From: Octopus sinensis
Lineage: Eukaryota
Assembly (NCBI RefSeq): GCF_006345805.1
Contig: NC_043013.1
Span: 13,702,001-13,766,000, forward strand
Direction: 5' to 3'
DNA: 64,000 bases
Below, one piece after another: positions 1 to 64,000 of this stretch. A program made the translations under genes and the position numbers. The notes beneath the pieces are model-generated. The model saw nothing but the letters and a program-made list of their open reading frames with translations, was not told the origin of the DNA and made no database searches. Every line of letters starts with the position of its first letter. Within the stretch, counting starts at the first letter, position 1.

Positions 1-74
1 TATTAAAAGATATAGATAAAGAAATAATTTCATTCTCAAACGCAGGATAATGCTAATAATATAGCTTGAACAGG

Positions 75-510
75 ATAATCTATCCATATTTTGTAGAAAA
101 ATCTGTTAGGGGCCAGCTATGAGACTCGAACTCAAAACCCTGTGATTACGTTGTAAGTGCTTTACCATCAAGCTAAACTGCCCAGCGACAAATTCTTCTG
201 CAATTTTCGGATATTTAAATCTAGCTTTATAAGACGCTATCATACAGATGAAGAAATAATTTTATTCTCAAACGCATGGTGATGCTAATGATATAGCATG
301 AACTGGAGAAATTAGCCATATTCTGTTTATTGACTTTCAACTTATGTTGTATTATACGTAAGATAGAGTCTTTTGAAGCTAGATTTATGCATCCAAAAAT
401 TGCAAAAGAATTCGTCGCTGGGCAGTTTAGCTTAATGGTAATCACAGGGATGTGAGTTCGAGTCTCATGGCTTGCCTCCGACAGATTTTTCTAAAGAAAT
501 ATGGATAGTT
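75..510. repeat. Imperfect inverted repeat (~80-212 vs ~391-508) containing the tRNA-like sequence
   Basis: ctatccatatt...gcaattttcggat is the approximate reverse complement of atccaaaaattgc...aatatggatag. Positions 18-90 are also repeated directly at 250-322. Confidence 0.8.
109..183 (-). pseudogene. tRNA-derived sequence (tRNA pseudogene or SINE head)
   Basis: Minus strand reads GGGCAGTTTAGCTTGATGGTAAAGCAC...GAGTTCGAGTCTCATAGCTGGCCCC with A-box and B-box. The anticodon arm is degenerate. An internally deleted inverted copy lies at ~421-478. Confidence 0.55.
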
Positions 511-539
511 TATATATACTTATTTTTATGTATTTATTA

Positions 540-1220
540 TTTATTATTTTATGATTATTATATGCGAACTATATTATAAAAATATTAATAGTGGTTGTTT
601 TGTTAAATAGTTTAGTAATTAAATGTTGGAGTATAACTAGGTTAAAGATATTCTAAAGTCTATTAATGTTTTCTTAAAGCTAAATTATATCTCCACATAT
701 AAATACATTTTTCTATCTATTTACTCTATTTTTTTACCTTAAATATTTAACATAATAACTTATGTTTTAAGTTTCAAATTTAGTTAATGGAGTTTCTTTA
801 ATAAGAAAATTATTATTTTATTTATTTTTTAAATAAATATTGTTTAACTCTATTTTCTTATTTATTTAACAATTATTCTTAACCTGAAGATTGATTATAA
901 TTTTAAATTGAATTAATTTCAATTAAACTTAAATTTAATTGTAATTCGAATTTAATTATAGCCATGAAACGTAGTTTTTTTTACTTATTATATATTGATC
1001 ATTCATATTTATACTTTTTGTGATCTAGTTATATGTTTTATAAAAATATATTCTATTTGTTATTTATGTTTTGGTTTATGTCTATCATAGTTTGAGTTGC
1101 TTAATAGTGATTTTATCTCTAATTTTATATTTTATATATTTATATTGTGAATTTTGATTTAATACTAAATTGAATTTTTCCCTGTAAGTTTGGAGTTATA
1201 CTACTTAATATTATTATGAT
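540..1220 (+). mobile_element. Very AT-rich Penelope-like terminal-repeat relic with a hammerhead-like motif (881-976)
   Basis: The 3' part (1130-1215) is homologous to 29180-29275 (minus) and 42590-42705. It contains aac-CTGAAGA-long AT stem-GAAAC-GTA-gtt. Confidence 0.5.
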
Positions 1221-1235
1221 TATATATATATACAT

Positions 1236-1456
1236 GTGTGTGTCTGTTTGTCCCTCATCGCTATGTGACAAGCAGTATTGGCATATTTATGTGCCTGTAA
1301 CACTGCAGTCCGACACTAAGGAACCGATACAATAAGTACCAGGCTTATAAAACAATAAGGACTGGGGAAAATTAATTCGACTAAGGTTCTCTAAGGCGGT
1401 GCTCCAGCATGGCCGCACTCTAATGAATGAATGAAACAAGTAAAAGATAAAAGAAG
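1236..1456 (+). mobile_element. Cephalopod-type SINE, 5' truncated
   Basis: ataagtaccaggctta...gcggtgctccagcatggccgca...tgaaacaagtaaaaga tail, homologous to the full copy at 43872-44280. Confidence 0.85.
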
Positions 1457-1581
1457 AAATAATTTCCAAAGAAATTCCATATTTTTGCGGTTTCTTACAG
1501 GTTTCCAACAATTTTATCCTCTTGGAAATGATTGTGAAGTTTCTTCGTGTAGCGCTAGTTTTCTACACAATCGTTTTATAG

Positions 1582-1687
1582 AGAAAACATCGTATTTATA
1601 CACAATCACTAAATATTATCATGGAACACATTAAAACTGCCATTGAGTTTGATTTTAAAACAAAACTGGAAATGTGTGGAGAGAAAT
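1582..1687 (+). CDS. Candidate host exon (RKHRIYTQSLNIIMEHIKTAIEFDFKTKLEMCGEK)
   Basis: Pyrimidine-rich acceptor tcgttttatag, 106 nt open frame, donor AT|gtaaga, non-repetitive sequence. No homology recognised. Confidence 0.3.
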
Positions 1688-1782
1688 GTAAGAATATTTA
1701 GCTTACCAAAAAAGGTGGACAACCTGCGAAATAGTTTGAGCATTTTGAAACGTTGAAAGTCTTGAAACTGCAGAGTCTTGAA

Positions 1783-2958
1783 ACATTGTTTGGCATCTTC
1801 TTCTCGCTCTTACTTTCACATTCCTTTCAGACATCAGATGATGGAGTGTTTCTGCACAGTAGAAGTGACGGGAAACTGTTCAATCTCTTGCGCCTGCGTG
1901 CCAAGACCAACATCAGAAACGTCCTGATCAAGGAGATGTTATTTGCTGATGATGCCGCTCTGGTAACACACACAGCAGAAGCCCTCCAAAGGCTCATTAA
2001 CTGTTTTGAGCAAGCATGTAACGACTTTGGCTTAGCTATCAGCCTTAAGAAGACCAACATCATGGGCCAGGCTACATCGGACATCCCAAACATACATATT
2101 GGAGACCACAGATTACAAGAGGTGGAGAAGTTTACCTATCTGGGCTCTACCGTCACCTACAATCTATCCCTTGACGCTGAGCTCAATATACGTATTGGCA
2201 AGGCAGCTGCTGCGATGGCCCAACTCTCCAAACGGGCTTGGGACAACACTAAGCTGACCAAGACCACGAAAATGAAGATCTACCAGGCATGTGTACTCAG
2301 CACTCTACAGTATGGAAGTGAGACCTGGACGCTATACACACGCCAAGAGCGTCGCCTAAACATATTTCACCTGCGCTGCCTCCGAAAAATCCTCCGCATC
2401 AAATGGTAGAATCATATCCCCAACAAAGATGTCCTCAGGCAAGCAGGAATACCAAGCATGTTTGCACTCCTCACACAAAGACGTATGAGATGGCTTGGGC
2501 ATGTTAGCCGTATGAAAGATGGCAGAATCCCCAAGGACATACTCTACGGAGAGCTTGCTAGGGGTACTAGGTCTGTGGGTAGACCGATCTTACGTTACAA
2601 GGATGTTTGCAAAAGGGACATGAAGGCCTGCAACATCAATATTAGCGGTTGGGAGGCAGTTGCCGGCAACCGTGGAGAATGGCGACGTACCGTAAAAGAG
2701 GGAATACAAAGGAGTGACAGAGAGAGAGAGGAGAAGTGGAAAGAAAGGAAGAGACGTAAACAAGAGACTATGGCAATACAACCAGCCAGGAACAGTCTTC
2801 GCTACATTTGCGGTACCTGCCAGAGGGAGTGTTTGTCCAGGATAGGACTACACAGCCACAGCAGGAAATGTATCAGGACATGAAATATAAAAGCCGGACT
2901 AGACTACTTCATGCGCAACACCATTGTCTCCCGAGACAGAAAGGATGCCAATACAATA
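1783..2958 (+). mobile_element. RTE (BovB-like) LINE, 5' truncated: RT C-terminal half and 3' end
   Basis: LFADDAAL, FTYLGS, RRMRWLGHVSRMKDGRIPK and terminal CxxC...HxxxC motifs. ORFs 1753-2409 and 2458-2883 share one frame, split by a single TAG at 2407. Confidence 0.95.
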
Positions 2959-3029
2959 CTGCTTGGTGCCTGTAACATCCCTCATCAGATATAGAGGAAA
3001 CAGTTAAGTCAGTGTTGGAGATTTTGCTA

Positions 3030-4515
3030 GTCTTGCTTACAGTTTCCCTCATTTCACAATCATGTAGCAACATTTATCCTGGCCAAACTGCAGCTCTGTA
3101 GCCTTTGAGAATGTACGTATGTCATTATTCAGTTTTATTTCAAGATTTCTTGCCAAAAGAGAAAGGGCCAGTTTCCTAACAAAAATCCAAGGCTCCTTCA
3201 TTGTAATTTTAGCATCAACAACAGGATATGTTTGTGTGTATGTATATATGCATACGTACAGCTTTGTGGCTTTTGTGTATGTATGTATGTATGTATGTAT
3301 GTATGTATGTATGCATGTGTGTATGCATATATATCTATTTATGTATGTATGCAAGCATTTATGTATGTATGCCAGTATTCAGTTTTATTCAGTTTTATTT
3401 CAAGCTTTCTTGACAATAGAGGAGCCGGATTCTAACCCATAACCAATTCTTCATTTGAATTTCAAAAATATAAATCAAATATTTGTGTATGTGCATTTTG
3501 TATGTTTTGTTTTATGTATGTATTCCAATGCATATACTTGCATATCTAGACATACTCATATATACTTAAATGATAAGCCTCTGGAAAATTTTATAAGATA
3601 TTTAGAGTTCCATTGATTGCTTGGATCTGTAGTCTTCGAATTAGCTTTCTTCTTTCTGAGTTTGAGAAGTCCAATTACTCAAGATTGGTATTTAAGCATT
3701 GTGTTACATATACTAGTGCCCTAATAATTACAGGTATAAACACGAACTTGTAATCTGATTAGAGTAACTGCAGATTTTGCGTAGGTATTTTATTTTTCAG
3801 CGTATTTTCTCTTTCGCTTCTCTTTGGCTTTATGTTAACATCTGCAGGGGAGTTGACTTCCACAACGATACACAGTCTCTCTTCTGTATCCCAAATCATT
3901 ATACCAGGTATATGTTTATAATTTATTGAGGTTTCCAGTGGAGCATTTCACCTGTACTCCTTTTTATTATAAGTGGATATGGAGTCTACCATACCGTGGG
4001 TTCTTCTTTGTTCTCGGGTTTATGCTTCCGACGGAACTCGTTATATACAATGTCCTAGCTACTACATCATATCTCATCGGTAGCTAATACAGTGATGACA
4101 TTTTCGACCAACTGTATAGGTTGTCATATATTACTGCTTTTCATGTATCTCTCTTCTTTTGTGCATCGTATATTTGGTTGATATTTCATATCCCTGGATT
4201 GAAACCGCATACTCTTCAAGTCAAGGTGGGAAGTAGGAATCTGGTTGATGGTTTATAATAGACTGCTTTAATGACAAATGTTACTATTATCTCGGTGCTT
4301 CCTACTCACATATACATGCATGGGCTTCTGCTGATATGCGCTCATCTTTTCATCTGATGACATACCGTGGTAGAGTCGTGCGGCTTTTTTGATATGTATT
4401 TAAGCTTATCAGACAAGAAATGCTGCTCAAGGAGCCGCTTTCCAAGTCTTATGATCTTAGCCTCATATATGCAAACCTGGTCAAGAGATGCACTTAGACA
4501 TTTGGTGGTTAAAAG
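3030..4515 (-). mobile_element. Degenerate RLE-type (R4/Dong/NeSL-like) non-LTR element in two pieces split by (TATG)n
   Basis: Minus-strand translation gives LQFGQDKC (post-RT) and PGIMIWDTEERLCIVVEVNSP (PD...E restriction-like endonuclease). The 3' end is near 3380. Confidence 0.7.
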
Positions 4516-5681
4516 ATTATGTATGTATGTCTGTATGTATGCATGTATGTATGTATATAAGCATGTACGTATGTATATATATACGTATGCATTCATGTAT
4601 TTATATATGCATATGTATCCATAAATTTATGTATCTATGTATATAAGCATGTGTTTATGTATGTGTGTATGCATGTATATATGTATGTATGTGTGTATGT
4701 ATGTATATATGTATGTATGTATATATGAACGGATGAATGGATGGATGTACGGATGGATGTCTACATGAATGTATATTGGATTACGTAGGTATACAAATTT
4801 TGTCATTTGACCTGTCATGTTAGTGTATTCTTAAGTTTTGTCACGATTAGAATGCATTGTATGATCTCATATAGGAGTGGCAAATTGCAGCTGTCACGGC
4901 CTCCTGATAGATAGATTTGTCTTTCGGATTAAGCTTACCGTCTTTTCTTTAAAATCAGTATGACCTCTTTTATACTTCAATGCGCTTTACTATTTAATGT
5001 GTGGGCGCCAGGTTTAGACCGCACCATTATACTAAAAGTATTTGCATTGAACAGTTCGGCTTAGATGAACAGAATCGAAGGTTGGCATTGGTATGTATCT
5101 GTTTTATGATTATTTTGTTTATCCTCAAACCTTTGGCTAATTTTCTGATCCCTGATCAAATGCTTTCGAACTTTTGCAGAAATGATGTAACAGCTGCTTC
5201 GTTATCTGTGAACTCTTAGGAATGTTAATCAATTCCATTTAAAAATCTATAATTTATAGTTTCTCCCCGTAGTTTCGACACTATTCCGATATTTTAAAAA
5301 CAATATTGTTTTTATTAACTTTTCATCCAACTACACCACAAAATCTTCACTTTTGAACATTTTCGAAATTCATTTTATATGTTTGTGTTTCTACATTTAA
5401 ACAAAATAAGATCAGACGTTCTTTTTCAAAATCTCAAAATAATTTTCATACATACGTACATACATACATACATACATACATACATACATACATACATACA
5501 GAAATGTGCATTATCTATTGTTGAGTCATTATACCTGAGAATGTAAACTTTCTACTTCTTATGTTCTGTCTAATAACCATAACCAACTCATGCCAGCATG
5601 GAACATGGATGTTAAATGATGATGATGATGAACCCAAAACTACTTTACTCAGATCCTTCTGAATTGTTTTGTATACATCTG

Positions 5682-5746
<65 letters not shown>

Positions 5747-6418
5747 ATATAATGAACTTAACTACATATAATTTGGTAGAAAACTGAATTAGGTAGAGTT
5801 CATAGAAGTAATTGTGAAACAGTATATTAACCATAAAAATATTATTCACTGTCTGCTTGTCTATAAATAGAGAGAAAAAGGCATAGCTATAGTTCACCCT
5901 CAAGTCTGAGCACTTTTTACTTCTTTACTTTTTTTTTACTGACTGTACCAATTTTGAAACGATATTCTGTATTAGATTCCTCTTCATTAAAATTAAATTA
6001 TACTAATTGCTTTTTCTGAAATAAATGAGATATGCTTAAATACGAATTTCACCCTTATTCTCTCTCCAAGTCATCAATATATTTACCTCAAAAATTTTTT
6101 TCCATGCAAAATGTTTAAAGATTGTTTTTTAGAATTAGACTCGCTTCATTTGGAACTTTTAGGGAAGTTTAATTATACTAAATTGTCTTTCAGCCCTTTA
6201 GCATTCAAATTATTTTATTAAATGTTATGCTTATTTATTAATATTGTTTTGGAGATTTTGATGCAATTGTATATTTTTATAATGACATTGTAGAGCAGGT
6301 GTGAGAGGCCGTACCTTGCCAGTTTTATCATGAAGCAGGTAGGATATTTCAACCAGATACAGCCAGTTTAAATGCTAAATGGTTAAGAATATCATTCACT
6401 CATTGCTGTGGGTGAATA

Positions 6419-6419
<1 letters not shown>

Positions 6420-6460
<41 letters not shown>

Positions 6461-6645
6461 ATCACTGCTTGACAATGAGTATTGGATTGTCTTTGTCTCC
6501 ATGAGATAGCACTTTGGCAAAAGAAATCAACAGGAAAAGTATCTAACTTTAAAACAATCACTGAAGTCAATTCAAATACCTAAACTCTTTGAGGCAGAGA
6601 CCCCAGCATGATCACAGTTCTATGACTGATAAAAGTAAAAGAATA
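6420..6645 (+). mobile_element. Degenerate SINE
   Basis: (GT)n, then gcttgacaa...ccccagcatgatcacagt...tgactgataaaagtaaaaga tail. Confidence 0.7.
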
Positions 6646-6918
6646 TTCCTATTTCTATAAAGAATGGGCTGGTCATGGCTGAACTGCCTCTGCTCAAGGC
6701 TCTATTCAAATAGGTTTGATCTGAGCTAACAACAATGATAACTACAGTGACAACTCATGCTAAAAAGAGAGACTCTAGAAATTGCAGCTAAATTTCTTCC
6801 AAATCATACCCAATATATAACAAAAAGAAGTACATATTACAGGTAGATAATATAGTGTTAGATATGACCCTAAAAAGGGTAAAGATGATTATAGCTGGGA
6901 TGCTTTTGATCATAGATC

Positions 6919-7268
6919 TACTTGATTTAAGTTTAACCTGGAGCTAAACAACAAGGAGTATCGCCGCCACCATCACCACTACTGCTATTACTAACACCTC
7001 TTATATTACTTCAACCGCTACCACTAACATGTATTATGAATAGCATTTGAGAATGGACTTACGGTCACATTAAGTACATGCAATAACAATTGTAACAGAG
7101 GAAACATAAAGCCGGATATATCTCAATATGTTAGTGTGATGCGTTAATGTATATAAGCTAACAGGCATATTTACGTGTTTCAGGTGTTTTTAAAGCTTTC
7201 TATTTATTCATTTTATTTCAACGTTTTATTAAGTGTAGAAGATATATATATACATATGTATGTGTATT

Positions 7269-7313
<45 letters not shown>

Positions 7314-7636
7314 CTTCTACACTTAATAAAACGTTGAAATAAAATGAATAAATAGAAAGCTTTAAAAACACCTGAAACACGTAAATATGCCTGTTAGCTT
7401 ATATACATTAACGCATCACACTAACATATTGAGATATATCCGGCTTTATGTTTCCTCTGTTACAATTGTTATTGCATGTACTTAATGTGACCGTAAGTCC
7501 ATTCTCAAATGCTATTCATAATACATGTTAGTGGTAGCGGTTGAAGTAATATAAGAGGTGTTAGTAATAGCAGTAGTGGTGATGGTGGCGGCGATACTCC
7601 TTGTTGTTTAGCTTCAGGTTAAACTTAAATCAAGTA
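6919..7636. repeat. Near-perfect palindrome, ~335 bp arms, (TA/TG)n spacer
   Basis: 6919-7255 is the reverse complement of ~7298-7636. One mismatch seen (ggagct vs agcttc). Confidence 0.97.
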
Positions 7637-8209
7637 TGTGTCAAAATTAACAATTACAGTTTCTCATGAAAATTAACATAGAGGCATGTGACTCGATGAT
7701 TCCAATGTCGATCATAGTGGGAAAGGACTGAGATAGTATTAAGCTTATGGTTAGGAGATCGTTTCGTGGCTGGAGAGAGAAAGAAAGAAGAAGAAAAGAG
7801 GAATACAGGAGAATAAAGGATGGAAGGATGAGAGAAAGACTAATGCGAGGGAGAAAAAGAAGATAATGCATTATCCTTCTATCCTTTAAAGCTTATAAAT
7901 AAAATTATCTTAGTTTTAGTAGAGTTGAGAGAAGAACGAAGACGCACGCACATTTCGATAGATACCTTATATATTTGTTATATTTCTGTAACTTTTAATA
8001 ATTTATAACCCTATTACCATTTATATTTCATATGTATTGTAGAAAACTCATATATTTCATATTCTACATCACATACCAAATCGTATATTTCTGGAATAAA
8101 TATGCATGTGTATATCTCTATCTAGGGTCTGAAGAAGCGCTATAAAACTAAGCACTTCATGGACATGAAACCCAGGGTAACCCCATATAGCAGCCATATC
8201 TAAATTCTC

Positions 8210-8242
<33 letters not shown>

Positions 8243-8809
8243 TAGATATGGCTGCTATATGGGGTTACCCTGGGTTTCATGTCCATGAAGTGCTTAGTTT
8301 TATAGCGCTTCTTCAGACCCTAGATAGAGATATACACATGCATATTTATTCCAGAAATATACGATTTGGTATGTGATGTAGAATATGAAATATATGAGTT
8401 TTCTACAATACATATGAAATATAAATGGTAATAGGGTTATAAATTATTAAAAGTTACAGAAATATAACAAATATATAAGGTATCTATCGAAATGTGCGTG
8501 CGTCTTCGTTCTTCTCTCAACTCTACTAAAACTAAGATAATTTTATTTATAAGCTTTAAAGGATAGAAGGATAATGCATTATCTTCTTTTTCTCCCTCGC
8601 ATTAGTCTTTCTCTCATCCTTCCATCCTTTATTCTCCTGTATTCCTCTTTTCTTCTTCTTTCTTTCTCTCTCCAGCCACGAAACGATCTCCTAACCATAA
8701 GCTTAATACTATCTCAGTCCTTTCCCACTATGATCGACATTGGAATCATCGAGTCACATGCCTCTATGTTAATTTTCATGAGAAACTGTAATTGTTAATT
8801 TTGACACAT
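7636..8809. repeat. Palindrome, ~575 bp arms, (AG)n spacer
   Basis: The arms are reverse complements. The ORF track gives the identical 74-aa peptide at 7647-7871(-) and 8574-8798(+). Confidence 0.97.
8125..8183 (+). ncRNA. Type I hammerhead-like motif with atypical stem II (mirror copy 8262-8320, minus)
   Basis: GGGT-CTGAAGA-...-GAAA-CCC-A-GGG-TA-ACCC. Stem I is GGGT/ACCC with a GUA site. The stem II region pairs irregularly. Confidence 0.45.
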
Positions 8810-8933
8810 TTCGCCTGATGAAAACGGGTTTTTCTTTTGCATGATGTTACAGTTCTGTTCCTCAATAAAAGCACATTACAAACAGATGTAGTGAACCTTT
8901 ATCCATCAGTTGTTATTATATATATAAATATAA

Positions 8934-8935
<2 letters not shown>

Positions 8936-9001
<66 letters not shown>

Positions 9002-9042
9002 GTATTTATATATATATATAGTAGCAGTAGTAGTGGTAACAA

Positions 9043-9099
<57 letters not shown>

Positions 9100-9145
9100 G
9101 AAGAGGAGGTGGCGGTGGAGGAGGTGGTGGAAGGGGAGGAGGAGT
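8936..9145. repeat. Compound microsatellite (TCTA)n-(TA)n-(AGT)n-(GGA/GGT)n
   Basis: Directly visible. Confidence 0.95.
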
Positions 9146-9147
9146 AG

Positions 9148-9520
9148 GCATCCGTCGAGTGCGTTTTTCTTTGGTTGCGAGTTTCTGTTACACTTCCCCT
9201 CGCCTATATGACTACTGGACACAGGCTGTGGTGCCCTGGGTCACCTGCCGAGCCATACCACAGAACAAAATCTTCCAGAGGCCTTTTCGACATTTACTTC
9301 AATGTGGACGATCATTTGCGACCTCCTCTCATCTCAGGACATCCAGATCAAGCGACTTCATAACTCCCTTGAAGACGTCCTTGAACCGAAGGTGAAGTCA
9401 TTCTCGTGCTCTTGTGCCGGTGGGCAATTCCCGGTACAGAAGGTTTTCGAATCCTTCCGTCCGGTATTCGATGCACGTAACCGAGCCAACGCAGACGACG
9501 CTGCTGGAGTAGGATGAGAT
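9148..9520 (-). mobile_element. RTE LINE 3' fragment
   Basis: Minus strand gives LQQRRLRWLGYVHRIPDGRI...LHLRFKDV, homologous to the C-terminus of the 1783-2958 element. Confidence 0.85.
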
Positions 9521-9527
9521 ACTCAAG

Positions 9528-9604
<77 letters not shown>

Positions 9605-10789
9605 ACATAATACATTTCCTAATCTTGTAAGTTAATAGACACAAATAAGTGCTTAAAATACCTCACGCCGTTTATACAGGCATCCTTTGTTTTGCGGAAC
9701 CTCAGGTTACTGAATTTCATACATATAGAAATACAGAAATATGATCACTAATTTCGGAATACTGCCTTTATTTCGCTCCACCCTCATTATAATGCATGTA
9801 AATGTTAAATCATAGTATCAATGATTTTTTTTTACATTGAACAACATCTTCTTCTCACTACTTCCGTCTTCATGTTGGTGTCTTGTGCACTTATTGTTTT
9901 CATACTTTCTCTCACCTACCAGCTCCCTTCTTGGCATCCCTCACATTGTTTGAGCATGTGTCCATTTTTACATAAGTTTGGTGATGGATAATACATCGGC
10001 AATATTGTAAAAAAACATTGTGTGTGTGTGTGTGTGTGTATTACAATACTTTCATAAGAATGTGGCAGCATATGTAGCCATATCATTCAGACGTTTTAGA
10101 TTTTGCAAAAGGTCTACTTTCAGGATATTTCATGCGGACAGACTTCTACCAATTGTTCAGTTTTAATTATATCTGACTCATTCTTTGCTTTCCTTTTTTC
10201 TCTCTCTCTCCCTCTCTCCCCTTTTATGCATTAATTTATTTCATCTACGAAATCAGTCCCTTAAATAACTTCATTTTAAATACAGAAAGATCTCAACTTA
10301 ATAATTCGAATGATCGTCAGTGATGAGATTTGAAGCAAGCAGTTTTTGGAAGGTTTTGATAAAAAGCAAGCAGTTTCCGAATAAACGATCATTTGGTTAA
10401 ATACATCATTTAAAATGATAAATAAGAAAATGTCTCTAGTTTTTTCTATTTTATCCCTCAATTTTCATTTGCTGTTCATTTGGATTCATCACTAGATGTG
10501 GCTTTGCAACTTGTACTTAGTTCACATGAGTAGAAGGTGTATCTCATTACTTTAAAAATGTATCAAGCATTCCTAGGTTTCGCAACCAGTCTTCTTATTT
10601 TCTTTATAAATTTCATAAATCAGATGCAGTATATATTTAAATCAGCATCAACTTTCCTATGTTGCTCAAACTTTGTATCTTGGAACTAGAAATTCTCTTG
10701 CTTTTTAAATATGTGAAAAGGTTTTATGAATTCATTTAAGAGAGAAGCAATAATGAGTTTCCACTATTTGGTCTTTTTTCTTCAGTTTA

Positions 10790-10882
10790 TTTAGAGTGTT
10801 TTTATTAATTTATAATGAATTTAGAGTGTTTTTATTAATTTATAATGAATTTAGAGTATATTTATTAATTTATAATGAATTA
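10790..10882. repeat. 30-bp tandem repeat x3
   Basis: Unit tttagagtgtttttattaatttataatgaa. Confidence 0.95.
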
Positions 10883-10984
10883 TTGTAAAGGGAAAACATG
10901 CACACAATGTTAACCTGCAAACAAAATGAATGGCTGACCGAATGGAAAACATTCACAAACACATTATTGACGTCCAGTGTTGTA

Positions 10985-13130
10985 ATTAAATTTTTGTAGC
11001 AATCTTTATGAATGCTTAATATTATTTTACGGGATTGCCTGCTTAATGAGCGCAAATTACTAGGTTTGGATGTAATAATCATCAGCGAGACTAGGAATTC
11101 GAATACACGCAAATTTGCATCCGTTTGTAGCAGATTCAATATCTTCACATTTCTTATTAAATCTGGAATGGGTGGTGGGGTGGCGAAGTGACAGGATTAT
11201 TTCGGGAAAACCTGGGACTAGAGATCCATTCAATTTTCGTGGACCTGGGCAGACATGATTCTCGAGATGCGCTTTGTCTTCCTGGACTCTATGTTATTGG
11301 TTGTAGATGTGAACAGTAGCGAAGGTGGTGCCTTTAGACTGATAACTGTGTGTTCTTCACTGTGGAAAGGAAGCAGGATTTCTTCAGGCCTTTCGAGGGT
11401 TTCCTAGGAACGTCCCGATCTTTAGTGCTAGTGTGTAATTGCAACGCCATCTTGAATGCATGTCTCACATTCTGGCAGCACATCTGGCCCTTGATCTATT
11501 CTTCTACACTAAGCACGAAGGTTGAATTTTCAGAGCTAGAGTATGCGATCGAAGGAATAAGGGTGGAAGATGCTCAATGCAGCAACAAGGCCACAATTCG
11601 ACCTTTGGCGAATTTGGAAGGGTGCGTGACGCTCTACTACAGCAGATGTGACACTTCGCTTAACTATTTGGGGTGGACTATGGATGGAGATGAGCTTTAC
11701 TGCCTACATCGATGGTGTGCCATGGCTCTTGGCCTGGAATGCGAAGTTCTGTAAAAAGCCGATATCAGCTGATGAAATACGGGAAACAATATCGGGCTGG
11801 ACGATGGAGGAGTCACCGGGGCCTGATGGTCTGTCCTTCAAGCTTTATCGTCATATGCCAGACTTATTCAGGGACTGCTTGACAGATTTCTATTGCAACT
11901 GGCAATAAACGTGGGAATATCCAGTTCTGTGGAAAGAAGTGTAGTGTTGCTGCTGAGAAAGGACCCGAACAAGTGAGATGGTTTGAAGATTTTGACCAAA
12001 ATATTATCGAAAAAGTTGGTGCTGGTCCTCGATACTCCGATAGGTGAGGCACTGAATGTGCTATAGCAAACAGATTTATCTATAACAATCTCCACCTCAC
12101 ATGGTTCACCACAGAAAATTTAGGTAAAAAGCCTGGCATAGGTGGGGTTCTGGTTAATTTAAATCAGTTGGAACCGTTTGATAGAGTTGACCATTAATAC
12201 TTGGTGACATTCCACTAAGTAATTGGATTCGGGCTCGTCTGCAGAAGCTAGATCATTACAATTTATTGTGTCATTTGCTTGGTGGTAACTTTAAATAGTC
12301 ACCTATCGGTACTGTTTAGTATCAAGTACTCCGACCGTCAAGGATGACACCTCTCTTCCCTTTCTCTTCTGTACGTACTGTCCTAAGAGTTACTTCCTCT
12401 GAATTTGGGGGTTAAATGGGTTGGGGGCATCCCGTCAGAACTCTGGCATGAAAGATCCATGATTGCAGAAGCGGGTAATTGTCAGTGAAATAATGTCGGA
12501 GCTGATTGGTACTACACTGGGGAGCTGCGAGACGGGGACAGGAACAAAAGTTAACCAGAAGACGTCGGTGAGATTGCATCTGGGTACCTGGAGAAGCAGG
12601 TCCATGCCGTCCAACAGCATCATGGGGTAGTGGACGACTGTACCGGTTAAATTGCTCACGATTTGGTTTGATCCAAATCTCCAAGTGGAACAGACCTGGG
12701 AGACGGGATTTGTGGGGTGGCTAGTTTCAGTAAGAAATGGCTGTGAAGAAACTGTCCATGAAAGGCTTACTTTGCTTATGTTATCACCAGACTCTCGTGC
12801 CTTGCTCCACTTCATGGCTGATGAGATTGAAGCGTTTGGTTTTTCTTTTTCTGTGGAAGGGATGTGATCTATTGGTCAAACAGTTCATTCGCTGTCAACA
12901 TACGCTGAGTGGAGGACCGATCATGCAATGTCTAGTGATGCGCAGTCACGCTCTGAGCCTGCGACATGTCCAACATTTCCTTGACGATAAGGATGTGCGA
13001 TTACCGATTGTTAGATCCACAGATCGTGCCCCTGACTGAGCTGGAGTCCTGGATGGAGCGTAGACTAAGGCAGGGTGCTTGGCAGCTTGAGTGCTGGCAG
13101 GCGCTTACTCCTTACTGGCATTTCTTCTCG
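10985..13130 (+). mobile_element. Highly degenerate Tx1/L1-clade LINE ORF2 (APE + RT)
   Basis: DVIIISET (APE), SPGPDGLSFKLY, NQLEPFDRVDH (DQxKAFDRVxH-like) and RQG..SLP remnants, with many stops and frameshifts. Confidence 0.8.
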
Positions 13131-13299
13131 CTCTTTATGCTCCAGCTTCAAATACCACCACGGTCAACTTTGCTTTCATCGTTTTCGGGATCAATAAAAT
13201 AAGAACCCAGTGAGTTCTGGAGCCGATTTTATCGACTTGCTTGCTCCCTCAAGATTCCATTTAAGAGTTTACATCAAATAATAGTCCTATTATTTGATG

Positions 13300-13880
13300 A
13301 AAACTCTCAGCTTATTTTGCTGGGTATGATGGAAAGTGTCGGCTGTTCACTGCAAGCAGACTCTGGTGACATTAGTTTACTGATCATGCTTCAAGAACCC
13401 TGCGGAGAACTCTTACAGCTGCAAGCAGTGCTGATTTTTGAGGGTATTTATATTTATATTTGTAGCAACCCTTTGCGCCATGCTGGTAGTTGAGTGTTGA
13501 TACTGCCAAGGGCGCCAATTACTATTGGTATCACGTCCACACTTTTCATTACCCACAACTTTCGTGTATCCAAAACACTCGTAGTTGTTCAATTTCTTTC
13601 TTTGTTCCTCTTTGTTCACCACAACAATGTCAAGTTTTTGACGTCTGATATGATGGTTACACCGAATCATTGCATCCGACAGGACTTTGCAGTCTTATAT
13701 CTAGGATTTGTTCATACTACGTCTTTGCTATTTTTAGGCCGTGAGTTCCACAGAGTTCCTACCAATGAAATTGTTAGAATGTCAGAAAAAATATTTTGCC
13801 TCTTTTGTTCAGGATTTTTATATTCTGATTTCAAATCTTGTCACAGTCAACTTTGTCTTTCATATTTTCAGGGCTGACAA
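13300..13880 (-). mobile_element. R4/Dong-like RLE domain fragment
   Basis: IRCNHHIRRQKLDIVVVNK resembles the D(H)xIxxRRPDIVV endonuclease motif. Confidence 0.7.
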
Positions 13881-13999
13881 AATAAAGTACTAGTCAGGTA
13901 CTGAAGTCGATGATACTAACTCTTATTTTCCTTGATGGTCTTGTGTGAACATTAGAAAGAATTTTTATTATCGCTATATGTTGAATTAGTAGGTTAACT

Positions 14000-14215
14000 A
14001 AGGCTGCAAGCTGGCAGAGTCATTAGCATGCTGGACAAAATGCTTAGCAGTATTTCACTCATCTTTACATTCTGTGTTCAAATTCTGCTGAGGTTGACTT
14101 TGGCTTTCATACTTTCAGAGTCGTTGAAAATAAGTGTCAGTTGAGCACTGGGGTCGATGTAATTGACTACACTGTCCTCCCAAATTTCAGGCCTTGTGCC
14201 CGTATTAGAAACAAT
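14000..14215 (+). mobile_element. SINE, second family
   Basis: aaggctgcaagctggcagag...aatgcttagc...gttcaaattctgc...ccaaatttcaggccttgtgcc, homologous to 26855-27045(-) and 58738-58960(+). Confidence 0.85.
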
Positions 14216-14229
14216 TATCTTTATTTAAA

Positions 14230-15150
14230 GGTATGCACAAATATATTGCATTTGAATATCAAGTCAGAACTGTTCATTTGGTATTGAGGACCTTTTGAGC
14301 AATCGTTGCAATTTCTAATATAACAGATTTCTGTATTAATCCAATTCTCGTATTATTTAAGAAACAACCAAGTTTATTGGTATCAGTACCTCGGGCGCCT
14401 ATAACTACTGGGATAACTTATGAAGAAACCCTCCAGAATTATTGAAAATCTTGGCATTTTCTTTTTGCTCTTCCGTTTTTTTTCTTTTTACAACTGGTAC
14501 ATTCAGACACAACAACACCTGGGATGACATACTCTTTGGAAACCTTATCTAGCACGATAATATCTGTTCGTCTTGCTTGAATTTCAGGATCAGCTTTTCC
14601 CATAATACCTTAAACTGTTCATTCTCTATCACACTGTCTGGTCGTTGTTGGTACGATGATTCTCCCCTTAATCCAAAGCCTCTTTGAAGTAATCGTGCCT
14701 GCATTTATACTCTTTCTGTGAAAAAGGAACTCCAGTACTTATTATCTGCAGAATTGACTCGCCATTTTCGTTACACATTCTGTACTAAACACTTTCCATG
14801 GTTCTGTTTATTCTTGCTTTAATGACATTCGTTTGTAAAGACTGGATTTGAGCAACCACAATGAGGCCTTCTATTTGTTCTTTGATCTCTCCATTATTCA
14901 ACCATAATCACGATTTATCTGCTGCAACATCCTGCCTTCGTCTGAAATGCTTACCATCTAACTCTTTTCAACAGTTGTTGCTCCTGTTTTCTTCTTTCCT
15001 TGTATTATTTCACAATCTGCAAAGTGTCTTCTCTCTTACTCTTCTATATCATATTCAGCCATCTCCTTGCTGTTTTCTATCAATAACTATCACTTCTATT
15101 TTGCCTGTTTGGAGCTTTTTTGATGATTTTCGGATGTGATCTTTATAATC
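14230..15150 (-). mobile_element. R4/Dong-like non-LTR fragment
   Basis: Minus strand gives QRPDSVIENEQFKVLWE and ARRTDIIVLDK. Confidence 0.7.
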
Positions 15151-15189
15151 CATTTACACTGTTCTCTCTTTCAGAGACGAAGAATTCTG

Positions 15190-15467
15190 TACATTATTTA
15201 CATTATTTACATTAGACGGTTATGTGTCCTCAGCTTGTTTGTTGTTATCAAAACGTTTCGGCTGATTTATTCCTCAGCCTTCATCAGGTGTCCTGGTGGA
15301 ATTTTAGTAACATCACCAACAAATACCTTAAGAATGAGAACTTAAGGTTGGGTCTAAAATTCCACTAGAACACCTGATGAAGGCTGGAGAGTAAATAAGC
15401 CGAAACGTTGTGGCAACAACAAACAACACGAGGACACATATCCGACTAATGTAAATAATGTAAATAA
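15190..15467. repeat. Inverted repeat (~115 bp arms) with a hammerhead motif in each arm
   Basis: 15190-15307 vs 15354-15467 are imperfect reverse complements. Confidence 0.9.
15371..15412 (+). ncRNA. Minimal type I hammerhead ribozyme motif (partner copy 15249-15290, minus)
   Basis: CAC-CTGATGA-a-GGCT-loop-AGCC-GAAAC-GTT-GTG. Stem I is CAC/GTG, stem II is GGCT/AGCC, and stem III is the palindromic AACGTT (dimer type). Confidence 0.75.
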
Positions 15468-15888
15468 TAATCCATCTATACTTATATAAACTGTGTTTCA
15501 TATTACATTTGATGATTTTATTTTCCTAAACATTTCTAAATTATGCCTAAAATAATATGTTAAGTGATTTTCACCGATATCATGAAAACTGAACCTTATA
15601 AAAGTAAAATAATTATAAACACTATTTCATATCTTTATTTGAAAGCAATAATAGCTATGTTCAGATTTCTACAACTAAACTGAAAATAAAAATATCTTTT
15701 CCCATTATATTTTCTGAGTCTATATCTGTGTGTAGTTGGATTTATAGATGTGGTTATTCTTTGTCTTTTGCACACTACAGTTACTTATATACATCCTCTT
15801 TCATATAAGCATATTGTTTAAACCTTGCTACTAACAGCTAAACATTCTAACTCCAAAACTTTTTCTGCATGTTTGTATTATTCTCTAG

Positions 15889-15941
15889 ATTGGAAGAGGT
15901 GGAGGACGAAGGCCGGTGGCAATGGCATCTTCTGCCAATTG
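15889..15941 (+). CDS. Host mini-exon A, 53 nt (IGRGGGRRPVAMASSAN if phase 0), older paralog of the C exons
   Basis: ttctctag|...TG|gtaagt. Flanks 15480-16250 are homologous to the flanks of the exons at 25284 and 56905, and it shares MAS with C1. Coding status is uncertain. Confidence 0.6.
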
Positions 15942-16619
15942 GTAAGTACACAAACATTTCCATATTACATTTATTCATCATATTTAAGGACACCACTAAA
16001 CCTCTAAATCTCTTCATATCTGATCCTTAGAGAATTTTAAGTATTGCTTTTATCCTTTAGTATTTGAACAATTTCAACAATAATAAAAGAAAGAATAAAC
16101 TATATTTACTCCACCATATTACTGGTATTTATATAAAGGGAAAGCGATGTTATTGAGTATTTTCCATGATGGAAAAATGAAAGAGAATCGACAGTTAAGA
16201 GATGATATCTGGCAAGTACTTAGTACAACAGTCTGTAAGTTCAGGTAACTTAGTCACCTTAGAAAAATTTAGAACATTAATAACCAAATTAAGATTAATG
16301 TTTTACGAAGTCTCTACACCAAGTGAAAGAATTAATATAAAACATACGGATTTTATTAATTGGCAGTGAATTTCTACCTACAATGCTATTTAATATTACG
16401 TCATTTCAATGATATTTGACGTATTTTATTGTGACAGAAAGTTTTAGTCGAATGAATCGATCCCAGATCTTATTCTGTTTTTAAGCGTGGTATTTATGCT
16501 ATCCGAAGGGTACTATTAATTAATATCCTAGAAACAGCTGTAAGACCTTTTATCTATAAATGCTCTAATATCTATGCAGCCTTGGTTATTTATCTTATTA
16601 CGCCAAAAATTCATGATAG

Positions 16620-16800
16620 ATCGTTAGCCACTACACACATTTTTATCTCCTTGTTTTTTTCTGTGTCCCTTTCTGTAGAAGAACGTAGGCTCGAAACGTA
16701 AAAGACTTTTTCTATTCCTGAGCGTTATACTAATACATCTGTTTGTTTTGTATACCACCTCTCTTCGTCCTTTGTTTTTTTCGAAAACTCTCCCTATATA
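16620..16800 (+). mobile_element. Short Penelope-like/retrozyme-like repeat with a degenerate hammerhead (16669-16704)
   Basis: CTTT-CTGtAGA-a-GAaC-gtag-GCTC-GAAAC-GTA-AAAG, followed by (TA)n. Related to 22590-22790, 34228-34405 and 35608-35790. Confidence 0.6.
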
Positions 16801-17299
16801 TATATATGGATTTCGTAGACAGAAACTTACAGAAATCAATCGTTTATATATGTATGTACATATGTAAGTGTATGTGTGTGACTTTGTTTCTGTGTTTCGC
16901 CCTCATCACTGCTTCACAACTGCTGTCCGTTTATTTACATCCCCATAACTTACTGGTTTCACAAGAAGAAACTAATAGAATAAGTACCAGGCTTATCAAC
17001 ATAAAAAAGCACAAGGCTCTCTCATATTTTTGTTTGCCCACTCAGTTGTATCTATCAATCTATTTTTGTGTGTATATACACGTTGCCCGTGTTACGTGTA
17101 ATTGAAGAATTAGACTTTTCTGTTATGTTTTCTGTAATGTTTCGAAATTCATTAAAATTGCAGATGAGGGTTATTTCCCTCTTTACACAACCTAAAAATA
17201 AATGTAACCGTACCACATGTATCCCATACTAATGATTTTTATGCGCTTATTCCAAGAGTCTAGTCTTATAGAACCTGTTAAAAGGATTTTGCTCCTGAA

Positions 17300-18690
17300 A
17301 AATGGAGGTCATGGAGCGCTCTAAAATATGAGAGTTAAGGCCCCTATTGGTGGGGGATGTCTTAATGTCAAGCAGAGAAGTTGAATTGTTGAGAATCTTT
17401 TTAACTTGGGTCTTATATCTATTGCTTGAATTTCTTTGAAATAGGAAATATATGTTCACTGGGTTTGTAAAATAGAGCAACGCTACAGGAAACCAAAAGA
17501 CGAATCATCACAATAAGCAGTCAGCTACCCTACTCCAGTCGTTACCACTCCCAATGTAATATTCCCAATGTAGTATTACAGCCGTAAGATGCATTACGAA
17601 TCTACAGTAATTGGAAGGGCGTGACCCAACTGAAATAAACATTAACAACTGTGTGACGTGAGGGCTAAGGAGAAATGAAAGTTGGAGTTTGCAAATGACC
17701 ACTGTACTGATACGTAACTGGATAGAATAAATTTACAATCTATAAATGTCTTTGAATAACCAGTCACTCATCTGGGAAGGCCTTGAAATCAATGTTACTA
17801 TCTGGGGACTATGTGTGACTCAGTGATACTAAAAAGACTGAAAGGAGGTCTGCAATCAAATAACTTTACTCAACACTTTGCAACTGAATCAGCGGAACCA
17901 AAGATGCCTCCCATTTTCTTGACAATTTATACACCACATTGCAGAAATCACAATCTAAGTGTATGCCAAAGCAAACTCTTACACTGTTGTATCATTGAAT
18001 TACAAATAATGCTCATCTTCTATGCTCGGGTGACCCTACAGCTTCCAAGAGTACAACTGTATTCGTCTTTGCTTAGATAAAATGATTAAATTGTGGGTAT
18101 TAAGTCCCCATTAATGGGTCTTTCTAACTTGCAAGAAGATGAAATTTTATAAATATTACTTCATTTGTATTTAATATCTGTGGTTAAAATTTCATCAGCA
18201 GCAAAAATGTATGAATTGTCATGGGGTTATGACCTTATGCATAGAATATAATTCCCAAATTTCGTAAAGATCCATTCAGTACTTTTGACCTAATTTTGGA
18301 TCATAAAAGAAATGACTAAAATTTGGGAGTTAAGGCCCTCAATATGGTGTCTTAGAATCCTCATATGAAGTGGAATCTTTGAGAATACTTCTTGATGTGT
18401 GTCAATTACTCATGGTTGAAATTTCATCAACATCGAAAATTTATGAATTTTCATGGGGGGTTCTGCCCCCTTTAAGCCATCTGAAATTCAAACCACACAT
18501 TGCATTATACCCGCCCTTATGCATTGAATCTAAGTTTCAAATATCATAAGGATCCATTCAGTAATTTTGGTCCATGAAATTGTATGAAACACTCAGCATT
18601 ACTCTTCTCTCTAGGCTTGGATTTTGTGTTCCAAATTTCATTATGTTCGGTGCAGCGGTTTTTGAATACACAAGTAACACGCGAACACAC
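17300..18690. mobile_element. Internally repeated non-autonomous element, possibly Helitron/Helentron-associated
   Basis: Blocks 17310-17420~18310-18410 and 18180-18300~18410-18575 recur. It ends with ccaaatttcat...cggtgcagcggttt, a motif typical of such elements. Confidence 0.4.
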
Positions 18691-19229
18691 ATAAAGACGT
18701 TGACGTTGATATAATAGATATGAATAATGTTGAAAAAAGCCTGCGAAACGCAGAACATAAACAAATGTGGCGTTAACAAAAAAAAAAGCACGAAGAAGTT
18801 CCAACAATAATAATCCAACAATGCAACACTCACGTACGAAATGAACTACTCCAAAGGCGAAGAAATTTGGAATGCCAGGAATGCGGTTCAAGTTCATTTT
18901 TATAGCCATAACCTCCACGAGATGCACGTGCATTTCGGTTTTCTTTTCAATAGTTTGCGACTGCTACCCACGACATTCAACGCAGCTGCATTTTGGCGTC
19001 CCGTTTCAGGAAAGTCTAAAGACTGCCTGTAATTTGGGTCTCAGCCATAAATCAGCATGTTTGGAATATTTACTCTTACATCACTGAAATATATTTAGAA
19101 TATAAAATTACATTTGAAAAAGATTGCGTTTCTTTTGCGATTCAGTGCACATTAGGAAATCGTAGATAGTGACCACACAGCAATGCCAAATAATATCATA
19201 AGCACTGGGAGTGTAAAATACGAAGTCAA

Positions 19230-20730
19230 ACGTAACGAAAAGGAAGAAAACAACGAAAGGCAACAAACCCAGGCCGTATGAATGTATAATGATGAGCTAT
19301 ATGCACGAAATCAGAACACCACAGACAAAAAATATGAACAGGAAGGAAAGCGAAACAAATCTAAAACCTTAAAAGAGTGATTATGATACTCTAAATATGA
19401 ATATAATCAAAGAATTGAAAGGCTCAGATCTCAGTATGGACAACTGACTGTAGCTCCCCAAAATTAAGATTGATTTTAAAGCCACATTAATAATAAATAA
19501 TAGGAAACTGGCCGTCACGGAACTAATACCCACAGAAACAAACGTCAGTATAATCAGGTTAAATGCTATAATATATCAAAGCTGGATACCCTCTCAAACC
19601 CATCCAAACAGGAGAATTACCACCTAAAAAAAATCCTGTGGATAAAGAATATCTAGAAAAAGATATAAAATAAAAGAAAGGATCTGTCAGTCCTTAAGGA
19701 AATTAGTAGACAATCAACACTACTAAGCAACAAGAACAGAAGTAAAATACTATGGAAATAGGAAATTCTAGAACAAAGTATACCTGGGATAAAAGAACAG
19801 CTAAAGCAAGATATCCTCGCCAAAGTCCAAAAAATCCGCCAGTATGAGATACGCCAACGTTTCTTTGAACAAAACAAACAGTTCTACTCCAATCTCAAAA
19901 GATTCTACCTAGAACTTGCCAAAAATAAAATAGAGATCAATGGAAAGAAATATGGTCGGTGAGAGAACAACCTAGGAAAAGGTCTGTCAAAGTAACAAAA
20001 ACAGCTCCTCTACAAATCTGGACTCCTATAACAACTGAAGAGGTCGGCAACCATGCACTACGAGGTCTCCAATTTCTGGTTGAAATATCAAACAGGAATA
20101 CAGAAAACGATGCCCGGGAAATTTGATGAAATACTAAAAGGAGACAATATTTGAAGGGCCCATGGAAGGGAAACATTTCCTGATTACCAAGTCCACTGAA
20201 ACGGGAAACCCACAAAATTACAAACCGATAACTTGTCTCGCTACAATTTACAAAACCTTTACTGCAGAGAATGGGCAAACATCTGGAAGATAACAACCTG
20301 TTTCTGAAACAGAAGAAGGGGTGCTGCAAAAGCATCAGCTACCTGCCAATAAAGCCATAACTGAAGACAGCCGACAAGAGAAGAATGGTCCAAGTATGAC
20401 TGGGATCGATTATCGAAAAGCTTTTGATAATATTCTATGACCAAAGTAACGACAATAATCGAAAGAGAGCCGTCCCCGTTAGAACAGTAATATTCCAGGG
20501 AGACACGATCTTTCCACTCTTTCTGCTTGGCACTGACACCTTTATCTGACGTGCTAAATAGAACTAGATATGGATACAACTTTTACGGGAAAACAATCGA
20601 CCAACTCTTGTATAAGGATGATCTAAAACTATACGCTACAAATGATAAACAGCTGGAAACAGTACAAGAGAGAGTACATGACTTTGCCAATGAAATAAAC
20701 ATGGAATTTGGCTTAGAAAAATGATAAAGT
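19230..20730 (+). mobile_element. Degenerate R4/Dong-like non-LTR retrotransposon (RT)
   Basis: IFQGDTI and LLYKDDLKLYA...MEFGLEK. Homologous to 39050-40920. Confidence 0.85.
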
Positions 20731-20956
20731 ATTAGCGAAAAACTGATGAAGAATTAGCGAGTCTCTGTGACTTATACATATACGTTTTTAGCTGTTGTTT
20801 ATTTCTATATATGGCTGTGCGCGCGCGCGTGCAAAATAGTGAGTTAAAAAGCGAAAAATGAAAACAAACGGGACAACGAACACAAAAATGTATTATAGCT
20901 TGACGCCCACTGAAAGGAGTAGGTATGACATTTCGATCATTTACACACACACACAC

Positions 20957-21033
<77 letters not shown>

Positions 21034-21100
21034 TAAATATATATATGTATATATATGTATATATTATAGATAATATATGCCTATATACATACTTACATTT

Positions 21101-21140
<40 letters not shown>

Positions 21141-21685
21141 GTATAAATGTAAGTATGTATGTATATATATATGCATATCTGGGCAGAGGACATCATAAAA
21201 CGTGTACAAAAATACGAAGCACGTGTACATGGAACACGAACTATTTTTTCGAACAACGAAAGACACAAATGGAAAACAAAACAAACATGAAGAACGACCG
21301 TTCATCAGTTGCTGGTTGTTTCTCTATTCTCGTATTTCGAGCATTTAACAACAATATACGCATTCGATAAAACAGTTGCTCCCGCAAAGCAAATTAAGTA
21401 GAATTTGGGATTTTGCGGAGGAACAAAATAGGTAACACAACCAGGACAGTGAAAAGAAACAGGAAGGGCTGTTGAGCCTAAACGAGGTTGTGGTGACGAA
21501 CGCGTAAATTAAGCTAGGACATGATACAAGCAAGAACACGTCTTCCTTGTTCCAGCTACAACGGAGAGAAAATAAGAAAGATGTCCGATGGTCACGCGGG
21601 AGCCACGTGAGCAAGGAAGAGTGAAGGAGAGAATAACAGAGTAATAGGATAGAACAGTGGGAGAAGAGCAGGTAAAATAATAATA

Positions 21686-21741
<56 letters not shown>

Positions 21742-21959
21742 TATATATATATATAAAAGTAAAAAGTAAAAAGAAACAAAGAAAATGCACACTGGGCATA
21801 AAAGTAATGGTTCTTTTTATTAGAACAAAGATACATATATATATATACAATTAAATGATTTGAGGGGAAATTAAGAAGTATAAAAATCCTTACCATGAGT
21901 CGTTATATAGTAGTTTTGGCAACCTAAGCAAGTAATGACATAGATTTGGTTTTCAGAGG

Positions 21960-22590
21960 CAAAGTGAAATGTGACTTTATCTTAAATATTTCACCTTGTT
22001 TGAAGTGAAATTCTGTACCCCCCAAAATGTGGAAGCATGTTCCCCAGTTAGGCCACCCCCATTTTCCACCTTTGGTTCCGTTGTTAAGGGATATAATCTT
22101 GCACCGGTTAAATTATGATAATTTTGTGTGAGTCCAAAATTTCGTTCATTGTTTATCCCCAGTGCGAATGGGTAAATTCTGGATGATGATGTTGAATGCC
22201 TCATTGTTTCTGGAGTTATATGTGGAGATGTATAGGAGTACATTTAAATTTGGTGTAGTATTTCGGTTAACTTCCCTTAAGGCTCGTATGTCTAATTCCT
22301 TTGAGGTACCATATTTTTGCTGTGATAATTGGTATATTTTAATTTCTAGATTACAAAATTCGCAATCAGTGGGGCAGCACGAGGTTCCACTGCAATTCCA
22401 CATTTTTCTTGATAGTAAACTGTATAGGACATGAAGTAGTTGTCCTGGAGGTTAAATTTCAGTGCAGGGATTGTGAAGCTGTGGCTGATGCGTCCTGGGA
22501 TCTCTTCTGGGTATTTTTCTAGCCAGAAGAGGATTGCTTTTATATCATAATGGTGTGGGTAACTAGTGCATAAATTCACCACATCCAAGC
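21960..22590 (-). mobile_element. Penelope-like element RT fragment
   Basis: DVVNLCTSYPH (DVxSLYTNIPH-like), LKFNLQDNYF and GIAVEPRAAP (GxAMGxxxAP-like). Confidence 0.8.
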
Positions 22591-22841
22591 CTTATTTTCC
22601 CTTTCTTCCTTTTCGCTTGAATTTTACACCATCTCCTGTTTCTGAAAAAGACCTTTGCTCGAAACGTAAAACACTTTTTCTTTCTTTCATTCTGTGAGCG
22701 TCTTATTAACAATTTGCGTGTGTCAAGTCCTCGCGATTATGTTTTACTTGTCCTTTTAGTCCGTCTTTTTTTAATTAGTTATATATATATAGGTACAACA
22801 AATTTGCCCATTTCTTTTTGCTGCATGGAAACACCTCTTTT

Positions 22842-22881
<40 letters not shown>

Positions 22882-22885
22882 TATG

Positions 22886-22963
<78 letters not shown>

Positions 22964-23417
22964 TGTGTGTGTGTGCATGTGTGTTTGTGTGTGTGTGTAT
23001 GAGAATAGAATAATTTCTAAGGTATAATTCCTGCTGTTCTTATTGTTTATCAATTGCTTCTGTTAAGTTTAATTTCTCCACCTTTTCTGCCATTTTCGGT
23101 ATATTTCTACTTGCTTCTCTTTGAAGAATTGCCTCTTTCTGAATTCTCTCTTAATTTCTTAGCTTCCTTTGATCTTTGTTTATCTCTCAACCTTCATCTC
23201 TAACTGAATCATTCTTTCTGTGCATAACTTTTCACCTGCCATATTATTCCTTAAAGCTGAGTTTCTTTTCCATTGCCTCGATTTCTTTCCATGTAATAAC
23301 ACAGCTTTTCTATTCGACGTTCACAGTTAAAGGATAAAGACTTAAATATTCATCTTTATACACATCATGACAATTAACTTTACTGACATGGAATTTTACC
23401 ATTTATTGATTTTGCAG

Positions 23418-23466
23418 ACTAGAACTTCAAGAAATGGCTGAGGTATCTGGTCAGAAAACCAAACAA
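23418..23466 (+). CDS. Host mini-exon B1, 49 nt, phase 2 to 0 (LELQEMAEVSGQKTKQ)
   Basis: ttttgcag|...CAA|gtaagc. Only one frame is open, and it joins C1 in frame. Confidence 0.75.
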
Positions 23467-23938
23467 GTAAGCTTTTTTTTTAATCTTAAAATATGCTTGA
23501 ATAGTTCTGAATTGTGATGGATTATTTCTTGAGAATTTCATCAAAGGATTTGCTTAAAACGAACGCTGTATATTCTGTTTATGAATAATTTCATATATAT
23601 TCTCACATTGATACGACTGGTTGCTATCTTTTATACTGGTAGACCAAGCTATTATTTTTCAGACTGGTAGAGCCATCTGCAATTTGTGAAGAAGGTAGAA
23701 CTCTATTGTATCTCTTTTTGGTAGATCCAGCTACTAAATTCTATATATTTACTCTAGGCTTCCATTTTGTTATATTATTACAGTCAGTGTAGTGGTTTTC
23801 ATTTTAATATCACTGGGGACAATTTTTAATATTAGAAAAACCAGCTTCTATATATCATATTATTAGAGATGGAAAGAATCATCGTATCATAAGTTAAACC
23901 AGTAGAGCCAGTTTCTAATTTCCCCATATATATATATG

Positions 23939-23977
<39 letters not shown>

Positions 23978-25283
23978 GCATATGTATATATATATATATA
24001 TGTATGCATATGTATATATATATATAAATATATATATATATATGTGTGTGTGTGTGTAACATATGGTATAATTATAAACAGGGCAAAGTTTAGGCATTTC
24101 TCCACAGATTGAAAAAAATATAATGAACAACCTTAATTGATTTTCAACCCTTGTTGCGTTCTCATCAGAGGCGTCTACATTATTCTGACAGTCTCCAGGG
24201 GAGCAAGCAGCCAAACTGTTTATATACTCAGCAAATGCAGCAGTTACTCTATGTAAGAGTCCCTAATTTGCATACCGAAAGTATTCGACACTATAAGCAC
24301 CCGCGGCAAGTAAATGGGTATGTATGTATGTATGTATGTATATATACATATATATACATAGATAATACACACAATCATATGTGCACACGAACGTGTGTGT
24401 GCGTGTGTGTGTGTGTATGTTTGTGTGTGTGCGTGTGTGCGTGCGTGCGTGTGTGTGTTACACCGATCACAGAACTTTTGGCTTTATAGAAGAGAGTGAA
24501 TGTTGACCTCAGAACATGGAGGAGATTACATGGGATCAAAATGACCTGCGTTCTGGTGGCGATGAAGTTGTTAAAAGCGTATTTGGCATCGTCTTATTTT
24601 TTGAAGCATTTCTTACGCAAGAATATATGTCCGTTCTTCAATTGGGAAAATGTAGAATTAATATGTACACGCTTAAATAAACTTACATTAAATGATATTT
24701 ATATGGTCATCATAATTTTAGAAAAAAACCTTCTATAACTTATAGAACTATTTAATGTCTTTACTGTTTTCCTTCTTTGAATTTTAGGCTTTTGGAAGTC
24801 TTTTGATGATTTCAGGATGTGAACTTTATAATTCATTTATATATATATATAAATTGTGTTTCATATTGCATCTGATGATATTATTTTCCTAAAGATTTTA
24901 TTTAATTATGCCTAAATTAGTAAGATATTAAAAGGATCTGCACTGATATCATAAATAGTGGACTTCATAAAAATAAAATAGTTGTAAATACGATTTCAGA
25001 CCTTCATTTGAATTCAATGATGCTAACCATGTTGAAATCTCTAAAACTAAATTGAAAATAAAACTGTTTATATTTTATCTGTAAATGGATTTTTCTGTGT
25101 CTATATCCGTGTGTAGTTGTTAGACTTTTAGATGTGGTTATTCTTTGCCTATTGCTTACTACTGTTACTTATATACCTCCTCCTTCAAACATATATTTTA
25201 CTTAAAACATGTTTTCTATACCTAGAAATACTAACCCAAACGTTTCTTTCAACAATTAACATTGTTTTTCCTCTTTTCTCTAG

Positions 25284-25339
25284 CCTGAAACAAGAGAAAC
25301 ACAAATTCAACCGCCTATGGCATCGACATCTTTTGATAT
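25284..25339 (+). CDS. Host mini-exon C1, 56 nt, phase 0 to 2 (PETRETQIQPPMASTSFD)
   Basis: Long pyrimidine tract ctcttttctctag|...AT|gtaagt. B1+C1 = 105 nt, which preserves frame. Confidence 0.75.
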
Positions 25340-26146
25340 GTAAGTAGACAGACATTTCCAGATAAACTTTTTTCATCATATCGAAAGACCCACTAAATAC
25401 CTACATATCTCGATATCTGATCCTTACAGAATGTACCAATCTCTCATCCACGTTGCACCTCCTATATTTATCACGTATAACTCGTTGCATGTAAATTTAT
25501 TTATATGTAATTTGATAAGTATTTTTATATAAATTTCATATTTCTTCTATATTTCTATGTATGTTTGATTTCATTCTTTATAACCTTGGGGAATTTTCAC
25601 GCCTGTACATGCATGATTTATGTTGATATGTATAAATATATATGATCCAACTACTTCGATTGAAATTTCTCATTTATGCGTTCAGGAATCTGTTTGACTT
25701 CCTAAGACTTGCGTTTAAAATTTTCTCTACTCTGTATTTTTTCGCGTAGGCTCTCTATGAGCACTCCGTAAATAACCCATACATTTTAAAACATACTTAC
25801 ATACTTAATATATATACATATACCCATATATGTGTGGGGGTATTTATTTATTATAGACTTTCTACTTACTCCTTCTCTCTCTTGTATTCCCAGCCTTTCT
25901 TCTTTCCCTTCATCCCTTCCCTATTTTTCTTTGTCGTTCTCTCACCCTGCAGTCTTTCCCCTCTGCCTGCTGCTGTCGCGTGACCAACTGTCAGTACCCC
26001 TTTTTCTTCCCTTCTTACATTGGTCCCGTAGCTGAACAGTCGCAAATTTTCTGTCGCTATGTTCACCATCCTTCAAGACATTTTCTAAGCGTTACCTCCT
26101 CTCCTCGGTCCCAAGGCCCTATTTTGTTTGCGAAGTAGAAAACATA

Positions 26147-26300
26147 TTTAAATGATTAAATGTTCACAAAATTCAATAGTATCAGAAAATGATCGGTTAA
26201 GAATGTAAAAAATGTGGATCAATATGTTTAAATGATTAAATGTTCACAAAATTCAATAATATCAGAAAATGATGGGCGAAGTATATAAAAAATGTGGATC
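26147..26300. repeat. ~80-bp tandem duplication
   Basis: tttaaatgattaaatgttcacaaaattcaata...aaaaatgtggatc occurs twice. Confidence 0.9.
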
Positions 26301-26854
26301 GCCAAAAGTTCAGTCATACTGAGTTATGAGAGAAACAAATAAAGAAAGAAGAGAGTAAGCAAAAGGGATTTTGTTACAGTTTCTTTCATCTTGCATGTGA
26401 TTCTTTTTACCGTCGCGTAGAGGGTTTTTCGCCTGTAACGGACTGCTTTGGAATCCGTGTATCTATAATCTTTTCTGTGAAAGGATATAATTTTTGATTC
26501 GTTATAATTCTTATTCTTATTCTTTCTGGAGACCAAGTTTGACATTCTGCCTGGTTGTCTTGCCTGTGGGGAATGGTCATGAAACGTTCCTGTTGTTTGA
26601 TTCTCTTACCGAGTCAGTCTGTTTATTTTCTTGAGGGTCCAGTTCTGATCGGAGGTAAAATTTCATTGGTCTAGTGATAGGTTATTGCATGGTGATTTGG
26701 AGTTGCGGTTTCGAAAGCCGAAAGGAAGTTACATGCCGATCGGTTGAGATACTCCAACAGACAAAGTAGATTAAATATGCTCTGTTATTTGTGTGTGTGT
26801 GTTAATATTTTTATTTATGAAAAATAGTAATGGTAGTAAAATAAGGTGATGATA

Positions 26855-27045
26855 ATAATCCTTTCTACTGTAGGCACACGGTCTCGAATTTGTGGGGAAC
26901 AGATTAGTCGGTTACACTGACTCCAGTGTCTTTACTGGTACTTAATTTATCGACCCTCAAAAGGATGAAAAGCAAAGTCGACTCGGTGGAATTTGAACTC
27001 CGAACGAAGCGACGCGCTAGCGATTCTGCCAGTTCGCCGCCTAAA
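26855..27045 (-). mobile_element. SINE, second family
   Basis: Reverse-complement homolog of 14000-14215. Confidence 0.85.
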
Positions 27046-27177
27046 AGATAATAATAAAAGAAAGTATACAAAAATGTTAAAATATGAAATTTAATAAAAA
27101 TGAAAATGACTAATAGTAAATAATTAATATTGATAAAAATTAATAATTATAAAACTTAAAATATTCAGGCTAAGATA

Positions 27178-27500
27178 ATAGTAGTCTATAGTATAAGATG
27201 TATAGAGGGATGATGCAGTAACAAGACAACGACATACGTAGGGGAAACGGCACGAAGCATAGGAGAGCGGGTAAATGTACATTGTAGAGAACTTAAGGAG
27301 GGTAAAAGCTCATCGATTCTGTACCAACACGCCGAGCAGGAACACGGGGGATCAATCAACAACAGAGATGTTAAAATCTTGTCTACGCATAGAACAGATG
27401 CAACAATCAGACAAATTACGGAAGCTACACACATAATAGAAGATAAACCTAGCCTGAATAGGAAACTGGAATGGAACACTAGCACACACCACAACATATG
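27178..27500 (+). mobile_element. Penelope-like GIY-YIG endonuclease fragment
   Basis: IVVYSIRCIEG*CSNKTTTYVGETARSIGERVNVH...RQITEA...KPSLN. It is absent from the ORF track because of one internal TGA. Confidence 0.9.
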
Positions 27501-27829
27501 ACAGTAGAGGATCCCCATAAACTGGTTACAATATAAACAAAACCGAAAACATAATGAATAAAATACAGAGATAAATAAACAAATAGAAATAAATAACTAT
27601 ATAATCTCTTTATTAAATTGAAAAGATTTTTTTACACGAACGTATATAAACAGAAGATACAAATATTGCAGGCAATGGTGTAGTGGAGTATATAACGCTC
27701 ATTTCGACGGTGTTAAAACAACTTAATCATAGACAGGCAAGATAACTCACCCTCATTCCCATTTTGGAATGATGGATATCGGTGTTTCGCCATTTTTGTA
27801 GCTTTTCAACATTATATACCTGTCTGGGC

Positions 27830-28110
27830 GCGATGGCAAAACGATTTCTTCTACTAAGGCCTCGGACCGACCAAAGACTTGTGAGTGGACTTGGTAGAGG
27901 GAAACCAAAGGAAGACCGTCGTATATTATGTATATGTGTATGTGTGTGTCTTCGTGTCTGTATTTTTCCTTCCACTATCGTCTCACAACCGACGTTGGTG
28001 TGTTTACGTTCCCGTAACTTACCGGTTCGCGGATAGACCTATAGAATAAGTACCAGACTTACAAAGAATGAGTCCCGGAGTTGATTTCCTCAACTAAAAT
28101 TCCTTAAGGT
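27830..28110 (+). mobile_element. SINE (family of 43872-44280), partial
   Basis: ggcctcggaccgaccaaagacttgtgagtgga...caaccgacgttggtgtgtttacg...agaataagtaccagactta. Confidence 0.85.
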
Positions 28111-29559
28111 AGTCTTAAATAATGGAAATCCACCCCTCCAAAATATATAGATAATAGCAAAAATAAATTAGGGAAAATATGTAGTTGTATAAAAATCAAT
28201 TTATGCCCACTTGAAGGATTCTGTCTTCATAAAAATGTAGTATACGGATGTACAGTAGTATCAGATAAGTATCAGACTGGAACATATATAGTTAGTAATG
28301 TTGTATTTAAAAAAAAGTTATAGAACGCATTTAAATTCATTTACTAACATTAAATATAAAAATTCTACTACTCTACCCTCATATATACATAATTTAAGGA
28401 ATAAGAGCATATATACTAGCAAACGGCCTCCCCTATAATGCTATAGGTAACAAATGTACTTTATGCATTAGAGAATCATACATTATTCTAAAATATTGCA
28501 ATTCGGGCATATTAAATAAATTGTCTGATACCATTCATTCATGAACCCATAGATTTCACTCATCTTTCATGGAACTCTATAAGACGAGATACAAGGAATG
28601 AAGTATTTGGCAGTCCTGCTTCTTCTGCTATTAGTAATTGATTATTCTCGGAATTTATTGGAAAATCGATTGTGTTTTAAACTTCAACCATCATCCTACA
28701 TATATTGATAAAAATGATAAGACAGCGAAAGAATGAAAGAGACCTCGATATTATGTAAATAGAGGAGTGCCCCAGCATGGCCACAGCTCATGAGCTGAAA
28801 TTAGATAAAATAAAATAAATAAATAAAAAATGTAATATGTGGCAATTATTCGGTAGCTGTGATAAAACTCCGAGTTTCAGATGCCGAGGTGGAAATCTAC
28901 GCCGCCATCTCTTCAGTTATCCGGCCATCGGAAAAAATGCTATGAAAAACGACCGTTATACAAAGGGAAATTACTGTGTGAATGACCGTTAGTAAGACAA
29001 AAGAGCTATTTGAATGACCGCTAAGTGAGGGGAGGGAGTAAAAGTAAGAGGGTAAAAAGGTTCATAGTATTCGCGTAAGCGTGCATGTTCATACCTACAC
29101 ATGCGTGCCCGCACACCAATGTGCATGCGCCTAATAGTGGTTTTATCTCTAATATAATATAATATAATATATATATATATATATAATATTAGGGAGTACA
29201 ACTCCAAATTTACAGGGAAACATTCAATTTAGTATTAAATCAAATTTCACAATATAAGTATAAAGTATATATAAAATCATAAGCCTGCTGAACAAGCTGT
29301 GTGCTTTTGCAAAAACGCAAAAAATTAACGATAATAGTAATAATCTTAGTAGTTCGACTTACCTGGCCAGAAGCCTTCAACGAATTAAACCACTCAACGA
29401 TTGTTCTTTCACGGAGAAATTACGAATTAATTTTAATTCCAAGGCACAAGGCCCAAACACAGAGGGACACACATACACATGCGGGGATAAAAAAACACAT
29501 GAAAAGACGAATGAAAAGTGAAATAATTATAATGAAGATGATTTTGATAAACAGGCACA

Positions 29560-30955
29560 TCCCAGCCCCGCTCCGAGATGACCACGAGGTTATTCGTTCT
29601 TTTAGAACTTAAAATTTAAAAACTTTTACAAAGGTTCACAATTTTTAAAAATCAGTATGAACACAAAAGGATTTAACACTGTCTTATTTACAGTCTTTGA
29701 AACAGATGATACTCACCACTTTATCTTTTCTTTTATCTCCACAAATTCCACCACCGGGGTGCAAGGTTCAGCATCCACCTCAGTCCCCAGCGGATTCACA
29801 TCCGATGGAAAGACCTCCTTTAACGAGCTATACTTAGTGTTACCCATCAAGATAATCTTATGTTCTTGTCATAGCCTTCTTCTAAGTTCACCTTGACAGT
29901 CTCTTTCCATCTTGAAATATTTTTCTCTATTATTTGCGATGTCGTATATGTCACTAGGAAAAATTTGCTTCTGTGTGTTTCCTGTGCATTGTGACTGTGA
30001 CTCTGTGTTATTATGCTTTTGTAGTTCTGTGTTTTCTTGTGTTTGTCTGTCTAAGATTTTTTGTGCTTGTATGTCTGTATGATTGTGTGACTGTAAATCT
30101 GTGTGTTTCGTATGTGAGTCTGTGTTTTGGGGTATCTGTACTTCTGGGTTATCTTGTGTCTGTTTGTCTGCATCTCTGTTTTTCTGTATATCTGAATGTT
30201 TCTGTGTTTGTGAGTCTGACTGTTTGTGAAGTTTAACGACTTTGTGTTTCCTTGGAAATGTTGATTTTTCTCTGACACTCTTCTTAGGCGCTCCCACTGG
30301 TGAACTGTTTCTACTTGTCTTTCTTTTGCTTTATACTTGTTAGGATCCATTGTCGGCGGAGACATTCTCCTTTCTCTTTTCTTCGCCTTAACCTCCACAA
30401 ATTCATTCTCCTGGGTCATTTCTTCTCCTCTATTATATCTACAACTTCCAATAATCTAGGGCACTTTCTTTTTAAGTGCCTCCTCTCGCCGCATCCGTAA
30501 GATTTTGAAGACCTTACAGTCATCATTATCTTCAATTTGTATCCGTTTGGAAGCTCCGCTGTCTCTGGTATTTCCTCATAAAAATACTGATTCACTATAC
30601 AGTTCACTTCCACCCCGTAATTCCACCAATTCGAAAATTGGGTCCAGTTAAACCTAATTCTCTCCATATTTCGGTAGCCTCCTCTCTCACTTTCTGTAAA
30701 GATTGCTGCTATTATCCGTTCTGGTTCAGTCCACGGTGGGATTCTACCCACTCTAATTGTGACAACTCAAACGTCCTTACTACTGGGTATGCGTGTCTGA
30801 TTTCTTGCTGCCATTTCCGACACAAATATTACCGCAACAATCGCAAAATTCTTTTTTCTCTTGTAAAACATTCTTCTACATCCTCTTGTGGAGCATTTTC
30901 GAACTTACAATTTTCGTTCTTCAAAATTCTGTATAGAGCAGTTGTATACTGTCAA
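29560..30955 (-). mobile_element. Degenerate Gag/ORF1-like zinc-knuckle element, minus copy
   Basis: VGRIPPWTEPERII...ELPNGYKL...YGCGERRHLKRKCP is homologous to the plus copy. Low-complexity Q/T/H tail, no RT. Confidence 0.7.
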
Positions 30956-31104
30956 CTTAACGTGACAGTCCCATAAAGGGAATCACACCACCGCTATTTA
31001 GCCCTAGGAAGCATCAACGCTTCCTATGCCTAAATAGCGGTAGTGTGATTTCCTTTATGGGATACCATCACTGCTTATATCTCTCTGAGATATTTAGAAA
31101 TTTA

Positions 31105-31248
31105 ATCCTACGAGCTGACTGGCGCATGCACGATATATACGATATATACATGTATCGATATATACGTGTATAGGATATATTTACTTGTATATATACGATA
31201 CAATTATATATCGTATATATCGTGCATGCGCCAGTCAGCTCGTAGGAT
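31105..31248. repeat. Hairpin, 44-bp perfect arms around a TA-rich spacer
   Basis: atcctacgagctgactggcgcatgcacgatatatacgatatata and its reverse complement. Confidence 0.95.
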
Positions 31249-31457
31249 CGACTGGCTACGTCTGGCTAGCGCGGACGCGCGTCTGCGTGTGTGCGCAAAC
31301 TGGGACCACTCTGCGATACAAGTACCTATGTTTACAAGGTCTAGACAAGTATCTGCAGCTAGCAAATCATGCTACTCCATGTTTTTGTTGTTTTTTGAGA
31401 GAAGCTAATCGAAGATGCGTGCGAAGCCGACGTTTGGTGGTAAAAGAAAAATTTGAA

Positions 31458-32790
31458 ATGAAGAGCTACGCGGAAGACCCGGAAAAGGAAAAATTAAGAA
31501 GCCTAACACCGAAGTCGTTGAATTGTGACCCTGAAAAGATGAAGAGATACATGAGCAAAGTAGGAAGAGAAGCAACGAATGTGAAGCTTATAATGTCGGA
31601 GGAGAAAAAGAAAATGTTAAGGAATTCAACAATAGTATACAGAACATTCTCCAACGAATCCAGGAGGATTGAAATAGCACCTGAATTTCAAATAGAAGCA
31701 ATGGTATAGTGCTGTATGGATAGAGTGGTTTTTATAAATAGAGGAAGCCAATACGGCAAGGTAAATGTTATATTTGAAAATGTGGAGGCGGCAAAGAGGA
31801 ACGACCAAGTGATAGAAGGAAATAGGTGGACTCTCATACCCGACAAACCAGGAAAATGGTAGTGAAAATTAGAGTTGGAAGAATCCCACCCATAATAGAG
31901 CCTGAATGGGTAATAGTGGGAATCTTCAGAGAGTATTTGAAGAGAGGAAATACAAAGTTGAACGTACTAACAGTGAGCAAAACAATGCTTGAATTTTGGG
32001 GGTTATGAAATTGAATTACCGACCGGTGAAAAGTTAGATATTGTGCTGCAGGGAAGACCCCCAAAATGCTACTTGTGTGGCATGAGGGGGCATATGCGAA
32101 GGAAATGCCCGAATACAGAAGTAGAGAAAAGGTTGGAAACAACGGTGGAAGAAAAAGCAGCCGACGAAGTGAAGAGGGGGAACAATAATAGAACGAATAT
32201 GGTGAAGAGCAGGAAGAGAGAACGTAAAAAGTCACCAACTTTAAAAGAAACGAAAAAAGTAAAGGAATAGCAGAGAATATAACATATCAGAACGGTAACA
32301 CTGAAGAACCAACTATAGAAGAGATAGAGAGAGCGATGGAACTGCAAAACGAAGACGAAACAGAGCGAGAAAATCTAGAGTTCTTTAAGCTCAAAGATAA
32401 AGAAGAACAGATGGAAGAGAAGTATTTGAAAAACTCAACAACTTTAGAAGAAACGGAAACGGATAGAGGAATGGCAGAGAATATTACTTAGAATGGTAAC
32501 ACTGAGGAACCAACTATAGAAGAGATATTGAGAGCGATGGAACTGCAAAACGAAGAAGTATATGGCGAGGAAATCTAAAGTTGTTTAAGCTCAAAGATAA
32601 AGAAGAACAGATAGAAGAGACGTATTTGCAGCCGGGAGAAATTACAGATACACAAACGGAGGAAGATGTGAACGAAGCGGTAGACTCGAGAAGGAGAACA
32701 CAAGAAAAGAAAGAGAACGAGAGGAAGAAGAAATGTCGTGTAAAGAATAAATGTGGTGAAAAAACACAGACGGTAATATAATTACGAGCG
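31458..32790 (+). mobile_element. Frameshifted Gag/ORF1-like ORF with CCHC zinc knuckle and charged tail
   Basis: KCYLCGMRGHMRRKCP (CX2CX4HX4C), VGRIPPIIEPEWVI, an E/K-rich C-terminus and an internal ~200 bp duplication (32250-32430 / 32450-32630). Confidence 0.75.
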
Positions 32791-33206
32791 TAATGCAATT
32801 AATGTTTAAAAAGAACTGTGAATTGAACTGCAAATGAACTGAGAATTGAACTTGTGTTTTGTGAAATTGTAAAGAAAAGAAAAAATGTAATACTTGGAAA
32901 AAAAAAGATAAAATAGAAAAGGAAAATAGAAAGACTAATGTGAACAATTAATGATACATTTTATACGATAATGATACGAAGACCATTGTGGTTTCGCTTC
33001 ACAGTGAGACACGATGGTATTGAGAATTAATGTGAAAAGTTCACAGTTCGTCTCGCAGCGGAAGCAAGTCGAACCGTCTCATTCTCATTATTTGTTAATC
33101 ATTCCATCAATCATACATCATTTGTTTTATGTTCCCGTTTGTCTTGTTATGTCCCCTTTATATAATCAAGCCATTGTGCCTATAATAAAGAAAGAAGCCA
33201 TGCTAC

Positions 33207-33248
33207 TCCAGACTGATGACGAGCAAGACTCAGAAACCTGTCTCTGGA
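33207..33248 (+). ncRNA. Type I hammerhead ribozyme motif
   Basis: TCCAGA-CTGATGA-c-GAG-caaga-CTC-a-GAAAC-ct-GTC-TCTGGA. It has a 6-bp stem I, an intact core and a GUC site, with a C.A mismatch at the base of stem II. Confidence 0.8.
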
Positions 33249-33338
33249 TGCATGCTTGGCTGGAGGGGGGTGCTTGTCTCCCCCATGTAAACATAAGGAC
33301 ACAGGAAATGTGTCAAGACCGAGAGGAAGCGTGGATGA

Positions 33339-33460
33339 TTCCTAGGGCTAAATAGCGGTGGTGTGATTCCCTTTATGGGACTGTCACGTTAAGTTGGCAA
33401 TATACAGCTGCTCTATCGTACCACCACTGCTTATATCTCTGAGATATTTAGAAATTTAAA
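33339..33460 (+). repeat. Terminal repeat A (direct copy 31021-31105, inverted copy 30933-31010)
   Basis: ttcctagggctaaatagcggtggtgtgattccctttatggga...gagatatttagaaatttaa. Confidence 0.9.
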
Positions 33461-34402
33461 AGTTCTGTATGTTATCGTCCTATTTCTTATTACAGCGCGC
33501 TCTCGCTCTGGAAGAGACAGCTTTACATTTGACCCCTCCCTCTTAATCAAACTTCCACATTTCTTCATCAGTCCCGAGTCGGGAAAGAATACATTCTGCT
33601 TCAGTACACTCGGGTCAACACACGTTCGACCCTCTGTTCATTCAGCATAACTTTTCATTTTCTCAACGACTCACAACCACCAAACGAATAGTGGCTTTTC
33701 ACAAAAAGGACCGCTGCAAAGCAGCACACAAAAGCACAACCGTTCACGCCAAAACTTTCAGCAGAAATGAAACACGTACCAAAAAAGGAGAAATTACGAA
33801 TGACTTTTATTTCGACCACAAGGACGAAACACAGAGGGACAATACAAAATGAAATGCGGGGTCTACGTAAGCGAATGGTATTTACGTAATGAATTTGAAA
33901 ATTTTACGGAAATATATCGAATGAGGGGACGAACAAAGCAAAGTACTGATGGAGTGGGGGAACGGTTATGACCCCGCAGAACGCGTTCCTCTACTGAAAC
34001 CTTTTTTGTTAACCTTTTATGGACACACTCATGTAGGATCTTTCATTCCCAACACGCATACCACTTGCTTCCATCTTTTCTCATACGTGTCCGATGTTCA
34101 TAAAGTTGGTTTCTCTGTGTACACAACCAGAATATCCCATTTGATACTTATCAACCATAGACCGGAAACACAGTTTATCCAACCCTACCTGGTACATATA
34201 TTTTCAAGTACCCGATTCTATGTGAATCCTTATTTTCCCTTTGTCTTCATTTTCTCTTGGATTTTACTCTGTCTCCTGTATCTGAAAAAGACCTTTGCTC
34301 GAAACGTAAAACACCCTTTCTTTCCTTCCTTCTGTGAGCGTCTTATTAACAATTTGCATGTACCATGTTGTTGTTTTTCTTAACTTTTTTGCCCGTTTTT
34401 TA

Positions 34403-34445
<43 letters not shown>

Positions 34446-34493
34446 CATACAGACACACATACACTCATATATATATATACGTATTTATGTATG

Positions 34494-34548
<55 letters not shown>

Positions 34549-34956
34549 GTATGCATGTATATATGTATGAGAATAGAATCATTTTTAAGGTATCAATTGC
34601 TTCTGTTAAGTTTAATTTCTCCACCTTTTCTGCCATTTTCAGCATATTTCTATTTTCCTCTTTGAAGAATTGCCTCTTTCTGAATTCTCTCTTAATTTCT
34701 TAGCTTCCTTTGATCTTTGTTTATCTCTCAGCCTTCATCACTAACTAAATCAATCCTTCTGTGCATAACTTTTCACCTGCCATTTTATTCCTTAAACCTG
34801 GTTTTCTTTTCCATAGTCTCGATTTCTTTCTATGCATAACACAACTTTTCTATTCGACGTTCACAGTTAAAGATAAAGACTTAAATATTCATCTTTATAC
34901 ACATCATGACAATTAATTTTACTAACCTGGAATTTTACAATTTATTGATTTTGCAG

Positions 34957-35005
34957 ACCAGAGCGTCAAGAAATGGCTCAGGTATATTGTCAGAAACCCA
35001 AACAA
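34957..35005 (+). CDS. Host mini-exon B2, 49 nt (PERQEMAQVYCQKPKQ)
   Basis: Same splice sites and phase as B1. C1 AT + A gives ATA (Ile), keeping the frame. Confidence 0.75.
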
Positions 35006-35607
35006 GTAAGCTTTTATTTTAATCTTAAAATATGCTTGAATAGTTCTGAATTGGGATAAATGATTTCTTGAGAGTTTCATCAAAGGATTTGCTTAAAATG
35101 AACGCTGCATATTCTGTTTATGAATAATTTCATATATTTTCTCACATTAATACGACTGGTTGCTATCATTTATACTGGTAGACCAAGCTATTATTCTTCA
35201 GACTGGTAGAGCTATCTGCAATTTTTTAAGACGGTAGAACTCTTTTGTATCTCTCTTTGGTAGATCCAGCTACTAAATTCTATATATTTATTGCAGGCTT
35301 CCATTTTGTTATATCGTTGCAGTCAGTGTAGTGGTTTTCATTTTAATATCACTGGGGACAATTTTTAATATTAGAAAAACCAGCTTCTATATATCATATT
35401 ATTAGAGATGGAAAGAATCATCGTATTATATGTCAAACCAGTAGAACCAGTTTCTAAATTCCCCATATATATATATTTATGCATGAATGTATGTATATAT
35501 GTATGTATATATGTATGTATATGTGTATGTATGTATCTATCTATCTATGTATCTATCTATCTATCTATATATAAAGATTTATATATGTATGTATGTATAT
35601 ATATACA

Positions 35608-35789
35608 TGAAAACACAAACATAAAACACAACAACGCGAGGACGTGGAACATGTAGAGTATTATTGGACGCCCAGGAAAGAAGGAGGGTTTAACATTTCG
35701 AGCGGAGCTCTTCGTCAAAACCATAGGAAAAGGAAAGATCCAAAGAAGGGAAGACGGAGGGAAAAAAATCTCCAACGGTACATACGCGG

Positions 35790-35790
<1 letters not shown>
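35608..35790 (-). mobile_element. Short hammerhead-bearing element in a microsatellite (motif 35687-35722)
   Basis: Minus strand GGTT-tTGACGA-a-GAGC-tcc-GCTC-GAAA-tg-TT-AAACC. Absent from the paralogous site in duplication copy 1. Confidence 0.7.
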
Positions 35791-35849
<59 letters not shown>

Positions 35850-36226
35850 CATATGGTATAATTATAAACAGGGCAAATTTTAGGCATTTCTCCACAGATT
35901 GAAAAAAAAGATAATGAACAACCTTAATTGATTTTCAACCCTTGTTGCGTTCTCATGAGAGATATCCATATCATTCTGACAGTCTCCAGAGAAACAAGCA
36001 GCCAAACTGTTTCTATACTCAACAAATGCTGCAGTTACTGTATGTAAGGATCTCTAATTTGCATACCGAACGTATTTGACACTATAAGTACCAGTGGCCA
36101 GTCAGAGGGTATGTATGTATGTATGTATGTATGTATGTATGTATGTATGTATGTATGTATGTATATATATATATATACATGTATGTATACATACATACAT
36201 AATGCACACAATCACATATGCACACA

Positions 36227-36304
<78 letters not shown>

Positions 36305-37718
36305 AGTGTGCGCGTGTGTGTGTTTCACCGATCACAGGACTTTCGGCTTCATGGAAGAGACTGAATGTTGATCTCAGAATCTTGGACAACATGGAGGAGA
36401 TTACATGGGATCAAGATGATTGGCGATATGCACAACTGGATGCTTCACCCAGTTTCCCTCTTTTCAAGACACTCACCACCACCCATCGCCTACCTAACAC
36501 CAGTTCTTCCATGCCATTGTTTTTCTACCCAGAATCATTTCACAATTTATCCACCCTTCATCCTTCATTACTGTTCTCTCCACCCATACTTTCAATCCTC
36601 GCCCCTTCCCCAACCCTTCCGTACCTCCAATTTATCTCCCCTCACCCACCACCACACCACTCACTTTTCCCATACACTGTGCATTCCTCTTTCTCTCCCC
36701 CATCCACTCCTCCAACCTACCCAACAGCGTGTCATCTCTCTCACTCTTCCTTCTCCTTTTTACAGTATCACCATTTCTTTTCTGTGGTTCTGCATTAAAA
36801 GATATCCCCTACTCCCCACTCATCCTACCCACTTCGTACCGTCAGTGTTCACCCTGACACATCACGCCTATTTTTCTTTGTAGTTTCCTGCTCCACCTGA
36901 TCACCTCTTCTAAAATACGAAGGGTCATCTAACTCCTTTATAACAGCAAACTCCTGCTGCTCCAACCCTTTTCTTTCATACTTTACTCCTTTCTACTCCT
37001 CCTCGCGTAAACTCGCTCCACCTTGGTGTTCATAACCTTGTAATAAACATGGTAACCCCACTTGTGCTGATGGAATGAAAATTACACCCAGATTATGTTG
37101 AAAGGTGGTAAGCATTAGAAGGGTATTATGGGGTATTAAACATGCCAAAGCACACAGGAGCACGATTCCAGCAAGGAACAGGATGACTTTGACGATGATG
37201 TTGATGCTCATAATGGGGAGAAGGGGGATACAGTATACCACTGTATCGACCAGATTATTAAATGCTGCTGTACTTCGCTACGGACTGGTCACAGTGAGCT
37301 CTTTCTTGATTGCATGATTCTTGTCCATTTTGACCCCAATTTTTGAACTAAATCATGTTCCCATACTCATGGAGGCCTTCTGTGTGGCCCTGTCCAGTCT
37401 GTCGGATATCACTCAGCAGCTGTGTTGGATGGGTGCATCGCTACAAGGGACGATGGTCAAATGTGTTGCTATGATTTAGGAGAAATAAACAGGCAACAAA
37501 AATATCACTGAGCGAGAAAGAGAGAGAGAGAGAAATACAATTATCACTATAAGTGGGTGCGGGGGAGAAAGAGAAATGTTATAATATCGGAATTTCAACG
37601 TTTCATAAAAAGAGGACTGTTTTTGCTGGGAAAAACATAAAAAGGAATTAGTTCAACTTACATGAAGACAATTTACCGGGTGTTCTATCGGTATAAACGT
37701 CTTCAGCAGCATGTTTCC

Positions 37719-37777
<59 letters not shown>

Positions 37778-38109
37778 AATATATATGTATACGAGTGAGT
37801 GGACAAACAAAAGGAGGGTCCTCAATCAATTTATTGAGAGTTACATATATCAATCAGAACAGTTTGATTCAAATTTGTTGGTACTTTTGAGTTTCAAACG
37901 CGATGCTAGTCGTCAGCCATTTTGAATTGGGCACTGTATTCTCTATTGGCAAAATAAAACTGGATAATGACATACATACATATATACATATGTGTTTGTA
38001 TGTAGGTACAAACACATATACCATACTGAGTCAAAGGTTTTTTTTTTGGGGGGGGGGGGTCGTATTGCAAGCTTTAATAAATAATTTGAATCAAACTGTT
38101 TTGATTCTT

Positions 38110-38161
<52 letters not shown>

Positions 38162-38689
38162 GCACACACAGATACATATTGTTCGGGATTATGGGTTTAT
38201 TTTGGGGTTTGTGTATGTATGCGTACGTGCCTATATGCATATATACACGTGTATATTTCCTTAGGTGGATAGATAACTTATTTGTTTGACCGCACATTAC
38301 AGGTTGACGCTCCACCAACCAGCCTCCCCAATGACGCATCTCAAGCCACGTCTGGTTCCTAGTGGTTTAGTATCCCTAAAATATGATGCACTTCATTACT
38401 CCTTATCTATAGCCATACTGCGCCTTTGTAATCCGATGTTACTCTTGTCTTGTTCCTCGCCTCCTCTCTAATTTCGTCAGAGAATTCTACTGACATTCTT
38501 TTCTATCGGTCTTTTGATGACTCTAACTCCTTCTTTATACCAATGCTTTCCTTCTTGTCATTATTTATAATACTAAGTCACTGTGGGTTCCCACCCCATC
38601 TCACTCTCCAAACTCATATTAGTTCACATACATTTCCTGAAAATTTAAATACGCTGCTAGCTTGTGGTTTCTTGCTGTTTCAACTTTCT

Positions 38690-40920
38690 GTCTCTTAGGT
38701 CGATCACACTTACCATATTTAAGAATCAATACAGAAATTGTTTTACGCATCAAGAATATGTAGAATACTGATTTGAAACTTTTCGCAAACAGCAGAGTCT
38801 GAAAAGGAAAGGCTGGTGTTGAGGCTGTGCAAATGTGCAACATGGATATAGGGACGGATGTAGGTATCTCGAAGTTTTCGGTGCTTATTTTGAAGCGAGG
38901 GAAAGAGTAAATTGTAGGAGTATAGGAGGGCCAAACGGAGAGAGAATGGAAGACCCGGATGATGATGGGTACAAGTAATCTGGGATCCTGGAGCTGGACA
39001 ATATATTGCACAAAAAAAATGAAGAACAAGGTCGTCGCTGCATATTTGATGAAAATAAGAGAAATAATCTGTCAATCCTTAATGAAAGTAATAGACAATC
39101 AACACTACTAATTAACAAGAAAACAAGAAAAATACTCAATAAATACAAAATTGCAGAACAAGGTAGGCCTGAGTTAAAAGAACAGCTGAAGCAAAATATC
39201 CTTACCAAAGCACAAAGAATCCGCCAGTATGAGAAACGCCAACATTTCTCTGAACAAAAGAAAAAGTTCAACTCTAACCCCAAAAGATTCTACCAAGAAC
39301 TTGGCAAAATAATTTAGAGATCAATGCAGCACCACCAGCAGAAATGGAAGAATTTGGGAAAGAAATATGGTCGTCGATGGAACTACCTCAGAAAATGTCT
39401 TTTAAAATAACAAAAACAGCACCTGAACAACTCTGGACCCTATAACAACTGAAGAGGTCACCCAGACACTGAAAAACCTAAGCAACTGGAAGGCACCTGG
39501 GCACAAGATCCTTAAGTCCTGGTTAAAATACCTGCCAAGAAAACATAAAAGGCTGGCTGAGAAATTTAATGAAATACTAGCAAAGCCAGAGAAAAGAGAA
39601 ATGAACTGAATGGCTCACGGAAGGGAAAACTATGCTAATTCCCAAATCCTCTGAAACGCCAAACCCACGAAATTACAAAAAGAATACTTGTCTCTCTGCA
39701 TCTTACAAAGCCTTTACTTCAATAATACACAGCGAATGGGTAAGCGTATCGAGAAGAAGAAAATAGCCTTTGCTTCCAGAAGAGCAGAAGGGATGCTGCA
39801 AGGCTGTAAAGATCAGCTACTTTCACTAAAGCCATAACTAAAAACAGTCGCAGAAAGAAGAAGGGTCTAATTATGGCCAGGGTAAGATACAACAAACAAA
39901 AAACGAAAGAGAAGATAAGAAAAGAATGCTATCGACGAGTTAGATTAATACTGAAAACAGAGCTCAATGCAAAAGCAAGATAATAAGGTATCAACACTCG
40001 CCGTCACAGTTACCGTGACAATATTCTTAACTGGACGCTAAATGAATAATCAAAATAGACTGGAAAAGAAGAAAAAAAAATAGTGACAGACAGATTTAGG
40101 ATGCACCACCCAAGATCTGACGTTAAAGTGTTTTGTAACAACGTATGGAAGGTGGTAGATGCCTATACAGCTAGAAAACCTTTACAAAAATAACCACCTA
40201 GGACTACAAGATACCACTTCAGACGCAAGGAAAAACTATTACAAATAGCCACAAAAAAAACGATCAAAGCCAAAAAGAGTCGTAGTATCTAACAGGTATG
40301 AGGAAAAAGAAGAAAAAAACAAACGATGTAAAATAACTGAAATCCAAGCTAAAACTGGACAGCAACGGATCATGATAACATGATGGCAAGGAAAGCCCCT
40401 TCATGGCAAATATTGGGTTAAACTAAACGCAAAATAGACAAAGCAAAATCCCAACAATGGCTGAGAAGCTCAGGACTCAGAGTAGAGACTAAAGGATTTT
40501 TATTTTCAACACAAGACCAAATCTTCCTCAATACACACAGGTAGAGAAATTAAGGCTATCAGGTCGGGTTTAGTTGCTAGAGATCATCAATAAAAAAAAT
40601 GCTTTCTACTTGATGTATCAATACCAACAGATGACAAAGTTTTTCTAAAATAAATAGAGAAACTATCAAAATGCAAGAATCTGGAAGTAGAGGTAACACG
40701 AATCTAAAACAGAAACAAACAAATATTCCTATCACAGTAGGTATGATAAAAAGTATTCAGAAAAATGCATCAGAAAAGTACTCGGACTTACAAGTAAAAT
40801 ATAAACATAGAAAATAGCACAAATATGAAAATAAGAGGACCACAACAAGCCGCAGCACATACCCAAGGTGCTCAGAGTATGCTCGGTAGTCAGTGACAAC
40901 ATGAGGAAAAAAATAGCGGT
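38690..40920 (+). mobile_element. Degenerate R4/Dong-like non-LTR fragments (RT and RLE)
   Basis: DLKLFA, GYK*SGILELD, LSNWKAPG, PEEQKGC and LLDVSIPTD remnants. Confidence 0.8.
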
Positions 40921-41377
40921 TGAGCAGGGACTCTACCTGTGCTTGTTTTCAATGAGTCCATTACTGAGAGCATTGAGGCCTTGAAATCACGTGAAATCAC
41001 GCATAAGAAATATGCTCACGTGGTGTTCCTGTTACATGAGGATTTCATTAATTCTTGTGAGGCAATCTTCACATTTGCCTATGTGGTTTGGAGCCTCCAG
41101 TGGGCAATATGTATTACATATGACTGTATTGTGTGCTTTATGTATACAATTAGAATGGCACGTACTGAATTTGAATATGACAGTAAGGCCTTGGTTTGAG
41201 GTCATTACGGATGTATACAGCAACTCTATGGTTCTTTTCCTTCTGTCTGTTCACAGTATGATATATTTGGTACGTGTATTTCTGCATCCTCTATTTTATG
41301 GATGAGATGAGCTTCCACGAGTGCTATGCTTAGGGTTTGTTGATTGCATGAAGCAAAGTCTCTCTCTCTCCCTCTAC

Positions 41378-41413
<36 letters not shown>

Positions 41414-41600
41414 CGTACATTTTAAATAGAATTTATAACTATGTATTCCTATGTAAAACAAAGTTGATTGCTCTCTTGGGGATTTTGTTTTGTGTACAGT
41501 GGCCTTTCTCTCTGGGACACATTTGTTAGCATATGGGCCATTACAGACATGAAGTTGAAGTTTCACGTCGATGTCTGGCGAGGAGAGACATTTAGGCCAG
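40920..41600 (-). mobile_element. CR1-type LINE APE fragments
   Basis: IEDAEIHV and YCPLEAPNHIGKCEDCL are homologous to 46040-46400, and 41436-41600 matches 52280-52410. Confidence 0.8.
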
Positions 41601-42294
41601 TTTTTTTTTTTTTTTTTTTCGTTCCAAAAATCCAATCTAAAGGGTCGAAACAAACTCGAACAACACCGGGCGATACTGCTAGTTTTGTATTAAAACTTTA
41701 TTTCATTCCTTGTATATTTGTTCACAAGGCAGATGTCCTTCGGTTAAAAGTTGCCATAACTCGTATATCTGCATTCATGTGCAGGTGTGAAAGAGTATTT
41801 TTGCATAAAATAACACAGCTTCAACGAAATGTTATCAAATTACCAAATTCAGATATCATCGAAAGCTCCGCTCATTGACATACGTGGGTCAAGTTGATAT
41901 CACCACTGGTAGCATAAGTATCCATTGATGCTGACAGCAGACAACCATTGAAGAATTTCAGTCATAGATACATATACATCAAGGTCAATGTTTCTAACAC
42001 TCTGAGAACTGGGCCAATGTATCTACCCTCCACGTGAGCAAAAAAATATTAGGTGGCATGATTACCTCCCTGTAGCCTCTAGATAATATATATTTTCATG
42101 TTGCCTGCCACCGTATCAGTCAAACAAATATTATGAACTAACAAGAAAACTGCCATATGATGGTCAACCTGCAAGAAATAGCAGCCAAAACCCCTTAAAA
42201 TACACATACATGTATATATATATGCATGTTATATATAATATATATGTATGTATATTATATATGTATATATATATATATATATGTACGTATATAT

Positions 42295-42325
<31 letters not shown>

Positions 42326-42330
42326 GTATG

Positions 42331-42361
<31 letters not shown>

Positions 42362-42380
42362 ATATATATGTATGTATATA

Positions 42381-42705
42381 TATTATATAATATAATTCGA
42401 GACAAAACCACTATTTAAAACCAAACAGGAAAGACTTAATCAATACATAAAATTTTAATATAAATTAAAAATAAACCGCCACTACAAATGTTTATGTCTG
42501 CTTACCGACAATCTTCAGGTGGATTTTCGATCTTCTAATCGTATCAAATTTTGAAGTGTTATGTATTGATTAAGTCTTTCCTTGTTTGGTTTTAAAATAG
42601 TGGTTTTGTCTCGAATTATATTATATAATATTTTACTATAAAATTGGATTTAACCCTAAATCTGATTTTTCCTGTAATTTTGGATTTCATTCCCTAATAT
42701 TTATT
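42381..42705. mobile_element. Fold-back Penelope-like terminal repeat with a hammerhead-like motif in the loop (42479-42522, minus)
   Basis: Arms are 42381-42450 / 42559-42630. Minus strand CCAC-CTGAAGA-t-TGTC-loop-GACA-t-(G missing)AAAC-attt-GTA-GTGG. Confidence 0.7.
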
Positions 42706-42750
42706 ATTATATGTATATATATATATATATTATGTATTATTATATGTATG

Positions 42751-42786
<36 letters not shown>

Positions 42787-42872
42787 TGTATGTATATATA
42801 TATAAGTGTATGTATATATATATATATGTAGATATATATATATGTATGTATATATATATATATATATGTATG

Positions 42873-42903
<31 letters not shown>

Positions 42904-43315
42904 GTATGTATATATATATGTATATATATATATATATGTATATATATATGTATGTATGTATATATATATGTATATATATATATATATATGTATGTATATA
43001 ATATATGTATGTATATATATATATGGATGTATATATATATATATGTATGTATATATATTATAGTGTATATGTATATATGTATGTATATATATATGTAGAT
43101 ATATATGTATGTATATTATATATATGTATGTATATATATATATATGTATGTATAATATATATATATATATGTATGTATATATATACGTATGTATATATAT
43201 ATATGTATGTATATATATATATAATATGTATTGTATATATAATATGTATGTATATATATATATATGTATGTATATATATATATATTTGTATGTATATATA
43301 TATATTTGTATGTAT

Positions 43316-43356
<41 letters not shown>

Positions 43357-43462
43357 TATGTATGTGTATATATATATAATACATGTATGTATATATATAG
43401 ATAGTAGGTATATATATATATATGTATGTATATATATATGTATGATATATATTATATATATG

Positions 43463-43497
<35 letters not shown>

Positions 43498-43572
43498 TAT
43501 ATAATATGATATATATATATATGTATGTATATATATATTGTAAGTATATAATAATATATATATATATATAAT

Positions 43573-43606
<34 letters not shown>

Positions 43607-43620
43607 ATTATTATATGTAT
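42706..43620. repeat. Long degenerate (TA)n/(TATG)n array
   Basis: Directly visible. Similar arrays lie at 42205-42390, 48976-49570, 49800-50075, 51120-51778 and 54443-54697. Confidence 0.97.
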
Positions 43621-43871
43621 CACTTAGGAAAAATATAGAAAGTATCGTTAAATTGTTTGCATGTACGAAAATCGGAAACTCTAATTCTTTTTGTTTACAA
43701 AATACGATTAAGGAATATAAAAGGTCTATCTTATCTATCTATCTTCCTTTCTTATAAAAAAGGAATCACGTAAGTATTCTCTCAGCCGGTAAGGTAAGGA
43801 AGATATTATTTATTTATTATCATTAGTGTTCTTTTCAAGCAGAAGATAATAATAAAAATAAAAAAAGATAT

Positions 43872-44280
43872 AGGCGCAGAGGAGTGGCTGTGTGGTAAGT
43901 AGCTTGCTAACCAAACACATGGTTCCGGGGTCAGTCCCACTGCGTGGCATCTTGGGCAGTGTCTTCTGCTATAGCCCGGGCCGGCCGACCAATGCCTTGT
44001 GAGTGGATTTGGAGACGGAAACTGAAAGAAGCCTGTCGCGTATATATGTATATATATATATGTGTTTGTTTGTGTGTCTGTGTTTGTTCCCCTAGCATGC
44101 TTGACAACCGATGCTGGTGTGTTTATGTCCCCGTCACTTAGCGGTTCGGCAAAAAAGAGACCGATAGAATAAGTACTGGGCTTACAAAGAATAAGTCTCG
44201 GGGTCGAGTTGCTCGATTAAAGGCGGTGTGCTCCAGCATGGCCGGCAGTCAAATGAATGAATGAAACAAGTAAAAGAGAA
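43872..44280 (+). mobile_element. Full-length tRNA-derived SINE
   Basis: Head ggcgcagaggagtggctgtgtggtaagtagcttgc...ggttccggggtcagtccc (A/B-box-like), internal (TA)(TG) tract and tail ctccagcatggcc...gaaacaagtaaaaga. Confidence 0.9.
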
Positions 44281-45050
44281 AAAAAAAAAATAAAAATACG
44301 CGCTATTCTATCTTTATAATTTGTCCTCCGTATTCACCACACTCTCTCCTTCTCTTTCTTGCATTTCTATTTCTATCTCTCTCATACATTTTTATTATTT
44401 ATTATCATTAGTGTTCTTTCAACTAGAAGATAATAATTAAAAAAAGATATAAAAATACGCGCTATTCTATCTTTATAATTTGTCCTCCGTATTTACACAC
44501 ACTATCTCCTTCTCTTTCTTACATTTTATTCCACCTCTCTCATACAGTTTATACCTTATCTGTCTCTCCATCCACCCAGACTCTCTATTTCCGCTCTCAC
44601 TCTCCCCTCCTCCCTCTCTCTCCCTCTACCATCGTTTCTCTTTCTGCATCTCTCTCAGATCAACTTTCTCACATCTCACCCACACCTCTCAGTTCCTCAA
44701 ACTTCACTCATTCTCTCTTGTATCTATATACCGCCCCTTTCTCTCTCTCTGTTATCCCCCTCCCTCTCTCTGCCTCTTTCCTCTCCGCTCCTTCACAGGT
44801 CAAACCCCTTTTCCTCTTCCCCTTCTGTCCCCTTATTTCTTTCTCTACACCACCCTCCCTGTCCCTTTACTACACTCTCTTGCACCTCTGTTGCGCCCCC
44901 TCTTTATTTTCTCTCTTTCTCTCTTCTCTCAGGACAATCCCCTCGTCTCTCTCTCTATCCCCCCCTGGCTTTTCTCCTTTCTCTTCTCCCTCTCCATCTT
45001 ATCTTTCCTTCTCTATCTCTCTCTCTGTTCCTATATTTCACTAGACGAAA

Positions 45051-45948
45051 ATGGCAAGAAACTGGTCTGCGAGAGAGGTGCAATTGTTCGTCCGCGCTTG
45101 GTAGATTGCTGAAGACGACTCGCCGAACAATATTATTGCAGCGGCGCTGAAAAGCAACAATTTTTCGAGAACCACCGCCCAGATAGAGCGAAAGAAGCGA
45201 GAATTTATCCGTTCGTACGCTCTAATCAGGCAACATGTAGACACCCTGGACATCATCCTAGGAGGTGACGGCACCAGGGAAGGCCAAAAGGATGAAGGAA
45301 AACATCCAGGACCAAACGGAGAAACCTAGAACACAGGGAAACAATGACACATGTCCAGCTCCCAACACCACAACTGAAGACCAAAGAGGTGCGATGGCCG
45401 CAAGAAAAGAAAAGCACCCTAAAATTGATGGGAAACAGGAGGTAAAAGGCGACAAAATCAAAATCAAAGCTAAAAGAAACCCTGTCCAGAGAAAACAAAA
45501 GGACCCCAGCAAGAACTATAAGGGCAAAGAAAGAAACATCTGCAAATTCTACCTGAGGGGGGACTGCTGGTACGGCGTCGAAGGTGCAAACTGTCGCTTT
45601 GCACATCGGAGGCCCTACCAAAACCGCACGGACGCGAGACAGAGGTCCCTCCCTCAGGGAGAACAAAAAGAAAAAGTTAAAAGAAGGGAAAAAAGCGCAC
45701 TGACCACTACTGAAAGACGGTATGCAGATGTGGTGCGCGGAAACCCAACAGGTGGCCAGGTTCACCCAGACGTGAGAAGGGCGGCAGCTGAACAGCAATC
45801 TTTTTTGTGCATGGCACAAAAAATTGTTCAGCAGCTGACCTGGCTACAAGCACAAAGCTGGAACTACCACCACATAAGGCCACCTCCAACGGATGCAGGA
45901 TGGCCACCACAGACACCAACACACACACCACAAAAATATTTCTACTGA
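45051..45948 (+). pseudogene. LINE ORF1: N-terminal Myb/SANT-like region plus CCCH zinc finger (one stop, one frameshift)
   Basis: MARNWSAREVQLFVRAW*...IAAALKSNNFSRTTAQIERKKREFIRSY, then CKFYLRGDCWYGVEGANCRFAH at 45541-45606. Confidence 0.7.
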
Positions 45949-48899
45949 ATGTAGGAGGGCTGCTGCGCGGAAACTGTAAAAAGAAAATTTCATTCCTGAG
46001 AGACCTTGTGACATGCAATCAAGCTATATGCATGGCACTCACAGAAACGCATCTTGAACCCGATATAGGTGATGCAGAAATACACATGCCGCAATATGCA
46101 GTCATACGCACAGATAGAAAAGGGAGGAGCCATGGTGGAGTTGCAATGTACATCCGAGATGACCTCACGCCCCACGTCCTGCTGTCATATTCAAACTCAG
46201 TATGTGAAACTCAAATTGTACACATAAGGCAACTGAATATCGTCATATGCACTACATATCGCCCACCAGATGCCCCAAAACACTCAGGCATGTTTGAAGA
46301 CTGCCTAACAAAAATAGGAGAAGTCCTCACCAACCTTGAACAGCACAACAGTGTATTCTTCATGGGTGACTTTAACCTCCCCAATGTGGAATGGCCTGGG
46401 GGGCAGATGCTCCCAGGGATGACACACCATCAGCAGACACAGGTGGAGTCCCTGCTCCATCTCACAAATGCCTCTTTCATGGAGCAAATAGTTCTGCAAC
46501 CAACAAGGGCAGATAATATACTGGATCTCTGCTTCACTAACAATATGGATATTATCCATAATGTTAATGTGATGCCGACAATGATCTCGGATCACAACAT
46601 AATAGAGCTGTCTATGTATGGAAGAAAAGCCCCCGTAGACACACAGCCTATACGAAGCACCCACCATCTCTCCAACTTAAACTTTCATAAAGCCAACTGG
46701 AAGTTGATTGAGAAAGAGATCCTCAAACAGGATTGGCCTGAATGTCTCTCCACACCGGACATAAACATGAAACACAAACACTTCATGTCCATAATACAAG
46801 CCATATGTGACAAATATGTCCCAGTGTGCAGGGCCAGCACACACAAGAACAAAAACAGGATCCCTAGAGAAAGGAGGATTCTTATGAGACGACGGACAAG
46901 GATTGCAAACCGCCTGAGCAAGCACACCAAAAGTGGTGAGAAGTCTCGGCTCGACAGAATGCTACTGGAAACTGAGAAAAGTCTACATCACTCCCATGAA
47001 AAGGAGAGAGCAGATAAAGAAGCTTGGGTAACAGAAAATATAAAATCAAACCCTAAAGCTTTCTTTAAGTTTGCCAAAGAGACAGCCACAGTGCACCAGG
47101 GAATAGGACCTCTCTTCCAAAAAGATGGCTCTCTCACAGGAAATCCCACGAGGATAAGTGAAATACTGAACGAACAGTTCCCAAGTGTGTTCACTACACC
47201 TCTAGGACACAGGCAAGTAAACAACCCAGAAGAATTCTTTGCCACTTTACCTGCGGCCAAAGAGACAAAAATTGAGTACATCAACATCGAAGCTGATGAT
47301 ATCACACGAGCCATAGATGAGATTGACACAAATCAGCTGCTGGACCTGATGGATTCCCAGCGATCCTTCTCAAATCGTGCAAACGAGCCCTTGCAAAACC
47401 GCTACAGCTTCTTTTCCAGAGCTTTCTTGCAAGTGGTAAGCTCCCAGTCAAATTGAAAGAGGGGTTAAATGCCCTATCCATAGGGGAGGTAGCAGAGCAG
47501 ATGCTAAAAATTATAGGCCTATCTCTCTGACCTCACACATCAGCAAAGTCATGGAACGAATAGTCCGTAAGAAACTAATCATGTTCCTTGAAGAAAATGA
47601 CTTGCTGTCTGACACCCAGCATGGATTTCGACCAGGTAGAGGCTGCCTAACACAGCTCCTGCAACACTATGACTGGGTGTTGAAACAGCTACAATGGCTC
47701 AAATGTGGATGTAATATATCTCGACTTTGCAAAAGCCTTTGATAAAGTCGACCATGGTATGATCTGTCACAAAACTGCGTGGTCTCGGCATAGGCGGGAA
47801 ACTTGGAGAGTGGCTGCACAACTTCCTAAAAGACAGAAAACAGGCAGTTGTGAGCAATGGAGCCCCTCCAAGGAAACGCAAATAACAAGCGGTGTCCCAC
47901 AGGGCACTGTCTTGGGGCCACTGATGTTCATAGTGGCCCTTTCAGACATGCCTTCAGTTGCTACGATGACCACCCTTGCTAGCTATGCAGATGACACAAA
48001 AGTCTCCCACGCAATACAAACCCTGAAAATATTGCGCATCTGCAACATGAGCTGGACACAATATACAGGTGGGCTGAGGACAACAACATGCAGTTTAATG
48101 CAGGTAAGTTCCAGGCCCTGCGCTACTGGCACACAAAGGTAAATGACGTGAAGACTGGATACACTGGCCCAGGAAGAATTGCAATCCCTGAGTCAAAATC
48201 AGTGCGTGACCTGGGCATTGACATGAGCAATGATGCATCTTTCCAAATGCATATTGCTAATCTGGTGATAAAATGCAGCCGTCTAGCTGGATGGATTCTC
48301 CGAACCTTCAGAACAAGAGAGAAGGAGACACTGATGGTCCTATGGAAAACATTCGTCCTCAGCCGCTTGGACTACTGCTCCCAACTTTGGTCACCACACA
48401 ATATAAAACTAACAACAGAACTCGAAGCAATTCAGAGAAACACACAAAGAAAATCGTCTCAATGCAAAATATCAGCTACTGGGAAAGACTGAAGGTATTA
48501 AACCTCTTCTCCCTAGAGCGTGGGCGGGAGAGATATGCGGTGATATACATCTGGAAAATCCTGGAGGGTCTTGTCCCAAACTTTGGCATTCAAAGTTACT
48601 CCAACCGCAGAACGGGGCGCCACTGCATGGTGCCAAGGATTCCAACATCACCATCAAAATACAGGTCCAGATACTGCAACAGCTTGGGTTTCAGAGGACC
48701 ACAGCTCTTTAACATCCTCCCTAAATGCCTGAGAGACACACATGGTGTGGATGTGGGTTTCTTTAAAACTAAACTGGATCTCTTCTTGTCGAGAATCCCA
48801 GATGAGCCTACCTCACGACAGGAGACGCGGATGCGGGCATCAGCATCGAACTCCCTTGTTGATCAAGTGCCACGTATCAGAGGTGGATTCACAAATTAG
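45900..48899 (+). pseudogene. LINE ORF2: APE endonuclease + reverse transcriptase, several frameshifts
   Basis: LTETHL, YRPP, MGDFNLP, LDLCF, SDHN, YLDFAKAFDKVDH, GVPQGTVLGP, YADDTK, LDYCSQLWSP. Confidence 0.95.
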
Positions 48900-49191
48900 T
48901 GTAGCTCATTCAGCGGTGGTGCCCCAGCATGGCCGCGGCCTTCGGGCTAAAACATTTTTAAGGATTTAAGGATTTATATATTATTTATATGTATGTATAT
49001 ATATATATATATATATGTATGTATATATATATATATGTATGTATATATATATATGTGTATGTATATATATATATATTGTATGTATAATATGTATGTATAT
49101 ATATAAATGTATGTTATATATATATGTATGTATATATATATATGTATGTAAATATATATATATATATGTATGTGTGTATATATATGTATGT

Positions 49192-49245
<54 letters not shown>

Positions 49246-49341
49246 ATGTATGTATATATATAATATATGTATCTATATATATATATATACATATGTATGT
49301 ATATATATATATATGTATGTATATATATATATATATAATGC

Positions 49342-49379
<38 letters not shown>

Positions 49380-49524
49380 GTATATAATATGTATATATAT
49401 ATATGTATATATATATGTATATATTATGTATATATATAATGTAATATATATATGTATATATATATATATATGTATGTATATATATATATGTATGTATATA
49501 TGTATATATGTATGTATACATATG

Positions 49525-49568
<44 letters not shown>

Positions 49569-49609
49569 ATAAGATATAGATAAGAAAGTTTGTTTGGTAA
49601 GCACGTGAG

Positions 49610-49807
49610 TGAATATAAGAAAATAGTAAGAGTGAAAAACGACAGAAGGCTTAAATGTGAAAAAATATATATATTTGCGTCAAAATGTCTGGAGAATATT
49701 GGAAAAAATTTTTTTCCTTTCCTTAAATGCATAATTTTATAATTTTTAAGAATACCGGTTTCGCAGTTAGCTCTTCAAATTTCTTGTGACTTAATGTTAT
49801 ACATACA

Positions 49808-49845
<38 letters not shown>

Positions 49846-49951
49846 CATATATATACATACATTTATATATATCATATATACATATATATACATTATATAC
49901 ATATATACATATATATATATATACATACTATATATATATACATACATTTAA

Positions 49952-50005
<54 letters not shown>

Positions 50006-50350
50006 CATACATATATAATATACATACATATATATATATATACATACATATATATATACATATATATAATATATAAAATCCTTAATCCTTAAAAATGTTT
50101 AGCCCGAAGGCCCGCGCCATGCTGGGGGCACCACCGCTGAATGAGCTACACTATTAAAAATAAACATTAAGTCACAAGAAATTTGAAGAGCTAACTGCGA
50201 AACCGGTATTTCTTTAAAAATTATAAAATTTGTCATTTTAAAGAAAGGAAAAAAATTTTTCCAATATTCTCCAGACATTTTGACGCAAATATATATTTTT
50301 TTAACATTTAAGCCTTCTGTCGTTTTTTTCACTCTTTACTATGTTCTTAT
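49610..50350. repeat. Inverted repeat (49610-49797 / 50162-50350) with a hammerhead-like motif in each arm
   Basis: AAGAAA-t-tTGAAGA-GC-taact-GC-GAAA-CCGG-TA-TTTCTT at 50176-50214(+) and 49748-49785(-). The spacer holds a microsatellite and a CR1 3' tip (50077-50152, minus). Confidence 0.8.
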
Positions 50351-50361
50351 ATATATATACT

Positions 50362-50630
50362 CTCTTTACTCTTTTACTCTGTTACTTGTTTCAGTCATTT
50401 GATGCGCGCCATGCTGAGCAACACGCCTTTAGTCGAGCAAATCGACCCCGGGACTTATTCTCTTTGTAAGCCCAGTACTTATTCTATCGATCTCTTTTGC
50501 CGAACCGCTAAGTGACGGGGACGTAAACACACCAGCATCGGTTGTCAGCAATGCTAGGGGACAAACATAGACACACAATCACACCACCATTATATATATA
50601 TATATACGACAGGCTTCTTTCAGTTTCCGT
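50362..50630 (-). mobile_element. SINE, partial
   Basis: Reverse-complement homolog of 43872-44280. Confidence 0.88.
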
Positions 50631-50714
50631 CATATATATTATATATATGTATGTATATATATATTATATATATATATATATTTATGTATATATATATATA
50701 CGTATGTATATATA

Positions 50715-51120
50715 CTCTTTACTCTTTACTCTTTTACTTGTTTCAGTCATTTGACTGCGGCCATGCTGAAGTACCGCCTTTTTGTCGAGGAAATCGACCC
50801 CAGGACTTATTCTTTGTAAGCCTAGTACTTATCCTATCGTCTCTAAGTAACGGGGATGTAAACACACCAGCATCGGTTGTCAAGCGATGTTGGGGAGACA
50901 AACACAGATACACAAACGCACACACACACATATATATATATATACACATTTATATACGACGGGCGTCTTTCAGTTTCCGTCTACCAAATCCACTCACAAG
51001 GCTTTGGTTGGCCCGAGGCTATAGCAGAAGACACTTGCCCAAGGTGCCACGCAGTGGGACTGAACCCTTACCATGTGGTTGGTAAGCAAGCTACTTACCA
51101 CACAGCCACTCCTGCGCCTA
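50715..51120 (-). mobile_element. Full-length SINE
   Basis: Ends ...accacacagccactcctgcgcc, the reverse complement of the SINE head. Confidence 0.9.
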
Positions 51121-51779
51121 TATATATATGTATGTATATATATATATGTATGTATATATATATATGTATGTATATATATATATATATATGTATGTATATA
51201 TATATATATGTATGTATATATATATGTATGTATGTATATATATTATATATGTATGTATATATATATATATGTATGTATATATATATATGTATGTATATAT
51301 ATAATATATATATATGTTGTATATATATATATCTATATGTATGTTATATATATGTATGTATAATGTATGTATATATTATATATATGTATGTATATATATA
51401 TATGTATATATATATATATGTATGTATATATATATATATATGTAATATAATTATATAGTTTGTAATATATATATATGTATGTATATATATATAGATTTGT
51501 AATATATATATATGTATGTATATATATATTATATGTATGTATATATATAATATATGTATATATATATGTATATATATATATATATATATAGATGTAATAT
51601 ATAGATGTATGCATATATATATATATGTATTTGATTGATTGATTGATTGTTTGATGTATGTATATATATATATATATGTATATATATATAGTATGTATAT
51701 ATATATGTATGTATATAATATATATATATGTATGTATATATATATGTATGTATATATATATCTATATGTATATATATAA

Positions 51780-54443
51780 GGCAAATTGATGTTGTTGGTG
51801 TGTGCTACATACCGCCCTCCAGATGCCCCAAGCCATGTGGGCAAGTTGAAGACTGCCTTATAAAATAGAAGAAGTTCTAATCACATTAGAACAACACATA
51901 ATGTACTTCTTATGGGAGACTTCAATCTACCAATGTCAGATGGCCCGAGGGCCTTTCTCTCCCCGGGAATGACAAGATGTGAACGAGGCACAGGCGAGTC
52001 CCTCCTGAACCTCATCAACAACTGTACATGGAGCAGGTAATACTCCAACCAACCAGGGCATGTACACACTGGATCTCTGCTTCACAAATGACATGGATCT
52101 CATCCATAACGTGAAAGTGACACCGACACTACTCTCGGATCACAACATGGTAGAGCTGACCATGTACGGGCCAAAAGAGAGCACGGACATGCAGCCTACG
52201 AACCCTCAGAATCTTTCCAGCTTGAACTACCATAAGGCCAACCTGGAAACAAATTGAGAAGAGATCCTCAAACAAAACTGGCCTGAATGTCTCTCCTCGC
52301 CAGACATCGACGTGAAACTTCAACAATTCATGTCTGTAATGCAAGCCATATGCAACAATGCGTCCCAGAGAGAAAGGCCACTTTACACAAGAACAAAATC
52401 CCCAGAGAGAGGAAAATTTTAATGAGACGGCGTACACAAAATTTCAATCGCCTAAACAACAGATTGAAAGCAGTGAAAAGTCCCGCCTAAAAATAAAACT
52501 GTTGGAAATCGAAAAATGTCTGTAACTCTCCCATGAAAAAGAAGAGCAGACAAAGAAGCCTGGGCTATAGACAACATAAAATCTAACCCCACAGCTTTCT
52601 ACAGTATGCCAAAGAAACAGCTACGGTGCCTGTAAATAGGGCCACTCCTTGAAAAGGATGGCACACTCACAGGAAAACCAATGAGGGTAAGTGAAATACT
52701 GAATGAGCAATTCAAGAGTGTTTTCACTCCACCCTTGGGCATCTCCAAATCACCAATCCAACTGACTTCTTTACCACTGCAGATATAAAATCAGAGGTGG
52801 CGACGATAGACTACTCGATATAAAGGAAGACGATGTAATCAAGGCTATAGATGAAATGAAAACAGACTCAGCTGCTGGCCCCGATGGATTCCCGTCCCGG
52901 CATCCTCCTAAAACATGTAGAGAGTCCCTAGCAAGACCACTGCAGTTCCTCTTTCAGAGCTTCCTGCAGCTGGCAAACTTCCAAGAAAACTGAAGGAAGG
53001 GTAAATATGCCCCATTCATAAAGAGGTAGCAGCGGAGGCCAAGACTACAGACCTATCTCTCTGACCTCACACATCAGCAGGTCATGGAACGAATAGTCAG
53101 AAGGAAACTGATCACCTTCCTTGAAGAGAATGATCTGCTGCCCGACAACCCAACATGGTTCGACCAGGAGAAGCTGTTTAACTCAGCTCCTACAACACTA
53201 TGACTGGGTGCTGAAACGGCTGCTCAGCCACTCAAATGTGGAAGTGATATATCTCGACTGTGCCAAAGCCTTTGATAAAGTCGATCATGGAATGATATGT
53301 CAGAACCTGCGTGATCTCAACATAGTTGGAAAACTGGGAGAATGGCTTCATGAGTTTCTGAAAGATAGAAGTCAGGTGGTAGTAGCCACTTCCATTAACA
53401 CGCAAATAGTGAGCGGTGTTCCGCAAGGCACTGTTCTGGGACCACTACTGTTCATAATGGCCCTCTCAGACATGCCCTCAGCCACGCAGAGAGCCACGAT
53501 CACAAGTTATGCAGATGATACAAAAGTTTCACAGGCAATACAAAACCCTGAGGACACTAAACGCCTGCAATTTGAGCTGGACAAAATATACAAGTGGGCT
53601 GAAAAGAATAGCATGCAGTTCAATGCTGAAAAGTTTCAAGCTTTATACTATCAGTGCGTGATACCAATCAGTGCGTGACCTGGGTATTCACATGAGTGAT
53701 GACGCGACCTTTCATGTACATGTTGCTAAATTGGCAATGAAATGTAGACGGCTGGCTGGCTGGATTCTTAGAACCTTTAGAACAAGAGAACAAGAAACCA
53801 TGATGGTCCTCTGGAAGACACTTGTCCTAAGCCACTTTGACTATTGCTCTCAGCTATGGTCACCATCTAGTGTCAAGTTGATCACAGAACTTGAGGCGAT
53901 CCAACGAAGCTACACGAAGAAGATAGCCTCTGTGCAGCATATGACTACTGGGAAAGACTCAAGAGATTAAAGCTCTATTCTCTGGAGCGTAGGCGAGAAG
54001 ATATGCCATAGTATATATCTGGAAGATCCTGGAAGGACTTGTCCCGACTTTGGCATCGAGAGTCACACAATGCCAGAACCGGACGCCACTGCGTAGTACC
54101 AAGGACTCCAAATTTGCAATCAGATGTAGGACAAGATATTGTGATAGCCTGGGCTTCAGAGGCCCACAGCTCTTCAATATCCTCCCGAAGAACCTGAGGG
54201 ACCTGCATGGTGTAGATGCGGATTGTCTTTAAAGTAGGACTGGATCTCTTCCTGTCAGGTGTCCTGGATGAACCAACTTCACGGCAGAGGTGCAGATGAG
54301 GCAGCTGCAACGAACTCTCTCATGCATTAGATGGCGTTTTGCTAAAAAGCATCCGTGAGGTAAATCGTGTAGCAAACCAAATGGCGTGCCCCAGCATGGC
54401 CAGCTCATTAGCTGAAACTGGAAAATCAAATGAAAATCAAATC
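51780..54443 (+). mobile_element. CR1-type LINE, second subfamily, 5' truncated
   Basis: YRPP, GDFNL, YLDCAKAFDKVDH, GVPQGTVLGP, YADDTK. Tail ccccagcatggcc...gaaaatcaaat repeats into (TA)n. Confidence 0.95.
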
Positions 54444-54559
54444 ATATATATATATATATGTATGTATATATATATATGTATATATTATAATATGTATGTA
54501 TATATATATGTATGTATATATATATGTATATGTATGTATATATATATATATTATATATA

Positions 54560-54592
<33 letters not shown>

Positions 54593-54696
54593 TATGTTTG
54601 TATATATATATATGTATGTAATATATATATATCATTATATATATTTATATGTATGTATATATATATATGTATGTAATATATATATATATATATATA

Positions 54697-55625
54697 TCCT
54701 TAAATCCTTAAAATTGTTTTAGCCCGAAGGCCGCGCCATGCTGGGGCACCCACCGCTGAACGAGCTACACTAATTTGTGAATCCACCTCTGATACGTGGC
54801 ACTTTTATCAACAAGGGAGTTCGATGCTCCTGTCCGCATCCGCGTCTCCTGTCGTGAGGTAGGTTCATCTGGGACTCCCAACAAGAAGAGATCCAGTTAG
54901 TTTTCAAGAAACCCATATCCAACACCATGTATGTCTCTCAGGCATTTAGGGAGGATGTTAAAGAGCTGTGGTCCTCTGAAACCCAAGCTGTTGCAGTATC
55001 TGGACCTGTATTTTGATGGTGATGTGGAATCCTTGGCACCATGCAGTGGCGCCCCGTTCTGCGGTTGGGGTAACTTTGAATGCCAAAGTTTGGGACAAGA
55101 CCCTCCAGGATTTTTCAGATGTATATCACCGCATATCTCTCCCGCCTCCGCTCCAGGGAGAAGAGGTTTAATACCTTCAGTCTTTCCCAGTAGCTGATAT
55201 TTCGCATTGAGACGATTTTCTTTGTGTAGCTTCTCTGAATTGCTTCGAGTTCCGCTGTTAGTTTTATATTGTGTGGTGACCACAGTTGGAACCAGTAGTC
55301 CAAGCGGCTGAGGACGAATGTTTTCCATAGGACCATAAGTGTCTCCCTCTCTCTTGTTCTGAAAGTTCGGAGAATCCATCCAGCTAGCCGTCTGAATTTT
55401 ATCACCAGATTAGCAATATGCACTTGGAAATATGCATCATTGTTCATGTCAATGCCCAGGTCACGCACTGATTTTGACTCAGGGATTGCAATTCTTCCTG
55501 GGCCAGTGTATCAGTCTTCACGTCGTTTACCTTTGTGTGCCAGTAGCGCAGGGCCTGGAACTTACCTGCATTAAACTGCATGTTGTTGTCCTCAGCCCAC
55601 CTGTAATTGTGTCCAGCTCATGTTC
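54697..55625 (-). mobile_element. CR1-type LINE 3' fragment, same subfamily as 44395-48975
   Basis: Near-identical reverse complement of ~48045-48975. Confidence 0.95.
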
Positions 55626-55713
55626 GACACAATATGTATATATATATATATATATATATATGTATGAATATATATATATATGTATGTATATATATATATA
55701 TATATATATATTT

Positions 55714-55848
55714 ATTTATTATATAGAAGGAGCTTCTACAGGACTAGTACTGTTTTCATTCAAGAGAAATCTTCATGAAGCACTTCCTGAAGATTTCTCT
55801 TGAATGAAACAGTACTAGTCCTGTAGAAGCTCCTTCTATATAATAAAT
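55714..55848. repeat. Hairpin (~60 bp arms) carrying a hammerhead core (55787-55818)
   Basis: CTGAAGA-t-TTC-tctt-GAA-t-GAAAC-a-GTA-ctag. The 5' strand of stem I is lost at the hairpin centre. Confidence 0.85.
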
Positions 55849-55925
55849 TAATTTTACTCTGCTATGTATTGAGTACCTTACTTACTGTGGTTAACCCCGG
55901 ATCAACCCGGGACCTACATATATAT

Positions 55926-56007
<82 letters not shown>

Positions 56008-56249
56008 ACACACACTGTACTCCAGTCAGGTTTGCATTGTTGATGCCTATGTTATCTTCTGAGAATATAGATGCTTTTGTCACAAGAACTAATGCCCTAG
56101 TGTAGCGAGGAAGCGTTCATAATTGAATAGTATTTGTGCAAGAAACCTGCAATCATGGGTGAATTGAGAAAAATAAGAAGTTAGTTCCTGTTTAGATTGC
56201 ACAATCCTTGCAAAAGTTCTACAAATTTCATGTAAACTATTGTATAAAA

Positions 56250-57260
56250 ATATGTCCGTTTTTCAATTGTGAAAATGTACAGCTAAAATGTTCACGCTTA
56301 AATAAACTTACATTAAATGATATTTATATGTTCATCATAATTTAAAATGAAACTTTCTATAACTTATAAAGCTATTTAATGTCTTTACTGTTTTCCTTCT
56401 TTGAATTTTAGGCTTTGGGAGTCTTTTGATGATTTCAGGATGTGAACTTTATAATTCATGTATACATATATAAATTGTGTTTCATATTGCATCTGAGGAT
56501 ATTATTTTCCTAAAGATTTTATTTAATTATGCCTAAATTAGTAAGACATTAAAAGGATCTGCACTGATATCATAAATACTGAACTTCATAAAAATAAAAT
56601 AGTTGTAAATACGATTTCAGACCTTCATTTGAATTCAATGATGCTAACCATGTTGAAATCTCTAAAACTAAATTGAAAATAAAACTGCTTATCTTTTTTC
56701 TGTAAATGGATTTTTCTGTGTCTATATCCGTGTGTAGTTGTTAGACTTTTAGATGTGGTTATTCTTTGTCTCTTGCTTACTACTGTTACTTATATACCTC
56801 CTCCTTCAAACATATATTTTACTTAAAACTTGTTTTCTATACCTAGAAATACTAACCCAAACGTTTCTTTCAACAATTAACATTGTTTTTTCTCTTTTCT
56901 CTAGCCTCAAGCATCAGAAAGACTAATTCAACGGTATTTTAAACCGACATTTGTTTCGGATATGTAAGTAGACAGACATTTCCAGATAACTTTTCTTCAA
57001 CATATTGAAAGACCCACTAAGCACCTACATCTCTCGATAATTGATTCTTAAAGAAATTAAAATATTGATTTTTATCCTGAGGTATTTGGACAATTTCAGC
57101 AATAATGAAGTATACAATAAACCGCATCAAAACCACAATATCACTGGTATTTATATAAAATAAAAGTGATGGAGTGGAGTAGGTTCAATGTTGAAGGGAT
57201 GAACGCCTATAGAGGAGGGTTAAAAAGCAATATCTGGCAAGCATTTAATACAGCACCTTA
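56250..57260 (+). repeat. Segmental duplication copy 2, right part (contains exon C2)
   Basis: Collinear with 24625-25430 and, more distantly, with 15480-16250. Confidence 0.95.
56905..56963 (+). CDS. Host mini-exon C2, 59 nt (PQASERLIQRYFKPTFVSD)
   Basis: Same splice sites and phases as C1. It differs in length by exactly one codon. Confidence 0.75.
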
Positions 57261-58305
57261 AGTTCAGCAAAAGTGACAACCATAAGACAATTAGGGTTTT
57301 GATAATTTTGACCAATTTAAATTATTACAAATTAAAAATACTATAACCATCTTGTTATTATATGCACACGTACATCCACACATTAACTATATATTAAAGC
57401 TTCATCCAAATAAAATTTTGTATTACTTTCTTTCTCTGAAGAATTTCTAATAGGAGAATTCTTACATATTCCTGTTCCCTGTTTATCTTGGCAACTCGTA
57501 TTAGGAAATTAAACATGTGTAATTAGTAATAAATTATACAAAAACATTTTTCCTGTGTACTGTGTGTCCCACGTTATCTCGCCAAGTATTGTGTTTTCCA
57601 CATGTACCGTTAATATCTTACGCCTAATATTATCGATAAAGTCGAAGTGAAAACCAAATATATAGTACGAGTGATTAACTGGAAAATATATGACCAAATG
57701 TAACAAGAGTTGTTTCATCAATGTCCAATGTGAAATTTGGCATAATTTGGCATACAGTTGGCTTCCTTTCCTAATCCTAACCACTTTACAGAGTGTACTG
57801 GGGACCTTTTTGCATGCCACCATCAATACTGAAGTTTCCACGCAGCTGCTAAGAATATTGGTAGGTTTTAAGTTGGGGAATGAAGAGATACAGTAAGGAA
57901 AGAGTGGGTTGCAGAGAAGGATCTTCTCAGAGAAGGATCTTCTCAGAGAAGGTTCTTGTCGTGTTTTAGCTGTTTATCTTTAGAGGTTTGGGCGAGAATA
58001 ATGAAGAGCTGAAAAGGTATAGATAATAATACTCAGGTGTCTAGGTGGCGCTTCAACGTGAATAGAAGTGGGTAGGAACAAGGAAATAGGTGTGTGAATT
58101 GGTGGGGTTGTAAAAAGGATTTGGTTAGCAAAAAATGGAGAAATGGGAAAGGGAAAGGGAGGCAAGGACCAACTGTAAAGATTGGATAAAGGATGGGGTT
58201 GAACAAATGAGCCAAGACCAAAGAGAAGTGCACTTTCAAAATAAGAAAGAGGGAGATCAACAGAATCGGGAACACATGAGTCAAACGCAAAGACAGCTGC
58301 ACTTC

Positions 58306-58590
58306 GTGAGGGGATTTGGTAGACGGAAACTGAAAGAAACCCGTTATGTATAAATATATATATGTGTGTGTGTGTATTTGTGTCTGTATTTGTGCCCCTC
58401 ACTACCATCGCTTGACAACCGATGTTGGTGTGTTTGCGTCCCCGTAACCTAGCTGTTCGGCAGAAGAGTTTGCTAGAATAAGCACCAGGCTTACAAGAAA
58501 TAAGTCCAGAAGTCGATTTCTTCGACTAAAGGGCGATATTCCAGCATCGTCACAGTCAAATAACTGAAACAAGTAAAAGAGTAAAAGAAT
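58306..58590 (+). mobile_element. SINE, partial
   Basis: gtgagggatttggtagacggaaactgaaaga...ccagcatcgtcacagtcaaataactgaaacaagtaaaaga. Confidence 0.88.
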
Positions 58591-58737
58591 AGCAGAAATA
58601 GGTTCCGTTCCACTAAACCAAGAAGGTTCTTTGAATATGTGCGATGTATTTTATGGCTAACTAGTAATACTGCTTACGTATGCGTAACTGAGATATGTGG
58701 GTTGGATTATATAGTTATTGCTTTTTTTCAATTTATT

Positions 58738-58960
58738 CTAAGGCGGTTAGCTGACAGATTCGTTAACAGGCTGGACAAAATGCTTAGCGGTACTTCCCCC
58801 CGTCACTACGTTCTGAGTTCAAATTCTGCCATGATCGACTTTGTCGTTCATCCTTTCGGGGTCGATGCAATAAGTACCAGTTCCGTACATGCGTTGATGT
58901 AATCGTGTTATCGCGTCTCCCCAAATTTCAAGCCCTGCGCCCAGGGTAGCAAGGGTTATA
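58738..58960 (+). mobile_element. SINE, second family
   Basis: Homolog of 14000-14215. Confidence 0.85.
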
Positions 58961-59089
58961 TACTTACTGATTTTACACCACTTTCTATATTCTGTAATTG
59001 TCACAATACAGAAACATTTCTCATAGCACACGCACACAATTTACAGATGCTTACACTTATTTTCCGTGACATTTTAACGGGTCCAGTTA

Positions 59090-59152
<63 letters not shown>

Positions 59153-59180
59153 GATTGACTGATTGATTGATTGATTGATT

Positions 59181-59640
59181 GAAAGAACAGCGCATGCAAT
59201 CAAAATGACAGTGGAATGAAATATATGAAGCCCAGTATAACCATCATGACTACCCTTCTGATAAGGGTACACCTAGCACATGCAACACGGCCACCCAGTT
59301 TAAGTAGATCACTCCGCTCAAGAGGTTCCTGAATAAGGCTTGTTTTAAGGATGATGAACGAAGCATCCATATCTCCAGACGTGAATTATTCAAGACCCGC
59401 AAAGAATTCCTCTCAACACATAGCTATGATACTCCCCCACTACTTCTGAACAAATCGACAGCCACTAAAGGACATGCTCAACTGATTAAAGTCAAACATC
59501 TGACAAGTAAATCTGTGATATTAAGCAGAATATTTGCTGTAGCACATCTTTTATACCAAGACAAATCAATGTAAATGATAGCATTTCCAATCAGTTAAGA
59601 TCAGAAGACATGAGAGCCAGTGTCTGGTAATGCATCAGGG

Positions 59641-59690
<50 letters not shown>

Positions 59691-59922
59691 TACTTGTAAT
59701 CTGCATGTTTGTTACAATCACTTGCCGAGCCACACATAGCGTCATAGGGCGAGTGAAGGATAAGGGATGTTACAGTATAACTGAAAGCTGGTGGATGCGA
59801 ATAATACTAAATAGAAACTTCAATCGATAAGGTTCTTCTTCTTCTTCTTTTTCTTCTTCTTCTTCTTCTTCTTCTTCTTCTTCTTCTTCTTCTTCTTCTT
59901 CTTCTCATTATTATTATTGTTA

Positions 59923-59957
<35 letters not shown>

Positions 59958-60780
59958 GAGTGAGAGAGCAGTGCATGCTTTCATAGTGAAACCGGAGCAA
60001 AATATAGGAAGCTCAGTATACCCATCATGACTAACCTTCTAATGAGGTTACACCAAGCACATACATCACAAACATATGTGCGCAGCATGGTGACGTCATA
60101 TCAAGATAAATACCACATAACCATGCGGGTGGAATTTTCTTCAGGTCGAGTAGCGCACCTCGCTCAAAAGGTTCCTGAATAAGGTTTATTTTAAGGATGA
60201 TGAACGAAGTACCCGTGTCTCTAGAGGTGAATTAATTAACCCTCAAAGAATTCCTCTCAACACATAACTATGATGGTTCCCACTACTGCTACCCGTGATC
60301 AGAGATGCAAATATTGTCAGCCATTAAGAGACATGCTCAATTGGTTAAGGTCAAACAACTGACAAGCAAATCTGTGATATTGAGCAGAAAATTTGCTGTT
60401 GCCCATCTTTTATACCAAAAACAAATCAATGTATATGATAACACTTCCAATCAGATAAGATGAGAAGCCACGAGACAGTTTCTGGTACGGCATCAGGGCA
60501 TTTATTATTACTATTATTATTATTATTGAGTGAGAGGGAAGTGCACGCCATCAAAGTTACACTGGGGTAAAATATACGATGCCCAGAATACCAATCGTGA
60601 CTAGCCGCTTGATAAGGGTACACCAGGCACATGCCACACAAGCATAAGTGCGCGACATGGTGACGTCAAATCAAAATAAACAGCGCATGGCTTTGCAGGT
60701 GGGGCCCAGTTAGAATTTTCCTCGGGTCGAGCAGCGCATGCCACTCAAATGGTCCCGGAATATGGGTCCTTTAAGGATGT
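59181..60780. mobile_element. Three tandem copies of a ~0.5 kb non-coding element, each bounded by (TAT)n
   Basis: Copies at 59181-59645, 59958-60503 and 60527-60780 (truncated) share gaagcccagtata...gataagggtacacc...cctgaataagg. Confidence 0.85.
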
Positions 60781-63170
60781 ATTTTTGCAGCTAGGGCACA
60801 GCCTCTGCATGATTTTACTAGTTCTTCATTGTCACGGTCCATTGTTGACCAATATGCGTAACTTTTCATTAATGATCTCATTCCCGAAATCCCTGGGTAA
60901 CTAATGTGAAATTACTTTTGTAATCGCTTCTGCAGTGCGGCTAGCACTGCGGCTCTTTGTGCATACATGAACACATTGTCGTCTTTCGCTTTTACTTTTT
61001 ATGTCTTGCAATGTAACAGGCAATTCACGTATGACGTTACACAAAACAAATCAGATGTTAATGTTTTTTTCTTAATTTCATCGAACACCTGACCATTTCA
61101 GATCAATTCCAATTTATATCTTATTTTAGTAGATTGTTTAGTGGAATTCTTACCTTGTGCATATTTGGTATATAATTTTGATAATAATTTTCAACTTCCA
61201 AAAAAACTTGTAAGATCGATATGTTTAACGGATGGCGCATATTTTTAACTGCATCTGCCCTCAACACATCTAGTCGACGTCCATTTTTGTCGATGATTTG
61301 CTCTAGAGATTTTATTTTCGGTAAAAATTCACACTTCTCCTCACTCAAAGTGAAGCTGTAATCCTTTATTCTTTCGAACACATATTTCACTTGCCCTACA
61401 TGCTGGTCCTGGGATTCGCTTTTAATGAGTATGTCATCCATGTAGGCTACTGCGAAATCCGCAACTACGAGCATAGTGTCCATGACTCGTTGGAAAATAC
61501 CTGGTGCTGCCTTTACACCAAAATGAAGTCTGTTAAATTTATATACTCCTCTCTGTGCATTTATTGTAAATAATTTTTAACATTCCTCCTCAAGTTGTAC
61601 CTTTAGGTGTGCTTCAGATACGTTCAACTTTTTAAAAAAATTCTGCCATTTAACTTAGCGAATATTTCTTCCGGACTTGAAGAAATCACTCGTTTAAACC
61701 TGTTAGAAAAATCAGCACATACCTGGATTTTATTGCTTTTCCTTGACGTAAACTGTTGGTGATGCCCATTCAGCATAAACAATTTTTTCCGTAACCCCAA
61801 GCTTTTTACGTCTATCAAATTCTTCATTTATTTGTTTCAACGCTGCGAAAGACGGAGTTCGTTTTGGTTTAGATACCGTTATAGCATTTCCTTGTAGTTG
61901 AAACTTCGCCTTTGTTTTTGGTGCACAAATCTAATTCATCAGAAAAAAAACTTCAGGAAAAATCTTTTAAATTTTATTTTTCATCCGTCCGACGCCTTAT
62001 TTGTACTGGCAGAAAAGCAATTCATATTTTTACAGAAACAACAATTTATGGAGAGATCCCATAAGTTAAATAATTTCATCCAGTCTGTTCGGAATAAATT
62101 TGCCGTATCATTCAACACAAAAAACTTTGGCTTTTAAAGATTTTTCACGAAATGTAATCTCACTTAACATTTCGCCCTTAAAATGTAATTTTTTTCCTGA
62201 AGCATCATGGTGCAATTTTCGACTTTCTTTTAAACTTAGTCCCCCGATTTTTTTTCCATGTATCTGCGTTAATTATAGAGATATCACTTTCCATATCTGA
62301 TTGTAGTTTGGTATCAACATCATTCATTTTTATGAATACAAATTTTCTTATTTGATTACTATTGACAATACAGATTTCCCAGAATTTTTTTCTTTCGAGC
62401 TTTTTTTTTCTGTTACTCTCTATAGTGTGAGCTTTTTATGCCCATTTTCACTACTCTTAAAACGTTTTTTTTTTTAAACGGACAGTTATTTTTAAAATGC
62501 AGACCACCCCACTCATAACATGGATTCAGTCTTCACATATTTTTCTTTTTAGTGAGGGCGCGTGGCTTAGTGCACTCGGGCACTCGGCTCATGATCGTAA
62601 GGTTGTGAGTTCGATTCCCGGCGACGCGTTGTGTCCTTGAGCAAGACACTTTATTTCACGTTGCTCCAGTCCACTCAGCTGGCAAAAATGAGTTGTACTT
62701 GTATTTCAAAGGGTCAGCCTTGTCACTCTTTGTGTCACGCTGATTATCCCCGAGAACTACGTTAAGGGTACACGTGTCTGTGGAATGCTCAGCCATTTGC
62801 ACGTTAATTTCACGAGCAAGCTGTTCCGTTGATTGTATCAGCTGGGACCCTCGTCGTCGTAACCGGCGGAGTCTTTAAAAAAAAAACAAAACATTTTTCT
62901 TTTTAACTAATCGTCACAGGTCGACACGCATGATTATGAGAGCAATCTTTTTCTTCAATTTTACCTGTGTTATATCTTAAATTCATAACCCTTTGGCATG
63001 CTTCTGCCACTACCTGGAGAATTAATTTTTGGCCCTGTTCTACTTTCGTTAATATCTGGGAACGTATATCTGCATCTTTGCTTGCAGTTAGTCTTTGAAC
63101 AAAAATTAGACATTTGAACATGTCCAAAGTTAATTCCTTTAATTTGAATTTTTCACAATCTGTTAACAAT
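60780..63170 (-). mobile_element. Ty3/gypsy gag-pol relic
   Basis: DMFKCLIFVQRL (gag), PCYEWGGLHFKNNCP (knuckle remnant), GSDIS (protease-like), VCADFS and AYMDDILI (RT). Confidence 0.9.
62552..62885 (+). mobile_element. tRNA-derived SINE, third family, inserted in the gypsy relic
   Basis: gagggcgcgtggcttagtg...gagttcgattccc (A/B boxes), gtgtccttgagcaagacactt core and A-rich tail. Confidence 0.88.
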
Positions 63171-63229
63171 CCCAGCATAAAATTAGATATGTTTCGACCA
63201 AAGATTGGTCCAGGCCATGTCTAACTTAA

Positions 63230-64000
63230 TAGCATCACCTGATAGGATTATTCGAATCCTGTTTATGTCAAGTTTTGTTTAAGTCAAGTTTTGTTCAAGT
63301 AGTGAGTTCTTGTTGGGTGAGTTGTATCCAGTTTTGTTCAAGTAGTGAGTTCTTGTTGGGTGAGTTGTATCCAATTATGGTTGGCTTATCTGGTATTCTT
63401 TGAAGGAATCTATCCAGACTGTTTAAAGTTGATGGGATCCTTTTCCTCTTTGATCTCCCTCGGGACAATGTTAGATAGGGCAGGGCCTGTTGAGGAAAAG
63501 AAATTATGTTGCAGTGTACATGTATGCTGTGATCTTGAATTTGGCAGGGGACGTATAGCTCGTGGTCCAAGTCTTGGATGAACCTTGAAGCTAATGTTTA
63601 GGTCGTTTGGGCAAAGTTGGCGGTATATTTTCCACATCGTACAAATGATGTACCGCTCACGGCGACGCTGGGGGGAGTAAAGTTTCAAGGCTTTAAGGCG
63701 ATCCCAATAATCGAGAGCAGCCATGCCTTCAATTTGTTTAGTGAGAGCCCTCTGGGGTGATTCAATTCTGGAGATGTTTTGTCTTGTGTGAGGAGACCAC
63801 AGTGGGCAGCAGTATTCAAGGTGTGGCCGTACAAAGGAGGAAAAAAGTGGTATGATGACACCTTGTTCTCTGGACCGGAAAGTTCTTAAGATCCAGGAAC
63901 TCATCCTACGAGCTATATCGACCTTCTTGTTGATGTGTGCACTCCAACTGAGATCGTCATCAACAATTACACCCAGGTCTCTGATATTGTTAGAGGCTGT
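63230..64000 (-). mobile_element. CR1-type LINE 3' part, third subfamily (continues beyond the window)
   Basis: WILRTFRSRE, VRPHLEYCCPLWSP, LYSPQRRRERY. Confidence 0.92.

Follow-up and report, generated by a model that had tools for sequence, protein, structure and literature searches.

C-type mini-exons in the probable N-terminal leader of an octopus TRPM-like channel are likely under diversifying selection

In a stretch of 64,000 nucleotides from Octopus sinensis (the window), a series of short duplicated exons encodes what is, on balance, probably a repeated leader at the N-terminus of a TRPM-type cation channel already annotated in octopus, and of paralogues of this channel with several SLOG modules. 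The leader is likely cytosolic and disordered, its C-type exons are likely under diversifying selection and the surrounding introns are kept alike by gene conversion and recent duplication. The locus is best read as a case of concerted evolution in a rapidly changing, putative beta-TRPM channel, with selected divergence peaks in its cytosolic regions.

Four of these exons, B1 (23418-23466; 49 nt, phase 2 to 0), C1 (25284-25339; 56 nt, hypervariable C type), B2 (34957-35005; 49 nt) and C2 (56905-56963; 59 nt), lie on the forward strand, and the first-pass annotation had placed them correctly, with AG/GT ends and one open frame on joining. By exact peptide mapping they encode residues 1-66 of the O. 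sinensis RefSeq model 'TRPM-like 2' (P0009), whose start ATG (23434, forward strand) lies inside B1, with residues 12-30, 31-46 and 47-66 contributed by C1, B2 and C2. The label of an orphan repeat-module protein is therefore wrong, since the exons match the channel N-terminus residue for residue. No large coding exon of the channel gene lies within the 64 kb; the first stretch of the intron after C2 (56964-64000, forward strand) leads out of the window towards the remainder of the gene. Upstream of B1, the older C-type copy C0 (15889-15941, forward strand; 53 nt, phase 0 to 2) ends in TG in the window gene and in GG in the other three of four copies, and its joining to B1 would create an in-frame TGA; in the window gene it is likely 5'UTR.

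Spliced sequences had been proposed as a check of these junctions and were recovered for two of them in two of four sequencing runs. The B1-C1 joint (23466 to 25284) occurs in three contigs of run X2 and two of run X6 and the C1-B2 joint (25339 to 34957) in two and one, both with GT..AG borders, whereas runs X1 and X8 had neither; the contigs come from two studies, are presumed to be RNA by guess and were matched at 88% likeness, so that transcripts of paralogues or near relatives may contribute to these counts. Splicing of C2 follows the RefSeq model only. The long open reading frames of the window were rejected as exons of the gene, looking by eye like retroelement or microsatellite sequence, and a TATA-plus-ATG candidate at 8137 was dropped because the motif is on the opposite strand in both paralogues that have it.

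P0009 has Pfam matches to SLOG, TRPM2 and Ion_trans, and its best PDB match is human TRPM2 (E = 1e-143). The SLOG region (MHR1-2; PF18139, E = 9.5e-64, residues 122-376) is encoded by exons mapped downstream of the window, and MHR3/4, the ion-transport domain and the TRP box (PF25508, PF00520 and alignment to human TRPM2) by exons on contig C17. RefSeq isoforms X1-X4 join leader, SLOG and channel with compatible phases, and the read joints cover B1-C1 and C1-B2. The top matches are TRPM2-like and the O. bimaculoides counterpart (XP_052830018) is listed as TRPM-beta (PMC13143021, Table S1), while our own tree was built without alpha, gamma and TRPS outgroups. Channel segments are 82-91% identical to the putative O. 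vulgaris orthologue P0016, compared with 99.7% between the two species for a conserved neighbouring paralogue.

Positions 2962-64000 (forward strand) form one unit of a segmental duplication with 2.9-3.9% intron divergence among copies; its inverted twin occupies C17:13.56-13.63 Mb, and additional copies are found at 12.75-12.83 Mb and 8.80-8.86 Mb. With the window numbering extended past its end, the gene continues with exon B3 (64945-64990), the conserved exon K (68805-68845), exon N as the first SLOG exon (73929-74013), further SLOG exons at 76450, 81509 and 85887, a skipped linker with module 5a (~119600-155500), the second SLOG half (from 157358) and the channel exons (to C17:14,408,974). 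The splice that the RefSeq model predicts between module 1 and the channel-encoding half spans 70 kb. The window gene belongs to a cluster of duplicated genes with three to four tandem SLOG modules; P0016 of O. vulgaris has two SLOGs and the channel. Frameshifted gene copies and varying unit numbers were found in the locus, which fits birth-and-death evolution. Mutually exclusive arrays of C exons were rejected, since at 12.75-12.79 Mb the C copies are separated from one another by a 70-nt B-type exon. Gene models of three octopus species overlap in a way that suggests an ancestral channel with five SLOGs. When longer proteins were searched for, there were 10 matches, none from octopus and none a five-SLOG channel model, which is weak evidence, and no report of such a channel was found in the openly accessible literature searched.

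The first-pass annotation had reported that the duplicated exons diverge much faster than their introns, and its counts were confirmed. C1 and C2 are separated by 16 substitutions over 56 nt and an indel of a single codon, with 12 of 18 codons affected, and every change alters an amino acid (16 nonsynonymous (N), 0 synonymous (S) by path averaging), against 2 of 83 nt in the upstream intron; for B1 and B2 the numbers are 7 of 49 nt (6 nonsynonymous) and 4 of 77. The C1/C2 pair nevertheless overstates the effect, because the intron upstream of C1 (24679-25283, forward strand; 3.5% from its C2 equivalent at 56304-56904) was homogenised across the two types, whereas the downstream flanks, that of C2 being of a distinct lineage, are 13% apart (12 of 92 nt) and non-homologous further out. 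Against the downstream flank, the exon excess reaches only p = 0.029. For B1/B2, comparison with both flanks (51/825) yields p = 0.037.

A broader sample was analysed by counting tests on copies that are not independent: over 14 C copies, the variant alleles comprise 33 N and 2 S, corresponding to 0.82 N and 0.147 S per site compared with 0.148 in the flanks (p = 3e-12 against the flank; p = 0.003 for N:S). Between gene copies, C exons accumulate amino-acid changes at roughly five times the rate of change in introns, and the synonymous rate is close to the intron rate, an estimate made imprecise by the ~14 synonymous sites per exon. The excess proves robust: among five disjoint pairs of C copies, 37 of 289 exon sites (12.8%) differ versus 102 of 2998 flank sites (3.4%; p = 2e-10), with 34 N to 2 S where ~75% N is expected (p = 0.002); two of the five pairs taken singly fall short of significance (p = 0.12 and 0.095). 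A clean pair is formed by C2 and the copy at 13.047 Mb (13/59 exon sites, 18/598 flank sites), for which both flanks are near 3%. CpG hypermutation was rejected as the source of the excess, since CpG transitions could account for no more than 5 of the 38 variants in C exons, and so was constraint on the flanks, because introns of the whole block diverge to the extent given above. Judged from these sequence comparisons, diversifying selection is likely acting on the C-type exons.

The original claim of positive selection on the mini-exons is supported for the C type but not for the B type, for which seven copies showed no significant excess (8 N, 1 S; N rate 0.22 versus 0.15 in the flank, p = 0.2). 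Neither did exons b70, C0, D and G significantly exceed their flanks; exon F was excluded from the comparison for its non-homologous flanks, and exon K showed zero variation among three copies. Exon N has a hypervariable 3' patch, a loop with a C-exon-like signature: between copies L100 and L098, 11 of 85 exon sites differ (10 N) and 2 of 529 flank sites. The patch is identical in L096 and L097 and nearly unchanged in O. bimaculoides. In the window gene it has letters in common with modules 3 and 5, so micro-conversion may have imported part of it.

Gene conversion had been named as a process that could account for the contrast. It does act, as distances in the upstream intron show no correlation with those in the exon (Spearman -0.03) or downstream of it (-0.21) and the flanks of C copies are a mosaic, and it inflates the C1/C2 comparison, but the excess persists where both flanks are ~3% apart. 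That there is no selection on the leader, its exons being old and unconstrained and the introns merely homogenised, would agree with this evident conversion, with the unequal flanks of C1 and C2 and with the neutral behaviour of the B exons. We regard it as distinctly unlikely and already weakened by the N:S ratio, since old neutral exons should show proportionate synonymous changes; conversion would also have to hit both flanks in several pairs and yet leave the 56-nt exon between them untouched, which implies selection (PMC3924837, in its available text). Even less probable is that the clustered differences were imported into the exons alone from diverged paralogues, or stem from a local mutational process. 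The resemblance of the N patch to modules 3 and 5 speaks for it, as do the 10 changes in the L100/L098 patch between flanks just 0.4% apart; in the ~0.7 Mb examined, however, none of the 14-mers of C2 recurs anywhere but in C2 itself and its twin, hence no donor was seen, and the C differences are scattered single bases with an intron-like synonymous rate and few CpG candidates.

Under the preferred reading of selection with concerted evolution, conversion and recent duplication would keep introns alike while C exons diverge. B exons (phase 2 to 0) alternating with C exons (phase 0 to 2) would form frame-neutral pairs, which could be gained and lost through unequal crossing-over and skipped by splicing. 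Selection would fix changes in surface loops of SLOG as well as in the leader and would counteract their homogenisation, leaving narrow peaks of divergence.

The suggested kinship with toxin or gamete-recognition genes finds no support in the leader itself, which is continuous with SLOG in the models. No signal-peptide-like hydrophobic stretch is present in its first 100 residues (best 11-residue hydropathy 0.62), and this speaks against secretion as a toxin or gamete ligand. It is rich in Q, K, P, S, E and T, with 25% order-promoting residues versus 36% in SLOG, and is likely cytosolic and, from composition, disordered. A separate short orphan protein of B/C units only, be it a toxin, a gamete or a secreted immune peptide, is very improbable. 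Among the matches listed, none places a SLOG exon beside the leaders near 12.75 and 8.8 Mb, but RefSeq and O. vulgaris models (P0002, P0006-P0009) connect such leaders to SLOG domains, and the isolated copies have matches among the leaders of SLOG genes in O. vulgaris, which suggests that the assembly has misplaced them.

If selection is accepted, its most likely driver, judged by analogy only, would be host-pathogen conflict, to which we give somewhat less than an even chance. The channel would act as a nucleotide- or damage-gated sensor, with exposed cytosolic parts that would be targets of, or bait for, pathogen proteins. Repeated change at the same sites together with broken copies is more typical of conflict genes. 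The same selection on the same gene could instead reflect sensory tuning, with TRPM/SLOG duplicates diversifying in their response to ligands or temperature, while gating or partner binding would be tuned by the leader. This is unlikely, although ligand-site positions differ between SLOG modules and molluscan TRPM families are described, in the available part of the source, as expanding locally and tied to heat stress (10.1101/2024.05.23.594666). Against it, the same low-complexity leader positions change repeatedly (as many as 7 residues at a single position across 17 peptides), copies are broken, and heat left beta-TRPM expression unchanged in two cephalopods according to the available text of PMC13402157, an assay that may concern another paralogue.

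TRPM channels are usually single-SLOG and slow to evolve. Only tentatively do we propose an octopus TRPM with five different ancestral SLOG modules before one pore, whose locus became an arms-race cluster and whose shuffled SLOG arrays and hypervariable, mini-exon-built leader would be a repertoire of pathogen sensors or decoys. If true, it would be an animal counterpart to immune sensing by SLOG domains, here coupled to a channel. Tandem SLOG arrays, mini-exon units in varying number and amino-acid changes outpacing those in introns several-fold would, if borne out, make this TRPM locus a new candidate for a repertoire of immune or sensory receptors in cephalopods, and the variable patches are directly testable sites. 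A 2026 genome-wide survey of cephalopod TRP genes lists one beta-TRPM for O. sinensis, and 'SLOG', 'MHR', 'tandem' and 'cluster' do not occur in its main text (PMC13402157); the SLOG cluster therefore appears to have been overlooked. No report of this cluster or its selection was found in the literature searched, mostly listings and abstract openings.

Compared with human TRPM2 (PDB 6MIX), the octopus model shares SLOG (MHR1/2), MHR3/4, the six-helix channel and the TRP box over residues 102-1084. The NUDIX (NUDT9H) domain of the human channel had no match in P0009, which ends at residue 1087, equivalent to human residue 1186 of 1503. The ADP-ribose contacts Y295, R302 and R358, as given in the available text of PMC6759353, are F, R and Q in P0009 and F, R and R in the conserved paralogue P0021, and the GGAKNF loop is GGREDI. 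P0009 thus departs from the ADP-ribose-gated TRPM2 type in both NUDT9H and the MHR1/2 ligand residues. The octopus gene also differs from beta-TRPM and TRPM2-like channels in its exon-repeat leader, and its neighbouring paralogues each contain 3-4 SLOGs; module 5 and the linker are common to the window locus and the O. bimaculoides model. Local tandem TRPM expansion is also known from molluscan TRPM hotspots (Edsinger and Moroz 2024, available part), but what is described there are expansions of whole genes, chiefly in heat-stressed bivalves, and neither arrays of SLOG modules nor selection at the level of exons. Homogenised introns with exon divergence peaking at selected sites likewise occur in human red/green opsin exon 5 and RHD/RHCE (PMC3924837, available text); there, one functional difference is fixed, whereas the many octopus copies with many residues per site are diversifying. 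By analogy only, the CARD8/NLRP1 tripwire also has a positively selected, disordered N-terminus before a conserved signalling module (PMC10249858, available text), as predicted for the octopus leader from its sequence; the octopus gene differs in having no FIIND, CARD, homology or cleavage evidence, and its effector would be a channel.

The mini-exons B1 (window positions 23418-23466), C1 (25284-25339), B2 (34957-35005) and C2 (56905-56963) lie where the first-pass annotation had placed them, with canonical splice sites and in a single joined open frame. The proposed splicing was recovered in part: of the junctions examined, B1-C1 and C1-B2, GT..AG joints at 23466>25284 and 25339>34957 were present in contigs of two sequencing runs from two studies (X2 and X6, RNA by guess), while neither was found in runs X1 and X8. 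Many copies of the B and C exons (10 and 17 matches) occur on C17 (NC_043013.1) and on small contigs. The lengths of B-type exons follow 3n+1 nt (28, 46, 49, 70) and those of C-type exons 3n+2 nt (53, 56, 59), so that B/C pairs keep the frame; 1 of 15 C copies (L013) has lost 1 nt. The upstream exon C0 (15889-15941) produces a TGA on joining to B1 in the window copy and ends in GG in 3/3 other copies, and this TGA fits a RefSeq start lying within B1.

Profile iteration brought up an exon 10 kb beyond the window that resembles the beginning of a TRPM MHR1 domain, and the exon following it retrieved the RefSeq model XP_036366251, 'TRPM-like 2 isoform X2 [Octopus sinensis]'. This model starts within B1, continues through C1, B2, C2, B3, the conserved exon K and the first SLOG exon N, and goes on to SLOG, MHR3/4 and the channel. 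Instead of the orphan repeat-module protein initially proposed, the mini-exons are therefore the front of what this model identifies as a TRPM-like channel gene. Isoform X4 skips C1 to B3, and isoform X5 differs in the first SLOG half. The last channel exons are located at 14.41 Mb; a gap of ~480 kb (C17:13,909,012-14,389,779) separates consecutive matched channel exons. No NUDIX domain was found in the channel model, and the ADP-ribose contact residues Y295, R302 and R358 (PMC6759353) are F, R and Q in the SLOG of the window gene.

Recounting gave the same differences as the manual count: C1 and C2 differ at 16/56 nt and in 12/18 codons, every one nonsynonymous, and B1 and B2 at 7/49 nt (6 nonsynonymous). 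The contrast drawn between exon and intron in the C1/C2 pair was built on the upstream side only, and there the counts hold; the downstream flank differs at 12/92 nt, with homology lost beyond. Among the C copies, upstream-intron distances are not correlated with those of the exon or the downstream flank, which makes the pair a mosaic, and gene conversion does act here. The B1/B2 flanks are ~6% apart on both sides. A donor sequence for C2 did not turn up in the DNA examined.

The nonsynonymous excess itself is specific to the exon and was borne out for the C type. Fourteen copies were compared, leaving out a near-identical one on C446; three of these have identical exons, and C2 equals its twin in the exon. 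We counted 38 variant alleles in 55 exon columns versus 58 in 392 flank columns. The exon variants comprised 33 nonsynonymous and 2 synonymous changes and three unclassified ones (split codon or gap edge), giving a nonsynonymous rate of 0.82 and a synonymous rate (0.147) equal to that of the flanks (0.148). As the flanks are also in line with the whole-block intron divergence (2.9-3.9%, 19-28 kb per comparison), they are under no special constraint. Five disjoint C pairs yielded 37/289 exon versus 102/2998 flank differences (p=2e-10) and 34 nonsynonymous to 2 synonymous changes (p=0.002), with 3/5 pairs individually significant. CpG, considered as a source of the C variants, could explain at most 5/38. 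The exon peaks match a known pattern, in which divergence peaks are kept by selection against conversion (PMC3924837).

For the B exons, also claimed to change faster than their introns, the excess over the flank was not significant across copies (p=0.2), nor was there a significant excess in the b70, C0, D and G exons; B3 showed an excess in nonsynonymous and also in synonymous changes. Exon N showed a peak like that of the C exons, with 12 nonsynonymous and no synonymous changes in three copies versus 20/576 in the flank. Between the genomic copies L100 and L098 it differed at 11/85 positions versus 2/529 in the flank, 10/11 changes falling within the last 39 nt, and pairs among L096, L097 and L098 showed 0-2 differences. 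The patch in exon N of the window gene may partly be imported from modules 3 or 5. Exon K was invariant, and even the channel shares only 82-91% identity with the O. vulgaris model P0016 over the 4/5 segments that align, assuming orthology; a conserved paralogue taken for comparison reached 99.7% identity.

Matches to PF18139 (SLOG family) form a dense cluster at C17:13.06-13.86 Mb. The window span 2.9-67.5 kb has an inverted twin directly upstream and more copies at 12.75-12.83 and 8.80-8.86 Mb. Three paralogous models (P0002, P0005, P0014) contain 3-4 SLOG domains and no channel; P0016 contains two SLOGs and the channel. In a midpoint-rooted tree of 27 SLOG domains, built without alpha, gamma or TRPS outgroup, the octopus modules fell into five clades, all supported at 100/99 or higher and all drawing on two or more species. 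The O. bimaculoides models XP_052830016/7 (leader and modules 1-4a) and XP_052830018/9 (4b, linker, module 5, MHR3/4 and channel-domain start) have adjoining accessions, and Table S1 of PMC13143021 classes XP_052830018 as TRPM-beta. Together with P0016 they would tile a five-SLOG channel, spread over several models, none of them complete; a search for longer proteins returned none from octopus. The interval 13.788-13.821 Mb of the window gene yielded no exons for modules 1b-4; in the RefSeq model, module 1a is joined straight to module 5b, so that a linker and a frameshifted module 5a are left out.

One-base frameshifts occur in the inverted twin, within SLOG exons (C17:13,544,867; 13,540,586), in module 5a (13,849,290) and in the C copy L013, and represent either broken cassettes or assembly errors. 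On the minus strand, C17:12,752-12,788 kb holds five 8.85-kb tandem units (L049-L053), three nearly identical. The O. vulgaris model P0007 connects a leader matching these units with a SLOG gene on the plus strand at 13.05 Mb, pointing to either an inversion or misorientation of the scaffold. Compact TRPM-like matches with internal stops and most of the SLOG in <1 kb (C10696:17-20 kb; C6303:344, 929 and 953 kb) are candidates for genes with short introns, retrocopies or contigs of foreign origin.

Near the probable 5' end, window 6919-7636 and 7640-8810 are adjoining near-perfect inverted repeats, 323 bp about an AT run and ~570 bp about an AG run; the paralogues at 12.8 and 8.85 Mb have a single arm of each. 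By eye from translations, retroelement-like ORF fragments lie at 1735-2883, 45792-48959 and 51805-55624, and sequence of this kind makes up a good part of the 22-kb B2-C2 intron. Introns upstream of C exons (25034-25283) resemble the intron upstream of N (C17:13,775,929-13,776,013 region, z 7-12), and those downstream of B exons (23467-23716) the intron downstream of N (z 4-15). Duplicates of the first SLOG exon may be the origin of the mini-exons. B-type flanks are common to linker exons between modules (C17:13,821-13,835 kb; 13,265-13,287 kb) and also occur at C17:26,204 kb and 26,306 kb, near other TRPM genes (26.2-26.3 Mb), which makes it likely that the mini-exon family predates the leader of the window gene.

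PMC13402157 lists one beta-TRPM for Octopus sinensis, PMC12919962 mentions two TRPMs, and a preprint on molluscan TRPM hotspots treats whole-gene expansions (10.1101/2024.05.23.594666). The window gene is already annotated and its family known; the literature searched gave no description of the multi-SLOG cluster, of the mini-exon leader or of selection on that leader.

TRPM topology places these N-terminal parts in the cytosol, so the leader and SLOG loops would face it. Unequal crossing-over would vary the unit number, and selection would diversify leader and SLOG loops. Sensory tuning as the source of this selection is the main rival to host-pathogen conflict, which we consider the likeliest driver given the birth-and-death pattern and an analogy: in CARD8 and NLRP1, disordered N-termini are under selection (PMC10249858), and the octopus leader may be likened to these.
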